64,000 nt of DNA from Phoronis australis (lineage: Eukaryota > Animalia > Phoronida): NCBI GenBank assembly GCA_002633005.1, contig NMRA01000425.1, positions 12,883 to 76,882 of the forward strand, in the 5' to 3' direction. Position 1 is the stretch's first letter. Each line of letters begins with the position of its first letter. Of this stretch, positions 1-64,000 are shown piece after piece. A model generated the notes under the pieces. The model searched no databases, was not told the DNA's origin, and saw only the letters and a program-made list of their open reading frames with translations. The position numbers and the translations under genes were made by a program.

Positions 1-91
1 ATGGATGATGGAGGTGCCTATTGATTTCACAGATGAATGGCTGATGGTTGCTTGTCCTGTAGGAAAGAGGGCGCTAGTAGTGGCATCTCGG
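1..91 (+). CDS. SNUPN: Snurportin-1, internal exon (5' part lies outside the window)
   Basis: Frame 2 reads WMMEVPIDFTDEWLMVACPVGKRALVVASR, matching the snurportin m3G-cap-binding domain motif (W..V.CPVGKRAL.VASRG). GTAAGC donor at 92. Confidence 0.93.
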
Positions 92-641
92 GTAAGCCAA
101 GGCTTCTTTAACTGAAGGTTGCTTGGAAGTGAGCCACACACTCAAGCCACACACTGTATACTGCCCCCTATTGCTGTTTTATAGAATTGGCTGCTTTGGA
201 GTGTTGCTAGACACAGTGACCATCTAGATAACAAGTGACTTTTGAACTTAAATTGCCTGTTCATTGTTGCTTGAGGTCATGGTCAGTGCATAAAATCGTG
301 CTCTTTCAATAAGAAGTTGTCCATTTCTGTGTGACGCTATCATGTAGGAATAGCTATTCATATATGCATTGTAACACCGTACGGAAAATGACGAATAGTA
401 TTGTATCGAGTGAGCATGCACAAAATGACCCTCCAGGTCAAGCAAACTTACCGAGTAATGTTTGAGCCTTAGCAGACTGTCACTTTTCCTTAGACTAGAA
501 TTCATTCATATCTAATCATTTCGCTGAGAGCTGGGCGATTGCAGATTTAGGTTTGTATCCCGTTGGAGTACTCGCTATTAGTATTTGGATGGAATTGTAA
601 TCTCTATTAAATTATTAAATGAATTCAGTTCTTTTAACTAG

Positions 642-747
642 GGCAAGACGCATAATTACACTAAAAGTGGTTATCGTGTGAACAGCTTCCCTTCACATCT
701 CCCAGGTGGCAGCAGGAGTCAGTTGGGCCCTGGCAGTATGTCAACAG
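642..747 (+). CDS. SNUPN: Snurportin-1 exon
   Basis: AG at 640-641; reads GKTHNYTKSGYRVNSFPSHLPGGSRSQ (YTKSGY.VN.F.S.LPGG motif). Phase-1 donor at 748; an alternative phase-1 donor at 736 is also possible. Confidence 0.85.
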
Positions 748-1887
748 GTATATCTCGTACTATTGAGCTTATGGCTTAAAGTTTATATTTTGTTCTAATC
801 TGTGGCAATGTGACACTGATTGCTTTAGATATGAATGCGTGCCAATGTTGAGGTCTAAACTTTTACCAGAAGAAATCAGCTGTCAGAAATGAATACTGCA
901 ACATTTCGTGCAAAGTCATCAAGTCCTGATTATTAGGCAAATTCTTAGCCTAAAAGACATTGAAAGAATTTAGCAATCGCGATTCTATGGTAAGTAAAAT
1001 GAAAAAAAGATTTTCAAGTTTTGTGTGAAAAGCAATATCCACAAAAATTGCATTTGTTGGAAAAAATATGTTCACCAGACTGCACTATGTGAGCTTTGTT
1101 TTTTATGCACACAACGTCTTAATCATCAATGATTTTCAAAATATATGGTTTGATGACTTAAAAAATTAGCATTTAAAAGATAATTACATTTTAGAAACTT
1201 GATCCTTGCTGTTAACAACAGGCACGTAGTAAGATAAAGCAACCATGAACGCATTTCGTGTGATGAAATCAAGTTTTGATCCAGACCTGACCTCCTTCCG
1301 CCATGAAAATGATCTCATTGAATATTTCCTTAAACAAAAGTGGTTTGATTTCATGGAGTAGAAAGAACTAACATCTTGTTATTGCTTTAGGTTAGGCTCT
1401 ACCAGTTAACTTGTCATTTGATTCACTGAACATGGTCCCAAGCAATAACGAAGGCTTAGTTCTTTGAAAGACCAGAAATCACATTACATCTGAGTACGAA
1501 ACAAGTTGAGACGTTTTTATAGTGGTCAGTGCTCTATATCAAAAATAACTTCCATGTAACTTTAAAGTCAAGTGTGACAACTCAATCAAGACGTTGTGCT
1601 AGGTTAGCAGGTCCTGTGTTCAAGTCTCGGTTGGGGCAGAAATCTTTTCAGACTTCTTTGTAGGTCATTTGACGTGGCCAGCAGGTGGCGTGCTGACCCC
1701 ACTTAGAAATGTTTACGTTATACATTTCCACGCTAGTTTAAGGTTTATAGAGAGCAAGCCATGGTCTATTGCACATGCATTTTGATTTGTTGCAAAACTT
1801 CATGAAAGAAAGGAACAATAAGTTGAAACTGCATTTGGTTAGCACCCCTATCAGGGGTACAAGTTGTTGTTTTGTTACGCATTACAG

Positions 1888-1985
1888 ACAGCACCATTTT
1901 GGACTGTATATACTGTGAAAAAGAAAGTACTTTCTTTGTTCTGGACGTCATGTGTTGGAACGGTCATCCAGTTATGGACAGTGAG
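1888..1985 (+). CDS. SNUPN: Snurportin-1 exon
   Basis: ttacag acceptor; (D)STILDCIYCEKESTFFVLDVMCWNGHPVMDSE (TILDCIY..VLDVMCW.GHP motif); GTAAGC donor at 1986. Confidence 0.93.
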
Positions 1986-2316
1986 GTAAGCTATGCAGTA
2001 ACTGTTCTTTGCTTATTTCTTTGTTTATTTGTTGCGAAGTGGTGGTATCTGTTTGTTGTTACACATTTTATCAAATCATTGACAACTTGCATTTTAGTTA
2101 AATGCATAAGCTGTTCCACAGTGCGTCACTGCACGTGAGGAAAGTAATCGGACACAATACCATCACGACGGCTAATGGCGCTAACAGCAAGAACTTGTAA
2201 TGCCTATTAGAGCGACTAAATTCTAATTGAAGAATGGATCAACCACCTTGCTAACTTTTGTCTTGATTCTCCCTCACTCTCGGCCAGAAGGAAATCTACT
2301 CTGACGATGAACTTGG

Positions 2317-2400
2317 CTTCTGCACAGCTGTCATGGCAGGGTCTTCTGCACAGCCGTCATGGCAGGGTCTTCTGCACAGCCGTCATGGCAGGGTCTTCTG
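2317..2400. repeat. Intronic 26-bp minisatellite, about 3.2 copies
   Basis: Unit ttctgcacagccgtcatggcagggtc repeated directly. Confidence 0.9.
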
Positions 2401-2587
2401 GATTGTTTCATCTGATTACTTTTGGCTTGTTCTGTACTACAGATTTCTTTGATGACATCACTCGAATTCTTGGTGTTGGTCTTATATAGCATGCTAAGTT
2501 ATTACTTGACAGAATATTCTTGGACATCATACAAAAAGATTTATTGTTAGTGGATTATTGTTTGATAATTTCTGGGCTTTTCTTCAG

Positions 2588-2665
2588 ACAGAGTTCAGGT
2601 TTTTCTGGATGCTCTCAAAATTGCAAGAGTGCCCCGAGGCCAGTAGCCAGTCATCAGTGAATCCA
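2588..2665 (+). CDS. SNUPN: Snurportin-1 exon
   Basis: cttcag acceptor; TEFRFFWMLSKLQECPEASSQSSVNP (T.FRF.WM.SKL motif); GTAAGT donor at 2666. Confidence 0.92.
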
Positions 2666-3359
2666 GTAAGTACAATTAAATTAATTTAATTTAATCTAGT
2701 TTCAGGGTGGAGTATTATCTTTATCAATTAAACTCCATGCTGAAGTTGGTAGATTTGGCATATGGTGGTGATGCCATTTTTCAAATGCATTGTTGGATGG
2801 TTGACAGCAGTTAAACATCCGGTAACGCAATCAATAACTTGTGGATTTGTCACTCAACTCACAATTTGCGTTTTAGTTGGCGAAATTTCACTTCAGTGTG
2901 TTTGGATGACTCATGCTTTGATAATCCTTTACTTAAAAGACTTTCTGATCTACTGTCTGTTGCATTTTCAAGCTCGTTTTCAATCTTTTTAAGACAGTGT
3001 TCTTTAATGGTGAGTTTGTGGTGCTCACAATAAAAAAGCTTTGTACAGAAGACTCGTGCTTTCAATTCTGATGCACCAAAATGACAACTGTTACAGTATA
3101 GTAACTGTCATATTTGTCTTCATGTTGTTTGCACGTCACCAAGTTATCTGTGATGTCATTGGACGGCCAACAGCAGTCCGACTATGCATTTAAAAACATC
3201 AGCAGTGCCGCAGATGAAATCCCTGGAATTATTCTAAAATTTATTTCTAAGTGGCTTTATTGTGTTACTGCTGTATACTAGAGACTAATTAAATGTAAAT
3301 TGCTGTGAGATCAGTATCCTTAATGTTATTCATACTCAATGTTCCCTTTTTGTTTACAG

Positions 3360-3440
3360 TATAAATTTGTCCCTTTAATGAGTTGTCCATGTTCACAAGA
3401 TCTCATGTCACAAGTACTCAACTCGGATTTGCCATACGAG
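3360..3440 (+). CDS. SNUPN: Snurportin-1 exon
   Basis: ttacag acceptor; YKFVPLMSCPCSQDLMSQVLNSDLPYE; GTATGT donor at 3441. Confidence 0.9.
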
Positions 3441-3779
3441 GTATGTAAAATGTCTCTAAGAATATGCCCAAATTTGGTAACAAATCAAATTATTTTCAAG
3501 GTCATTATTGCTGAACTGTGATCTGCTAACAGTAAATAGTGAACTGGGTGACGTGTAAATAGTGAAGTGGGTGACGTGTAAAACATTTTTTTTCTTTTAA
3601 AGTGATTAAAAACTTAAGCCTTAAACTGGTTTCATGATACAGGACCGAGAAATCTGTCAGGTTTGCATCAACACCAAGTAGAATAATTGAAATTGTTGTT
3701 CAAAACACTTGCAAGGCAACTATGTGCACACGAACTGGAAACTCACCTACAAAGTTTCATGTCTCACTACTTTTTACAG

Positions 3780-4082
3780 CTGGACGGAATACTTTTCTAT
3801 CACAAACGGACTCATTACCTATTCGGTGTAACCCCCCTTGTACTGTGGCTGAAAGCATACATGGTACCGGAGCTGCTTGGGATCAAAGTTCACAATAAGT
3901 ATATGCAGGATATACCATCAACGTATACATGTTTTGGTGCTCACATTGAACAAGTGAAGCGAGACAAAGAAGAAAATAAAACAGAGAAGACTAGGAGGAA
4001 TCCAAAGGTCAAAAATGGATCTGACAAAATGGACACAACACACACTGATTCAGTTCCTTTTAAAGAAGGCTGGGAGAGCTGA
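3780..4082 (+). CDS. SNUPN: Snurportin-1 last coding exon
   Basis: ttacag acceptor; [34 protein letters not shown] (DG.LFYHK.THY..G.TPLV.WL..YM motif), running to TGA at 4080-4082. Confidence 0.92.
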
Positions 4083-4904
4083 ACTGAGGAACTTAGAAGT
4101 GTTTTTAGGACCGGTTTTCAACATAATTCTACTGGTTCTCATTGATTTTCAAAAAAAATACAAATTTCTGGGTGTTCAATGGCATGTTTCACTAAGATGT
4201 CGTAATTAAGCTACACTGTTTATGCAGCATAACCTGTGACTACGACCAGTCATTAGTTGTGGTGTAAGCTTCCATGTAAATTTTTATCAGAAACATTTAG
4301 TTTCTTCATTTTAGTGAAACAGGTTCCTGGTTTCGTAGAAACTCGAACTTGCATCGTAACATTAAAACAACATGTTTTTTCTCAAAATCGTTGTGCCTGT
4401 ATTTTGGTACATATGTTTAAGCTTCATATACATTACATGTCACAGGCGGCAATCTTTGGCCATCTTTAGTATATTTGCATGTCTAGCAAAAAGAAAATGT
4501 TATTAGTAGATACCAACTTGAATGTCTGGTTAGATTTTCAATTTTGTATCAGTGATAAGTCAAGTTTCACTTACATGCTATTTTAAAAAGTTGCTGTTCA
4601 CTCAAGAGATACAGGGACAGACATATGCGCTTCATTCCAGATAAAGCCTACTTTGACATACATGTGCTTGCATTAAAATATTTGCAAATGGTAAGCAAGG
4701 AAAAGAATAACGATTAAATTTAGTGCTTTCTACGGAAGAAACAGGCCTTGGTGCAGTGCACTTACCCTTATAATACTGATCTCTTCCTGTACCATACTCT
4801 ATTTACAAGTACTCTATGGGCTTAAAGGCGAAGGCAACCTATTTATGAGTAATCTATGGGGTTAAGAGGAATTGAAGGTCATTAAAATTTTCTGACCAAG
4901 TTCC

Positions 4905-5480
4905 CACGGATGGTGTGTAGCCTTTCTATGTGTCATCCGGGTATTATCTTTTATGGATGAGAATAGTATTTATGTTGAAGTTATGAGCTACAAAACAGTA
5001 AAATATGTTGTGTTTTTTGATTATATGTTTCGAGTGGAAAAGACGTGTCTGTGTAGTTGCCGTTTTGTAATTCAAAACTTTGCTGAATGTTGACATTGTC
5101 CAGTTCGATTTGGAAGCACACTGTAATTTATTGACCGATCTCTGTTACATACTTGCTACACTCTCTGCTTCACTGCTTGTTGTGGAACTGTCAACCGTCG
5201 TGAAATATCAAATAGCTTTTTAACTGGACATTTTTACCTGTAAAAGTACACATTTGCCCATTCATAGATGACTGAGCAATCTTGAAATTGCCTGAAACGT
5301 GAATTTTCTTTAAAAAATACCTTTCAAGCAGATCCTGGCAAATCTACTTCTTGACCATGCTAACGCAAGAGTTTTTCATTTTAAAAATTACAAAAATTTC
5401 TAAAAGAAATCATCAAATTCACTATTATCAGTGCATAATTGCCGTTGTTTTGTTGACATCAAAGGTCAAAATCACATTTT
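4905..5480. repeat. Shared downstream block of the duplicated gene unit (also at about 23570-24140 and 61420-61990)
   Basis: Collinear diverged sequence from 'ctatgtgtcatccggg' to 'gttgacatcaaa' occurs 3' of copies A, B and F. Confidence 0.8.
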
Positions 5481-6532
5481 CCATATAAAGGAAACGTGCT
5501 ACGTTTATATTTTGCAATTGACCAAGCGTAAGCTCCGCCTCCTTGCGTAATGTCGACTAACAAACAATAAGTTTTACCCGGCAACGTGTAGGCGGCTTGG
5601 AAACGAAGGTGTGTCAATAATGTTGCGTTCTAAATGGCCACTTAAGCCGTCACTCAAAATCCTGACGATTGGTCAATACCAAACAAGGTATTGCATTGGG
5701 TTGCCACTTTAATTCATGCCACAAAATGTCTCGTAACATTTTTAAACCACGTGGCCGCCACTTGCTTGAAGTGAGTCATTTTCAACTTGAGCATAACTTC
5801 CGGAAGAAAAAACAGTAGTAGATTTCTTATTTGAAAAATATTCATTTTTTGTTAGTGGTTGGAATTTTTGTGTCCCAAATTATTTACCCTCAAATAATTG
5901 ATTAACTAATTAACTTCCCTTTTGAATCACCATAAAGGTTTGACTGCCATTATACCCGTCGGTCGACAGTAAAACAAAAAAATAGAAAAATACTCGGACA
6001 TGACCGTGTAATATATGTGCATAATTTACGTCGCAAATCAACACTGGCACTTAAGAGAAGCCGGTGTCTCAAACTGGTAACAGTGTCAAAAATGGAAAGC
6101 ATTGAAGTGGCTCCTAAACACTCAAGTGTGTCATAGAATTACATTCAACTGGAGTCAATCCAGTCAACTTAGACATTTTGGGCACCAATAACGTTTTTAA
6201 AGCCTGCAATGCCCAGTAATGAAAATTGTGGTTGAAAATTGATACAGTATAAGACTTCACGAAGATTGAAAATTCCCTGGATGTTGTTTTTGGGAAATCA
6301 ATAGTATCGTTGATTTTCTCCGTAGAGAGAAACTTACCGGAAATAAAATGTTCATCTAAAATTAACCAATGAAAAATACAACACAATAATTATATTCAAG
6401 CATAAAAATTTATTAACTTTCAAGTTTGAATGGTCGTTTTAACGACCATAGTTAAAAATAGCATCTAAATTTAATCAGTGCTTTTCAATATTCTTAATTG
6501 CATGTAGCTTAAGCCGTGTCATGGGCACCGTG

Positions 6533-6630
6533 CTATTTTGACTTAAGTTCACATATGTAACGTGCTTTGTCGCTACAGCCCTTGATTTCCATGTTCTGGG
6601 TACTGGGATTGAAAACCTCGCATGCTGCAT
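6533..6630 (-). CDS. Copy A exon 3: C-half of C-type lectin fold
   Basis: ctctttcag acceptor, phase 1; (D)AACEVFNPSTQNMEIKGCSDKARYICELKSK* has the terminal C-x7-C/YICE pattern of CTL domains. Not in the ORF track. Confidence 0.72.
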
Positions 6631-7450
6631 CTGAAAGAGACAACAGTCACGTGGTATGAGTAATACAGTAACAGTCAGAAGATAGAGTTGCCCCTTACTT
6701 ACTTGAAAACACCGCAATTCATTGTTAGTGAAAGAAATTTGTTGTTTGAAATGATAAATATAATTAAAGAAACACAATTTTGGTGCGGGCTTAGTATTTT
6801 GTGTTTTGCCTCAAACAAAACTTCGAGTGCAATAGAGTGTCTGTGATTTTTGACCTCAGTGGCACTAATGTTAATTTCATTCAGACAGTTGCATGTACTT
6901 GGCACATGCAGGGAGACAGGTTCCAACTTCTTCGGAAACGATCAAAATCAAATCAGTCGACATACCATTTGACTGGGGTTTGTAGGGTTTATGCGTCCCC
7001 CATTTTTCGTCAGAAATGTGTGATCCCCTTACATCTAAACGCGATCCGGCACCAGTAAAATACGGAACATGAAGTTCATTACAGAATCAATTATTTATAC
7101 GCCAGGTTCTCAAAAACCATAAACGCATGACTGCTATGTAAGTTGATGTACACTTCACGTGTCTCATAAACGAGGATTTTGAACGTGAAGTTAATTCCAC
7201 AACGCAGTGGTAATGTATAGTGAACAATTTAGCAATTTGTAATCAGTACAGAGGGAACTTCTTGTCCAATGACTACACTTAAAAGATACAACTAAACGTA
7301 CATGATCCGTTTATTTAAAAACACAGCTTTATTTTAAATGAACAATACTACTACAGTTTGTTACACAGTGTTCATATTTAAATATTCAGCAACAAGGCCG
7401 ACAATCTATAGGAGTCAAATTTTGAAACGAGGAAAATAGTAAATTCTTAC

Positions 7451-7984
7451 CAACAACGCTCCACACCTCAACGTCGGTCCATTTAATTTCCTTTCCACAG
7501 CCCGCGAGTGTGCCGCTGTAGGTGGATTTACTGCAGTAGCCGTTAGACGGGAAGTACTTGTTGGAGCTGTCATACGAGATGCTACCACTGAAGAACTTCA
7601 GGTCGTAACCCCCGCCAAATGCTGGACCATGCTTGTACTCATCGTACATACCGTACACTTGATATCCGCTCTTCAGGCGGTAACTGGCCGATGTACATCC
7701 TTGTCTACACAGCTGAAACACGAATGTGTTGTTGTCGTACTTGTAAAAATCGACACTTGTCCAGGAGAGAGAGGTATAACCACCGAACGTGGTTCCGCTC
7801 GTTGAATCTTTCCCAATAGAGATGGTTGGGCCCTTGTTGTTGCATCTGCTGTGAAATACTGAAGCGTTCATTCCATCACGTGATGCCCGGTACAGGAGCT
7901 TGAATGTCTTTCCCGGGAACCATTCTCTCAGCAAAGCTGCGTGGGCTTTAGTTAACAGGCTTGAACAAAGAATGGCTCCCATGT
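7451..7984 (-). CDS. Copy A exon 2: TLDc domain
   Basis: LLYRASRDG...FHSRCNNKGPT...FGGYTS.SW...FVF...GPAFGGGYDL...DVEVW motifs. tttcag acceptor and G|GTAAGA donor; 534 nt, phase 1-1. Confidence 0.88.
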
Positions 7985-8394
7985 CTGAAATTCAAACGTA
8001 TCTTAGGTGTATCATTCGTGTTCAGTCCAAAGTGATAGTGCAATTTTCGCTATTGGAATTATATCTTAACAACCAAAATGGTAGTACGCGAAGTATTAGT
8101 TTACACCATTTTTGTGAAATGAACAGCCAAAAACGGTTCCACAATTAAACGTGAAACCTGAGGAGATTATTCCTCAACGAAACGAACGTAAGTAAAAATG
8201 TTACGCTTAAAAACAACAGTTACTTGTCTGAATGAAGCCTAAAATAGCATAGTGTATACAGCTAGTTGAAAGATGATGGGATTTTGAACTAAGCACATGT
8301 GTTAACTAGGTGGCCATGCATCTTCTGGAGTCGAATATTTCTTTAACTAGAATGCTTCTCAAAATTTGACAATGAACGCCATTGGCATTAATAC

Positions 8395-8902
8395 CTTTTC
8401 CCATATCTTTACTTTCAGCCCATATGGTGTCGCCAATTTTCAACGATTCTTGACCAAGGAGAGATCTCAAGCGGTGAGAGTCCATAGAGACTAAATGAGA
8501 ATTATCTTCAAGGCATTTTCGTCTCGCTGTTTCCCAATTCACTGAATCGTTGCTCAGTTTGAAACAGGAATGTCCAAAGTAACGATATTGACTCGGGCAG
8601 TATTGTTTACATAGATTGCGTTCGAGTGAAGACGACGACATTTCGCGCTGGAGTATAACTTCCTGAAGTAATTCGGTAGCATATGGAAAAGTATTAAGGA
8701 AGTTTTCAAGTTCCGTGTGAAAATGATTCACGATTTTTAGAACGGCCGATTGGAAATTCCGATTGTTTTTTTCTTCCTCTTTCAGTAAAGAGATGACGGA
8801 GTCTTCGATAACACATCCCTTCTCCACAGGCGAAGCCGCTTGGAGACACGTGACTTCATGACACAGCACAACGATCGTAAGTAGGAGATTAGCTCTGGAC
8901 AT
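8395..8902 (-). CDS. CTL/TLDc gene copy A exon 1: signal peptide, one coiled-coil unit, N-half of C-type lectin fold
   Basis: MSRANLLLTIVVLCHEVTCLQA hydrophobic leader; YCPSQYRYFGHSCFKLSNDSVNWETARRKCLEDNSHLVS...IWAESKDMGK; AAG|GTATTA phase-1 donor. Length 508 nt = 3n+1. Confidence 0.75.
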
Positions 8903-9699
8903 TTTGCTTACAAGTATAGGCCTATCTAACGAACATGTATGAGGAGACGTTTCAGTACAACACTTAGGAGCAGCAAATGACTTCAACCTTAGATCATCAT
9001 TCGAGCTTGTGAAAATGATGCAATAGTAACACACTTTTATAAGTTTCTGATTAGTACACCATCTCGTAATAAGGAGATGTTTTTTACTTTGGACGGATGC
9101 ATTGAGATTAGATAAATTCATGAACAATGTGAAGTGTTTGGCTGCCAAATACAGCTGTAGGCATACACGCATGTTTGATGATATATATGCAAGCAAACCA
9201 ATGAGGAAAGGGATGTTAACAGATACGCCTGATCTATGAAGATATCCCCGCACCTCCAAGTAAGTCACATTGTGGTGTCGACTAACATCGGGATGCTGAT
9301 TTCCATATTCCATCTGACTGCAGAGGATTCTGAAAGGAGTCCTGGCATTTCGTAAAGAAGCCCAACGTAAACGCATGCGTGCGATGTGACACGTATGTTT
9401 AACGCATTCATACTTAATGGTTGCCTCGATAACTGTGTAAGAATGATAAAAGAGTGCCTTGGAACAGTAAAGATACTCATGAAAACATGGGAATCAAAAA
9501 TGCAAAGCAAACAACGTGTTAGCTGAACATACGTGAACACATGTATGTAAAACTTATTTTAAAGGCGTGAGAACCAGCACGGCATTCTTGATTACAACAT
9601 CATGAGGCCAAAATTGAACTATTTTAAAAATATAACACGAACAAAATGTTTTAAAACCATGTTTTTCGTCTGTGCTATATTTTTGCGCAAGTAAGACGT

Positions 9700-11258
9700 T
9701 TACTACGCAAGCCAACACCTGCGTGTGATTACCAAATGCCACCTGACTAGAACGACGTCTTTCGTGGAAATGCAATTGTTGGAAGTGTATAAACTGCATG
9801 CTTATGAAATGGACAATATTACAAAGAAGACTACGGATAGCCATAAAATGAGTAAAGTTTAAAACACCATAATTTGTTAAATTGATAAGAATCAACCAAG
9901 AAAAAGTTATTATTAGTTTAATTAATTCAAATTGTTATGGACTTTCAACATGGCGGCTTGTCCTGAGACGTGTTTGTGAACACTGCTGTCATTTTATCCT
10001 CGAAGCCTGTATTGAAAAACCAAACATTGAAAGTACCCCAGCTGTATCAAGCAAAAGTGCACCTGCAGCAACCAACGCAAGCAATAGAGGGCGCCGTACA
10101 TAGAGGAGTCAGTCTAGTGAGAAGTTTAAAGTTGCCATTATTAGATATATGCGCTAGGAAGATGTTTAAAGATTTTCTGGATGAATTAAAAGGTTCGTAA
10201 AATCTTCAATACCCTCAAGCTCAAGTTTCACAAAGATTCAACGTGTCCAGCAAGAACTAGTCCCTCAGAAACAAGCAGATGAATCACTGGAGAAAGAGCT
10301 TGACCACTTGGTTCAGTACCATCGGCGAAATTCTTTCGTGGTAAGCAGTATCCCTGAAACAGGTGACATTATTTTAGCACGTGCTAGTACGAAGGGATCC
10401 AATGTTACCCAGGCAATCAAGGTACTAACAAGGAGTGGACATCATGGCAAAATTTACGAATTATTAGCCTATGCTCATGCCAACTTTATATTATTCTGCC
10501 ATAGAACGCGAAAAACAAGACTAAGTTGCATTCTCATGATGCCAAAGCACTTTCGTATGGAGGCCCATTAATTAGTGCCAGGAAAGGTAAAACTGGAATC
10601 TGCTAATGTATAATACCGATTGTCAATCTTTTAATACAGATTGGCAATCTGTCGTACGGATTGGCAATATGTTAATACGGATTGCCAATATGTTAATACG
10701 GATTGCCAATATGTTAATACGGATTGTTGATCCGTTAATACAGATTGTCAATCTGTTGTTTTGAATTGTCAATCTGGAAATTACGGCAATCTGTTGGTAA
10801 GAAATGGTAATCAATTGGCTACGACCAGTGGCTCATACAGGAAGCATGGAACTGGAAGTGCCGTCAATCGACATCTGAAAAATTTGTTGAACTAGTCCGG
10901 AATTTGACTACTGAGCACTGCACGATGCTTTAGGGACTAAGTCGGTATTCGTACCACATTTTTATACCAGGATCTAATACGTATGCTGTGTCCTGCATCC
11001 CAGTACTAATAGAACGTGTATGCATTTTCTCCAAACTGCTTCCTAGGGGGAGCTTTTGGACATGGACGTGCGTCCAAGGTTGTAACAACAATGAAAAGGT
11101 AGACGAAGAAGTAACACAGCAAACTACATTATGTGCCTGCCACACATATCATTGCCATTTAGTTCGAGTAAAATTGAAATTTGAGAACACAAAAATTTAA
11201 TGCATTTTCACTACGATTTATGAAGATTTCATACTAGTCATCACTGGAAGGGGTTCTT
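9700..11258. repeat. Near-identical duplicated block 1 (second copy 15767-17279)
   Basis: Direct sequence match and duplicated ORFs in the track (9882/15949, 10308/16375). The second copy begins right after an N at 15766. Contains a LINE ORF1-like remnant (ELDHLVQYHRRNS..VSSIPE). Confidence 0.92.
10615..10790. repeat. 21-bp minisatellite (acggattgccaatatgttaat)
   Basis: Tandem units are visible; the duplicate at about 16675-16810 has two fewer units. Confidence 0.85.
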
Positions 11259-11816
11259 TCATCAATCTATTTTTATTCAAGATTTTGTGGGAATGCACGC
11301 AAGTTACATCTACGCAAATGTCTACTAGTGGAAAGTGGAATGTAGATGCCAGGCAAATAGTTTAAATTCACGACCGTAACCAGCTCATAGGCTGGAGCCA
11401 GACGCTGGACCGAAATAATCCACGAATCACAACGGTATAAATCTTTCATAATTTTGGAACAGACAAAACAGAACAAGTATTATTTACCAGAAATAAAAAA
11501 ATCCAGTTAGCATGACAGTAATTAGATATTATCGTTCCTGACAAACGCAAGTCGACCAATGAAATCAGTTACCGCAATTCGAAACTTGGCTTAATTTGAC
11601 AGCCAGGGTAAAGAATTGCAGTTCGAGACAGATATTACTCGACACAGATGGTTAGAAAATCAAATCGTGATTTAATAAAGGCTGAAATCAGAACTGTCCA
11701 AAGACTGAGTAGGCTCCGATTTGGCTTCAATCGCCGAAGACGCCGGTGCGAAACGGTTAAGTTCGTACGACCTCAGAATACGAAAATCTGCCGATATGGC
11801 GAGGTCATTACCATTA

Positions 11817-13458
11817 CGATATCTTACTAGTAGGCCTATTACAGTGTATTTGTCTGGTGTTTAGTCAGGAACAATGCACAGTCTACGTTAATGTCTCTAT
11901 TGAGTACATTTAAAAAGTTGCAGTAATTAAGATCACTCGATGTCGATTAAGAATTGAATAGTCGGACTCCTGATTAGTTATGATGGTGTTTTCGGTTTTG
12001 CAAGTTTTTAACATTTTGCTATGTTATGCACAATTTTATTAGTGTTAAATACAATAAAAGAACACTATAAATTCAATAGTTTTACTTTTACTGACAATAC
12101 GATGCACCGTTTATCGTATTGTGATGTTAATTATAATACCCGGCCTTGATTCGATTGCAACATTCCTGAAGTAGTTTAGTAAATGTCGGTTGTTTGTGTG
12201 TCTGTTGACATGTATTTCTGGCCGTGTTCGATTTTAATTCAGTCATTGCATTTGATCAATGAAATGAAATGGAGAAACGAGACGAGAACCATTACTTACC
12301 GTCTCACAGAGCTATGGTTCCATTCACAAAAATTTATGTAAACTCTCAGTGACTTGTCGCGTTGGATTAGGGACCCCTGTTGCCACCTGGTGGTGTTCAT
12401 ATGTACTTCCAGTTCAAAGTAGGGACTTAAAGGACTTGCAGAGTGTGCACGTTATATTGTATTCTTGTGTTATGACACAGTATGAAGAGCAAACACAATG
12501 GCAGTAATGCTCGCGTAAGTTGGTTCAACCACAACGAGATATGTCATCCTTCATGTACTAACCCCAATTTGGACCTGTCTGAAGGGCTAAATTCTTTATG
12601 TAGGAAAACCGCACTTTGGCAGACGGACCTTTGTCCGAGTTAAGCCAAAATGCAACTGATCCATGTCGAACTTACCACGAACTTTGTATTGAGGATACTG
12701 CAGGCGCAGCTTATCTTTCATAATGATATAGTCCTCTAATTCAGTTAGCAGTCATATTTGGGCTCCGTTTCATCCGGAATTAACAGTGAAATTGTTCCCT
12801 AGATGACGTTGGTGGGTATATGAAAACATTAAGAACAGACACTAGTCTAGATCCACCAGTGTGTCCAGTTTTGAATTGCACGTAGTAATTTGTTAAACTT
12901 ACCGTAAATACAAATGGTTTGTTTTGTTTTGCAAACATTTTCATGTCCGGTCCACACGCCACCTGTGGCAACATCACGTGTCCACGCCGGTTCAAAATTT
13001 ACATATTCAAATTGTTATGCGTGAAAATTGAATAAGTTCTATCCATTTAATTTCCTAATTCTCATAGATGCAATAACGTGTTGACTTCTGTATCGTGATC
13101 ATAAAATAAAAGCTTGCTTTTGCACCGAAGATTACTGGACAGGGTTGTGTGAGAGATTGTATAAAAGACATGGCAGGAGTTTTCGTCAAATGCACATACA
13201 AATTCCACTGTCCGTGATGTCAACTTCTCTGCTTGCCCCAAATACTGTCATGTGAGACTAAAGGTGCGTGTTTTATGTTTTGTTGCAATACTTTTGCTCG
13301 GAAAGGAAATTGGGGTAACTTTGGATTGTAGCCTACGGAATATGGCGGTTATGAAATTGATCAGTTTATTTTACGTCATGTGAAAAATCTGAGGGCCATG
13401 TGAAGTGTCAGTTATGTGACGTGTTTTAGGGCTCACATTTAAAATCTGCTCAAATTGT
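11817..13458. repeat. Near-identical duplicated block 2 (second copy about 18751-20353)
   Basis: Direct match from 'cgatatcttactagt' to 'ctgctcaaattgt'. Confidence 0.92.
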
Positions 13459-14734
13459 GGTTCTCTGCCACTAAAACAGAAGTGTATCTATTCAGCAGGT
13501 ATTTTACGGTTTGTTCGTAAAGATTTTGAATTTCTGTTGTTGTCAAAGTATTATTGCTTTAGTTTTAAATTTCCAAAAAAGATCTGTCAACTGCTCGTCA
13601 CTTCGTCGATTTTTCTCAAAAACACGGCAAAGCACGTCTCGCTATATATGGCATGGCATGACATAGACTTAGCACATTTCCCTTATATGGAAACTATGAC
13701 CTTTGAAATTTCATGTACACAAAACAATGGTGATTTCAAACCGCAACTAGTCCGACGTCTTTGAGCGCAAGCGCGCATACATGTACATATTGTTTTAGGC
13801 GGAGAATTTAAACATAGTTGAGATGAAAGAGTTTTTGTTTCCTCTGTGTTTTAAAAATAGCGGATCCAACGACTGTGTCTAGAAATTCTTGCGATATCTA
13901 AGTGAACAATTCTTACTTTAGCATCCACCATGATCTGTTTAAAAGTTGTTTTTTTTTAGTTTTTCGCGTTCCGTGCCTCTTTGAATCAAACCAGTTCTAC
14001 GGAGTTGTCGGTAAACATATCTACATGTACATTAGAATAATGATCAGTTTCTCCAAGTAAAGCAGCTAAAAACACTGTGTTCCGTCGAAGATGCAAACTA
14101 AATGATTCGCAACACTAACCGCAATAAAATTGAGATCAACCTGTTCTACTCAGATGAGAAATAATTTTTGTTTTGGAATTTTTTAGTTTGCAAGGAACTG
14201 ACAATTCGTTACTCTTTGAGACGGATGCTCGGCGCATCAAGTGACACTGTAACTAGCCATTTTGTAAAACCTAGTCTCGAGCAATAACGTTCAATTTAAC
14301 AAAGGAAATTTAGATTCTCAGTTTCATAAGAGTATGTGGTCTATATAAAAAGTTGATTATAGTATTGTAAGGCGAGTCTGTTGTTGCTTTAAATTTTGGA
14401 AAACATCTTACTGTGTGTACAATCGCCTGTAATTGCTAAGTTTGGGTAACTCGACGGCTGTGAAAAAGGAGCCGCTCACACCGTGACTTGTAAAATTCCA
14501 TTACTTAGTTAGGCAAAGATAAATCAGTAGTTTTAACAAAGCAATGTTGACGGGATGGGCGATGTCTGAAGCTGCTGGTCACGCAATTAGCGTCTGGTGG
14601 CATCACTAAAACACTCATTAAACTTGAAGGTATTGCAACCCTTTTAAAATATGAACTAAACAAGTGTTTACTTACGTAGTGTTTCATATACACTAATAAA
14701 GTTCCTTGGCTCATTGTCCAGAGGGACATTTGCA

Positions 14735-15742
14735 TAGGCGGATGTAGGGGGGGGCAGGGGGCCGGCCCCTCCCCCCCCCCTTGGCTGCCGCAAAAAAAAA
14801 ATAAAACAGCAAGGGAAATGTTGATTTGATTAATTAACCCCGGTAATTAAAATTATAAGGATGAAACACGATTTAAATGTGTGCAGTTTTAGTGTTTGAG
14901 GGGGGGGGTTTCAGATCCAATTTCAAGTGTCAAATTCGGAACACGGCCCATTCGTAACGGAATTATGACTAAGTACATGTATAGGATCTCCCGCGATATC
15001 CCAGGCGACCGGCAGTGGCGCTGCGCACTACGACTCCGTTTCCGTCGTCTGCTCCACTGTGCAATGAAGAAAATTTACTTCATTTTTTAAAGAAAATGAA
15101 ACAGAAGCTGCTGGTAAGATGTGAATTTTAATCGAAGCCTTAGTGAATCACTCAGAAACTCATAATTCTCTCTTTCTCAAACCTTAAAACTTAAGACGAT
15201 TTCCAAAGCAATCCCGTCATTATTGCCAACACGAAAAACGGATTTGGTCTTTTTGGGCATTTGAAGACTATTTTAAATACAACAAATTTGTTAAGAACCG
15301 ATTACACAAAATATAAACCATGTAATAAGCATTACAAAAAGAAGTAGGTTTCGCGCGCAAACGCTGTGGACCAAAAACAAGAAGGTCTCTTATCATGAAT
15401 TTAGTAGGTAAGTTGTGGTGGTGTAGGGGTAAAGCACGCGCGCTCTGTCCGCCGGGTCGTGAGTGCGAGTCTCTGATATTTTTAGTTTTTCCTGTTTGAC
15501 ACGACCCGTTCTCCGCGTATTTTTATCTTTTTGCCTTTTTTTCTTGGATAATACTTCAGGAATGAAGGAAAATGCTTGATTTTTAGAGGAAAAAACAGAA
15601 AAATTTCCTGGGCGGGAGGGGAGCCCCCCTCCCGACCTCCTCCCATTCGGTGCTATGCGCATCTACAATCGTGGTTTGCGCAAATGCTTACAGCCGGACA
15701 AAATGTTGCCCCCCCCCTTGTGATATCCTAGATCCGCCACTG
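14735..15742. mobile_element. Non-autonomous TIR element, hAT-like; internal part repeated at about 20477-21055
   Basis: Left end taggcggatgtaggggggg and right end cctagatccgccactg are imperfect inverted repeats of the CAGTGGCGGATCTAG type, with G/C-run subtermini. Confidence 0.6.
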
Positions 15743-18700
15743 AAATATCCCATATCCTGGTGTTGNTTACTACGCAAGCCAACACCTGCGTGTGATTACC
15801 AAATGCCACCTGACTAGAACGACGTCTTTCGTGGAAATGCAATTAGAGTTGAAAATGTATAAACTGCATGCTTATGAAATGGACAATATTACAAAGACTA
15901 CGGATAGCCATAAAATGAGTAAAGTTTAAAACACCATAATTTGTTAAATTGATAAGAATCAACCAAGAAAAAGTTATCATTAGTTTAATTAATTCAAATT
16001 GTTATGGACTTTCAACATGGCGGCTTGTCCTGAGACGTGTTTGTGAACACTGCTGTCATTTTATCCTCGAAGCCTGTATTGAAAAACCAAACATTGAAAA
16101 TACCCCAGCTGTATCGAGCAAAAGTGCACCTGCAACAACCAACGCAAGCAATAGAAGGCGCCGTACATAGAGGAGTCAGTCTAGTGAGAAGTTTAAAGTT
16201 GCCATTATTAGATATATGCGCTAGGAAGATGTTTAAAGATTTTCTGGATGAATTAAAAGGTTCGTGAAATCTTCAATACCCTCAAGCTCAAGTTTCACAA
16301 AGATTCAACGTGTCTAGCAAAAACTAGTCCCTCAGAAACAAGCAGATGAATCACTGGAGAAAGAGCTTGACCACTTGGTTCAGTACCATCGGCGAAATTC
16401 TTTGGTGGTAAGCAGTATCCCTGAAACAGGTGACATTATTTTAGCACGTGCTAGTACGAAGGGATCCAATGTTACCCAAGCAATCAAGGTACTAACAAGG
16501 AGTGGACATCATAGCAAAATTTACGAATTATTAGCCTATGCTCATGCCAACTTTATATTATTCTGCCATAGAACGCGAAAAACAAGACTAAGTTGCATTC
16601 TCATGATGCCAAAGCACTTTCGTATGGAGGCCCATTAGTGCCAGGAAAGGTAAAACTGGAATCTGCTAATGTATAATACCGATTGTCAATCTTTTAATAC
16701 AGATTGGCAATCTGTCGTACGGATTGGCAATCTGTTAATACGGATTGTTGATCCGTTAATACGGATTGTCAATCTGTTGTTTTGAATTGTCAATCTGGAA
16801 ATTACGGCAATCTGTTGGTAAGAAATGGTAATCAATTGGCTACGACCAGTGGCTCATACAGGAAGCACGGTACTGAAAGTGCCGTCAATCGACATCTGAG
16901 AAATTTGTTGAACTAGTCCGGAATTTGACTACTGAGCACTGCACGAGGCTTTAAGGGACTAAGTCGGTATTCGTACCGCATTTTTATACCAGGATCTATA
17001 CGTATGCTGTGTCCTGCCTCCCAGTACTAATAGAACGTGTATGCATTTTCTCCAAACTGCTTCCTAGGGGGAGCTTTTGGACATGGACGTGCGTCCAAGA
17101 TTGTAACAACAATGAAAAGGTAGACGAAGAAGTAACACAGCAAACTACATTATGTGCCTGCCACACATATCATTGCCATTTAGTTCGAGTAAAATTGAAA
17201 TTTGAGAACACAAAAATTTAATGCATTTTCACTACGATTTATGAAGATTTCATTCTAGTCATCACTGGAAGGGGTTCTTCATAATCATTTCCAAGTTAGA
17301 TGCACCATAATTTTCACTCTAAACGCCTGATCTAATTTTTTTCTCTTTCGGATATAATTGTGAGGATTTTTACACACTTGTAGGGAAAAGAAAAACGAAA
17401 GACAAAATATTGCCTATGCGTCATAACTTGACACACGTGCTCTTTTAAAGGGGGTGAAAGCCACCATACATTTCTCCGTCCCCGGATCTGACCTTAAATT
17501 TTAGTATTCTTAACAACGGAGTGTCACAGAAGACCATCGTGTGTGCTTGGAGTATTTGCACTGCCCTAAAAAATGATGGAGGCGTCCTCTTGTAAAAACA
17601 TCATTACTTGCAAAGCATTCTAATACAAAACTAAAAAGGGCGTTACTTGCATGGGATACCAACAAATGATACTTGTATGCATGCAGCAATGTGCACGCCG
17701 ATTGGGAAATAATGAAATGAGAAAAAACTCACAATTAATTGAGATTGAAAAAGATCATCAAAAACTACTTGAAATTGAAAGTGTTTCTTTTTCCTAAATT
17801 CAATCGGTGCTATTGAATTTTAATTCAAAGTGACGGAGGATCCTCCCTTTGGATTTGAGCTTTTAAGAGGGTGTCTAACTCTTTTCGAAGGTAGGTGTAT
17901 GATCTTGAAATTAAGCTAACATCATCCCTAAAACATTTGAAGTCCAACATTATCGATTGAACAGTATTCGTGAAAGCTGACACCTGAATAAGATTGTGCG
18001 TCTAGACTGGGTTGCATCAAACTTCAAAACGCCGGATAATTTTTTACATGACTTCAGATAAATTGTTTAACAATGACAACATGACACGTGATGGCGTGAT
18101 GCCATTGGCTACTTCTTATATACAACGGGTCCAGAATGTGGTACATAGCCAGATTGATCGGTGCTGAAACAGAGGAAGTGAGAGGTCTATGTCACTCTGG
18201 GTGATTATGGGGAATGATTGACAGCTAGCATCAGCAGTCAAAAATGGACTGAACCACCGGATGAGGGCTGCAGTTTTCTGTGGTCATTTTTTGTTCTAAG
18301 AAAGATTTATTTTTTTCTGATTGAATTTTGGCAAACTCTGTGTTGGACACTAAATTACTTGAATATATTCGCCTAAATGAACTAAAAGGTTTGTTAGATT
18401 TTTATTGACAATTACATTTAGGAGATGGACGATGAATACACTTTTAAATACGGAATCTGTGCTATAGATGATGCTGATGGACTCTGTAGTTGACATTTTG
18501 CGTCTTTGTAGACTACTGTTATTTGCTTATCTGCATCCGTGGGCAAAAGACATTTCATTAGGAGCAACTGGTGAAATGTGTGATAGTGTGCAAAACTGCT
18601 GCTTTTGAAGAGTCTGAGGACAAGGTTGACGGAATGATGCGTATTTAAGATACGTGAGCAAAGACATAAGTTGTCCTATTTTTCCATGAGGTGGTGATGT

Positions 18701-21273
18701 TGTAAGAATGTTGTCTTATTAACTACTGGTTAGACTTTGAAAATAATTGACGATATCTTACTAGTAGACCTATTACAGTGTATTTGTTTGGTGTTTAGTC
18801 AGGAACAATGCACAGTCTACGTTAATGTCTCTATTGAGTACATTTAAGAAGTTGCAGTAATTAAGATCACTCGATGTCGATTAAGAATTGAATAGTCAGA
18901 CTCCTGATTAGTTATGATGGTGTTTTCGGTTTTGCAAGTTTTTAACGTTTTGCTATGTTATGCACAATTTTATTATTGTTAAATACAATAAAAGAACACT
19001 ATAAATTCAATAGTTTTACTTTTACTGACAATACGATGCACCGTTTATCGTATTGTGATGTTAATTATAATACCCGGCCTTGATTCGATTGCAACATTCC
19101 TGAAGTAGTTTAGTAAATGTCGATTATCTGTGTGTCTGTTGACGTGTATTTCTGGCCGTGTTCGATTTTAATTCAGTCATTGCATTTGATCAATGAAATG
19201 AAATGGAGAAACGAGACGAGAACCATTACTTACCGTCTCACAGCGCTATGGTTCCATTCACAAAAATTTATGTAAACTCTCAGTGACTTGTCGCGTTGGA
19301 TTAGGGACCCCTGTTGCCACCTGGTGGTGTTCATATGTACTTCCAGTTCAAAGTAGGGACTTGCAGAGTGTGCACGTTATATTGTATTCTTGTGTTATGA
19401 CACAGTATGAAGAGCAAACACAATGCAGTAATGCTCGCGTAAGTTGGTTCAACCAGAACGAGATATGTCATCCTTCATGTACTAACCCCAATTTGGACCT
19501 GTCTGAAGGGCTAAATTCTTTATGTAGAACAACCGCACTTTGGCAGACGGACCTTTGTCTGAGTTAAGCCAAAATGCATCTGATGCATGTTGAACTTACC
19601 ACGAACTTTGTATTGAGGATACTGCAGGCGCAGCTTATCTTTCATAATGATATAGCCCTCTAATTCAGTTAGAAGTCATATTTGGGCTCCGTTTCATACG
19701 GAATTAACAGTGAAATTGTTCACTAGATGACGTTGGTGGTTATATGAAAACATTAAGAACAGACACTAGTCTAGATCCATCAGTGTGTTCAGTTTTGTAC
19801 TGCACGTCTTGTTTTGTTTTGCAAACATTTTCATGTCTGGTCCACACGCCACCTGTGGCAACATCACGTGTCCACGCCGGTTCAAAATTTACATATTCAA
19901 ATTGTTATGCGTGAAAATTGAATTAGTTCTATGCATTTAATTTCCTAATTCTCATAGATGCAATAACGTGTTGACTTCTGTATCGTGAACATAAAATAAA
20001 ATAAAAGCTTGCTTTTGCACCAAAGATTACTGGACAGGGTTGTGTGAGAGATTGTATAATGAGACATGGCAGGAGTTTTCGCCAAATGCGGAAACAATTC
20101 CACTGTCCGGGATGTCAATTTCTCTGCTTGCCCCAAATACTGTCATATGAGACTAAAGGTGTGTGTTATATGTTTTGTTGCAAAACTTTTGCTCAGAAAG
20201 GAAATTGGGATAACTTTGGATTGTAGCCTACGGAACATGGCGGTTATGAAATTGGTCAGTTTATTTAAAATCATGTGAAAAATCTGAGGGCCATGTGAAG
20301 TGTTAGTTATGTGACGTGTTTTAGGGCTCATATTTAAAATCTGCTCAAATTGTTCAATTCAGTTATTTAGTCAGTTAAACGGTTCTCCCAACCTTATTGT
20401 CCTCTTTTTAGTTTAACTTGCAATCATGTGTGTTTCACGCAAGAAACAAACTAAGTTGTGTTATTCAAAGTGGTTCTCTCCCGCGATATCCCAGGCGACC
20501 GGCAGTGGCGCTGCGCACTACGACTCCGTTTCCGTCGTCTGCTCCACTGTGCAATGAAGAAATTTTACTTCATTTTTTAAAGAAGATGGAACCTGAGTGA
20601 CGATGAAAAAACAGAAGCTGCTGGAAAGATGTGAATTTTAATCGAAGCTTTAGTGAATCACTTAGAAACTCATAATTCTCTCTTTCTCAAACCTTAACTT
20701 AAGACGATTTCCAAACCAATCCCGTCATTATTGCCAACACGAAAAACGGATTTGGTCTTTTTGGGCATTTGAAGACTATTTTAAATACAAAAAATTTGTT
20801 AAGAACCGATTACACAAAATATAAAACATGTAATAAGCATTACAAAAAGAAGTAGGTTTCGCGCGCAAACGCTTTGAACCAAAAACAAGTAAGTCTCTTA
20901 TTAAGAGCTTATTAGGTAAGTCGTGGTGGTGTAGAGGTAAAGCACGCTCGCTCTGTCCGTCGGGTCGTGAGTACGAGTCTCTGATATTTTGAGTTTTTCC
21001 TGTTTGACACGTTCTCCATGTTTTTTTTGCCTTTTCTTCTTGGGTAATACTTCAGGGGGAGCAAGTTTTCGGTTATACAGAATTTGTTAAACGCACGACA
21101 CTTTTCATTGTTACAGTCTTTATTCCGTTACGTTCGTACTTTCGGAACAAAACTCTACTCTCAACTGAACATAGATACAGTAACTGACCTAGCGACATAA
21201 TTAAAAGATACACGATATTTCGAAACATACTTGTTTCATTCTCAAGTGAAGATAAAATGACACAGTAATGCCA

Positions 21274-21830
21274 TCACAGAGCATAAGCTGATGACACACA
21301 CAGTGAGACACGGCGGGTGTGAAATGAATGGGGGTAACAGGAAAGCCACGCAAACAAGTGTAGCGTGCGGCGCGACCCTGTTTGCTGCTCATTCAAAACA
21401 GGCTTCTCGAAAGCAATTAAAAGGGACTCTAATACTTTCAAACGCAGCACATCTTGCTCCACGTAGCGAATTGACGTGTTTTCCACAATTTCTCGACGGG
21501 TGATTTTACGTTCGTGACATTGCAGAAGATGATCTTGGATGGCGCCATTTTGAAGATGCATGGATAAATGACGGGAAACACTGCAAACCGTTTGACCAAT
21601 GTAACATTGTTTGACGTTTGAACGAAGACATTCGTTCATAGGGCATACAAACTCATAAACAACACTACACTGTGCAACGTGGCGGACTTTCGCTTTAGAA
21701 ATGTTATTTGTCATGACCAAGTTGAAGGACTTCCTATTCCGATAATAAATAATAACATCGAGGTAATCATCAGGCTTACAAACTTTAACCAGTACTTCTA
21801 TCAATACCTTCCAATTATCAAAACTCTCCC
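21274..21830 (-). mobile_element. Penelope-like element 3' fragment with GIY-YIG endonuclease (Naiad/Chlamys-like)
   Basis: VVYEFVCP...CYIGQT..SVSRHLSMHLQNGAIQDH...RLKVLESLLI..KPVLNEQ. Confidence 0.75.
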
Positions 21831-21859
21831 TTCTAAAGAACTGGCAGTTTTAAAATTGT

Positions 21860-22380
21860 GATTAAGCTCAAAAAGTTAACACCTTGATTTCGACCAATAA
21901 CAAATCGTGTAATTTCCAGACTGTTAAACGCTTTACTTAAGTTCACAAAGGCACAGTGCATTTTCCCACCTCTTTTTGATAAACTTATGCGGACCAAAGC
22001 ACGATGTAGAACAAAAATGCTATCCACGGGTCAAATAACCCACCCTAAATCCGGCTTGTTCCTCAGGGATACATTACATTGTATCCGACCACTCAGTTAG
22101 CCTTTTGCTTAATATTAATGTAAACAGCTTGCTCATGCTATCTATTAAAGAAATTATCCTGTAATTTTTTGAGTTATTTTTGTCTCCTTTCTTGTATATA
22201 GAAACAGTTATACTCTTTCTCCAGATCTCCAGGAATATGCCTGCCGCCAATGCATTGTTGAACAGGTTGCATAGTATTTCAAGGATGTCAACTGTCAATT
22301 ATTTGATAACTTCTTTTGGAATACCATCTTCTCCAGGTGTTTTATTGCTTTTAAAGGAGCATGCCACCCAAAAAACAACC
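21860..22380 (-). mobile_element. Degenerate non-LTR retrotransposon RT fragment
   Basis: WRKSITVSIYKKGDKNNSKNYRIISLIDSMSKLFT and HCAFVNLSKAFNS motifs, with stops and frameshifts. Confidence 0.8.
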
Positions 22381-23199
22381 TAATTTGTATCAATTTAGAT
22401 CGAGTAGTTCTACTCCATAACGGCACGTACGGTTGCGTTACCTGACACCTGACGGCAGACTGAGGTGTTGAAATTGTCCAATGACGTATTTGGTTTCACA
22501 CGCAGTCTGTTAAACAGTTCACAACACGGGTTACTGGTGTCAGCTTATCGCTTGAATTTTGTCGGACTTTTTGTTTCCCAGAGGCGGACCTTTTTGCCCA
22601 CTTCGCCACTTTGCCCTCGTTCGAGCCCCCGAGCCCCCATCGGTGCGCACATGGTCAGGGCAGAAGTTGTACATTGACAATCATTATCTGAATAATGTAA
22701 ATATAAATAAAGATTCCCCTAACATCTGGTCGTGGGGTGGAAATCGAGTTGTTTCACAACAGTTTCTGCCATCAAACACTAAATTAGCATAAGCTCACAC
22801 GGCCTCGGTGTCCCGTCAATTAGTTTTATTGCACCTAAACCCGGTAACGCAGTGATTTATTCATTGCTGACTTCTCAAATCATTTGCACTCAGGAACACT
22901 CCAAAGGCATTACAAATTGCATCTAATGAGACAGACATTATTTCAGTTTTATATAAGTATTGGTTAGGGTGAGAATAATTCATTTTGAAACAGAACGCTC
23001 AGTAATAAACGTCAACATGGCAACTCGCAGTCCCCCGCGACTTAGACGAGAGCTCATCAGTCCCGACGAAGACTTCGCAGGNTCTTAGACGGAAGCCATC
23101 TTTATTCCAACTCCCTCCACTAGCGCCACCTAACAGTTACATAACTAACTACTCAACAGATATAGACCGATTAATAAGGCAAAAAAGACTAATGAAATC

Positions 23200-23420
23200 G
23201 GGTGGCATTCTCCTTTAAGTTTATTTATTGCCTGATTGATTTCGGACATGTCGAATTCCTTATAAAGTTGTATCAGGATTTCATCGCCAGGTGTGTTGGC
23301 ACAGTCATTGCAGCTTTCGTCATGCTCTCGCATTTCGTACAACAAATTATTAAGGAGGTCCCTGTTTTCAATGTTCAAAAGATTTTCAAAATAGTTATAC
23401 CATTCATTCCACCTTGTTTT
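23200..23420 (-). mobile_element. LINE ORF2 linker remnant
   Basis: WYNYFENLLN...EFDMSEINQAINKLK resembles the pre-RT linker of LINE ORF2. Confidence 0.5.
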
Positions 23421-24260
23421 CCAAGTGCGCCATCTGTTGCAGTATGGCGGAAACAAACTACAACTGTTTCATACAAGAAATCCCTATTGCTCCTCCTTGC
23501 ATTTACAGCCGTATTTGTCAACGTCAAAACGTTGCATTTTAAATGGAAATTGCTAATTTTTGGTTTCCAGGCGAATGTGTGTAGGCTTCCTATGTGTCAT
23601 CCGGGGTATTAACGTTTCACGACCAAAATGATATTTATGTTGAATGATATTAACTTCGTGAAAATATAGTAGCTTTCACACCGGAGCTACAAGACCGTAA
23701 AATATGTTGTATTTTGTGATTATACGGGTTCGAGTCGAAAAGACGTGTCCATGTAATCGCGGTTTTATGATTCGGAACTTCGCTGAATGTTGTCGTTGTT
23801 CAGTTCGATTTGAAATGTATTGTAATTTATTGACGGCTTTATGTTACATATTAAGTACACTCTCTGCCTCATTGCTTGTTGTGAAACTTGAACCTTCTTG
23901 AATTTGTTTATCAAATAGCTTTTACACTGGACATTTTTACCGATGAAAGTACACCTAAACGTGAATTTACCAAAAAATACCAGTCAATCTGATCTTGGCT
24001 GATCTACTTATTGACGATGCTAACGTGAACGTTATTCATTTTGAACATAACAAAATGTCTAGATAAAATCGTCAGATTCACTTTATTTAGTATATAAGTG
24101 CCATTGTTTTGTTGACATCAAAGGGCAAAAATAACATTTTTGTAATGCGTAGCAATGGAAATTGTAGCTCTAAATTTATATGTTATGTATGGTTTTTAAT
24201 CATCTGTCACGCAGGTTGAAAATTCTCTGAATGTTGGTTTTGGGAAATCAATGGTATCGC

Positions 24261-25116
24261 TGATTTTGACCGCAGTGAGAGATTTTCCCGGAATAGAATG
24301 TTCAGCTTCTAAATTTAACCAATGAAAAATTCATCACAAGAATTATATTCACGCAGAAAACTTAAATATATTTAAGTTTTCAAATGTGAATGGTATTTAA
24401 CAGCACATAAATTTCTTGCTTTTTAATTCTTAATTGCGTGTAGTTTAAGCCGTGTCGTGGGCGCCGTATTATTCTCACTGATGTTCACAGATGTAACGTG
24501 CTTTGTCGCTGCATTCCTTGCTTTGCAGGTTCTGTGTACTGGGATTGAAAACCTCGCATGCCGCATCTGAAAAAGTGGCAACAATCACGTGGTACATGTA
24601 TGAGTAATACAGTAACAATGAGAAGTTTGAGTTGCCGATTACTTACATGTACTTGAATGCACCACAACTCTTGGTGTTGGTGNNNNNNNNNNNNTGATTT
24701 TGACCGCAGTGAGAGATTTTCCCGGAATAAAATGTTCAGCTTCTAAATTTAACCAATGAAAAATTCATCACAAGAATTATATTCACGCAGAAAACTTAAA
24801 TATATTTAAGTTTTCAAATGTGAATGGTATTTAACAGCACATAAATTTCTTGCTTTTTAATTCTTAATTGCGTGTAGTTTAAGCCGTGTCGTGGGTGCCG
24901 TATTATTCTCACTGATTTTCACAGATGTAACGTGCTTTGTCGCTGCATTCCTTGCTTTGCAGGTTCTGTGTACTGGGATTGAAAACCTCGCATGCCGCAT
25001 CTGAAAAAGTGGCAACAATCACGTGGTACATGTATGAGTAATACAGTAACAGTCAGAAGTTTGAGTTGCCGATTAGTTACATGTACTTGAATGCACCACA
25101 ACTCTTGGTGTTGGTG
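24261..25116. repeat. 422-bp direct duplication around an N gap, including copy B exon 3
   Basis: 24261-24682 and 24695-25116 are near-identical and separated by 12 Ns. Confidence 0.9.
24909..25000 (-). CDS. Copy B exon 3: CTL C-half (duplicate at 24475-24566)
   Basis: tttttcag acceptor; (D)AACEVFNPSTQNLQSKECSDKARYICENQ*. Confidence 0.72.
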
Positions 25117-25838
25117 AAAGAAATTTGTTGCTTGACCTTGACATATATTTTAAATAATAAATAACATTCTGAGTACAACAGAGTGTATGTGATCGTTTGC
25201 CCGAGCGGCACTAATACAAATTTCGTTCAGACAGATAGTTGGCATATTTAGGGAGACAAGGTCTCGCCTCTTAGGAAACGACCGAAACAAATGCAGCCGA
25301 TATGTCACTTGAACGAGATTTGTAGGGGCTACGCAAACATGTGACTTCAGAAAATAGTAATTCGTCCCCCATTTTTCCTCAGAAATGTGTGACCCCCCTT
25401 ACATCTAACTTTAATCCGCCTGTAAAATACAAATCATGAAATTTAATTTATAATCAGCAACTAATTTGCTTGGTTCTCCAAAATTAAGCAAGCTGAACCG
25501 CATGATCACGTGACTCATAAACGAGGAGTTTTTCTTTATTTTAATTTAGAACGTGAAGTTAATTTGACAACACAGTGGTATTGTATAGTGAGTCAGCTAG
25601 CAATATGTGAATGAATTTCTTGTCGAACGCCTACACTTAAAAGATACAAATTAAATTGCATACTTATTCTGTTTATTTAAAAACGCAGCTTTTAAAAAAC
25701 GTCATTGCTACAGTTTGTTTGTTGCACGTGTTACCAATAATTATGTTGAAAAAGATTATTATTACTAAATACCTATCTACAAAGCGGAAAATTCATAGGA
25801 GGCAACTTTTGAAAGGAGGACAAAAGGTAAATTCTTAC

Positions 25839-26366
25839 CAACAACATTCCACACCTCAACATCGGTCCATTTAACATTGCGTCCACAGCCGAGTTCTCCA
25901 TTGTAGGTAGATTTACTGCATCTGCCGTTAGACGGGAAATACTTGTTGCTACTGTCATACGAGTGGCTACCATAGAAGAACAACAGGTCGATACCTCCGC
26001 CAAAGAATGGGCCATGTTTGTAATGATCGCGCAGGGCGTTTTCTCGAAACCAGTACTGGCTGTACCTGACTGATGTGCATCCTTGTCTGCACAGCCGAAA
26101 CACGAAAGCGTTGCTGTCCTTCTTGTAGTCGTTGACACTTGCCCAGGAGACAGAGGCATAACCACCGAAAGTGGTTCCGCTCGTTGAATCTTTCCCAATA
26201 GAGATGGTTGGGCCCTTATTGTTGCATCTGCTGTGAAATACTGAAGGCTTCATACCGTCACGTGTTGCCCGGTACAGGAGCTTGAATGTCTTTCCCGGGA
26301 ACCATTCTCTCAGTAAAGCTACGTGGTCTGTAGTCAATAAGTTTGAACTAAGAATGGCTCCCATGC
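25839..26366 (-). CDS. Copy B exon 2: TLDc domain
   Basis: Open TLDc frame; ttttag acceptor and G|GTAAGA donor; 528 nt, phase 1-1. Confidence 0.88.
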
Positions 26367-26755
26367 CTAAAATTCAAGAGTATCATACAAACACGGAGTT
26401 TCATCCATGTTTTCAAGGTGACAGCGCAGTTTTGGCTAATGGAATTATAACATTAAAAATGGCAGAAACCAAAATGTTAGTTTACGATTTTGTCACATGA
26501 ACAGCAAAAAATGAGTCACAATTAATGAAACGTGAAACCTGGGTAGTTTATTCATGAATGAATCCAAGGTAAAAGAATACTGGTAAAAACTACAGACTGT
26601 TAACACTTACTTGTCTGAAGCTTAAAGTAAGATAGTGCTATCATGTAAGATGATGGGATTTTGAAATAAGCACAACTAAGGATCATGCAACTTATAGAGT
26701 GGAATAAACTAAATCGCTTCTGAAAATTGGCATTTAACGCCATTGACATTAATAC

Positions 26756-27545
26756 CTTTTCCCGTATCTTTCCCACCAGCCCATATGATGTCGTCTGTTT
26801 TCAACGATTCTTGACCAAGGAGAGATCTCAAGCCATGAGAATCCATTGAAACTACGTGAGAATTGTCTTCAAGGCATTTTCTTATCGCGGTTTCCCAATC
26901 CACTGATGTGTTGCTCAGTTTGAAACACGAATGTCCAAAGTAACGATATTGACTTGAGCAGTACAATTTGCTTAAAATGCGTTCAAAGGAGATCGATGAC
27001 ATTTCTCGTTGACTTATCACTTCCTGTTGTAACTCGGTAGCATTAAATGAAATGGACTTTCGTAGTTTCTTGTGAGAGCGATTCATAGTTCTTAAAATCG
27101 TTGAATGAAATTCCCGATTTTTACGTCCTTCTTCAATGCTTTTGTTTTGCATTCCTTCAAGCTTCGTTTGAAAGTGAGTTATGCTTTTTAGAACAGCCGC
27201 CTGAAAAATTCGGTCCTTAAGTCTTTCTGCGTTGCTACTGTTTCGCATTTCTTCAAGCTCTGTTTGAAAGCAACCCAATGCTTTTAGAATGGTCGATTGA
27301 AAATCCTGGTTCTTAAGTTGCTCTTCGTTGCTACTGTTTCGCATTTCTTCATGCTTAGGTTGAAAGTGAGTTACGTTCTTTCGAACAGTCGATTGAAAAT
27401 CCCGGTTGCTTTTTTCTTCGTTTTCCAGCAAAGAGATGACAGAATCTTCGGCAACAGACCTCTTCGTGGCAGCCGAAATCGCCTGGAGGGATGCAACTAC
27501 ATGGCACAGCACAACGATGACTACCAGGAGATTAGCGTAGAACAT
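26756..27545 (-). CDS. CTL/TLDc gene copy B exon 1: signal peptide, four coiled-coil units, CTL N-half
   Basis: MFYANLLVVIVVLCHVVASLQA; four FQS/FQA/FHS repeat units; YCSSQYRYFGHSCFKLS..VDWETAIRKC..IIWAGGKDTGK; AAG|GTATTA donor. Length 790 nt = 3n+1. Confidence 0.75.
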
Positions 27546-30484
27546 TTCTGATCATAGATTTATCGACATAGACGTGCACAGTTAAACCGTTTTCCAACAA
27601 CAAATAGCAACAAATGTCCTGACTTGTAGAGCGTTTCTCAAGGTTGTGAATGTGACGTAGACATAACATTTCTTGATAAGGTGAACGTTGATACTAAAGT
27701 GAAATGTTTTTCTTGTGTGAGAAACACTGAGATTAGATAAGTCCATGAATATGGTCAATAGTTTATGTGCAAGATACAGCGAAACGCATACACGTACGTA
27801 CATGTACGTTGACACGCATACCAACAAACCACTGAGAGTAATCCCTGATGTTTTGCATAAAAGTCCTCATGTTTTTAAATAAGCGATCTCAGTGTACTGG
27901 GAGGGAAAATTTTTAAAGCGTTCCTACAGTGAATTTTTGCACTTTTTGAGGTTCTAGACCGTGTATGAAATTAACTTTATAGTTTATGGGTATTGAACCT
28001 AGTGTTAATTTCAACTGTTACGTAATTGATGGAAATTATGAAATTAACCTTACTGTATTATTCACCCAGAACGATATTAGAATTCACGAGGGACTTTTGT
28101 TAACTTATAGTGACTGGTCGTATTGCATTAGGAGCACCAGCTGCCACCTGGTGGTGTTAAGATGTACTTCCAGTTCAAAGTGGTAAACAGAAGGACCTGT
28201 AAACAGATTATTCGCTTGTTTAGTATGACGTTATTTTTGAAGATTTTGACCCGGTCAAATAAAACTAAGATGCAAAAATTTAAAAACTAGAATAATAATT
28301 AAGCCACACTTATGTATCGCTGTATATTTGTGAGGTCTTGGAAAATTATTACCCCATTAATTATGGACTTGCTCTTTCTCAACTCTTCGGGAGCATACAG
28401 TAAGTGCAAGAGTTGTTGTTTCAATCCAAAAACACAATTGTGTTAGCAATTCATGTGTTTCCAAGACCTGCAAAAACTTTGAAAACATGATGTGACTGAG
28501 TAGTTCTATTACTATTTGTGGGTCCACGGCTCCTTGATAGCAGCTTATACGTCATCACTAAACACCCGAATAACATTTTGTTGGATGATGAGCGTTCTTA
28601 TTTTATGTTACAGCATCACGGGGAAACAGAATGCAGTAAACGTCGCGTAAGCCGGTTCAACCAGAACGAGATATGTCATGTCAGATCATCTACCAATGTC
28701 ATGATGTACCACTGAGCGTCTCTGCTGACTAGTGAAATATGCAACTACAATGTAGTTTTTGTTTGTTTTACTCCAATTAACGACTCACATGCTCTGTTGT
28801 GCCCTGCTTTCTCGAGCCAATCGCCCTCATTGTCGGGTTAGGTCGGGTTAAACCCTATCCCATTTGTACTCTAGCTCATTGTTCATGTCGAACTCGTTTT
28901 CAAGATCTTGCCTGAACTTTTCAAACGCAACGATTGGTGACAAGTAAAAGACACCAAGTTTAAAGACTTGCGTATATCATAAGCATACTTCTCTATCGTG
29001 CCATCTATTTTAAGAGTATCTGTCAAAACAGTGCGCCAGAATGTACAAGAACCATGCCATCTATGGAATCGCTTGATGATCATTTAATTGCAATAAAGCA
29101 AATCAGTCAGAGTTGTCAATATGTATCTCTACACTAGACTAATGCCAAGTTTAAGCTGCTGTGAAGCCTGTGTTCTATCCATGAAACAAGCTAATAATTC
29201 GTAACTGTTAACTCTCAGTTCTAGGAAAGCCTTGAAATCACGTCCAGTTTAACAAAAGAAATTCTTAGACCTAGTTCTAAAACTGTAAGTTCACAAAGTA
29301 AAAAATTGATTTTTGTAACTGAAGGCGAGTGTTTTGAATTTTTGAAAACCGGTTATCGTCTGTTTTACAGTTGCCGGTTGGCGCTGGGTTTGGGTAACTC
29401 GAGGGCTGTGGGGAAAACATCCGTTCAACCGCGAATTGTAAAATCCAGTTAGTTACGCAATGAGGCTAATCAAACACTTAACTTCTGGTGGTGTCACTAA
29501 AACAAACAATTTAATTCAGTAAAAGTGAATACTTTCAGACCTCTGTAGAACTTTATTTTGACATTAAACCAACCTGCCAGTAATTAGATCACATGACATC
29601 GTTTTAGGAAAAGATAGAACAAATAGAAGGCACATCCACAGCACACGGTCTGATCTCCATTCTTTGGTTATCAGAGTTGAAGGTGAGACAGGAATCTGAA
29701 AGTTAATTTATGTAAAATAGTAACCTCTAATGGTATAATATTATTATACAGTTATTGCAATTACTCAAATCATTCACCAACTTAACACGTCATGTATTTT
29801 GGCATTTTACATCGCATTTCGTCAGCTAAAATGACCTTAACGTAAATTTTTCAAAACCCATATCATTCGCAAAATCACTAGTTGTAGTCGACAATATATC
29901 AATACATTTTTGCCATTGCCTCATTGAAATGAAGCCATCGCTAACGCGGTAATTACTCTACTATACACATCGGACCTTACATCTGTTTCCTTATTAAACG
30001 GACCTCTTGGGAACAGATCGAACGACCAAGTACAAGATGCCGTGAAAAGGGCCTCCTGGCAATCAATGCGGGAAGTGTAGATATCTACTGGTGAAGTTCA
30101 ACATGCCTTGAAACTGGTGGAGTTTTTAATGAAAGGAAGAGTGCCGGTACTAATAAGAACAATGATGACAATGAGAATTATGATAATAGTGTGGTATAAC
30201 ACAAGAATGCACACAAAATGCCATCGTCATCTTTAATTGAGAAACAACCGGTTCTTTGTTGGTAAAACACGATCACGTAAAACACGTACTGAGATGACGG
30301 AAATTTCCAACACGTCCGTAATTCACTAGAGGCAGTAAAAGTGTCTAACACCCTACCTCAAAAATGGTGGATTTGATTGAGATGAAATTTTCGGATACAC
30401 TACTTGATGTAGTGATTTCCAAAGGTGTGTTAAATGTTATCTTAAATGGTTTCATTTTTCACATGAACAGCCAAAAATGGAGTC

Positions 30485-31460
30485 GATAACATTTTGCCAT
30501 TTCTGGACGTGTTAGTAGAGCGTGAGGGTACCTCAGTGATAACATCAGTATTTCATAAGAAGACTTACACAGGACTGTACACTTGTTTTCATAGCTTCAC
30601 ATCCTTTGTTTATAAAGTAGGTCTCATAAAGACGCTAATAGACAGGGTATATCGCATTAACAACACTTGGGCTAGATTTGATTCTAATATCAAAGAACTT
30701 ACAACGAATTTGCAAAAGAATGGCTATCCCCTAGAATTAGTCAATAGGGTACTGAAAGCAAGACTCCAACGTAACCCTGATGATGTTCATCCTGTAGACA
30801 AAACTAACTACAAGTACTTTAAAATACCCTATGTTGGGTTTTACGCCAAAATTGCTCAACGAAAACTCAACAAATTGGTGAATGATTACTGTGTGAACTT
30901 AAGAGTTGTATTAACATTCAAGTCTCTAAAACTGTCGAGTTTATTTAACCCTAAGGACAAAATTTCTATGGGTCTACGGTCCAAGGTTGTATACAAATTT
31001 ATCTGTGCTGGATGTGGCTCCAGTTATATAGGCGAAACTGTTCGCCATTTGAAAACCAGGACCAAGGAACATCTAAATTCTGACAGTAATTCACATGTAA
31101 ATATTCACCTGCAGAGCTCCAATCATTGTTATCAGCAGTGCTCTTTCAATGACTTTGCAATAATAGACCAGGCAGTAACAACAAAGGAGCTTAAAATTCG
31201 TGAGGCTTTACATATCAGTTGGTGCAAGCCCAATCTCAATAGGCAACTGACACACCACAGGTTGTCATTGTTGGTATAGTTCATTGTCACTCCCTGTAAC
31301 TGACTGTATCTGTGCTTCATTACTTGTTGCTGGGCCTAGCTAGGTGGCCACTGTATTATGACTTCTGAGGATGGTGTTTAATAAATGACACCGAAACATG
31401 TCAAGTTTTAAATCCGTTGTTGTTTTCGTGAACATATGCTGTTACTTGCTATCATGGAGA
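30485..31460 (+). mobile_element. 5'-truncated Penelope-like element (RT thumb plus GIY-YIG) inserted in intron 1 of copy C
   Basis: ORF 30494-31279: LPFLDVLV..TSVFHKKTYTGLY...NGYP...PYVG...VVYKFICAGCGSSYIGETVRHLKTRTKEH...EALHI...PNLN. Both flanks match the family's intron 1. Confidence 0.9.
31360..31407 (+). ncRNA. Minimal type I hammerhead ribozyme motif in the Penelope 3' region
   Basis: actt-CTGAGGA-t-GGTGT(loop)ACACC-GAAA-catg-TC-aagt gives stem I actt/aagt, stem II GGTGT/ACACC, palindromic helix III CATG and a UC cleavage site. Confidence 0.7.
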
Positions 31461-31464
31461 AGTC

Positions 31465-31872
31465 ACTTAAAACCTAAGTAGTTTATTCATCAACAGAGCG
31501 AACATAACCGAAAATACCGCAGGTAAAAACAACATACAGCTAACACTTACTTAATATAGTGTATACAGTTAATATTTGTTCTAAAATGATGGGATTCTGA
31601 AATACGCACAAGCGTTAACTTGGTGATCATAAATCGTATAGAGTGAAAGATTTCTTTACCCAAGATGCTCCTGAAAAACACTTGCATTTCTTCAAGATCA
31701 TGGTTTTTAAAACAGTCGATTGGAAAATCCGGTTGCTTTTTTCATTCTCGTTCAGTAAAGAGATGACAGATTCTTCGAAAACAGATCTCTTCGCCGCAGC
31801 CGACGTTGCTTGGAGAGATGCGACTTCATGACACAGCCCAACGATGACTACTAGGAGATTAGAGTTGAACAT
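31465..31872 (-). pseudogene. CTL/TLDc family copy C (internally deleted exon 1; TLDc and exon 3 absent)
   Basis: MFNSNLLVVIVGLCHEVASLQATSAAAKRSVFEESVISLL..., then jumps straight into intron-1-homologous sequence; interrupted by the Penelope element. Confidence 0.8.
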
Positions 31873-32129
31873 TTTTGCTGATGAGTTTATCGACATGAAC
31901 ACGTGCAGCTGGACCGTTTCACAACACTAACTGGGAACAAATGTCCTCAACCTCAAATGTAAAACATCACTAGAGCTTGTCAAAATGACAGGAACCTATT
32001 ATCAATCAATCAATCAATCAATCAATATCATTTATTGTACATCGTGGGCATTGCCTACACATATACATCAATACACAAATGAATATTCATAGTATTTCCA
32101 CAGACAGTAGTTCTTCTCTTTAAGTCATG

Positions 32130-32473
32130 GGGACTCAAGAATACCATATCCACCAGCATGACGTCAAGGACAATTCACTATCTTCAAGTTGAGAACCGGC
32201 CCCTGCCAGCTGCTCTCCCGCATGCATCGCCAGAAAATATCTCACACAAATGAGTGTCCCCGTGGTACTGGCCCTCATACTCCTGAGCATTTACTGCAGA
32301 GCTGTCCTCCCTGTACGTTCGATACCCTAAGGCGCCAGACATGGCCCAGTTCGGTGGAACTTAAAGTAAAACGGTGGGGCCCGACGGTATCATTGTGGCG
32401 AACTGCAGACTTCTCCCAGAGGACCAGACTGACCATTTACGCTAGATGGCCGGGAACGCTGGAGAAGAAGAGG
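32130..32473 (+). mobile_element. LINE 3'-end fragment (zinc-knuckle C-terminus) with GAA-rich tail
   Basis: IFKLRTG...ECP.GTGP.TPEHLLQSCP; flanked by diverged direct repeats of about 50 bp (32077-32130 and 32474-32527). Confidence 0.6.
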
Positions 32474-33669
32474 AAATGAATATTCAGAGTATTTACACAG
32501 AGAACAGTTCTCTTCTTAAAGCCATGGCCCGTCTGAATATACAATGCAAAACGATGGATACTGTCATGATGTTTCTGTTGAAATAACCCAAAAAACGCAA
32601 TATGACACTTTAGGGCAACGTTACCTATTATAAGACGAGCTTACATTAATACATTTTGCTAAGGCCTGCTGGACCAAGTGGTTAGCTAAAAACATTTGGA
32701 TGTTAAACATCAAAACTCCTTTGAAGTCAAGCTTTAAACTCGGCGCTCATTCAACAAAGTCAGTTTTTCAGACCCGGCACTCACTTATTGTCGACTACAT
32801 GGCGTGTTTGGTAAGTTTTTATAAATGACCATTGTTTCAAACAGTGTTCGTCACACCTGACATCAAATCCAGACTAGTACAGGATTGGGGTCTGCTAGTA
32901 AGATGCGTTTGCATGATTTTAAAGATTTGCAACGCATCCATTTATTAAATACCAAGCTTTATTGTGACGTGCTTTTAATTAACAATAGGTCATAAACTAT
33001 GCAGTAAAACAAGGAATTGTGGATAAAATATGCTCATTCACTTAGTCTTAAATTAAGACCTTCAGCGCTTATGTGTCAAAGCGTTTTAATTGGCTTTTAG
33101 ACGACGCTTATTCGAGACCGGCACTTATTAAAGGACTGGCACTTATGGCCGAAAGAACGACAATTAGTAACTCTGTGAATAATTATCGGTGGACATCCAC
33201 AAAAAATAATAAATGTATAGGTAAAGTCCAGAAACTCGAGAGAGAAAATGGGAATCTAAATCACATAGTAAACGCAAACAAGCAACGTATTAGCAACATA
33301 CATGTAGGAAGAGCTTCTGCAAGTGCATGCGCACCTTAATGGTGGAGAAACTACCACAATATTCTTCATTTTGCCTGCAATAGACTAACAGCGAACTATC
33401 AACTGGGTTAAAATGCAATACAAATGCAAAAAATGGTTTTAAAGCGCAGAAAACCACCGATGGAATAGACAGTAGGACTACCATTAGTGATATCCAAAGA
33501 TGAACAAGATCTAAAAGCAGAGCTAAAACAAAACAATTAGAATTTTTTCGTAAAGACACATCGTCGTTTGATTGAAATCTACTATCCAGAAAATGGCGTG
33601 GAGTGTATTCAATGGTTTTACAATCCTGTTGAACTTTATTTATTTTAATTCAATTTTAACAAGTAGCAA

Positions 33670-34500
33670 AATGCGTATAGTAATTTATGACAAAATAGTT
33701 TGCGAAATTGTTTAGAAGTGACAACAGCAAAAGCTATTTCAACGTCGATTTCACCCCGGGAAAGGTAGTTTAAATATTTCAAGTTATTAAATGTGAAATA
33801 TTCAACATAATCTGAGTATTAATATTTTTCTGATATGGCAAGTGGCAAGGCAGGTCAATTGTTCTAGCAGTCGTAGCTAAAGAACTTCTTTCACGGTGTT
33901 AAGGAGGACATGTTCCACTGTTTCTATCCTAGAATTGCCTTTTAGTAAATGCCCCACCCCATCGATTGCCTGCAAGCATGATTTGATACTTGGTGTGTGT
34001 CGATTCCCGTGTTCAAGCAGGTTTGACGATGGAAATATTTATAGAGTCATATATCACTGTTGCATGTCATGGGCAAACAACGCACGAAAATCCTGATAAC
34101 CGACTTAGAAACTAGACTGGCACATGATATTTGCATGAATGACAGGCGGAGATAGGCAAGGTTATTGCATATGGCACCTGTGTATATCGCATTGGTAGCG
34201 TCAAAACATCCAAATGAACGGCCAAGTCGTTTTACTGTGCATTCACAGGCTTTCAATAATGCTTCTCACTTGAAACATTGTGGAAAATACTACAAAAAGT
34301 CGGTATGCGTGGTGACATCCCCGTAACCTATAATATGGGCAGTATCTTTTCTTTAACAAAAATGCTGTTGAACATTTTACTTTTTTCAGGGTCCTCTTGA
34401 TAGTTCAGAATGCATGCATCACACGACCTTGTGTTATAATGAAGGGACTCTACCACCGTTTAAAATTCACCGTTAGCACAAGACAAAGAAGTGCAAGGCC
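33670..34500. repeat. Upstream block shared by copies C and E (paralogue at about 55690-56470)
   Basis: Collinear diverged match, e.g. tttagaagtgaca, ggcaaggcaggtcaa, agcaggtttgacgatg, gacttagaaactagactgg. Confidence 0.8.
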
Positions 34501-34899
34501 GGGATTCTTTTGTGGTAGTTGTGATTGTTTACCTATAAATAATGTCCTAGCTGCAAGTATTTGAATGCTAGAATGCGGGCGCGTTAGTGGATCACTGGAA
34601 ACAAAGATTCTCCGATTTCGTCAGTGGGTAGAAAGATGTAATCATGACACTTTATGTTACTTAAAATCTAATTATGCATGCAAATCAGGTTAATGATAGA
34701 TTATAAGATCAAACAAGACTTGCGTGAGTAAGATGAAGTTTGATGGTAATTTCACTTCGCTCGGGAGACGTTGAGAAACCAAAGCATCAGTAAAAATCTG
34801 TAGTCTGAAGAAAATATACACCAAAAACAATACTATCACAAACGCTTTATTAAGTCAATACTCAACAAACCAACTCATTTGCGTACACTCTTAAACAAA

Positions 34900-35400
34900 A
34901 TATCCTCAGAAAAAGTACAGTCTTTACGAACCGGTTTCTTCCAATCCTTGCTCTAACCAGCTGTTCTTAGAACGGTAGATGAAGTCACTTTGGCCTTAGC
35001 AGCACAAGAAGCTGCCGCAGATCGAGTCGAGTTAGGTGCAAACATAGTCCTATCAACGCCCGCCTTACATTAAACTGACCCAAATACAACGTGAAGCAGT
35101 GGACTTCGGAACAGCTTCATTAATAGCAATTGTACGAGTTGTGGTTCCTCTCAAATCCAGCGTTTGATACGAGTACTTTCTCAAAAACAATAACCAGAAT
35201 AGACGCCTGTCTGGTGTAAAATCAGTAAACACAGGTAAACATCAGATAAACAGGCTTCCCTGCTCTAGATTGTTTCAATAAATCTACAATAGTAAGGTGA
35301 TCACGAGGAAAACTAATATCTATATTCCTGACATGAAGCAAGTCTACAATTTGAGTACGCTGTCCAGAACGCAACAGCAACATACATGTACATGTAGCCA
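34900..35400 (-). mobile_element. Degenerate tyrosine-recombinase fragment (DIRS-like)
   Basis: Minus-strand FAPNSTRSAAASCAAKAKVTSSTVLRTAG*S (HSTRSA..S.A...IL..AGWS motif) and upstream LLRSGQRTQ. Confidence 0.6.
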
Positions 35401-35946
35401 AATTCTGTTCACTTCAGCTTACTGCATTCTTAAAACAGGTGATTTTGCCGTTCAAAATTTGTTATAGTGCTTGAAGGACCTGGGAACATTTTGGATAATC
35501 CATGTTATGAAAAGAAAAACAATTGTATTCCGTGTTGAAAGAGTAGTCGTCTACATGCAGGCTTACTATATTTTTTATTTTCCATTAACTTTTATTGAAA
35601 GAAAATCATTCACCAGTCTAATTTCAGCTCGCAGCATTACAAAAACAATATTTACCATACAGGCGTGCCCTGATGAATATTTCAGTGGAAACCTTTCGCA
35701 AAAACATAAAAGATTGCTCGCAATCAAACACTTATATAAATTAAAGCTAAGTGGTAATTTATTGAGTAGTATTGTGGCTCATTAGTTGATGTCGGTGTTG
35801 TTTCTTCTGTCAGTTCCCAAGAGCTTTGGTTCTTGTCTCGCTCAGCGATGTTTGTAAAATTTTCTACAAACAAGACACCCAACACTTCCTGGTGATATTT
35901 AAAGCCAGGTCAGCAATGCTCACACAATTGTGATTTACAGAAAGAC

Positions 35947-38900
35947 TGCGTCAATAAGTAGAACAAAAAGTCCAAATGAAGATATATTCGAAACGCTTAA
36001 CGACAGAATACAACGAGGAACCGGCAGGAAGTTAACAGAAACCACAACTCGAATACTATAGTTCAAACATACTGGCGTCACCACTTCCTCTCTCTCCCCC
36101 TTCCCCTCACCCTCCCCTTCCCTCTCCCTCTTCCTTTCTGTCCTTCTCTCAGAGGGTACCGGTGGATCGTTGGATGAACAGGATGGGAGACAGGCTGAGC
36201 TTGAGTCTGATAAGACTCGGGAGGGTCCACGATAGGGGGGGGTGAGATGTGACGGCTGTTCCGGTCAAAGTGAGTCATTGGGGGAAATCTGAGGTTGGGT
36301 CACCGAAAACGGTGGAGTGTCAGCAGGTCAAAGTCGGCATCGTCATCCGATGGGCAAGATAAACCTCGAACAGGTCCATCAGACGGAAAGGCCGTACTGG
36401 GAACAGCATAAAAATCGGAAATCGGCGCACGGTGTAAGCCTTACTGCGAAATTGATAAGAGGTAAACTTGCGTAGCTCACACCAATCATCAGATATGGCA
36501 AACACCAAATAACGCTCCAGAGCACGTGTCTTATCCTTGTCGCCTTTGAGGTACACTAACTCGCCGACAGTAAGCACAGTCGTAGAAGGAGCGACAAGAC
36601 GACGAACCTTAGAAGTAGCACAAGGCCTATGATATCATGGTCCACCACTGGAAGCTGAAAACTTTTGAATTGGTCGCGTTGGATCCATAGTTCACGCAAA
36701 GATAAACCATCCCGACGCGGACGGGAGTTGAGATAAGATGTGGCAAGTGACACGGTCACTGGAGAAATGGGACAACCATCTAGGGATAGACGTAGGAGCA
36801 CCATTCCCAATTTCTCTATAGCACGCTCTCCAAGAAGGTTTTTATTCGGGTTCTTGACACTTCCAATATCTAGGGTGAATTCCCCGCGAAATAGGCTGCT
36901 AATCGATCTTCAAAGCAAGAAAGCCAGGAGCCGACTCAACACGTATCGTAATTCAACCGTCACGAACAGGACTAAGATCAGACCACATGATCAACAAGGC
37001 AAAGCAAAGTTTATCGTGGGTATCGCCTGAAAGAAGCAGTGCTAAGGTGTAGAAAGTAACAGTGTCCTTTAAGACCAGTATGAACAGTCGATAGCGGCGC
37101 ATGACGTCAGCGGCGAAGAAGGAGCCAAAGACACCTGGAGCAGGTGAAGTGGACTGCGGCTGGACAGCTTTAGAAACGGAGTCGACAGCTTTGTCCAGAT
37201 CTACAGCAAAGAAGTAAAGATTAAACACACGTATGATCTGGAAACGAGAAGGGTGACCGAAGCGGATATGGAGAGCAGTCAGGAGAATGTCAAGTACGGA
37301 TCTTGGTACAACAATGCGATCTCGCGGTGGATGCAAAGTTTCACATGATTTGACCACTAACACACCATCTCGTGCAATGGCAACGTCCTTAAGGTAACGT
37401 TTGACGTCGGCAATTATGGTCAGCTTTCCTGGATGGCCGGGTTCCTGGCGAAAGATGCGCGTGGGTATGTCGTAGCTCGGGGCAATTTTGTTGAGTAACA
37501 TGCCAGGCGGCAAGGCTTGTGAAGGGCATGTGAGACGAGCCGTTGATGACGTCAGAAACAAACAAACCACGGTCGATTGAGTCCTTAAATTTGGCGATGA
37601 ATAGGCAAACTTCACATGATAGCTCTGGGCACGGTAAGGGATTCCTGTTAGAGAAGTCTGAAGGCAAGTTGGTGACATCGGCGATATGGCGTACACGAAT
37701 GCCATAGCGGCTCAAAGTGAACAGGAATGTAGAAACTCTGACGCTGTTTGAGAACTCGCCGCGATTCAAATTTTCATAAGCCTGAACACAAGGGCGGCTA
37801 TGTGTTAAAACCTGTGTGGTATGATCAGACTGGATGACGAACGGAGCAAAGTGACGGACAGAATCAGCTATGCATGGTGCTTCCATGTCGCAGGGTAGTG
37901 CTTTTATTCGTAATTTTTCGTAAGTGAAGCTTGCCGTCTCTGTTGACGATCAAGATAGCAGCAATGCCACGATTCTTGTCAGACCCATCGGTGACTATCC
38001 ATAAAATGTCTTGAAGCAGGTGTAGCGTGATGACTTTGGTGTTGGAAAGGGCATCGTGGGAAGCCTTGAAAGCGGAAAGTAAATCATAAGACCAAGTGAT
38101 ATGTTGTTTCGAATAACGGCCTGCGACAGTACGTTTCAATGGGTCCAAGAGGCCTGCGTAACCCTCTAGGACGCGACTCAACACCTTGTAAGCACCAGTA
38201 TAAAACCCCAGTCCGTGAACACTGGACAGGGATGATACCGAAGACAACGCTGCGACTTTGAGAGCTTGCCTGCAAGGCACCACTGGACTATACCCACCCA
38301 AGTACGACGATCGATTTAGGACAAATTATGATCTTTCTGGCGGATAAACGAAGGTAATTATACTTGAAGGCCTCTAAAACACGACGCCAGTTTTGCAGGG
38401 CTTCGTGGGGGAGGGTAGAACCACCAACGTACAAATTATCGACAATTTTGGCAACATAACTTTCTTGGACTAGATCGCCCAAGACGCCAGACATCAGTTC
38501 CTCAAGGCACGTCTCAGACCCGGGAATGCCCATTGCAGAACGGGTTTACACACGAATGCCTTTGTATGGAATGGCGACACCACAATACTTCATGGAGGAA
38601 TGACTAAGCAGAATTTGGTAGGACTGCAAACCGAGACAACGAGGAACTTTCACTTTGCAATATCCCGTAAGACACTATTTACGTTAGGAATTAACGAAGG
38701 TTGAGGCTTGTTGTACTGGGTAACTTCACCAAAGGAAGTGACAAGTCTATTACCGCCATTGGACTTCTTAACAAGGAAGTACGTGTTGAGATACTCTACT
38801 GTGACGTTCCTCAGCTCCGGCTAAGCAAAAACATCAGAATTCTCTANCGCCGTTGCATTTGGAAATGACGGGGTTGAAAAGTTCATATTCGTGGTGTAAG

Positions 38901-40969
38901 TCGCGGAACTGCTGGCGTACACTGAAAAGTAAAATGTTGTCCAGGTCGAAACATACAGCGCCAGAGATGAAGGGGCACTGGAGGTGAGCCTCCTGGGGGA
39001 GATGAGATAACATATTTGGCATAAATGTTCACCGTTGCGAACAAGAATAGGAATGTCAGTATCGTTTTTCAAACGAACGACGTTATCGATAGAGGTCACC
39101 TCTTGGGGCAAGGCCAATCGTGCTCTGGTTTGCAATGCAAGTTGAGACGGCTATCCAAGCGTGGTTCAACGGCCCGCGAGGCGTCAGAGTGGGTTGAGGT
39201 AGGAGTACACAGGTGGAGGTATTCACCAAGGAGAACAACTGAGGGCTTAGGGCTCCACAACAAAAAAGATTGGGTTAAGCGGGCAGTAGGAGTAACGTCG
39301 ACATGGGTTGATCTGCCGTATGTGACAATCTCGGTGCCCTAAATGATGACCTAGCGTTTCACAGGACGAACAGCTATGTCATTCAGGGCAAGAAATGGGT
39401 TACTGGCGAGAATGTCGACCTCGAGGTGGCGGACGACCAAACCATCTAGTAAACGGAAGTTGTGGTTACCACGATGTAGCAATGTACTTCACCGGTGACG
39501 TCAAGAGGAGCGACACCGTCGGCCTGGCGAGCCAACTGGGAAGCAGGTGTTATGTGAAACCAAACATCTTGGCAGCAGAAGCACGAATCATGTTAGAAGT
39601 GACTAAGGTATCAAGGGTGATGGGTACAGGGTGATCCTCGTTGAACACCTTGAGGACAGGGGACTGAAGAATGTGCACTCTACCAACAGATGATTCGTCG
39701 AGTAACGCGCATCGCTCAAAGCTTTGGGAGACATTCTCGTCATCTACCCCCTCGTTGGGGGTATCAGGTTCGGAATCAGTGCGTCGGGATTTGGCAAAGG
39801 CACGTCTGCTACTCTCGGAATCTTCAATCGAGTAGTGTGAAGTGTGAGGGCCACCAGCTGTCTTGCAAAGCACGCAAGAGACAAATTTTCTACGAGTTTT
39901 GTCGTGGAAACCACGATCGACGACACGCAATGCTCGGGAGTCTTCGATGGAACACAATTCATCCAGGAGAGAGGAGAGCGCTTGCGAAATCTCTGGTTTC
40001 AACGAGGCCACGGTTTTATTACGATGTTCCGAACCGTAACACTGCTTCACTAACTGGGTGGATCGACTGCAACCATAAACAACATACCATGTTCTCCAAT
40101 GTGGGGCGGATGTCCTCGTCCTGGGTCACAATATCTCCGTGATGGGATAAGCCACAACCTATTTGTAAGGAGATTGTCCTCAGCGAAGGCGGACAGGCGT
40201 TGATAAAGATCTTCGGGTCCTTCGTCCGGTTAGAGCACAATCATTGACATGTCAAGAAACTGGGAACCTGTGGCTGCAAAGCCAAATTGCTGGAGTATTT
40301 TTGCCAAATATCTGACAGCGATGTAGACTGGCGGAAAATAGAATTTCTGCTGATAACAGGTCAGTAGTTAGAAATCTTTCCAAACTTGACTTCGAGATGG
40401 GCGTTTTTTTGGACTGTCATGCGGCGAGACGCCGCTGGAATTAAGTCCGCATCGTCAGCGAGGCCTTTAAGTAGCGAGGTCGAAATTTTCTTGAGCACCT
40501 TGAAGTTGTCATCGATGAAACATGCAAAGTTTTCGTCCAAGCTGAGCACATAAGTCAAATTTTGCCGCCATTTCTCAAAACTTGTAATAGTTTGTTAAAC
40601 ACCACTGCTTTTGGGGACAGGGACATAATACATGTATATAGTATGTACACAAGAATATCACGATTATGTAACGTACGAGTTAAGGAGTAAACGCCGAGCG
40701 AGTAGCGTTGGCAAGTTGCTTCCGGTAAACGAGAATTCTGTGGGTCGAAGTTGAGTTTGGGATGTCAATGCCCATATACGGACTATACGCGCTTGATTTT
40801 GTTGGCGTGAGAACCACCGCTGACACCACGCCAATAAGTAGAAGAAAGAGTCCAAAGTGAGTGAAGATACATTCGAAACACGTAACGACAGAATACAGCA
40901 AGGAACCGGAAGGAAATCTAACAGAAACCATAACTCGAAGACAAGAGTCCAAACATACTGTCTGGCGCT
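35947..40969 (-). mobile_element. Full-length but decayed Ty3/Gypsy LTR retrotransposon
   Basis: Short LTRs at 35947-36080 (TG..CA) and about 40829-40969. PBS-like TGGTGTCAG after the 5' LTR and a polypurine tract at 36084-36135. Frameshifted gag, protease (LDT), RT (IVDNLYVGG), RNase H (WIVTDGS) and integrase (H..FGHP) in Gypsy order. Confidence 0.88.
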
Positions 40970-41769
40970 GCGTGACTTTTCTTTATGATAAGGACTCGGC
41001 ACTTTGCTCCAACTACAACGCAGAGGACTCCATAATTCGGTATAAACGCAGTAATATATTTGGGTGGCAGGTAAGACACGGGCTTAGATGGTAGGTTAAT
41101 ATTATTTTATCCCCCCTCGTCCTCCCCCTCGATCCCTCCCTCCTATTCCCTTCCTGCGTCGCCCGTTACCTCTCAGTTTGATTCGACCCAGTTCAAGGTG
41201 CAACCATTAATTGAACAAAAGTGTTGCATATTTCCTAGGATTCCTTTACTTTGCTGAGATTTTACATTTCACATGCACACACTCCCAGCTTCTGTAGGGG
41301 GACTGTGTGGGTTCAAAGAGTTCAGTAATCTGAACAAAAGTGACCCAAATCTCTATTATAAACAACATACTAAATCACGAAGAATCAACATTTGGTCGGA
41401 CTTCAAAATCACTTGCCCGGACTTCAAAACCAGATGAATGGACTGCAATCAATGGCTGGTGGTCAGGCCTCACACCAGGTTGACCGATATCGCAAAACCA
41501 GATTATCACCACCAAAAAACTGGTTGTCCGGACCTAAAACGGGGTTACCGGTGCTGAAACACAACTGCCGAACAAATCGTCGATTTTGAACAAAACAAAG
41601 TGCACGGGTGGCGCACCATAGTGGGCTGGGGCTATAGCCCCCCACTTTTTTCAGTGCTTCGCCGAACATAAATCTATAGGTGGTGCCCCACAGGGGGGCA
41701 GAGAGGGCTTTATTCCCCACTATTTTCAATGCTGCGCCGCCCATGAAGTGGTATGAAAATGAACACTGT

Positions 41770-44700
41770 CAGTCGATTTCATAAAAGTGGACTTAGACCA
41801 GGTTTAAAGATAACCCGCATTTCATGAAGTTGGTTTAACTTTTAGACCATTGGTCTATTAAAACCTGGTTTAACTCCAGTTGTAACCTGGTCTAAGACAC
41901 TTTTTATTTCACCACCGTAGTTGAAGTTTCTTAGACCTGTACTGAGGCTTTAAACCAGGTTTAACTTTAGAACTGGTCAGACCCAGATTTAACACTTTTA
42001 AAGATGGCTGACTCAGACTTGCGAGATATACATGTGCTCTATCGAACAGGTGAAAGACGTTGCGGCGTGCGTCGTCGACGCAATTTTAGAGCGAGACTAA
42101 ACTATTTGGAATTTTACGACGCGACAGACTTCAAAAATCGGTTCCGAATGACAAAACAGACAATGAGAGACATCATAAGACTGGTCAGAAACCGACTAGC
42201 ACCTTTAGCTCTGAGAAACCAGAGGTATTACGTCAGAGCTACCACTGCTTACCTGTCTGTGATTCTATGCAACCGGCAGCTATCAACGCGTCGCAGGCGA
42301 CCTGAGCAGCAATAGTGTGGCATCTGTCTGCAGGATTGTGCTGAGGGTAAGCGAGGCGATCGCATCACTAAAACCACAATACACCAGCATGCCCTATCCG
42401 ACAGAAGCCAACAGAATCAAACAGTTTTTTTCGCGTTGTTCATTTCCCTGCAGTTGTCGGTTGTAATGATGGTACACACATCAGAACTGCTTGTCCATGA
42501 GGAATCAGGAATCGTGCCGCGTACGTCAATCGAGGTTTTACTCGTTCAATGTACAGGCAGTATGCGACGCATCAATGATGATTCGCAATGTCAGCCCACG
42601 ACAGCATAATGTTTCGCAACAGCACACTGGCAGAAAAGCTTTAAAATGGAAGGATCTGGGGTTCATTTCTTTGCGACAATGGATATGCGTGTGAAAGATA
42701 TCTATTGACCCCTGTACTACGACCAACCACAGATGCAGAGGTGCGTTATAATACTGCCCACAAACGTACTCGAAATATCATAGAGAGGGTTTTTGGGACA
42801 CTTAAGAGACGTTTTCCCTGCATCAGCATATATTCTCGACTACAGACACTGCCCAGGCAATCGTTGTGTCGCTGTGTGTATTGCACAACATGTCAAGATC
42901 GAACGGGGACGAAGATTACATTCCCCAAGAAGATGATGGTGATGAAGACCTCAACATCAATGTTGTTGCACGTGACGGGCAAAGAGGACTAGTGTTTAGA
43001 CGTTTGCTGATTCAACACCATTTCGCGTAATAACAAAGAAGTGTTTGAATTGTAAATTGATGAACAAGTCATAAACTCATATGTTGATGTATATAAATAT
43101 ATATATTCATACGTTTTGTTCACACAAACTGAAAACAACGAATGCATGCTTGATGCACTTGTCAAAATTTAACAAAATCTGACTACACAGTAAAAATCAG
43201 TGTTCTTTCTTACGTTAATGTACTTATTGCTTTCTATAGTTTCTTTTCTTCCAAAAGAAGAACTCTTTCCTTGAGGTCCATGACTTCCATTTTCCTGTAA
43301 TGCTCTTTGCGTTTCATTATCAGAATTTCGGCAGGTACAATTTCGTTGTTATAATTGGCACGCGTAGAAGCTGAAACAAAATATATCAATTGGATTGAAA
43401 GCCAAAAAGTGTCACAGTGGTTTCTTCTGGTTGTAAATTTTTCATAAATCTATATACATGTAAGGAAAATTGTTACAATACACCGATTCTTCGTTAATTG
43501 GACATTCTGAAATCACGAAAAGTCAAAAATGTAATTATGAATTGTTGGCACCAATATTAATGGTTAATTTCAATCGATGACTGGTTTATAATTGTTCAAT
43601 GTAAATCTATAAGTTTTTCACACAGAGGCCCAATGAAATATCAGTTGTCCTATATATCATTCATGCCGACCTTCAAACCAACCACGCGCATATAAAGCGT
43701 TATGAAATTAAGACAACATTCTTTTTAATCGTTTATTTTAATAATTACGAAACATGCAATCCCGTTCATGCGACTTTGTCAAGGAAAACGGCGTTAAATA
43801 TTAAAGTGTCTGAATAGCAGTAATGGTTTCGGAATAATACATAAAATTTCTCATGATACGGAAAATATTTCTGCAAGTGTTTCCGCAAAAACGCCTACCA
43901 TGAACGGGACTTACATGTACATGTAGGTTCATGTATGAAAAAGCTGCCTACCTCGGGAATTTAACGGCTTTTCTGACTCCACTGCTTTTATAGCACCAAG
44001 AGGGCTTCTCAGGCGCAATGGAGCTTGGTGGCTTTGTGGCGTACCCTGTCTACTTATCCCTAAGTACATGTAGACTTTTCTTGGTTGTCACGCGCCGGAC
44101 TCCGTGTACTCGAACTACCTGCGGGACTCGAAAGGGGAGACGGTGTTTGCTGTGTATTCCTTTTGCGGCTCGTCCCGGGTGCAAGGCTCCTTGAGCACAT
44201 TGAGACTGAGTTATTGTGGACTGCATCGACTGTGGCTGATAAGAAGACAGCAAATTCAAATGTTGACCTGTACCTGTTGCAGTGTGTACCTCGGACTCCG
44301 TAGAGTCCGACTGGCTAAGCAGGGCGTCATCGTCGTAAGCATTTCGGCAGTACTGACGACGTCATCGTCTAGGATCAGGCCTTCATTTTTTAGCGTTTCC
44401 AAAAGTCATTTAACTGTTTGTCGTTGCGTTTTTCTGATGGCGGGAACTGTGCAGTCTAGACCCAATGTCCCTCCAAGCCTGTTGCTTCCGTTAACTTGTT
44501 TTGACGTCACTTTTCTTGTTCTCTATGACATCAAGTTTTTCTGCAATGAGTTCCGTCACGAAATTTTTTCTACTGATTTTATTGATGACAGTGCCACCAG
44601 AAAAATACTTCCGCACTGATTTTACCAACAACTGCGTGATAGCAGTCATTGAACCCACGTGATCACAGTTCCATTGGACCACTTTAATAGTTTTTTTGTT

Positions 44701-44909
44701 GGGTTTACCCAGCTCGACACAGTCGGGTGCCTTTGATACTTTAAACCTGGTTTTACTGAACCAGCTTCCTGGTCTAGCAAAACCAGGCTTTCGGACTCTT
44801 AAACCATGTTGGTGAAATGCAAGTCAGATCTAAAATAAGATTAGGTTTAGGAAGACCAGGTTTAAGTCTTAAACCTGGTTTTGTTAAACCACCTTTATGA
44901 AATCGGCTG
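41770..44909. mobile_element. PIF/Harbinger DNA transposon (decayed)
   Basis: TIRs cagtcgatttcataaaagtgg / ccacctttatgaaatcggctg with repeated aaaccaggttt subterminal motifs. Frameshifted transposase on + at 42004-43030 ([40 protein letters not shown]) and a convergent Myb/SANT-like gene on - at about 43200-44690. Confidence 0.88.
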
Positions 44910-45351
44910 CATATGTCACTTGAATCCTTCGAGACATTGAAAACAAGTTTCTAAGGAAGTTCTTTCGTCGTGTGAGATAACCGGCCGACTGGTTATAGCA
45001 CCGGCCATCGTGTTTTGGGTCCATCCAACTAGTTTTTTCGCCTGTTGAAGGGCGGACAACACGTTTGATCACCGGCCATTTGGTTTTGCAGTCAAGCCGA
45101 TTATATGTCCGATTTGCCTTCTGATTGATCGGCATGTGATCGATGCATTATTAATACAGAGGAAAAATTACCGCAACTAATGATTTACTTAATAATTTTA
45201 AAGGTGCTTCCGGATTGTTCTGCTGAAGGTATGACATAAAAATTTAAAATATATACGACATTTAATGCTTAAGGTCATGTAGGACTCTAGAGAAATGTCC
45301 AAATTTGACTAAATTCGGGCAGTAGGCCACAGGAGGCCTAGAAAACCACTT

Positions 45352-48332
45352 CTGTGACCATTTTAGGGGGACAACTTAATTCAGGGGCAACTTAATTCCC
45401 ACGTTTAAACTTGCTCATTTTTGTGAAATTTGATGTTAAAATTGTGCCGATTCAGCAAATTTTACATGGAATTAAAAAAGTTAGAGAAGAAGAAAATTAA
45501 GTGTCCATAAAAGATGATACTGCAGATAATATTCCTACAGTCATTATAAATACAAACTTTGTTATATTTTTCAATTGAAACGTAGAACTATGGAAGAAAT
45601 ATGAATTTATGGGTGCCACCTGTTGGTGAAATATGGAACTACCATTCATAGTGTTTTATGCTGTTTTTACTGTTGGTGAAACTATAATTATCAAACTGTC
45701 TATGAATCACTCTTATTTTATCACACATTTACTATTCTGTCATACAAAACCAATCACTTCTACAAGTCCAAAGCATGCAATTTTTCAAAAAATGGCGACA
45801 AAAAGTACAGAATAGCAACAAATGCAATTGGAGGAAGTACAAAATGCCGAGAAATTGACAAGATAAAAAGCCATTACTAGAGATGTAAATATGAAAATAG
45901 AAAAATGTTTCACAAATCACCAGGCTCACTGGGTCAGTTACTTGCCTGGTTTCTGTCTCTTGATGAGACGTCTTTCCAAGTTCCTCCGGCTGGGATGCAA
46001 GTCCATCACACTGTTACTCATCATCTGACTCAATTTCAACACTAACTTTGACATTCCCACAGTTTTGGCACTTGCACATTTCAGTGCATTTTAGGCCAGC
46101 ATAAACATAAAGAACAAATGTTTGTTTAACAACAATTCACTCTGATTCCGTTTTGGACTAAGGAATTGTAAAATAAAGTAAATTCTCTGTAATTTCAATT
46201 TCAGATTTCTAGTTCGGACACGTACATTACAACCTCTTTTGGATAAAGTTTCCTCGAGGAGTGACCTTAACAGAGTCAAATGCAATATTTCCCCATGCAA
46301 GATTATTGCTCCAAAACTTCAAAGCAAAACTCTTGAAATACATCTGTGAAAATTTCACTATCGTTAGATTTCTGTTTTGTCAGTAGTCTTGTGAAGCTTT
46401 TGTAGCAAGAACGATGGTACTTGATTTCGAGTGCTACTAGATCTCTTCCCTGTACTCTGATTAAAAGTCCATGCCATTTCCTGCCTTAGCAGCATCCAAA
46501 AACAACCCACCTACAACCAAGTAAATTAAAAATAAAAACCGTTGTTAGAGTTTAAAAATACAGAAAGCATTGTTGGCCGTTCCTGCAAAATGATCGATGT
46601 TGACATGTACTGATTTCTTTATTACAAGAACTGAATGGAAGTACAGACAATGATCAAAAGGCAGATAGTAAACACTCAAATAAGACATGCATATATACGG
46701 CCTAGCGTGTTGTGCTCAAAATTGAAAAAGATACCCATGGGTTTGTATGAAAAATGGTCTTAAAACAAATTTTTGTTTGAAAATTAGCATACAATTTCAG
46801 ATATGCACACAAGTCTTTACAATCATGCAAGTATTCTAAATTGTACTTTCACTCAAAGAAATTTTGTTATTTCAAAAACACATAAAAGAAGAACTTTTGA
46901 AGATAGTGTTCCAACAACACTGTACATAATTACTTAGAAAGCAAACAAACAACAAACTATGTTGAATGAGTAAAACCTCAATAAAAATGACTGTTCTCAA
47001 AATATTTGCTACGTGCTTTGTTATTCTTCAACCATAAGTGTGAAGCTGCACCTGCATCTGAAATAAAGGCACCTATGCGCCTTTTAGCACAACCTGAGAG
47101 TAAAAGTAGCTTGAAAATGTTAAAGGTGGTGCCCCAGATATAGGTGCATTCTGTAATCAATAATTACATTATAGTAGAACTAGTAAAACTAAAAAACGAC
47201 TAGCGTCGGTACTAAAATATATTAAAATATCCCAACGTTTTGAGCGATGCGCTCTTTGTCAATGATGTGCTATGGACTATTTTATATTTTTATTTATCGG
47301 TAACCGCACGGCATTCCAACATGTATTTGATTTCAGTACTGGGACTTTGTGCGTGGTTCGTTACTGTAGGCCTCAGCTAATCACTATTTTACTCTATTTT
47401 ATGTTATTTATTCACCAAATTGTACATGTGTATAGCTGTCTGTATTTTACTTCATGTAATTATTACCGACTGGGTCCACTTGAAAATCAGTGTAACTATT
47501 CACTGAAGTGGTCACCCAGTCTTTTAAAGAAGTTTGAATACATAAATAAATAAATAAATAAATAAATAATGACATTGATGGCCAATCACGTGGGCCCAGG
47601 GTGTAATCTCCAAACTCAGACTCAAAGCCTAACTGTTCACAGTGCACAATTCAAGTAAATTTACTAGAAGTGACCTGTTTCCTATTGAGGCACTGACTCA
47701 ATGACTTGCATCAATTTATCATACTCCCACGAAAAATTTAACCCTCACCATCATCTTGGTCGTAATCAGGGGGTTCTATTCTCGGCATACTTTATAGTTT
47801 CGCAATCTTTCCTCTTCGCTCTTTCAATCTTTGAAACGCCAATAAGCTTGTGATTTGTGATACTACTGCCTGGAACTCACGTCAATCCCTGAAGTTACTT
47901 GATGCAAATGCCAACTGGTGACACACATTGTGCTCATTACTGTCTTCATCTCCAAAGGAAAGCCATTCTTTCACACAGTCAATGCTCTTTGCCCATGTCA
48001 CTTTCGAGAAACTCAACAAATTAGATGAATTTAGTGCTTGAAAGTGTATGCAGCATTTATAGACAGCATCTCTAAGGGAGCCGCCATGTTAGATTAGGTC
48101 TGCAGTTACTTAATTTGTGATCTTGTGATTGGCTAAAATGCCATCTTGTGCTAGTCTTTTGTTGGATTTAGCGCTACCTCTTGTTCAATAATGTAACATT
48201 TGGACTGACAAAAAACTATTTTTCTACAAAAAGTGTGCAACTTAAAACGTGGGAACTTTTCAGGTATCAATTGCTTAATGGTATATCTAGCCATACAGAA
48301 AAAATCAAGTTGCCCCCCTAAAATGGTCACAG
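45352..48332. mobile_element. Unclassified TIR DNA transposon (deleted or decayed)
   Basis: ctgtgaccattttagggggacaactt at the left end and its reverse complement aagttgccccccctaaaatggtcacag at the right end; decayed coding-like sequence on - inside. Confidence 0.65.
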
Positions 48333-48480
48333 GATGAAAAGACTGGAGCTACGGCCAATGGCCTGGATAACACGAAAAAGTTTTCTCCTTAATCTACTAT
48401 TCTGTATCAATAAATGAACAGTTTATGCCCTACTAACACGCGTGTTTACACAACATTCGAAAACTACTCAGACTAGCTAA

Positions 48481-48485
48481 GTGTG

Positions 48486-48554
<69 letters not shown>

Positions 48555-48610
48555 ATGCGTATACGCGTGCGCGCGTGTGTGTGTACGTGCCCGTGTGTGT
48601 GCGTGTGTAT
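48481..48610. repeat. (TG)n microsatellite
   Basis: Long perfect TG run followed by degenerate TG/CG. Confidence 0.97.
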
Positions 48611-48845
48611 ATATGGGGGGTTTGGTGGGTGTGGGTTAGATTTAGCGCAAAAATGTAACGAAAAATGGCGCAAACCAAGTAAATTGATAGGCAAGACGGG
48701 TTTAATGCCCCTTTAAGTATTCGTATAAGTGTATGGTGCCGACAAGGTGCAACTGGAATCAGTGTTTTTTCTTTTGCTGAAGACATTGCAATTGGGAAAA
48801 GATGCACTCGCCCTGCAGAACGCCGAGTAAGTGACACAGGTGCAC

Positions 48846-48931
48846 TCAAAGTTCACAGATGTAGCGACCTACATCAGTACACGGTCTCCCCTCCATTGTT
48901 TGGTTACCAGGATTGAAAGCGAGGCAGGGAT
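48846..48931 (-). CDS. Copy D exon 3: CTL C-half (divergent)
   Basis: ctcttttcag acceptor, phase 1; (D)PCLAFNPGNQTMEGRPCTDVGRYICEL*. All three Cys, FNP and RYICE are kept despite heavy divergence. Confidence 0.72.
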
Positions 48932-50121
48932 CTGAAAAGAGAACGAAACACAGTAACACTCTGTGGATATAGGGTCATACAATAACTATTTAGAATATCG
49001 AATTTCCGATATGAAATAAAAAGAGTAAACTTGCTCATACTCATCCATTCACTATGTGGCTATGGATAATTAAGTCGGGCATTCTTAAAAATTATTCATA
49101 TTTATACATACATTTTATTGAACCTTTGGTGCCGTTTCAGACAATTGCGTTCTTCAGTGAAAATTAGGAGTGCAGTGACATTTACGAAAAATGAGATAAA
49201 CCACTCCAAGTATATATCCGAAATTTGCAGATAAAGGTTTTCTGATAAGTAAAAATTTGAATTGTACTCCGAAGAATACAGTGCGTTGTCAAAAACACAA
49301 AATGCTGGATTGGGTTCTATTACAGAGTAAACGTTTCCTTTGTTAAATTTCATTTCAGGGGTACTACAGATAATCATTAATCGAATAAACAATTACGACA
49401 TCTATGCGACACGTAAATATTGCACAAATGAATTATTATAAAACAATTGAAAACAGCAATAACACACACACAGAAACACACACTCTTAGCTAAGCAATTA
49501 TGAGCAATCGAAAGTTACGAAAATACAATTATTTTAATCCTTCTTAATGAATTTTTCATTGAGGTTAACTGTAACACAATATAAACACCCAAAAAATGTC
49601 TTCTTGAAAAACGTCTGGCATGCGGGTAGGTTATGGAAACTGGTTCTAAGACTGAAGCTGAAAAGATATCAAACCCCAAACTACAATATACCTCGGTATC
49701 TACCAAGGTTCACAAGTCGGTGATTGTAAAGAATGACTAGCGTAATTGTCGGGTTTGTTAACTAATTTTGCAGTGAAATTCTTGGTTGTATGGAACTGTA
49801 CCTTAAGAGTCTCTATTGATGAACAATAATAACAAAATTAAAATGAACCAATGAAATTATGTTTGATTTGATAACTACAACTCGATCAAAACACAAATTC
49901 GCAGCGCAAACGCTCGCGGCTAATATCGGAGGCACAAGTTGTAATATCTGAATACATAGCTCACGTACGGCAGTTGGCATTCCAGGGCTAGATATGGACA
50001 TAAGTACAGTGTAATGTCAAAAAGCATTTTTTCCACTTGCGTGTTTATGTATATGACAAACTCGCTTATTGCTCCTCTTTATACTCATGAAGAACTTTTA
50101 CGTTAAAAGTCTAATACATAC

Positions 50122-50655
50122 CAGCTACTTTCCACACCTCAACGTCAGTCCATTTAACGTTGCTTCCACAGTAGAAATGACCGTCGTAGGTGGTTTTACC
50201 GGACAAGCAGCAGCCGTTAGACGGGAAGTACTTGTTGGAGCTGTCATACGAGTAGCTACCAGAGAAGAACAACAAGGAGTGATCCAGACCAAAAGATGGA
50301 CCATAGTTGTTCTTGTCGTACAGAGCGTATTCGTAATACCAGAACGGGACGTACTTGACTGTTGTGCATCCTTGTCTACACAGCCGAAATATGAATGCGT
50401 TGTTGTCGGGCTTGTACATATTGGCACTTGTCCAGGAGACAGAGGCATACCCACCGAACGTGGTTCCACTCGTTGAATCTTTCCCAATAGACATGGTTGG
50501 GCCTTTATTGTTGCATCTTCTGTGAAATACTGAAGCGTTCATTCCGTCACGTGATGCTCGGTACAGAAGCTTGAATCCCTTTCCTGGGAACCATTGTCTC
50601 AGCAAAGCTACATGGTCTGTAGTCAAGAGGTTTGAACTGAGAATGCCCTCCCTGT
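50122..50655 (-). CDS. Copy D exon 2: TLDc domain
   Basis: ttttag acceptor, then AC AGG GAG with no ATG at the exon start, so it behaves as an internal exon. G|GTATGT donor; 534 nt. Confidence 0.88.
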
Positions 50656-51067
50656 CTAAAATTCAAACATATGCAGTCAAAGTGTGTCATCCATATTTTC
50701 ACACAGAGCACTGCGATTGTCGCTGTTGGAATCATAACCAAACAACACAAAGGCGGTACCTACGATATTAGTTTACACACAGCCAAAGAATCGGTCACAA
50801 CGAAACGTAAAACCTGAGTAGTTTATTCATTAACTTATCAAACGTAACTGAAAATGCCGCTAGAAAAACAACAGACTGTTAACACTTACTTGTACGAACA
50901 AATAAATTAAGTAAAGGTATTCAGTTAATCTATGCTAAAGGTGATGAGATTTCAAAATAATCACAAGTGTAAGGTGGTCATGGATCTTTCAGACAGACAG
51001 ACAGACAGGTTTGTTCACCTAAAATGCTATTGAAAAATTGACATTTCCCGCTATTGGCATTTAATAC

Positions 51068-51770
51068 CTTTTCCCGTCTCTTTTCCATCAGCCCATATGA
51101 TGTCGCCTTTTTTAAAAGATTCTTGACCAAGGAGAGACCTCAAACGATGAGAGTCCATAGAGACTATGTGAGAATTCTCTTCTAGACATTTTCTCCGTGC
51201 AGTTTCCCAATCCACTGATACGTTGCTCAGTTTAAAACACGAATGTCCAAAGTAACGATATTGGCTTGGGCAGTACAGTTTACTTAGAATGCGTTCGAAG
51301 GAGGACGATGACATTTCTTGTTGACGTATCACTTCCTGTAGTAACTCGGTTATATTAAGTGAAAACTCATTGTGAAGGTCTTTAATCTCCGTGTGAAAGC
51401 GATTCGTGATTCTTAGAATCGTCGACTTAAAATCCCAGTTCTTAAGACTTTCTTCACCGCTTTTGTTTCGCATTCCTTCAAGCTCCGTTTGAATCCGCGT
51501 CACGGTTTTCAGAATGGTCGATTGAAAATCCCGGTTCTTCAGTTTTTCTTCAATGCTATTGTTTCGCATTTCTTCAAGATTCGTTTGAAAGCGAGTCATG
51601 GTTTTCAGAACAGTCGATTGGAAATTTCGGTTGTTTTTTTCTTCCTGTTTCAGTAAAGAGATGACGGATTCTTCGAGAACAGATCTCTTTACGACAGAAG
51701 AAACCTTCTGGAGAAACGCGACTTGATGACACAGCACAACGATGCCTACTAGGAGGTTAGCGTTGAACAT
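51068..51770 (-). CDS. CTL/TLDc gene copy D exon 1: signal peptide, three coiled-coil units, CTL N-half
   Basis: MFNANLLVGIVVLCHQVAFL; YCPSQYRYFGHSCFKLSNVSVDWETARRKC...IIWADGKETGK; AAG|GTATTA donor. Length 703 nt = 3n+1. Confidence 0.75.
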
Positions 51771-52539
51771 TTCTGCTGATGAGTTTATCGACAAGAATAA
51801 GAACGTGTACAGTTAGGTTGCTTCACAACACCAACAAGCTACAAGTGTCCACAACCTGAGAATATCACTCGAGCTTGTGACAGTGACATAAGTGTAGCAT
51901 CTCTTTATAATGTGAACTTTTGTGATAGGTAAAACGTGGCCTTTTAAGGTGTAATGTTTTCCTTTTATCGGAAACACTGATAATTCCATGAAAACTGTCA
52001 CGTGTTTGACTGCAAGATACAGCTGAAGGTCCACACACTCGTATGTGGACACGTATGTGAACAGAGATGAGAAAGGTAACTACTTTCTTTTGAAAAAACC
52101 TGCGTATTTATAAAACAGCATTCTCACAATCAGCGGTATCATTCTTAACTAAACGCCTGCTCCATGAAGATGTCCATACCACCTCCAAGCAAGTCACATT
52201 CCTCCTGACAGTCTGGCATGACAGGGTGGTAAAAGCAGTTGTCGCATTACGTAAAGAAGCCCAACGTACGTGTTGCTGGGTACGTGTGTTTGATATTCCC
52301 ATTGTAAAACTGGTAATGTCACGTATTAGCGCCCAGGCACTTATTTTTCTAAAACAATTTTGACTCGGTCCTGCATAGTATTTTGTTATTTTTATTTATA
52401 TTATTATTTATTAAAGTGAAATAAGGGAGCAAGTGAATAACGAGGACATAATATCAAATACAGAAAGCCTCAATGGGCGTAATCAGTCTCCTCATAACAA
52501 TTAAATCATAAAATAACATAATGCACACATCAAGGTAAA

Positions 52540-53140
52540 TTTGTCTACTATAGGTCAATTTACAAACAAATAGTTACTTCTAAACTGTAAAGCGTCTTGA
52601 ATGAATTTTGCTAGACTTTTCAAATTATTTTGGAAGATTTGAGGTAGGGCAGAACTCCGTGGTCGAAAATGAGTATATTTTTCTCAACCTGGTCCTATTT
52701 GAGCTTTGGCGGACCTCTGGGATACCGGCAGACGTAAGTACTCTTCCACACAATAATCGTTTTTAAAAGATTGACATGTATATATGTGCGGTTTTGATTT
52801 CTCAGAGATTATTTTAAACCAGATTGAATCTTCTAACAGGAAACTGAATGTTTTGAAGCTTTCTAAAGACACGAGTTTGCTCATAAAACTTTCAAAAAAT
52901 GGCATTTTTCCATAGTGTTAAATATTGAACTTGACCAATGACTAGAATTCTGATGTTTAAGGTCCCATAGAAAGACTTTTTGCAATTCTTTTTTCATTCA
53001 TTAGAGCTAAACGGTTCCAAAGCCTTAACATATTTTCATGTTGTTTTTAGTGTGAAATTGGCCATCCTGAGTCGCTATAAAGGACTGTATCGGCAGCATG
53101 TACCTGTACACACCTAAAAATATACGTTACATTCTGTTCT
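52540..53140 (-). mobile_element. Degenerate LINE 3' fragment
   Basis: KPHIYTCQSFKNDYCVEEYLRLPVSQRSAKAQ-type C-terminal LINE ORF2 remnant with stops. Confidence 0.5.
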
Positions 53141-53199
53141 ATGTTTGATAAGTCATTGTTCTTGTTTCATTTATCTTACACGACAGCGTTTATGATTTT

Positions 53200-53560
53200 T
53201 TAAAATTTATTTGCCTTTGATGACTGATGTATAGTCGAAGTACCGCTACTGTTTTATTATGATATGTTTTGTACAGAGTTTTATTATATATTTACTCATA
53301 TATATGTGTTCGTGATGCCACTTACACTGGGCGATCTATTATATCAACTACCATCTGATGAAAGACACTTGTGTAGACACTACGAAAGTTTGTTGTACAA
53401 ACTAATTAAAGCAAAGAACAGCTTACATTTCAATGCAACATGTATAAAAGAAGGTCTGTTACCCAAATATTTATATATATATATATATATATGTGTGTAT
53501 GAATATATATTTATATATAATATGTGTGTGCGCGCGCGTGTGTGAGTGTGTGTGTGTCTT
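53200..53560 (+). mobile_element. Penelope-like (Naiad-type) ORF N-terminal fragment ending in a (TA)n/(TG)n microsatellite
   Basis: MPLTLGDLLYQLPSDERHLCRHYESLLYKLIKAKNSLHFNATCIKEGLLPKY runs directly into TA repeats. Confidence 0.5.
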
Positions 53561-53603
53561 GCCGCATACAACATGTCCAGTACAATATAGTATCTGTGAT
53601 TAT

Positions 53604-55105
53604 TCACCTGAGTGGCACTATTGTAAATTTTATTCTGGCACTTACTTGATATATTAGGACGACCTCAGGGAGGCAGGGTCCTTCAGAAACGACCAAAAAG
53701 AAACGCGGTCGACATGCAATCATGCAATTTGTAGATATTAAGCGAACATTTTCCTCCAGAAAATTGTGATTAGCCCCCATTTTTTCGTCAGAAAAGTGTG
53801 ATCTCATTTCATCTAACCTTGATCCGCCGGCATGGAATATCAAGTTTCATAAAGATTCAGTAATTAATTTACCCGCTTCTCAAAAACTGAAACACGATTG
53901 CATTGCTGTCGTACTTGTAACTCCCGACACTTGTCCAGGAGACAGAGGCATAACCACCGAACGTGGTTCCACTCGTTGAATCTTTCCCAATAGAGATGGT
54001 TGCACCCTTATCGTTGCATCGGCCGTGAAATACTGAAGCGTTCATACTGTCACGTGATGCCCGGTACAGGAGCTTGAATGTCCTTTCCGGGAACATGGTC
54101 TGTAGTTAATAGGCTTGAACTAAGAATGGCTCCCATGTTTAAAATTTGAACATATTATACAAAGAAGGTGTCTCATCCATGTGTCCGGGCTGACAGTGCT
54201 ATTGTCGCTCTTAGACTAGTTATAGCCAAACAACAAAAATGGCAGTACCCGAAAAAGAGTTTAAACGATTTTCGTAACACGAACAGCCCAAAATGGGGTC
54301 ACAGTGAAACGTGAAATCTGAGTAGTTTATTCAACAAATCTGGTGTAACTGAAAATATTATTGATAAAACAACAGACATTTAACACTTACTTAATCTAGT
54401 TTATCTATGTTGTGATATGATGGGATTCTGAAAGCACGATTGTGACTAGGTCGTCATGAATCTTACACAGTGAAATATTTCTTCACCTAAAATGCTATTG
54501 AAAAAGACATTTAACGCCAATTGGGATTAATGCCTTTTGCCGAACCTTTTCCATCAGCCCATATGGTGTCACCTTTTTTCAACGGTTCTTGACCAAGGAG
54601 GGATCGCAAACGACTGGAGACCGTAGAATCTACGTGAATTGTTTTCAAGGCGATTCCTTTTCGCGGTTTCCCAATCTACTGAAACGTTGCTAAGTCTGAA
54701 ACACCAATGTTCAAAGTAACGATATTGACTTAGGCAGTAAAGTTTGCGATGACATTTCTCGTTGGCGTGTCACTTCCTTGAGTAACTCGGTAGCATTAGG
54801 TGAAAAGACATTGCGTAATTCCGTGTGAAAGCGATTCTGGTTTTAAGAACCGTTGAATGAAAATCCCGGTTCTTCCGTCGTTCTTCACCGCTTTTGTTTC
54901 GCATTTCTTCAAGCTTTGTTTGAAAGAGAGTTAAGGTTTTCAGAACAGTCCACTGGAAAGTGCAGTTGTTTTTTTCTTCCTCTCTCAGTATAGAGATGAC
55001 GTATTGTTCAAGAACAGATCTCTTTGCGACAGCCGAAGTCGCTTGGAGAGACGCAACGTCATGACACAGCACAACGATGACTATTAGAAGATTAGTGTTG
55101 AACAT
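53604..55105 (-). pseudogene. CTL/TLDc family copy E
   Basis: Exon 1 has two coiled-coil units and is frameshifted; the donor is GC. The TLDc acceptor AG has become AA, there is a 20-nt deletion, and the TLDc is truncated at about 53870. Exon 3 is missing. Confidence 0.85.
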
Positions 55106-57688
55106 TCCTGCAGATGGGTTCATCGACAACACATGTACAGCTAGGCCGTTTCACAACACCAACGACCAACAAATGTTCTCAACTGTACTACATCACTCGA
55201 GATTTTCAAAATGAAAGGAACCAGCATGTAACATCCTTTCATAAGATGAAAGCTTGTGAGATCACCTTCAAGGTGATCTTTTTCTTTTGTCGGAAACATT
55301 GAGATTAGATAAATTCATGAACAGTGCCATATGTTTACATTCAAGATACAGCTGCAGGCATGCGCACACGTATGTCTACCCGTATATAGACATACCTGAG
55401 AGGAGTAACCACTGATTTTTTCATGAAAATACGTGCGTTTCTAAAGCAGCATTCCTAGTAACATGAGTCGCAGAGCTTTTAACTGAATTCCTGCTCCACG
55501 ACGGTGTCCTTATCTTCTCCAAATATGTTAAATTGAAATGAATAACACAGCTAAAACAAAGATAACTCGAAATTTCCGTAGATAGTCTTCGTTATTTGAT
55601 TGTAATCCAACGCACAAATGGCGTAGTGTGAATTTCTCATTTTATAGTCCTGTAACTTAAATTTTAATTAAATTATAGCAGCCAACGAAATGCGTCTTGT
55701 TGCGAAATTCTTTAGAAGTGACAATAACAAAAGCTACTTCAACTTCCATTCCACTCGAAAATTGATTTAAATATTTGAAACTTTTATATGTAAAATGCTC
55801 ATCATGATCTGAGTATTAATATTTTACTGCTTCAGTAATTGGCAAGGCAGGTCAACAGTTCCAACATCCGGACATGACAGACTCCAATCAAGGTGTTTAG
55901 GAATATTTGTGCTACTTTTCCAATCATAGAATTGCTCTTTGAGAAAATGCCCCTTTCCATCGATTGCCTGCAGGCAAGGTTTGATACTTGGTGTATGTCG
56001 ATTCCCTTATACCAGCAGGTTTGACGATGACAATATTTATCATGTCATATCACTGTTGTAAGTCACGGGAAAACAACACACGAAGATCTTGATAGAAGAC
56101 TTAGAAACTAGACTGGTACGTGATATCTTGCATGAATCGTAGGCGAAGATAGGCAAGATTATTTCAGACAACACCGGTTAGATCGCATGAATTGCGCCAA
56201 AACATGTCAGTAAACGACGGAGTCGTTTTTACTGTGCATTTATAGATTTTCGTAAGCTTTCAATGAAATCTTTCACGTGCAGTACACCACACAATGGTGG
56301 TATGCATCCTCAAAAATTACGATGCCTGTTGTTCATTTTCGTTACTTTAAGAGGTATTAAACGCCATACCTCCTCGGGGTCTTCTCACTAGCACGGAATA
56401 TAACTGCTCTTGTGTTATTATGATGGGACTCTGCTGATGTTTCAATTCCACCTTTAGGACAAGACAGAGATGTGTGATCAATCTCTTTTTTCTTTATGAA
56501 TTCAAAAAAATTGTGAAAAAACTAAAAACAAGCAAAGTAAAAAGGAATCCTGTTTTAATGAAACTGCTCGAGGTATGAACTCATATGAGGAGTTGTCATA
56601 GTAATTAAGCTGAAATGTCATCAATCTACTATGACTAGAAGAAGCTTCTTTTCAATATGAATATTGAGGAATGGGTGTAAATTTGAAATTACTAAGACGT
56701 GGTGTTTTGTTCAGGACTTTTAAGGTTAATGTGTTATGGAGAAATCTAGAAAATCGTCCTCTCCGGATGATCATCAATGTTGCCTAACCCCATTCATAAA
56801 AAGCATTCAGATATGATATTTCACTCATTAGATATTTATATGTGTGTCTGTCTGCCTGTCTGTTTGTCTGTCTGTCTGTCTGTGTGTGCGTGCGTGTGTG
56901 TTGTGTGTGTCTTTGTCAGTATTTGGACTTTACAATAACTTAATTCTCCTTTTTCAACATAATGGTATTGCCTACTATTTCTTTCCTAGCTATTTTTCGG
57001 CCATGTTAGTGTACAAAATGATCTCGAATGCATCTCCCCTACAAGTGTATGGACAACCATTGAAAAAACACTTTTTGGACTCGCTATTGATCAGTCACAA
57101 AAAAAACTTGTATTGAATGAGCTGCTCTAAGGTGTGTACCGTTCGCTGGCTCTGTTTCGATAGGGTTTTGAGCTTCCTAGTGAGCCTTTCATTCACACTG
57201 TTGCTTGTACGCCCCTCTTCCCGCCGTCACGTGTATTTCCCTGTATATTTCGCTACGTATATGTTCATTCCGCTTATTGCCTGATTGTGAGATACGCAGT
57301 GTCTAAATATAGTTAGTGTTTCAATTTATTTGTTTGTTATGTTTCTCGGTGTTTTGTTATATAGCTGCACACCTGAAGAAAGAAGATTGTTCCGACACTA
57401 CGAGAGACTTAGTGTCAAGCATTCGAACAAAAAATTTAGACGTGTCTTCAACGAAGTCAGTGCGAATTAAAGAAAACAAAGACTTAAACTTACCGCAAAA
57501 TTTCCCATGTAAGGTATGTCAGCACAGGTGAAATAATGCATGTTCTGAGAACACTGAAAAATGCAAAGGAATATAAGACTTTGAGGCTACAACGTTTCTT
57601 CACAGGACCAGGCGTTGTCATATATTTTCTGCCAGCCATGATCTATACTATCACAATAAAAAAGTATCGATTAACATTAGCATTTCAT

Positions 57689-59931
57689 TTCGTCCAATTT
57701 CACTATTGAATATTACTTACAAACTTTTGTCTGGTTGTATTGCTAGACGCCTAAAAGGCGTCCTCGTACCCCTTATTCACGAGAACCAACAAGGTTTCAT
57801 GAAAGGCAGATATATTGGGGAAAACATAAGAATTTTATATGATGTAATTCAATTCTTAGACTGTAAACCCTTTCCCGGACTCCTGTTAATGATCGATTTT
57901 GAAAAAGCTTTCGACTCGGTCTCCTGGTCTTTCATCCTCAAGGCATTATCATACTTTAACTTTGGCCCAAGGTTCATTGACACGGTCAAAACACTCTACA
58001 ACAAATCTTGTCTCTGTGTTCTCCAACATGGATTTTTCTCTGAATTTTTTGAAATGGGGAGAGGCTGTCGTCAAGGAGACCCCATTTCTCCTTACCTTTT
58101 TTTATTATGTGTAGAAATATTGGGTAATTTAATTCGTCGGGATGGTGGCATCACTGGTGTCAGGATAGGTGTTTCTGAGTTTAAATTGATCCAGTACGCT
58201 GACGACACTTGTTTGATTTTGGACGGTTCTGAGTTATCTCTAAGATCATCTTTGAATTTAATTGACCAATTTGCGAAATTTTCTGGTTTGAAGCCAAACA
58301 TCGAGAAAACAAGATGTGTTTGGATTGGTTCAAAAAAAGACTCTCACGAAAAACTTTGTGTCAATGAGAACCTGTTATGGACCAACAAACCTTTCATGTT
58401 TTTGGGAATTAACTTCTCCACTGATTATAATACAATGCCGGGTATTAACTATAGTTGCAGGTTTTTGGAAATTAAGAAAATGGTGGGCTCTTGGTCAAGA
58501 CGAATTCTTACTGTTTTAGGTAAAATAACCGTGGTTAAGACACTTTTATTGCCCAAGATTGTTCATTTGCTTCAATCCCTCCCTAGCCCCTCCATTGACA
58601 TGATTCAAGAATTAGAGCGAGTTTTTTTTGGCTTCATTTGGAATGGGAAGAATGATAGAGTTAACAGAAATGAAATTGTACAAAATCAGGATCATGGTGG
58701 TCTAAAAATGGTTCATGTTAGTTTTTTTATTAAGTCTTTGAAAATATCGTGGCTTCGTAAACTATTCACCTCAAATACCATACGTGACCTTGCAGAGGCA
58801 GTTTTGGGTTGTAAAGTTGATAACTTTTTTAAAATGGGAGACGCTTTCCTTAAAAAATTAGCTGAAGGCACCGACAATATGTTCTGGAAGGAAGTTTTAA
58901 GCGATGTTGTGCTCCTGTTTCAAATGTGTGACAAAAATGAAAATATTATTTACTCTCCCCTGTGGTATAATTCAAAGATTAAAGTTGGTAAAAAATCTAT
59001 TTTCTACAAGACCTGGTATGAAAGGGGAATCTATCGTGTGTGTGATTTGTTTAATGCTGAAGGTTCTTTTATGTCATACGAACAACTCTGTAATAGTTAT
59101 AACTTTCAACCTCCAATACTAGAATTCTATGGATTAAGAAGTGCAACCTTTGCAGCGTACAGGGGTCTTAAGAATAGACAAGACAACATCTTTTTACCAA
59201 ATTTTCCAAATTATATGTATAAAATTTTACATAATAAATCACAAGCGGTAAATATTTATGACACCTTAGTACAGTCACTTCAGACAGCTTGTAAGTATAA
59301 AAACAAGTGGTCATCTGAGATAGATATAAACGGTGTTATAAATAATGTAAATTTTAGTGACTCTGATTCATGGTGGAGAAAAGTAAATAAACTCCCCTTC
59401 AATTGTACAAAAGATACAAAATTGCGTTGGTTTCAATACCGCTTAATTCACAGAATATTGCCAACTAATAGTTATTTACATAAAATTAAAATAAAAACAA
59501 GTGATTTATGCTCTTTCTGTGGTGAACACAGTGAAACTTTTCTCCATCTGTTTTGGGAATGTCGTCTTGTCTCCGTTTTCTGGCTCCTGTTTACTGACTG
59601 GTTAAAACAAACATATCATGTAAATTTTCATGTGGACAAGATAGCAGTGTTTTTTGGTTTTTTGGGAAACATTCAGTCGGAAAATTGTAATATTAATTTG
59701 CTGATCATGCTAGCAAAAAATTACATATTTAGCCAAAAGTTTGTTAAAAAAAATCTTAATTTCCAATTGTTCATAAACTTTATTAAATTACATCCTGAAG
59801 GAAATACGGTACTTGTTGAGTAATGATTTAATGTTATCTTTTGTAAACGATGTATAGTATATTGTTTGATTCGACTTGTAATTATCATGCTAGAGCAAAA
59901 TAAAAAACTTCAAGTGAAAAAAAAAAAAAAA
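57689..59931 (+). mobile_element. 5'-truncated L1/Tx1-type LINE with uninterrupted RT ORF, poly(A) tail and 16-bp TSD
   Basis: FRPISLLN..., IDFEKAFD, GCRQGDPISPYLF, QYADD and a C-terminal CSFC...HLFWEC. Poly(A) at 59917-59931; TSD aacattagcatttcat at 57673-57688 and 59932-59947. Confidence 0.95.
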
Positions 59932-60639
59932 AACATTAGCATTTCATGAAATTTCAGAGCAGAACCTACTGCAAAGTTCACAACAGAAAGCACAAGGGAG
60001 AATAGTGTTTTTTTTTCAAAACAAATGAAATTGTATGGCTTATTTTTTATTGAGTGTGTTAGGCATGACAGAATACAGTGAATTCAGAAGAACTACTCAT
60101 AAGACTTGCTGATTTCACAAATTTACTCATTTCAGTCTTGTACATTGAGAAATTGTGAGCCAGGTAGTTTATTTACGTTAGAGGCGCATCTAACGATGTC
60201 ATCACCTGAACGTGAAATTAATTCTCCAGGACAGAACAGTTACCAAATTCTAAATAACAAATTACCAGTTGTTATTTATTACTAGGGCATGAATTCTTAA
60301 AACGAATTGCAACTGATGTAGCTGATCACGTGTGAGAGCGATGGAAGTGGGCTTTGGAAATATGAGATGGCAATATGGGTAGTGTGGGAAGAAAGGGAAG
60401 CTTATTGGTGCCAATTCAATGGATACTTACCCTCAAAAATACTTAGTTTGAATTTGCGATGTAACACTATATCTACACTTTTTACAAAAGTATACAGAAT
60501 GACTGATATTAGTGCTAGCTAAACTGCATATTATTCAATAAACGAAAGGAAGACTTCGACACAAAATTTATTCCAGTAGACGCCGTTCGTAATTGTGTTT
60601 ATTACGGTTCTGGAATAGATTTGATTACATGTCTGCTAA

Positions 60640-61140
60640 TCGTTTCACAAAGCAAACAATGTACTGGGACCTCACGAACAAGAAGTACAGGTGGTCAAAA
60701 ACTGTTTTTCAAATTTTACTGAGGTTTATCACATTGAAGATTTTATCAAAAGTGAGCTTGTGATCTGGAAAATGCCAAAATGATTTTTCCGAGTTTATTT
60801 AAGAATGAGCATTTCTAGAGAAAGGAATCCCTGTTTCCTCAATTTACACGTGAAGTGTGAAAGTGGAAACCCGCCATTTTGCTATTATTACTCCGGTTGG
60901 GGGACGTTTGTGTGATTTTTGTATTGCCCCATACTGTAGAAAATGAAATACATTTTCTTTGCCTATGCGATCTCTACACTGATCTCAGACTCGGGTTATT
61001 TACAGAGGTCAAGTTGGTCTACCCTCATTTGGTGAGCTAGAAATTCTGAACCAGTTTGTTTTCTTGATGACTAACACCACTGTGAGTTATCAGTTTTATC
61101 TATGATGTATTTTTCAGGCGAAAAATTGTTATTTACATCT
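60640..61140 (+). mobile_element. Degenerate LINE 3' fragment
   Basis: VENEIHFLCLCDLYTDLR zinc-knuckle remnant. Confidence 0.5.
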
Positions 61141-62059
61141 TAATTAATAATGACTGAGAAGTTTGGTCTGGTTTTCTTTTTGTCACTGTATACGTGTATG
61201 CGTTGCTTATGTTAATTACGTTAAATGAGAGTTCAGGCTCCGAACAAACTTCCAAATATTGATATCTACAAAACAGTCTTGGTTTTAAATTCAACTTTGT
61301 AGTATGGCGGGAACAAGCTGAAGTTACAACTACTTAATAAAACTCCTAACCCTCCGTGACGATTGTCAACGTCAAAACTTGTTTGTATTGTTAATTGGAA
61401 ATTTCCGATCGTTGGGTTCCTGGCGAAAGTTTGTGGCCTCGCTATGTGTCATCCGGGGTATTATCGTTTTACGGGCGAAAAGGCCATTCATGTTGAATGA
61501 GACTTAAATTTAGATAGCCTTAAAGTTATGTAGCTTTGAATGGAGCTACAAAGCAACAAAAGTCGTTGTTTTTGTTGTGATTATGCGGGTTCGAATCGAA
61601 AAGACGTGTCTATCTAGTCGCAGTTCTGTAATTCAAAACTTCGCTGAATGTTGATATTTTCCAGTTTGATTTGAAACGTACTGCAATTTATTGACGGCTT
61701 TGTGTTACATACTTACTGCACTCTCTGCCTCACCGCCTGTTGTGAAACTGTCAACCGTCGCGAAGCCGTTTATCAAATAGAGTTTTAACTGGACACTTTT
61801 ACCTCTAAAAGTACACGTTTCTCCAGTAGGAGATGACTGAGCAATCTTAATGCAGATCCTGGTTAATCTACTTCTTGAGCATGCTGACGTGAGAGTTTGT
61901 TATATCAATCATTACAAAATTTTCCTTTCAAATCGTCATATTCACTATTTTTATTGCATATTTGCCATTGTGTTGTTGACATCAAACGCTAAAGGAAATG
62001 TACATGTACTACTACGTCTAAACATTCAAGTTTGTCATAGAATTGCAATGAATTAAAGT

Positions 62060-62947
62060 CAGCCCAAGCAACTTGGACTTTGCGGGCACCGATTACGCTT
62101 TTGAAGCTGTAATGGGTAGAAATGAAAATTGCAGTTGTAAATTTATACAATAATGTTTTTGATAAGATTTCACAAAGGTTGAAAATTCATTGAATGCTGT
62201 TTTGGGGGGAATCAATGGTACCGTCGATTTTGACAGTAGTGAAAGATTTTCCAGGAATAGAATGTTCAGCTTCAAAAATTAACCAATAAAATGACAAAAC
62301 ATGAATTGTATTCAAGCAGAAGTTTATTTAAGTTTTCACATTTGAATGATCTTTAATAGTACATAAATTTCGTTAGTGTTTTTTTCAACTTTTAATTGCG
62401 TGCAGTTTAAGCCATGTCTTGGGCACCGTTTTATTTCGACTGAAAGTTCACAGATGTAACGTGCTTTGTCGTTGCATCTCTTGGTTTGCAGGTTCTGGGT
62501 ACTGGGATTGACAATCACGGATGCGCTTTCATTTGAAAAAGAGGCAAAATCCACATGCTTGAGTAATACAATAACACTCAGAAGTTTTAATTGCCGATTA
62601 CTTACCTGAAATTACTTCAACTCTTGGTGTTGGGGAAAGAAATTTGTTGTTTGACATTAAAATATATTTAAAATCACAAAATTTTGGTTCTGGAGTAGTA
62701 TTTGTTTTGCCTCGAACAACGTTCTAAGTGCATTAGAGTACCGGTAGGCTATCTGTGATTATTTGCCTGAGTAGCAGTAATGTAAATTTTGTCCAGACAG
62801 TTAATTGACATATTTAAGGAGAAAGGGTTCCACTTCTTCGGAAATGATCAAAACAAAACCAGCGGACCTGCCGTTTCACTGAGATTTGTTGTTGTTACGC
62901 GATCATCTACATTTACAAAATTGTGATTCGTCCCCCATTTTTTGTCA
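62060..62947 (-). pseudogene. CTL/TLDc family copy F (intron 2 and exon 3 only within this window)
   Basis: NESASVIVNPSTQNLQTKRCNDKARYICEL; acceptor AG>AA and first Cys lost; cut at about 62948 by a transposon fragment. Confidence 0.7.
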
Positions 62948-63673
62948 CCAATGTGCAGTGCTGTACCCTCTTTAATAGACCATAGTTGGCTCATTGGCGG
63001 TGGAGCTCTGCAGTTAAAATGTATGGCAGTGCCCGCAGCTCTATTGACAATACGAAATGATGAACGCTGCAAGTGCAAAAAGAACATTTGTGCTGGGAAA
63101 CTGAGTTTGTGCTGCAATGCTGGGTCAAACTGTACAGAAATGTGCAGCTGTGACAACTGTGGTAATATCAACATCATTGACTGCATAGCATTGGATAGTT
63201 CTTTGACAAGACAACACTAAATAGACCTCTAACCCCGTGATTTCGTGTTTTTGTATTAAAAAGTTTTATTTGTTGATTAAGTCATAGAAATTGCATACTT
63301 TGATCATTGTCATGTATTTGTCTCATACTGCTTGCTGCCAGAATAATCTATTATTTTCATACGGTCTATGTGCACATTCACAGAGATCATTCAACTATAT
63401 TGTTTTTGTACTATAACGTATTTCTGGTGTATTATGCAAACAACCTATATTTTACACCATTAGTCAATGGTTCACTCACTGAAGCACAAATTTTGCCCAG
63501 TCTCAAGTGTTTTGTGTTATTTTTGTTGACAGGCAATGCCAGAATAACCTCCTAGTAACATTGAGACTTAGTTTACATTTCTGCCACTAGGTGTCACTTT
63601 ACATTTTTTTACGCTTTTCTTGTCTCTTCTTAGGGGTATTGAATGGGGCTATTCGGAAAATCTACAATAACTA
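62948..63673 (+). mobile_element. DNA transposon 3' end with Cys-rich C-terminus (Academ-like, tentative)
   Basis: HSW...LKCMAVPAA...RCKCKKNIC...CCNAGSNCTEMCSCDNCGN Cys8-type finger; terminal ...ggaaaatctacaataacta. Family assignment is from recall. Confidence 0.4.
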
Positions 63674-64000
63674 GAGGGCGTGCGTGTACTAGTGGTGATA
63701 GATTAACAGCCTCGATTTCGCGAGCCCTTTAAATACATGGTGAAATGGCTTGCAGCCGTGCCAACTGAATCTCAGATTGCGTAAAAAGGGTGCTTCTATG
63801 AGAGGAAGTAAGCACGACCTCAAACAAAGGTAAGGTTTGTGATTATTTTTACGATTATTCCATGATTATTCTACCGATGCCTGTTAACTGAGGCACTCGC
63901 CGATGTCGACTTCGCGGCAGTCAGTCGCCAGCCAGAGTCTGGTTAATCTTTATATATTGTGATATGTGATACGATACTTGACGTAGCAATCGGGATCTTT

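Follow-up and report, generated by a model that had tools for sequence, protein, structure and literature searches.

Results

The window analyzed here, a 64-kb stretch of Phoronis australis DNA (NMRA01000425.1:12883-76882), contains six related gene copies that all lie on the minus strand: A (~4985-9174), B (~23515-27862), C (~29607-31996), D (~48846-52188), E (~53591-55522) and F (~61363-62955). Copies A, B and D are intact and copies C, E and F are broken; half of the six copies are live and half have decayed, in agreement with the initial annotation's description of the tandem family. When the window's open reading frames were compared to the window by tblastn, the TLDc exon was found at four sites (7386-7991, 25822-26373, 50120-50662 and 53872-54105) and the first coding exon at five (8351-8908, 26709-27569, 31699-31902, 51051-51812 and 54487-55129), all on the minus strand with E-values of 1e-19 to 1e-171. 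The third exon was located by tblastn within the window at five sites, together with one assembly duplicate. The SNUPN gene is also present in the window, on the plus strand.

The gene has three coding exons, as is proven for A by RNA reads. The open three-exon frames encode 379 (A), 469 (B) and 440 (D) amino acids, with GT..AG boundaries at six of six introns. Exon 1 is 508, 790 and 703 nt long in A, B and D, respectively, each length leaving a remainder of 1 on division by 3, and exon 2 (534, 528 and 534 nt) is symmetrical in phase (1-1), with a phase-1 intron on either side. The first exon specifies a start resembling a signal peptide, then between one and four neck repeats of 32 residues, then the N-half of a C-type lectin-like domain (CTLD); the second encodes one whole TLDc domain; and the third appears to encode the last three cysteines and the C-terminal CTLD strands. 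The combination of CTL and TLDc that had been annotated at the outset is therefore present, but the two are not consecutive: the TLDc appears to interrupt a single CTLD, with one CTLD half on either side. A gene of two coding exons was also considered and rejected, as a third coding exon was found and RNA reads join exon 3 in A.

In gene A, coding exon 1 (8395..8902, minus strand) contains the signal-peptide-like start, one 32-aa neck unit and the CTLD N-half with cysteines C0, C0′ and C1, and ends at a phase-1 donor. Coding exon 2 (7451..7984, minus strand) is a complete TLDc of 178 codons (Pfam TLD E-value 1.6e-26). Exon 3 (6395..6630, minus strand) encodes the putative CTLD C-terminal strands (C2, C3 and C4) at 6539-6630, with a stop at 6536-6538, and continues as 3′ UTR to a poly(A) site near 6395. 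Gene B has four neck units between its signal-peptide-like start and CTLD N-half (coding exon 1, 26756..27545, minus strand), visible as a 96-nt array at 27143-27406 (TRF period 96), followed on the same strand by the TLDc exon (25839..26366; Pfam TLD E-value 1.6e-21) and by the coding part of exon 3 with the predicted CTLD C-half (24912..25000; tblastn). A second copy of B exon 3, at 24484-24566, is part of a 434-bp duplication around an N gap (TRF 24261-25116, period 434, 98%; N run 24683-24694). Gene D has the same start, three neck units (96-nt array at 51415-51632, TRF) and a CTLD N-half in coding exon 1 (51068..51770, minus strand), and a TLDc in frame in coding exon 2 (50122..50655, minus strand; Pfam TLD E-value 6.8e-21). 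Two conserved motif residues of this TLDc are changed: a G shared by 29 of 34 aligned TLDc sequences is D in this copy, and a D shared by 30 of 34 is S. The coding part of D exon 3 (48846..48931, minus strand) encodes a putative CTLD C-half of a diverged type, located by tblastn (E-value 1e-6), acceptor and frame; it was absent from the initial annotation's list.

The broken copies have decayed in different ways. Pseudogene C (29607..31996, minus strand) retains relics of exon 1 (31699-31902, reduced to its first 68 codons), intron 1 (31465-31681) and exon 3 (29607-29699); exon 2 is absent within this span, and an open reading frame resembling a Penelope-type element lies inside the copy on the plus strand (30467-31279). 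Pseudogene E (53591..55522, minus strand) has four frame-breaking deletions (97, 23, 2 and 20 nt), lost splice sites in intron 1 (donor GT to GC, acceptor AG to AA) and a truncated TLDc that ends at ~53880, leaving 53872-54105, a fragment that scores 43.4 bits (Pfam TLD). No exon 3 of copy E was found by tblastn within the window. In relic F (61363..62955, minus strand), all that remains is a portion of intron 2 together with exon 3 and the 3′ flank, and its exon 3 (62444-62530) carries an acceptor changed from AG to AA and a first cysteine changed to serine. Remains of mobile elements are present in the cluster, including a LINE reverse transcriptase (57577-59823), a DDE_Tnp_4 remnant (42645-42992) and Penelope-like open reading frames.

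A blastn comparison of the window with itself confirmed that flanks are common to several copies, so that the duplicated units reach beyond the gene. Copies A, B and F share a 3′ block (4985-6983, 23515-25389 and 61363-62955; 72-78% identity by blastn), which had been described as flank throughout; the sharing stands, but its inner part is intron 2, coding exon 3 and 3′ UTR. The downstream flank of A that is common to B and F covers 4985..6394 on the minus strand (blastn), where 4985-5480 pairs with 23684-24140 and 61543-61986, and, also by blastn, 6114-6983 pairs with 62018-62889. A high-copy repeat is located at 5541-5591, inside the 3′ block. Farther upstream, A and B share collinear blocks (12334..14613 versus 28095-29504) in four blastn segments of 69-83% identity, including 12334-12420 with 28095-28181 (82%), 12462-12547 with 28595-28679 (80%) and 14283-14519 with 29236-29463 (69%). 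A different upstream block is shared by C and E (33518..34254 versus 55546-56251; blastn, 74% over 741 nt).

The exons of A, B and D are 81-86% identical without frame-breaking gaps, compared to 70-74% identity and 45-146 gap positions for intron 1 (three pairs) and for intron 2 of A versus B; D intron 2 is 45-46% identical to intron 2 of A and B. The dN/dS ratio is 0.39-0.43 overall, 0.13-0.25 in the CTLD N-half and 0.47-0.75 in the TLDc, where it is highest for A versus D (0.75). These measurements show purifying selection on the coding sequence, with tighter constraint in the scaffold than in the TLDc. Within the TLDc, a hypervariable patch of 21 residues (exon-2 residues 99-119) has only 5-7 of 20 residues identical, compared to 116-126 of 156 outside the patch. 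Intact, constrained paralogues (n = 3, dN/dS 0.39-0.43) thus occur together with broken copies (n = 3), which is the composition of a birth-and-death family. The copies differ by dS of 0.27-0.85 and their introns are 26-30% diverged; because copies separated by such dS values are old, the rapid turnover originally ascribed to the family is not shown. Except for two duplications that abut assembly gaps, the window contains no near-identical copies.

We compared the 70-aa CTLD N-half to the PDB (phmmer, E ≤ 10) and obtained 153 matches; among the matches listed, 60 of 60 are CTLD proteins, in support of the lectin scaffold that had been annotated. E-values were 2e-10 for PLA2R and 3e-5 (convulxin) to 1e-2 for single-domain chains. 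Query residues 2-67 were aligned (for the DC-SIGN CRD, its residues 7-71 with query residues 3-67), and cysteines C0, C0′ and C1 and the W-x-x-A...C helix can be aligned to solved CTLDs. The Pfam Lectin_C profile (PF00059) gave 15.2 bits, below its cut-off of 22.6, in one of three N-halves, and this partial match spans profile positions 2-33 of 107. The CTLD is split by 178 residues and therefore cannot score as a single Pfam match.

None of the five exon-3 peptides matched any Pfam family. Against the PDB, CTLD C-termini account for four of four matches with A, three of three with D and three of four with the five-copy profile, at E-values of only 0.1-2.3; those with A and D are all to the CD94/KLRD1 C-terminus, none significant singly (E 0.1-2.3). 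In this weak alignment (E 0.1-2.3), exon-3 cysteines C2, C3 and C4 are in register with CD94 residues 94-117 of 121. The motif sought in exon 3, strands ending in aromatic-I/V-C-E/K, draws on PDB matches in the same E-value range (0.1-2.3). In true C-type lectins, the long loop carries the sugar and calcium ligands (EPN/QPD and WND). The three-exon models contain no loop-region sequence of a Ca2+-dependent carbohydrate-recognition domain, and between the CTLD N-half and cysteine C2 there is only the TLDc exon. Judged from this order of segments, the TLDc likely occupies the place of the CTLD's sugar-binding long loop.

All three TLDc domains exceed the cut-off of the Pfam TLDc family (PF07534, 24.5 bits), with 93.7 bits for A, 77.4 for B and 75.4 for D, and a sequence match to mEAK-7 was found (E-value 4e-6). 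The AlphaFold2 model of gene A exon 2 has a pLDDT of 94.2 and a pTM of 0.91. At E ≤ 0.001, Foldseek pairs it with 16 structures, every one a TLDc domain; ranks 1-16 include 4ACJ, NCOA7, mEAK7, Skywalker, Oxr1 and Rtc5p. The predicted structure shows that exon 2 by itself encodes a full TLDc fold. According to Foldseek and the entry titles, the matched solved TLDc proteins are all intracellular and most entries show V-ATPase-bound TLDc; therefore, an extracellular role for a TLDc would be without precedent.

The proteins begin with a signal-peptide-like segment, as initially annotated, and each has 3-7 N-x-S/T sites and 12-14 cysteines after that segment. Together, these features of the predicted proteins argue for the secretory pathway. 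The 32-residue neck repeat, with one N-x-S/T site per unit, is present once in A, three times in D and four times in B. A helical neck is only suggested by modeling: the exon-1 model draws residues 26-195 as helices at an unusable pLDDT of 36.2.

Transcription was assessed in four RNA runs, X1 to X4. The library is stranded, with the first mate of the plus-strand SNUPN gene on the minus strand and that of gene A on the opposite strand. Two minus-strand splice joints were found in gene A (7984/8395 and 7451/6630), both CT..AC on the plus strand. The 8395/7984 joint is covered by three reads and an X1 contig, and the 7451/6630 joint by seven (X2) and 10 (X3) reads and an X1 contig. The 1191-nt X1 contig covers 8776-8395, 7984-7451 and 6630-6395, and has a k-mer depth of 305. 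It ends in a T-run with a loose end at 6395, showing that the transcript is polyadenylated. The canonical A mRNA is among the deeper X1 contigs (depth 305 versus 25 for a SNUPN piece), though depth is a poor measure of expression. Reads specific to B are abundant, as the loose ends of 135 (X2) and 96 (X3) reads match 26104-26133 exactly.

Reads of A and B are present in X1, X2 and X3 and absent in X4. It had been set beforehand that an absence of expression from every copy would count against the family; A and B are transcribed. No reads proper to D, E or F were found in the four runs: reads placed on copy E carry the B signature, and the read depth of copy F is zero. In X2 and X3, a 6966/6630 joint (47 and 43 reads) outnumbers 7451/6630 (seven and 10 reads). 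In these two runs, many transcripts of A may therefore run past the exon-2 donor into a stop at 7386 and lack the CTLD C-half. Antisense spliced reads over gene A were also observed.

Discussion

We propose that the locus is a tandem, part-decayed family of three-exon genes and probably encodes a secreted, necked protein where a TLDc replaces the CTLD loop as the binding head. The first ~20 residues would be a cleaved signal peptide. The 32-residue repeats would build a helical stalk through which the heads oligomerise and which determines how far they reach, in the manner of collectin and DC-SIGN necks. Exon 3 would supply the missing CTLD strands. A single domain formed from both halves would contain C1-C4 and C2-C3 disulfides, and the C1-C4 bond would hold the halves together around the TLDc base. 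The hypervariable TLDc patch may be the site where paralogues differ in ligand. Such a gene could have originated when a TLDc exon was inserted into a CTLD gene, or replaced its middle exon. The protein's role would be extracellular recognition, possibly immune; an immune or recognition role is proposed by analogy only.

The genes and their layout could be real while the protein serves a purpose other than recognition: it could be secreted for a structural, reproductive, digestive or matrix purpose, or reside in the lumen of the secretory pathway, with its lectin-like necked form incidental. We consider this unlikely: expression of A and B in X1-X3 and not X4 fits any tissue-restricted product, and the CTLD no longer has its sugar-binding loop, while the paralogues vary mainly in neck length and in one head patch, as binding proteins would, which is a weak argument to the contrary. 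It is improbable that the whole cluster is decaying, with the A, B and D frames left over and the transcripts representing noise or regulatory RNA. Three of six copies are indeed dead, D has altered conserved residues and no reads of its own, the TLDc dN/dS reaches 0.75 (A versus D), X2 and X3 show mainly read-through and alternative donors, and spliced antisense reads cover A. However, the scaffold has a dN/dS of only 0.13-0.25, and A, B and D have kept six of six splice-site pairs and acquired no frame-breaking gaps over a dS of 0.3-0.85; the canonical A mRNA also reaches a depth of 305 in X1 compared to 25 for the SNUPN piece, with the caveat that depth measures expression poorly.

Lastly, a mobile element could have picked up gene fragments and spread them as these units, which would then not be a host gene family. 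The cluster is full of mobile-element remains (LINE, DDE_Tnp_4 and Penelope-like), the duplication units exceed the gene and a high-copy repeat (5541-5591) lies in the 3′ block. Nevertheless, the window's self-comparison revealed no terminal repeats at the unit borders, the units vary in extent, exons are better conserved than introns and the copies are in tandem on the same strand, making this explanation very improbable.

A bolder claim, which we put forward tentatively and consider somewhat doubtful, is that the replacement of a CTLD loop by a TLDc exon created the first extracellular TLDc, the first CTLD acting as a pure socket and a new class of soluble invertebrate receptor. No relative with a TLDc-in-CTLD layout was found in the protein libraries or literature searched. 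If the claim is true, a CTLD can act as nothing but a disulfide-clamped mount for a second domain, and receptors are carried on oligomerising necks of variable length and diversified in one surface patch.

The TLDc exon shares its fold and Pfam family with mEAK-7/TLDC1, OXR1/OXR2, NCOA7, TBC1D24/Skywalker and yeast Oxr1 and Rtc5 (Foldseek query-normalised TM-scores of 0.59-0.74, E-values of 2.5e-8 to 8e-5, 17-23% identity). In contrast to the window proteins, proteins of the mEAK-7, OXR, NCOA7 and TBC1D24 type are cytosolic and sit on the V-ATPase in solved complexes (entry titles); no member of this set is secreted or lies inside a second domain. Among named proteins, Mytilus edulis IFI44-like comes nearest to the TLDc exon (36% identity, E-value 7e-24). 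It falls into one TLDc sub-type with the other library matches, but has a C-terminal P-loop domain and lacks a signal, neck or CTLD. The IFI44-like order of a TLDc followed by a GTPase is not found in the window genes, where Pfam finds TLD only and the three-exon models end 28-32 residues past the TLDc. FREP and C1qDC genes also form tandem paralogues, live and dead, and their secreted products join a globular head to an oligomerising stalk. The window resembles them in its tandem live and dead members, without any sequence relation to FREP or C1qDC, and the analysis revealed no sign of immune expression, somatic diversification or fast turnover.

The CTLD halves point to another group of proteins. 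The A and D exon-3 peptides match CD94/KLRD1, a group V CTLD, and nothing else in the PDB, and NKG2-D, NKG2-A and KLRC1 are among the PDB matches of the N-half. The group V CTLDs of NK receptors are non-sugar-binding with a short loop region. Unlike these type II membrane proteins with contiguous CTLDs, the window proteins have a CTLD interrupted by a whole foreign domain and a start that looks like a cleaved signal. The Fugu CTLD paper (PMC514892) describes group V CTLD loops as short.

A further parallel, in overall layout, is with the necked C-type lectins, to which the window proteins are also linked by the alignment of the DC-SIGN CRD to the N-half and the match of a tetranectin-like chain to the C-half profile. 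Collectins, tetranectin, DC-SIGN/DC-SIGNR and CD23 have an N-terminal targeting segment, a helical neck built from repeats and a C-terminal CTLD head. The window proteins are predicted to have the same order of segments, with a neck repeat count that varies among paralogues (one, three and four). Unlike the necked lectins, they have neither a collagen domain nor a transmembrane anchor, and in place of the Ca2+/sugar-binding long loop they would carry a 178-residue TLDc.

Gene structure and transcription of copy A

We mapped three stranded RNA-seq runs (X2 to X4) and an older RNA contig set (X1), all under the same species label, to positions 1–9600 of the window. Reads of SNUPN, the snurportin gene on the plus strand, have their first mate on the minus strand, and reads of gene A have the opposite orientation; therefore, A's transcripts are those of the minus strand. 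Two splice joints of A were found on that strand, 8395/7984 (three reads and a contig) and 7451/6630 (7 and 10 reads in X2 and X3, and a contig). A single contig from X1 (1191 nt, at depth 305) spans both; it covers 8776–8395, 7984–7451 and 6630–6395 and carries a terminal T-run, showing that the A mRNA is spliced and polyadenylated. The gene has three coding exons. Read through these joints, A's conceptual protein is 379 aa long, and its third exon encodes 32 residues with three cysteines and a terminal R-Y-I-C-E.

Homologous third exons, with acceptors in the same phase, lie on the minus strand at 25000–24912 in copy B and 48931–48846 in copy D, extending their proteins to 469 and 440 aa, respectively. 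Sequence comparison also located minus-strand relics of this exon for copies C (29699–29607) and F (62530–62444). All six introns of A, B and D have GT..AG ends. The first exons measure 508, 790 and 703 nt in A, B and D, each with one base left over, and the second exons 534, 528 and 534 nt, all multiples of three, making exon 2 a symmetrical phase 1-1 module. Symmetry of this kind is what exon insertion classically leaves behind. The gene's introns may match the conserved intron positions of three-exon vertebrate C-type lectin-like domains (CTLDs), a point on which no passage was found in PMC514892. An isoform that skips exon 2 would be in frame and would encode a compact CTLD; no 8395/6630 joint is present among the listed RNA joints.

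Exon 2 encodes a whole TLDc domain

By every test applied, exon 2 encodes an entire TLDc domain. The Pfam TLD family (PF07534) matches A, B and D with E-values of 1.6e-26, 1.6e-21 and 6.8e-21, and the fragment in copy E with 4.7e-11. Modelled alone with 34 aligned sequences, the exon reached a pLDDT of 94.2 and a pTM of 0.91, and the fold search gave 16 matches at E ≤ 0.001, each of them a TLDc domain (query-normalised TM-scores between 0.59 and 0.74): mEAK7, zebrafish OXR2 (4ACJ), NCOA7, Skywalker/TBC1D24, Oxr1 and Rtc5p. Among solved structures, four mEAK-7 chains are its only relatives at the sequence level. At two TLDc motif positions, D deviates from 29 and 30 of the 34 aligned sequences, respectively.

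The flanking exons as proposed halves of one lectin-like domain

The 70 residues at the end of exon 1 matched 153 PDB chains, and the 60 listed are all CTLDs (PLA2R at 2e-10, single-domain chains from 3e-5). Residues 7–71 of the DC-SIGN carbohydrate recognition domain align with query residues 3–67. At the level of sequence, these matches show that exon 1 contains the N-terminal half of a CTLD. The score for the Pfam CTLD model fell short of its threshold (15.2 versus 22.6 bits), over profile positions 2–33 of 107 and in one of the three copies.

The exon-3 matches lend weak support to the presence of the C-terminal half in exon 3. Pfam returned nothing for the five exon-3 peptides, which are too short for a match, and their PDB E-values of 0.1 to 2.3 are non-significant at such short length. 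All PDB matches but one are CTLD C-termini: four of four for the A peptide (CD94 three times, KLRD1 once), three of three for D, and three of four for the five-copy profile (one tetranectin-like chain, CD94 twice). The CTLD matches sit at the chain end, with the three cysteines in register. Together, both halves comprise about 97 residues compared to about 121 in the CD94 CTLD chain, and what is absent is the loop region, which runs from strand 2 to the third-last cysteine. From the two sets of matches and the missing loop, we infer that the head is probably a single CTLD interrupted by exon 2. The predicted CTLD membership rests on the N-terminal half, falls below the Pfam threshold and comes with a head that lacks the sugar-binding loop.

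Upstream of the lectin half, the protein begins with a short, hydrophobic stretch, preceded in A by one charged residue. Its uninterrupted hydrophobic run of about nine residues is too short to span a membrane, and we therefore read it as a putative cleaved signal peptide. It is followed by 32-residue neck units that each contain a single N-x-S/T site; A has one such unit, D three and B four. A model of B's exon 1 draws the neck as helices with a pLDDT of 36.2, so this helical picture is not usable. The frame upstream of the exon-1 ATG is open for 197 codons in A (8903–9493, minus strand), 2 in B and 14 in D, with scant RNA coverage in A; the long frame in A is probably due to chance.

Live and dead copies in an old array

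The window is an AT-rich stretch of 64 kb (GC 0.33–0.49) that combines spliced genes with many mobile-element remains. When its own open reading frames were searched back against it, the TLDc exon was found at four places and the first coding exon at five. DNA self-comparison placed six minus-strand copies: A at 4985–9174, B at 23515–27862, C at 31465–31996 with its relic at 29607–29699, D at 50105–52188 and 48846–48931, E at 53591–55522 and F at 61363–62955. The initial annotation had described six same-strand copies, with A, B and D intact and C, E and F broken, within duplication units larger than the gene; the reading-frame search, self-comparison, Pfam and blastn, which recovered every flank listed there, bore out the copies, their strand, their state and the large units. 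In C, the region from the first neck unit through the middle of intron 1 is gone, as is exon 2. In E, stretches of 97, 23, 2 and 20 nt have been deleted, the donor has changed from GT to GC and the acceptor from AG to AA, and the TLDc is truncated. F starts within intron 2, and its third exon has neither an acceptor nor the first cysteine.

Across A, B and D, the exons are 81–86% identical with no frame-breaking gaps, while identity is 70–74%, with 45–146 gap positions, for intron 1 in every pair and for intron 2 between A and B; D's intron 2 shares just 45–46% with those of A and B. The overall dN/dS is 0.39–0.43, with 0.13–0.25 in the N-terminal CTLD half and 0.47–0.75 in the TLDc. Within the TLDc, a hypervariable patch (exon-2 residues 99–119) retains 5–7 of 20 identical residues, compared to 116–126 of 156 in the rest of the domain. 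Exon 3 and its flank occur in two types, one shared by A, B and F (83–85% identical) and one by C and D (60%), with 38–48% identity between types. The locus had been proposed to undergo rapid birth-and-death. The presence of live and dead copies agrees with birth and death; the divergence of the copies (dS of 0.27–0.85) indicates that they are old and gives no sign of a fast pace.

Two further duplications touch on the assembly. A tandem repeat of about 6 kb (9700–15560 and 15767–21056, 90–95% identity) has its second copy directly behind a lone N (15766) and may stem from the assembly or from haplotypes instead of a genuine duplication. A 434-bp unit is present twice at 24261–25116 (98% identity), flanking an N run at 24683–24694, and so gives B two copies of exon 3, probably through an error of assembly.

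Expression and isoforms

A is transcribed in X1, X2 and X3, with almost no reads in X4. A further 135 reads in X2 and 96 in X3 fit A only from 7752 upward, and their loose ends are identical to B at 26104–26133, indicating that B, or a copy identical to it there, is transcribed more strongly than A. Between 48700 and 63000, the depth across the tissues covered by the four runs is zero over D's exon 1, E's exon 1 and the whole of F; the reads on E bear B's signature, leaving E with none of its own. D likewise has no reads of its own in these runs: the few on it (X2 and X3) are confined to 50208–50250, with flanks that have no counterpart in the window. In X4, 18 reads match A at 7451–7560 and leave at 7451 into sequence absent from the window. 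Together, the X4 reads and those confined to D indicate at least two further related transcripts encoded outside the window.

Within A, the joint 6966/6630 (47 and 43 reads in X2 and X3) outnumbers 7451/6630 (7 and 10 reads), and the joint 6855/6630 equals it (7 and 10 reads). Read depth persists through 7041–7360, and in X3 the reads stack up as far as 7117, where they end. Many A transcripts in X2 and X3 may thus pass the exon-2 donor and run to a stop at 7386, so that their products would be without the C-terminal CTLD half. The read pattern over 6630–7450 points to a read-through or internally started isoform without that half. Antisense reads also cover A in X2 (7771–8785, plus strand), with GT..AG joints at 7771/8417 (four reads) and 8472/8785 (six reads).

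Neighbouring genes and mobile elements

The 3′ part of SNUPN occupies 1–4250 on the plus strand, identified by the Pfam SPN1_m3Gcap_bd family on reading frames 1827–2138 and 3687–4082. Its five GT..AG introns (90/641, 743/1884, 1983/2586, 2665/3360 and 3438/3778) are each backed by 3–20 reads in each of three RNA runs. A search with the last SNUPN exon found one protein, at 54% identity. A short high-copy repeat lies at 5541–5591, where dozens of reads per run match only about 50 nt and have diverse flanks; a related piece lies inverted at 13663–13730.

A non-LTR retrotransposon with a 748-codon open frame (57577–59823, plus strand; RVT_1 at 1e-32, zf-RVT at 3e-9) has RNA on both strands in all runs and many variant positions, pointing to an active family with multiple copies. 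The GC-rich block at 36000–41100 (0.45–0.49) holds long minus-strand reading frames that look retroelement-like, with no Pfam match, and is adjoined by a Harbinger-type transposase remnant at 42645–42992 (DDE_Tnp_4, 1.4e-10). The frame at 21274–21849 (minus strand) matches GIY_YIG_2 only at 0.085, and the one at 30467–31279 (plus strand), inside pseudogene C, matches nothing significant in Pfam; both resemble the C-terminal GIY-YIG part of Penelope-like elements.

Proposed mechanism and comparison with known proteins

Several steps would connect this architecture to a function. The product would enter the secretory pathway, and its neck repeats could form a glycosylated helical stalk that gathers several chains. 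The CTLD core would be closed by three disulfides, one of them linking the exon-1 part to the exon-3 part, and the TLDc would project from the face where lectins bind sugar. Since the number of neck units and one TLDc patch vary among the paralogues, their reach and target would vary as well. By analogy, an immune role is plausible, and to comparative immunology the genes would offer a possible new family of recognition proteins that are necked and multivalent. For lectin biology, the arrangement, if true, would be a clear case of a CTLD reduced to a scaffold, its former sugar site taken over by an entire domain, and the mechanism of grafting would be visible as a phase 1-1 exon between two CTLD halves.

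We compared the TLDc exon's relatives, drawn from 31 longer proteins and the best 150 of 8915 library matches. With phmmer, neither the CTLD halves nor exon 1 found a match at E ≤ 10 among the 178 TLDc proteins retrieved, from libraries that may lack this animal's lineage. The search with B's exon 1 returned 729 candidates, none at E ≤ 0.001. All 30 feature matches in the Atlas are TLDc-only clusters. As the lineage is perhaps not covered, these negative results are weak evidence of absence. Among the papers examined, none describes a protein that joins TLDc to a lectin or a CTLD into which another domain is inserted.

What the TLDc domain does biochemically has yet to be settled, and to our knowledge all studied members act inside cells. 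If the protein is secreted, its disulfide-rich TLDc with a variable surface patch would demonstrate that this fold can serve for binding outside the cell, and would give the search for TLDc ligands a simple, soluble protein to start from. The closest named protein, an IFI44-like protein of Mytilus edulis (36% identity), has a GTPase part instead of the lectin halves, and the solved TLDc complexes are on the V-ATPase, whereas the TLDc described here is predicted to be secreted.

Follow-up and report, generated by a model that had tools for sequence, protein, structure and literature searches.

A TLDc domain nested within a C-type lectin domain in a tandem gene family of Phoronis australis

The gene family and its gene models

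The window analysed here, a 64,000 nt stretch of contig NMRA01000425.1 from Phoronis australis, carries a tandem gene family with three intact copies (A, B, and D) and additional decayed copies (Table 1). In copy A, three segments of the minus strand (8902-8395, 7984-7451, and 6630-6533) are joined at GT-AG sites and yield 1140 nt, which correspond to 379 codons plus a stop codon. The spliced frame is devoid of internal stops. The donors are AAAAG/GTATTA and GTTG/GTAAGA, the acceptors TTTCAG/AC and TTTCAG/AT, and both introns are in phase 1. The start codon of copy A was picked by homology with copies B and D. A sequence-only reading of the window had proposed this stop-free, three-exon protein of 379 aa with its phase-1 GT-AG sites, and also open frames for copies B and D; the joined frames bear this out, with homologous canonical sites in use in both paralogues. 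The motifs of a C-type lectin domain (CTLD) which had been claimed for copy A are all found in its spliced translation (YCPSQYRYFGHSCF, WETARRKC, HLVS, TIWA, CEVFNPSTQNMEIKGC-x7-C, and YICE).

Table 1. Coordinates of the gene parts of copy A and of the other family members in the window
Feature	Position	Strand	Remarks
Copy A exon 1	8395..8902	-	Coding, ATG at 8902; supported by open frame and donor site
Copy A exon 1 content			Residues 1-~22, predicted signal peptide; residues ~23-96, putative helical neck with one 32-aa repeat
Copy A CTLD N-half	8614-8396	-	Residues 97-169; C0, C0', C1, and TIWA (WIGL-type) strand
Copy A exon 2	7451..7984	-	Symmetric phase 1-1; its coding content is the complete TLDc domain alone
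Copy A exon 3, coding part and stop	6533..6630	-	CTLD C-terminal strands with C2, C3, and C4; motifs CEVFNP...C-x7-C and YICE
Copy A 3' UTR	6395..6532	-	AATAAA at 6414-6409; poly(A) site near 6395 (start of the X5 contig behind the T run)
Alternative exon within intron 2	6855..7117	-	Donors 6966 and 6855; spliced to exon 3
Copy B	27545-26756 / 26366-25839 / 25000-24909	-	Intact, 469 aa; four 32-aa neck repeats; homologous canonical sites
Copy C	29607..31872	-	Reduced to fragments: codons 1-58 (31872-31699) and a degenerate piece resembling exon 3 (29693-29607)
Copy D	51770-51068 / 50655-50122 / 48931-48846	-	Intact, 440 aa; three neck repeats; homologous canonical sites
Copy E	53872..55105	-	Pseudogene; in-frame stop, frameshift, and loss of C1 (tblastn alignments); TLDc truncated after about 80 residues
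Copy F	62444..62530	-	Lone exon-3-like piece; acceptor AG and C2 lost

Transcription

RNA data show that copy A is transcribed and that its splicing follows the proposed model. A contig of 1191 nt was obtained from X5, which we presume to be an RNA run and the contig of which is spliced and polyadenylated. It begins with a poly-T lead, equivalent to a poly(A) tail, and aligns to 6395-6630, 7451-7984, and 8395-8776, so that all three exons of copy A occur in a single polyadenylated contig. Raw RNA-seq reads from runs X6 and X7 cover the junction 6630/7451 (7 + 10 reads) and the junction 7984/8395 (1 + 2 reads). The sequence-only reading had named 8395/7984 and 7451/6630 as the junctions where reads should be sought, and had considered that transcripts might use other donors or that the exons might never share an mRNA. 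The junction reads are found, copy A transcripts use the proposed donors and acceptors, and the X5 contig spans all three exons.

The full-length message of copy A is rare, with 3 reads across the exon 1/2 junction in the two runs which have reads. A shorter transcript, which starts from the exon within intron 2, is commoner: the joint 6630/6966 is covered by 47 + 43 reads and the joint 6630/6855 by 7 + 10 reads, with a molecule end at 7117. Translation of this alternative exon shows no ATG-initiated frame that is continuous with the reading frame of exon 3. Skipping of exon 2 would be in frame if used, but the corresponding joint (6630/8395) is absent from the listed joints. Copy D has no joints and hardly any read depth in the RNA runs examined, which represent few samples, and the junctions that had been predicted for it (51068/50655 and 50122/48931) have no supporting reads in these runs. 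Pseudogene copy E also lacks joints, and copies D and E drew only stray reads, which run on into unlike sequence.

The TLDc domain encoded by exon 2

The middle exon had been claimed to encode a TLDc domain, and exon 2 of copy A is indeed a complete TLDc domain by sequence and fold. It matches Pfam PF07534 (TLD) with 94.3 bits (cut-off 24.5; E 1e-26), the match covering 5-169 of the 170 profile positions. Modelled with AF2, exon 2 reaches a pLDDT of 78 and a pTM of 0.82, with residues 133-147 of the model below a pLDDT of 50. A Foldseek search with this model gave 16 PDB matches at E<=0.001, and 14 out of 14 among those listed are TLDc structures (TMq 0.62-0.76, with 0.76 for 4acj and 7obp). 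In the accessible text of PMC8329711, the TLDc fold is described as two N-terminal helices and a ten-strand beta sandwich.

Sequence identity to TLDc domains of solved structure is 16-21%. The nearest sequence relatives (30-47% identity) are undescribed BTB-, EGF-, and fn3-linked TLDc proteins of protists, sponges, rotifers, and a coral. Copies A, B, and D all have four cysteines in the TLDc domain, two in LCRQGC and the pair C320/C332, which the aligned TLDc relatives lack; these extra cysteines would fit with an oxidising, extracellular setting.

The C-type lectin domain on both sides of exon 2

When residues ~93-166 from exon 1 of copy A were compared to PDB sequences using phmmer, 60 of the 60 matches listed proved to be CTLD chains, the best being PLA2R (1.1e-8) and LOX-1 (6.6e-5). 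On a CTLD profile of 133 positions, exon 1 covers positions 2-71 with 58 bits, a score which is biased because the profile was built from proteins chosen for their likeness to exon 1. A profile search with the CTLD N-half against 1.84 billion representatives resulted in 161 matches at E<=0.001. Pfam Lectin_C is present in all of the short matches scanned (36/36), and the named relatives are all from animals: a crinoid protein, a mannose-receptor-like protein of a mantis shrimp, a CD209-like protein of a teleost, and a CLEC4M-like protein of an oyster. The WIGL motif of copy A is degenerate (TIWA).

Exon 3 aligns to the end of the same profile (from position 101/104 to 127/129) with 12.0 bits for copy A, 15.2 bits for copy B, and 9.1 bits for copy D. 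Among 3000 shuffles of exon 3, the maximum was 10.1 bits; the score of A or B was reached by none and that of D by one. A PDB search with exon 3 returned only 4 matches, all of them C-terminal ends of CD94/KLRD1, with E values (0.22-0.83) which are not significant alone. Among 1610 six-frame peptides from the window, the best matches to the CTLD C-terminal end are the exon-3 copies, each located downstream of a TLDc exon. Pfam Lectin_C gave no match at E<=1 with exon 1 alone or exon 3 alone.

The sequence-only reading had seen exons 1 and 3 as the two halves of one CTLD, the long loop of which is replaced by TLDc, with no EPN, QPD, or WND left. Both claims hold at the profile level. With hhalign, the TLDc-free sequences of copies A, B, and D match the CTLD alignment from one end to the other (columns 4-132 of 135; probability 99.5%, E 3.8e-22), and the sole deletion corresponds to the long loop, the usual place of EPN. 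Correspondingly, profile positions 72-100, which represent this loop, are missing between the regions covered by exons 1 and 3. All six canonical CTLD cysteines (C102, C113, C130, C351, C366, and C374 in copy A) have equivalents in copies B and D. According to the accessible text of PMC7618208, EPN/QPD and WND are the motifs of calcium site II, and the long loop is viewed as the evolvable part of the CTLD. In copies A, B, and D, EPN/QPD is absent and the WND of strand beta-4 is replaced by MEI, LQS, or MEG. Because the long loop with EPN/QPD is replaced and WND is lost, canonical calcium-dependent sugar binding is excluded.

We also considered a hidden middle exon which might code for the long loop. 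None of the six-frame peptides from the window corresponds to profile positions 72-100; the top-scoring one (52395-52111; 6.5 bits, E 0.78) is located between genes.

N-terminus and neck

A short hydrophobic segment at the N-terminus of copy A is a predicted signal peptide; it may be cleaved, and the protein would then be secreted. The neck that follows contains 32-aa repeats (one in A, four in B, and three in D), most of which carry an N-glycosylation sequon. Heptad periodicity of the neck is above that of shuffled sequences, the observed value being reached by 3/300 shuffles for A, 0/300 for B, and 0/300 for D. This suggests that the neck could form a coiled coil like that of collectins or DC-SIGN, through which the protein would likely assemble; the AF2 model of copy B exon 1, at a pLDDT of 35.9, is uninformative on helices and coiled coil alike.

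Variation among copies

Among copies A, B, and D, dS is 0.3-0.8, and dN/dS is below 1 in every part of the protein. The CTLD parts are the most constrained portion (dN/dS 0.15-0.20 for the N-half and 0.18-0.22 for N- and C-half together; TLDc 0.46-0.76). Differences between the paralogues concentrate at residues 271-300 of copy A, which belong to TLDc. A similar distribution is seen when the X5 variant is compared to the window. In exon 1, there are just 2 differences in 382 nt. In exon 2, 12 nonsynonymous and 4 synonymous codons were found, with 9 of the 12 located within residues 248-296; the variant stays in frame, including a 3-nt insertion. With only three paralogues and one variant, and a 12:4 ratio which is about neutral, this pattern does not amount to a test for positive selection. 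The variable stretch of TLDc (residues ~268-300 of copy A) may represent a ligand-contact surface.

Comparison with known proteins

Copies A, B, and D share with CD209 (DC-SIGN)/CLEC4M and with collectins the long-form CTLD, the C0-C0' hairpin, and the C1-C4 and C2-C3 cysteines. They also share with them a neck, predicted to be helical, of tandem repeats that precedes the CTLD and varies in repeat number between paralogues. The necks of DC-SIGN consist of 23-residue repeats that tetramerise. In contrast to CD209/CLEC4M, which have a type II anchor, copies A, B, and D have a predicted signal peptide, and while CD209/CLEC4M and collectins have a long loop with EPN/QPD, a TLDc domain of 178 residues takes its place here and WND is lost. 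The best single-domain matches are CTLDs of the NK-receptor type (CD94, NKG2D, LOX-1), with exon 1 matching NKG2D and LOX-1. CD94/KLRD1, the sole PDB match of exon 3, has the ending C..YNP....C....RYIC in common with it. These proteins and copies A, B, and D are alike in having no calcium site II motif, but CD94, NKG2D, and LOX-1 keep a long loop of normal length, whereas here another domain replaces it.

OXR1/OXR2, NCOA7, TBC1D24/Skywalker, mEAK-7, and the yeast proteins Oxr1p and Rtc5p contain the same domain as exon 2 according to Pfam and fold. The sequence-only reading had stated that known TLDc proteins are intracellular, and this fits the accessible text of PMC8608904, PMC9263379, and PMC11066047, where TLDc proteins of the OXR1 type are described as cytosolic partners of the V-ATPase. 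The TLDc domain of copy A differs from these in being internal to another domain, in having a predicted signal peptide upstream, and in its four extra cysteines. Behind a signal peptide, TLDc would not meet the cytosolic V1 sector of the V-ATPase.

A second eukaryotic CTLD with a nested TLDc was found neither in the two protein libraries and two contig collections searched nor in the literature. None of 971 longer candidate proteins matched exon 1 at E<=0.01. The homologue search with exon 2 gave 19 matches, none of which has Lectin_C. When 128 TLDc proteins (these 19 together with the 120 listed of 206 matches to the TLDc profile) were compared to the CTLD profile, none had an N-half and a C-half flanking TLDc. 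TLDc was likewise not found among the best 150 relatives of the CTLD halves, nor CTLD matches at 7 TLDc loci on small genome contigs, and the metagenome contigs scanned did not contain a relative. In the ESM Atlas, 30 of the 30 named matches are plain TLD clusters. The architecture had been put forward as undescribed; in line with this, the accessible text of the literature searched did not describe a combination of TLDc with a C-type lectin, an extracellular TLDc, or TLDc as a binding head.

The databases contain undescribed EGF-TLDc, fn3-TLDc, and membrane-anchored multi-TLDc proteins, and extracellular TLDc is thus probably not unique to the copy A family. P0170 (1057 aa, from a JGI metagenome) resembles the copy A family in its extracellular-looking TLDc domains; it has three of them and then a membrane span. 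The third TLDc is immediately followed by a motif like the CTLD C-terminal end (DCVRI...W...C.....YICE; profile positions 99-127, 11 bits). As P0170 has no CTLD N-half ahead, is membrane-anchored, and has multiple TLDc domains, it represents another architecture.

Discussion

The CTLD with nested TLDc is a real, expressed, and new domain architecture made of known domains. For copy A, we favour a predicted-secreted protein which is assembled through its neck and carries a complete TLDc domain at the long-loop site of the CTLD, with TLDc rather than a calcium-sugar site as the likely binding head. We put the probability of this reading at roughly 55%. At the base of TLDc, the two CTLD halves would come together as a single closed fold. 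The gene family may serve the recognition of non-self.

It could be argued that the CTLD is broken rather than interrupted, so that its N-half and the 30-residue tail form no single fold and the protein works as neck plus TLDc with vestigial lectin parts. The failure of Pfam Lectin_C to score either piece alone, the 9-15 bits of exon 3, and the decayed exon-3 copies in C and F would be in accordance with this. We nevertheless consider it improbable, given that all three intact copies have retained the six cysteines, of which C1 and C4 would pair across the insertion, that the CTLD parts are under the strongest constraint, and that the excised sequence aligns over the full CTLD profile. Decay of the whole family, with the full-length message as splicing noise from a locus that mainly yields short non-coding RNA, is the least probable of the alternatives. 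The transcript with the alternative exon does outnumber the coding junctions, three of the window's six copies are damaged or incomplete, and copy D is silent in the RNA runs examined; but 379-469 codons are open over three exons in three copies at a dS of 0.3-0.8 with dN/dS below 1, the X5 variant preserves the frame, and the samples examined were few.

Other alternatives accept the nested fold and concern its location or function. The N-terminal segment might be an uncleaved signal anchor, making the proteins type II membrane receptors like their CD209- and CLEC4M-like relatives, which are among the nearest named ones, and the best 19-residue window of copy B, with a mean hydropathy of 2.48, would suit an anchor. 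Only 4-5 residues precede the hydrophobic stretch, though, and in copy A it is interrupted by His-Glu after 9 residues and its best window reaches just 1.7, and we thus regard an anchor as hardly probable. Slightly better placed, but still unlikely, is an extracellular or lumenal TLDc which acts as an enzyme or a redox-protective module and is targeted by CTLD core and neck. TLDc proteins are tied to oxidation resistance in the accessible text of PMC8329711 and PMC10540402, all aligned TLDc domains share one unvarying cysteine and several unvarying glycines, and the loop SYDSSNKYFPSNG is invariant in copies A, B, and D. Against this, TLDc is not known to have an established catalytic activity, the accessible text of PMC8608904 and PMC9263379 describes V-ATPase binding, and the variability sits in TLDc and not in the CTLD, which has no obvious targeting surface since its canonical ligand site is gone.

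A broader version of the binding-head reading is that a CTLD with TLDc inside is a recurrent recognition module, in which the lectin fold is a mere pedestal and a fast-changing face of TLDc binds an extracellular ligand, TLDc being a general binding fold. We regard this as tentative, with the odds clearly against it, albeit less so than for the alternatives above.

As to its origin, the architecture probably arose when a phase 1-1 TLDc exon was inserted into a CTLD gene by exon shuffling. With its clean phase 1-1 TLDc exon, it would illustrate clearly how exon shuffling can reach the interior of a domain, and we know of no earlier case in which the long loop of a CTLD was exchanged for a whole foreign domain.

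Work on TLDc is known only to treat it as a cytosolic V-ATPase partner, and what it does biochemically is a matter of debate. In the copy A family, it follows a predicted signal peptide and a repeat neck and is located at the ligand site of a lectin, which points to ligand binding by TLDc and makes this family a system in which such binding can be tested. If TLDc within a CTLD is indeed a recurrent module, regulation of the V-ATPase would be only one among the uses of TLDc.

Tandem organization of the gene family

The window consists of eukaryotic DNA (G+C ca. 39%, 15 N) and carries a gene family in tandem, with every member on the minus strand. In copy A, three exons are joined via canonical GT-AG sites and both introns are in phase 1. 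The sequence-only reading had proposed a stop-free protein of 379 aa for this copy, and the joined exons indeed comprise 1140 nt with 379 codons and no internal stop; the open frames proposed for copies B and D also proved to be intact. Exon 2 is a symmetric 1-1 phase exon, which we read as a classical signature of exon shuffling. Introns and flanks are 65-76% alike between copies, which fits segmental duplicates.

Features of the window, sorted by position
Feature	Position	Strand	Remarks
Snurportin-1 m3G-cap-binding domain frames	1827-2138 and 3687-4082	plus	profile positions 66-103 and 134-178
Copy A	8902-6533	minus	intact, 379 codons
Copy A, exon 1	8902-8395	minus	
Copy A, exon 2	7984-7451	minus	
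Copy A, exon 3	6630-6533	minus	
Copy B	27545-24909	minus	intact, 469 aa
Copy C	31872-31699 and 29693-29607	minus	fragments only
DDE_Tnp_4 transposase fragment	42645-42992	plus	
Copy D	51770-48846	minus	intact, 440 aa
Copy E	55105-53872	minus	pseudogene: stop, frameshift, one cysteine lost, TLDc truncated
Non-LTR retrotransposon frame	57577-59823	plus	open, 748 aa; reverse transcriptase and zf-RVT domains; between family copies
Lone last exon	62530-62444	minus	degenerate

Apart from the family, the window carries snurportin exons, which belong to an adjoining housekeeping gene, together with a fragment of a DDE transposase and a frame for reverse transcriptase; these mobile elements are interspersed in the family array. 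The last exon of copy B is present twice, 434 bases apart and with one residue different (25022-24918 and 24588-24484). The two versions flank an N run at 24683-24694 (region 24478-25022), and the duplication probably arose in assembly at the gap. Upstream of copy A, a stretch of 200 bases (9700-9900) recurs with 96% identity at 15767-15967, 6 kb away and beside a single N; this reflects either a repeat or an artefact of assembly.

Transcription and splicing

A contig of 1191 nt which was assembled from sequencing run X5 matches copy A and starts with a run of T, representing the poly(A) tail. It maps to 6395-6630, 7451-7984, and 8395-8776, with introns absent. The poly(A) site is near 6395, 14 nt beyond an AATAAA at 6414-6409. 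That the three exons reside on one mRNA, as had been claimed, is borne out by this single polyadenylated contig, which carries sequence of all three. X5 is classed as RNA by a guess of the index, but its contig is spliced and polyadenylated and is in accord with reads from true RNA runs. Raw reads from two further RNA-seq runs cross the two predicted junctions, 6630/7451 (7 and 10 reads) and 7984/8395 (1 and 2 reads). The gene model of copy A is real.

The full-length message of copy A is rare in the RNA samples examined. Splicing of an exon within intron 2 (ca. 7117-6966) to exon 3 is far commoner (47 + 43 reads) than the coding exon 2/exon 3 junction (7 + 10 reads); a second donor at 6855 is represented by 7 + 10 reads. 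The molecules carrying this exon (6855-7117, minus strand) end near 7117. As it has no ATG frame running into the reading frame of exon 3, this RNA probably starts internally and is non-coding. For copy D, no splice joints and almost no depth were found in the RNA runs examined.

Reads of opposite orientation reveal plus-strand GT..AG joints at 7771-8785 (7771/8417, 4 + 1 reads; 8472/8785, 6 reads). They stem from an antisense transcript that covers exons 1 and 2 of copy A and is spliced and expressed at a low level. A further 135 RNA reads at 7752 and 96 at 53926 match the conserved portion of the TLDc exon before diverging into one consensus common to both. The family has at least one more strongly expressed member beyond the window.

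The TLDc domain

The coding content of exon 2 is one whole TLDc domain and nothing more. It matches Pfam TLD with an E-value of 1e-26 over profile positions 5-169 of 170. Its AF2 model (pLDDT 78, pTM 0.82) has 16 PDB matches at E<=0.001, including zebrafish OXR2, NCOA7, mEAK-7, Skywalker, Oxr1p, and Rtc5p; all 14 rows listed at this threshold are TLDc structures (TMq 0.62-0.76). Four extra cysteines in the TLDc domain are kept across the family. Strands beta-1 and beta-10 of TLDc domains are described as sharing one sheet (PMC8329711), which is compatible with, and no demonstration of, both chain ends exiting on one side.

The loop SYDSSNKYFPSNG (exon 2 residues 133-147; window 7452-7982) is identical in copies A, B, and D. 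It is the sole part of the TLDc model with pLDDT <50, has family-specific cysteines on its flanks, and may serve a function particular to the family.

The C-type lectin domain and the neck

Residues ca. 97-166 of exon 1 form the N-terminal half of a C-type lectin domain (CTLD), all 60 listed PDB matches being CTLD chains. A profile built from copies A, B, and D retrieved 161 proteins at E<=0.001 from 1.84 billion representatives and none at E<=1e-30; the N-half is thus without a close relative in this set. All 36 short N-half matches scanned carry Pfam Lectin_C, and the named relatives are all from animals (crinoid, crustaceans, teleost CD209-like, oyster CLEC4M-like).

With Pfam Lectin_C, neither exon 1 alone nor exon 3 alone reaches E<=1. 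A CTLD profile of 133 positions was obtained from 32 complete CTLDs among the N-half matches. Exon 1 covers positions 2-71 and exon 3 covers positions 101/104-129, with 12.0, 15.2, and 9.1 bits for copies A, B, and D and a maximum of 10.1 bits among 3000 shuffles. The best window-wide matches to the C-terminal end of this profile are the exon-3 copies. Upon excision of TLDc, copies A, B, and D align to columns 4-132 of the 135 in a CTLD alignment at 99.5% probability (the source CTLDs were picked for likeness to exon 1, and the N-half supplies most of the score), with a single deletion at the long loop.

In CTLDs, the long loop between beta-2 and beta-3 holds Ca sites I-III; EPN belongs to this loop and WND to beta-4 (PMC7618208). 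The missing profile positions 72-100 are the long loop with EPN, and its replacement by TLDc, as previously proposed, is supported; the WND triplet, also claimed to be absent, is replaced. All six cysteines of long-form CTLDs are kept in the intact copies A, B, and D, with C1 in exon 1 and its partner C4 in exon 3. We conclude that, judged by its fold signature, the protein is a CTLD, though it is no calcium-dependent lectin, and that both sequence and fold identify the inserted domain as TLDc.

At the N-terminus, 4-5 residues precede a short hydrophobic stretch, which is a predicted signal peptide. The neck is built from 32-residue repeats (one in copy A, four in B, three in D), most of which carry an N-glycosylation sequon, and its heptad periodicity exceeds that of shuffles; an AF2 model of exon 1 of copy B, which includes the neck, is of low confidence (pLDDT 36).

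Sequence variability

The dN/dS ratio is 0.15-0.20 for the CTLD N-half versus 0.46-0.76 for TLDc, and differences between paralogues cluster at residues 271-300 of copy A. The X5 transcript differs from the window in 2 of 382 bases in exon 1; in exon 2, 12 nonsynonymous and 4 synonymous codons differ, nine of the nonsynonymous ones in residues 248-296. It represents either another allele or a very closely related paralogue. The data suggest a variable face on TLDc, with too few sequences to demonstrate positive selection.

A new architecture and its proposed role

No second eukaryotic example of TLDc within a CTLD was found among the matches listed from two protein libraries, two contig collections, and the ESM Atlas, and a literature search returned no description of it. 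This is a new architecture built from known domains. Because databases contain undescribed EGF-, fn3-, and membrane-linked TLDc proteins, extracellular TLDc probably extends beyond this family. A protein of 1057 aa from a JGI metagenome (P0170) has, directly after three TLDc domains, a motif resembling a CTLD C-terminus (DCVRI..W..C.....YICE, residues 692-723), followed by a membrane span and a tail. It contains no N-half of a CTLD, and provides a second hint of an extracellular association of TLDc with CTLD pieces.

Beyond the observed architecture and its expression, we infer that the protein would be secreted and assembled through its neck. The CTLD core would serve as a disulfide-locked pedestal, and TLDc, which takes the position of the calcium-sugar loop, as a ligand-binding head with a putative binding surface. 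Recognition lectins of invertebrates show this kind of pattern, namely tandem arrays that include decayed copies, along with variation in neck length and in the head, and the role of the family may thus be the recognition of non-self.

Follow-up and report, generated by a model that had tools for sequence, protein, structure and literature searches.

TLDc domains are known from work on the intracellular control of the V-ATPase and of oxidative-stress responses; what they do at the molecular level is debated. The characterised TLDc proteins are cytosolic and bind the V-ATPase through its V1 sector. In a 64,000-nucleotide stretch of Phoronis australis DNA (contig NMRA01000425.1; hereafter the window), a preliminary description had pointed to a TLDc sequence at positions 25839-26366, in which short segments differ strongly among the copies in an otherwise conserved domain, and had proposed a diversifying ligand-binding surface. 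The locus raised the question of which protein this stretch belongs to, and whether its variable segments are better explained by binding or by processes that require no such function. The stretch proved to be the exon that encodes the TLDc domain in an expressed gene of three exons. Its four variable segments may form a copy-specific ligand-contact surface on an extracellular TLDc "head" presented by a C-type lectin-like domain (CTLD), a reading to which we assign a little less than an even chance.

Gene structure and nested architecture of copy B

The ORF scan of the window gave a minus-strand open frame of 195 residues (25777-26364) that overlapped the flagged stretch, which belongs to the copy termed B. 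Stranded RNA-seq runs were picked by species label and aligned to 24700-27800, with a threshold of three reads for the listing of joints. The borders set by these joints identified 25839-26366 on the minus strand as the middle exon of the copy B gene, with a length of 528 nt and phase 1-1. The joint between 25000 and 25839, with GT..AG on the minus strand, was covered by 36 reads in run X6 and 47 reads in run X7, and the joint between 26365 and 26755, also GT..AG on the minus strand, was covered by 30, 46, and 1 reads in runs X6, X7, and X8, respectively. Among the joints listed at this threshold in 24700-27800, none skipped exon 2. Copy B is a well expressed and correctly spliced gene of three exons. 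Exon 1 (26756-27545, minus strand), delimited by RNA depth and the donor joint, contained the start codon, a hydrophobic N-terminus, four 32-residue neck repeats, and the N-terminal half of the CTLD. Exon 3 (24909-25000, minus strand), placed by the joint to 25839, contained the last CTLD strands (AACEVF...YICENQ) and the stop codon, its frame and cysteines being read from the translation. An independent nested gene that begins at "MGAIL", a myristoylation-like start, was also considered and was ruled out by the RNA joints and by the codon at this site, which was ATG in A and B and AGG in D. The AGG codon in D indicates that the TLDc exon is internal and that "MGAIL" is not an initiation site. 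The window carries spliceosomal introns and retroelements.

The domain encoded by exon 2 was assigned to Pfam family PF07534 (E=1.6e-21). The scores were 77.4 bits for B, 93.8 bits for A, and 70.2 bits for D, compared with a gathering cut-off of 24.5 bits, and the match extended over profile positions 4-169 of 170. The AF2 model of the B TLDc domain, which was based on a 42-row alignment, had a pLDDT of 81.8 and a pTM of 0.84. Foldseek matched this model to the TLDc structures 4acj, 7obp, 7u8o, 6r82, and 7fde with a probability of 1.00, E values of 4e-7 to 1.5e-4, and TM scores of 0.54-0.71. In PMC8329711, the TLDc fold is described as N-terminal helices followed by a ten-strand pseudo-orthogonal beta-sandwich, with sheet 1 formed by beta1-5 and beta10 and sheet 2 formed by beta6-9. 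The family-invariant residues F43, H44, G51, T53, G67, G68, W74, F87, and G122 were present, and the near-invariant residues of the family, including the G-x-G-x-D-L loop, were complete in A and B. Moreover, four cysteines (C92, C96, C149, and C160) were kept in A, B, and D and occurred in none of 39 other TLDc relatives; C47 was found in 38 of these 39. The distribution of the four cysteines would suit an exported domain with two additional disulfides, and these may represent an extracellular adaptation. The block SYDSSNKYFPSNG (25924-25962, minus strand; B codons 135-147) was invariant in A, B, and D, and its DNA was identical between A and D at 39 of 39 bases. The corresponding region was gappy and variable in the 39 other relatives, i.e., the invariance was lineage-specific.

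The last 71 residues of exon 1 were compared with PDB sequences, and all matches among the 60 sequences listed were CTLD proteins. The best matches were PLA2R (2e-6), DEC-205 (2.5e-5), CLEC-2 (0.0017), and DC-SIGN (0.004), and the matches covered the N-terminal half of the CTLD (beta1-alpha1-alpha2-beta2) as far as the "WIGL" strand. Exon 3 of B, read as AACEVF...KEC...YICENQ, supplied the C2, C3, and C4 cysteines together with the terminal strands of the domain. The two exons together appear to hold the six-cysteine pattern of a CTLD (C0-C0', C1-C4, and C2-C3), with YC..SCF and RKC in exon 1 and AACEVF..KEC..YICE in exon 3. The pattern was present in A and B, and D carried the variant CLAF..RPC..YICE. 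The Pfam Lectin_C model (PF00059) did not reach its cut-off of 22.6 bits; the domain is split between exons, and of the pieces scored, the N-half of A obtained 15.2 bits (E 0.036), whereas the N-halves of B and D and the whole exon-1 ORFs obtained no match. EPN, QPD, and WND motifs were not read in the translations of B exons 1-3. The dN/dS of the CTLD N-half was 0.13-0.22 in all pairs, including those with D, which indicated purifying selection.

In true lectins, calcium and sugar are bound by the long loop region of the CTLD. The order of exon 1, TLDc exon, and exon 3 was joined by RNA; hence, the 176-residue TLDc domain occupies the long-loop position of the CTLD. The copy B mRNA nests the TLDc exon where a CTLD has its ligand-binding long loop. 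The two CTLD halves probably re-form one fold. A complex prediction from the unaltered CTLD N-half, TLDc domain, and exon-3 peptide had a score of 0.72, close to the 0.67 of a control in which the TLDc domain was replaced, and was given no weight in either direction. The neck in exon 1 was composed of 32-residue (96-nt) repeats, four in B, three in D, and one in A, and is presumably helical; the AF2 model of exon 1 (263 residues, 3-row alignment) had a pLDDT of 35.9, too low to be of use. The hydrophobic N-terminus of exon 1 was judged by eye to be a predicted signal peptide. According to this N-terminus and the extra cysteines, the protein is likely secreted.

Tandem copies and layout of the variable segments

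Four TLDc copies were located in the window by tblastn, all on the minus strand: A (7386-7982), B, D (50111-50647), and C (53872-54136). As judged from their sequences, A, B, and D are intact copies and C is a pseudogene. The predicted TLDc exon of A (7451-7984, minus strand) had a length of 534 nt and phase 1-1, with exon 1 at 8395-8902 and exon 3 at approximately 6533-6630. That of D (50122-50655, minus strand) was likewise 534 nt in phase 1-1, with exon 1 at 51068-51770 and a candidate exon 3 at 48846-48931. Open frames in all three exons and intact splice sites were found in A, B, and D. In C, an internal deletion with a frameshift ended the domain after approximately 95 residues, and an exon-1-like piece was present at 54535-55105. 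An interrupted relic unit (29619-31872) and a further exon-3-like piece (62447-62530) were also recognised in the sequence. The protein identity to B was 75% for A and 74% for D, and the duplicated units were 72-76% identical with non-coding DNA included. The B and D units were homologous as far as the TLDc exon donor; beyond it, the D sequence of intron 2 and exon 3 was unrelated or saturated. In the RNA runs used for B, copies D and C had no joints and almost no reads of their own, only cross-matching ones on conserved blocks. Copy D may be decaying, because it was silent in the sampled RNA and had lost the near-invariant residues G124 and D126. We infer that the array is a birth-and-death gene cluster.

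The variable segments, or patches, were located on the minus strand as follows. P1 (26119-26139; B codons 76-82, SVNDYKK) was assigned to the beta3-beta4/beta5 region. P2 (26014-26064; B codons 101-117, YSQYWFRENALRDHYKH) was the main hypervariable segment and corresponded to the beta6-beta7 hairpin. P3 (25981-26001; B codons 122-128, GGGIDLL) was the glycine-rich loop before beta8, and P4 (25885-25905; B codons 154-160, YNGELGC), which contained in-frame indels, was the loop ahead of the last strand (beta10). This placement was topological only and was obtained from the DSSP string of the model and the topology given in PMC8329711. According to this placement, P2-P4 would sit in the second sheet and its loops, and the first sheet and the helices would be constant. 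P3 was conserved across the family, with G122 in 39/39, G124 in 34/39, and D126 in 36/39 of the other relatives, and only copy D departed from it (GLDHSLL).

In the alignment of A, B, and D, 68 of 179 columns were variable. The densest 18-column window, which fell in P2, contained 16 variable columns, a value equalled by 1 of 10,000 shuffles, and the number of runs was 71, a value attained by 145 of 10,000 shuffles. Variable columns made up 18 of the 75 columns at the N-terminal end and 50 of the 104 later ones (Fisher p=0.001); the wording "nearly invariant N-terminal part" in the preliminary description was a fair one. The shuffle, runs, and Fisher tests on the 179 columns demonstrated that the layout of a framework plus variable segments is real and non-random. 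The alignment also bore out the invariance claimed for the blocks LCRQGCT, SYDSSNKYFPSNG, and KWTDVEVW in A, B, and D. The variable strings quoted earlier were all recovered, namely SVDFYKY/SVNDYKK/SANMYKP, YRLKSG.../YSQYWF.../YVPFWY..., GGGYDLK/GGGIDLL/GLDHSLL, and YSGTLAGC/YNGELGC/YDGHFYC. The indels kept the frame as reported, with TLDc exons of 528, 534, and 534 nt that are all multiples of 3 in phase 1-1.

The description of the patches as rich in Y/W/F was correct in part. Aromatic residues accounted for 25% of the patch residues in A, 18% in B, and 32% in D, compared with 14-15% in the framework. The enrichment was modest, and significance was reached only by D (p=0.015) and by a pooled count that was non-independent (p=0.007). 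In the 39 other relatives, the patch columns were 14.6% aromatic and the framework was 14.3% aromatic. Positions 104-107 were aromatic in the A/B/D lineage and in only 0-2 of the 39 other relatives.

Divergence of the segments and rival explanations

The dN/dS values were calculated by NG86 for the 40 patch codons and the other 139 codons of three sequences (A, B, and D). For the A-B pair, which unites the two best-preserved copies, the patch dN was 0.40 and the dS was 0.67, which gave a dN/dS of 0.59 compared with 0.46 for the other codons (Fisher p on N/S counts 0.37). For the A-D pair, the patch values were 0.55, 0.49, and 1.13, respectively, compared with 0.56 for the other codons (p 0.17), and for the B-D pair, they were 0.52, 0.67, and 0.77, compared with 0.30 (p 0.018). 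In each of the three pairs, the patches had a higher dN/dS than the framework, with significance in B-D only, and the patch dN in this comparison is inflated because the patches were defined by their own variability. The bootstrap limits of the patch dN/dS were 0.19-3.66. The divergence of intron 1 was K=0.32-0.38 and that of A-B intron 2 was K=0.32; the dS of the framework (0.23-0.33) was near the intron K. The patch pN was 0.31-0.39, i.e., 1.2-1.3 times the intron p-distance of 0.26-0.30, and the excess was not significant (p=0.43, 0.11, and 0.17). The patches changed at an approximately neutral rate, which fits diversifying selection mixed with constraint and equally fits plain relaxation. 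The data do not establish diversifying selection on the patches. When the RNA individuals were compared with the window, P2 of the B TLDc exon (17 codons) had at least three nonsynonymous differences (R112H, E108Q, and W105R) and at least two synonymous ones (H114 and Q103).

Further members of the family were encountered in the RNA reads. A set of 212 reads in X6 and 104 reads in X7 matched B with an identity of at least 95% upstream of 26059 (codon 102) and was unalignable beyond this position. By hand translation, these reads continued with IDSNYQTFAM where B has QYWFRENALR, at the start of P2. A smaller set departed from B after codon 77 (26134), within P1, and continued with GFYKYGNTTF. 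Another small set, aligned to D, diverged around the conserved block, with ...DLHFFGGNV before it and ...RRISYTYNS after it. The reads that diverged from B at P2 point to at least one further paralogue or allele outside the window, which is highly expressed and has another patch sequence. The abrupt switch at the patch borders gives a hint of exchange there. Compensated frameshifts were ruled out as the origin of P2, for which free and in-frame DNA alignments had identities of 0.63-0.69. A contribution to P3 of D, where the identity rose from 0.69 to 0.79 when gaps of 1, 1, and 2 were allowed, and to P4 is possible.

The patches may alternatively be unremarkable surface loops of the TLDc domain under weak constraint, which drifted almost neutrally after tandem duplication and have no role in specificity, with any function located in the conserved core or in SYDSSNKYFPSNG. 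This explanation is a serious possibility, in our estimate less likely than not and somewhat less probable than the binding reading. The range of patch dN/dS (0.59-1.13) is compatible with 1, and the patch pN is close to the intron divergence. P1 and P2 are high-entropy segments across the 39 other TLDc relatives, and model confidence is low where the patches lie (pLDDT 57-69). According to PMC8329711, solved TLDc structures also vary in the beta3-beta4 and beta5-beta6 loops. Furthermore, drift in the patches would agree with a lineage-specific SYDSSNKYFPSNG that is conserved even at synonymous sites. The same explanation accounts less readily for indels that are all in frame in three intact copies, and for the retention of the lineage-specific aromatic residues at 104-107. 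The location of the TLDc domain exactly at the ligand-binding loop position of the CTLD and the abrupt switches of other expressed members at the patch borders also speak against it.

The variable layout could also be a mosaic produced by recombination, in which conversion or unequal exchange homogenises the framework and the diverged segments escape or are swapped as cassettes; the contrast would then record past exchange instead of selection acting on residues. The reads that leave B at 26059 and the end of B-D homology at the TLDc exon donor are in line with such exchange. So are the sliding windows, in which pS was 0.11-0.19 in conserved blocks and 0.42-0.47 in patches, and the DNA identity of SYDSSNKYFPSNG in A and D. 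However, the proportions of the three site patterns (AB 123, BD 99, and AD 86) did not differ significantly between the CTLD exon, intron 1, and either half of the TLDc exon (chi-square p=0.86). This comparison, which ran from the CTLD exon to the TLDc exon, revealed no gene-conversion tracts among the three copies, and gene conversion, named earlier as a possible full explanation of the pattern, does not account for it among A, B, and D. Moreover, homogenisation is unneeded when the framework dS is near the intron K, the codons for the same residue showed only a modest excess of synonymous change in the patches (13/48 compared with 54/333 elsewhere), and the diverging reads may represent an allele rather than a paralogue. 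A recombinational origin is accordingly considered very unlikely. An equally low probability is given to a decaying cluster, in which the differences would largely reflect lost constraint in copies that are becoming pseudogenes. Decay is evident in the frameshifted and truncated C and in the interrupted relic unit; D, with no joints, almost no reads of its own, and two lost family residues, points the same way, and the highest patch dN/dS values involve D. However, every exon of A, B, and D has an open frame and the splice sites are intact, B yields a well expressed, properly spliced mRNA, and the CTLD N-half remains constrained in every pair, D included. The A-B pair has the same patches, and silence in three or four RNA samples is compatible with a live D.

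Possible function and relation to known proteins

The preferred reading, a copy-specific contact surface on an extracellular TLDc head, would involve several steps. The protein would be secreted and would oligomerise through its neck. The two CTLD halves would assemble with the TLDc domain in place of the long loop, and two extra disulfides would form in the TLDc domain. The variable segments would be exposed and would set the binding specificity of each paralogue, and the gene family would diversify through the birth and death of its copies. With regard to the diversifying ligand-binding surface proposed in the preliminary description, the layout is real and the CTLD long-loop context favours binding; the patch dN/dS, obtained from three copies, did not establish a value above 1. 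The functional reading is plausible and is helped by the architecture, although it is below significance with three copies. A bolder version appears unlikely, namely that an extracellular TLDc domain on a lectin scaffold with an oligomerising neck constitutes an unrecognised animal recognition receptor, whose Tyr/Trp-rich loops would be CDR-like and diversified by cassette-like exchange at the patch borders. What is new is the arrangement verified by RNA, in which a TLDc domain is nested where the lectin-like scaffold of a predicted secreted protein would have its long loop; the component domains are known. If the protein is exported, the TLDc fold would gain a second, extracellular role, with added cysteines and a place at the ligand-binding position of a lectin scaffold. 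It would be a clear case of domain nesting via a symmetric (1-1) exon. Should the variable segments determine specificity, the array would represent a new family of diversified recognition proteins.

Compared with OXR1, NCOA7, TBC1D24, and mEAK7/TLDC1 (4ACJ, 7OBP, 6R82, and 7U8O), the domain is homologous, has the same fold, and keeps the invariant residues. Unlike in these proteins, the copies described here form an internal exon, are predicted to be secreted, carry four extra cysteines, are nested in a CTLD, and contain four varying segments. Collectins, tetranectin, and DC-SIGN-type proteins consist of a neck plus a CTLD. The predicted protein resembles them in its order of export signal, repeat neck, and CTLD and in its six-cysteine pattern, whereas the long loop with EPN/QPD and WND is absent and a whole TLDc domain is present instead. 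Diversified invertebrate recognition families of lectin type include the snail FREPs, the amphioxus VCBPs, and the bivalve C1q-domain proteins. The present array is similar to these families in being multicopy and predicted to be secreted, in combining a constant scaffold with variable loops, and in its birth-and-death pattern with pseudogenes. It differs in that the variable module is a TLDc fold, and both diversifying selection and an immune role are putative. To our knowledge, the TLDc fold has not been known as a recognition domain.

The literature was also consulted. The words "extracellular" and "secreted" are absent from the full text of a 2026 review of TLDc proteins (PMC13570293). No relevant work that linked TLDc to C-type lectins was found among open-access papers and bioRxiv, and among the matches listed from these sources, none reported secreted invertebrate TLDc proteins in its title or abstract. 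In homologue searches, 19 matches among 52 candidates of near length had identities of at most 51%, and 8 matches among 312 candidates of longer length had identities of at most 43%. A search with the CTLD N-half returned 2 candidates, none significant, and 125 pattern matches in metagenome contigs yielded none that was confirmed. No orthologue or nested CTLD-TLDc protein was found in these word-index homologue searches or in the metagenome scan.

In a library of representatives, 8,110 relatives with a TLDc domain were found at E<=0.001, and the best of these were 33-45% identical; with the homologue searches included, the nearest relatives were 33-51% identical. The best 69 of the 8,110 were scanned with Pfam, and 21 of them carried BTB_2. 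Lectin_C was found in 0 of these 69 at E<=1e-5. Extracellular modules were present among the best 69 in the form of EGF/LamG (P0024), FN3 (P0056), and MACPF (P0060), and FN3+TLDc proteins also turned up in both length ranges of the homologue searches. These FN3+TLDc, EGF/LamG+TLDc, and MACPF+TLDc proteins indicate that TLDc occurs with extracellular modules elsewhere, but in series and not nested. In two relatives (P0027 and P0020), a weak C-terminal CTLD-like piece followed the TLDc domain (E 0.0085 and 0.034, respectively).

Conservation and divergence within the TLDc exon

The SYDSSNKYFPSNG block of the TLDc exon was located at 25924-25962 in copy B, in the region of 7533-7571 in copy A, and at the equivalent position in copy D. 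Its conservation extended to synonymous sites, and the sequences of A and D were identical over 39 bases. In B, the serines of the block were the same and were encoded from the other codon family (AGC/TCC), a pattern pointing to strong selection on these residues.

The RNA depth over 26059-26260, the conserved part of the TLDc exon of B, was 3-5 times higher, with reads originating outside the window included. The excess came from a highly expressed paralogue or allele that is absent from the window and is at least 95% identical to B in this interval. The identity of this outside copy to B then gave way to abrupt divergence at the start of P2, the main hypervariable segment of the exon.

Units D and B were homologous as far as the donor site of the TLDc exon, and the homology did not continue into 48846-50121 of unit D. 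Intron 2 of D was unrelated to that of B, and exon 3 of D was only 48% identical to its counterpart. This pattern suggests that a breakpoint of recombination lies at the border of the exon.

The neck and the CTLD association

The neck encoded by exon 1 was composed of 96-nt (32-residue) repeats containing N-glycosylation sequons, and the repeat number varied among the paralogues, with one in A (exon 1, 8395-8902), three in D (51068-51770) and four in B (repeats at 27143-27406). Among the library proteins, P0027 (residues about 500-725) and P0020 (about 1250-1466), both of which contain multiple TLDc domains, had a TLDc repeat followed directly by a C-terminal CTLD-like piece. The matches of these pieces to Lectin_C were weak (E 0.0085 and 0.034, respectively), and no N-terminal half of the CTLD was detectable beside either of them. 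This arrangement is possibly a remote parallel of the TLDc–CTLD association.

Duplicated pieces, relics and other elements

Two copies of a 434-nt unit, 98% identical, flanked an N run (24683-24694) at 24261-25116, and copy B thereby had its exon 3 and 3' UTR in duplicate. The most likely source of this duplication is an artefact of the assembly (haplotype duplication) rather than biology. A relic of a further unit was observed at 29619-29693 and 31705-31872; it retained an exon-3-like piece together with the initial 56 residues encoded by exon 1. It was split by an insertion carrying a 261-residue ORF (30494-31279) without a Pfam match. Another exon-3-like piece (..VNPSTQNLQTKRCNDKARYICE), with the first cysteine missing, was present at 62447-62530; the remainder of its unit would fall past the window end.

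The G+C content of an island at 36000-41000 was 45-49%, versus about 38% elsewhere. Several overlapping ORFs of 145-250 residues, without Pfam matches, were found in this island, which is possibly another mobile element. A non-LTR-type retroelement at 57706-59823 (plus strand) contained a 705-residue ORF with RVT_1 (reverse transcriptase, E 1.9e-28) and zf-RVT. Furthermore, an ORF fragment at 3687-4082 (plus strand) matched the snurportin-1 m3G-cap-binding domain (E 4e-11) and probably represents one exon of an adjoining, unrelated gene.
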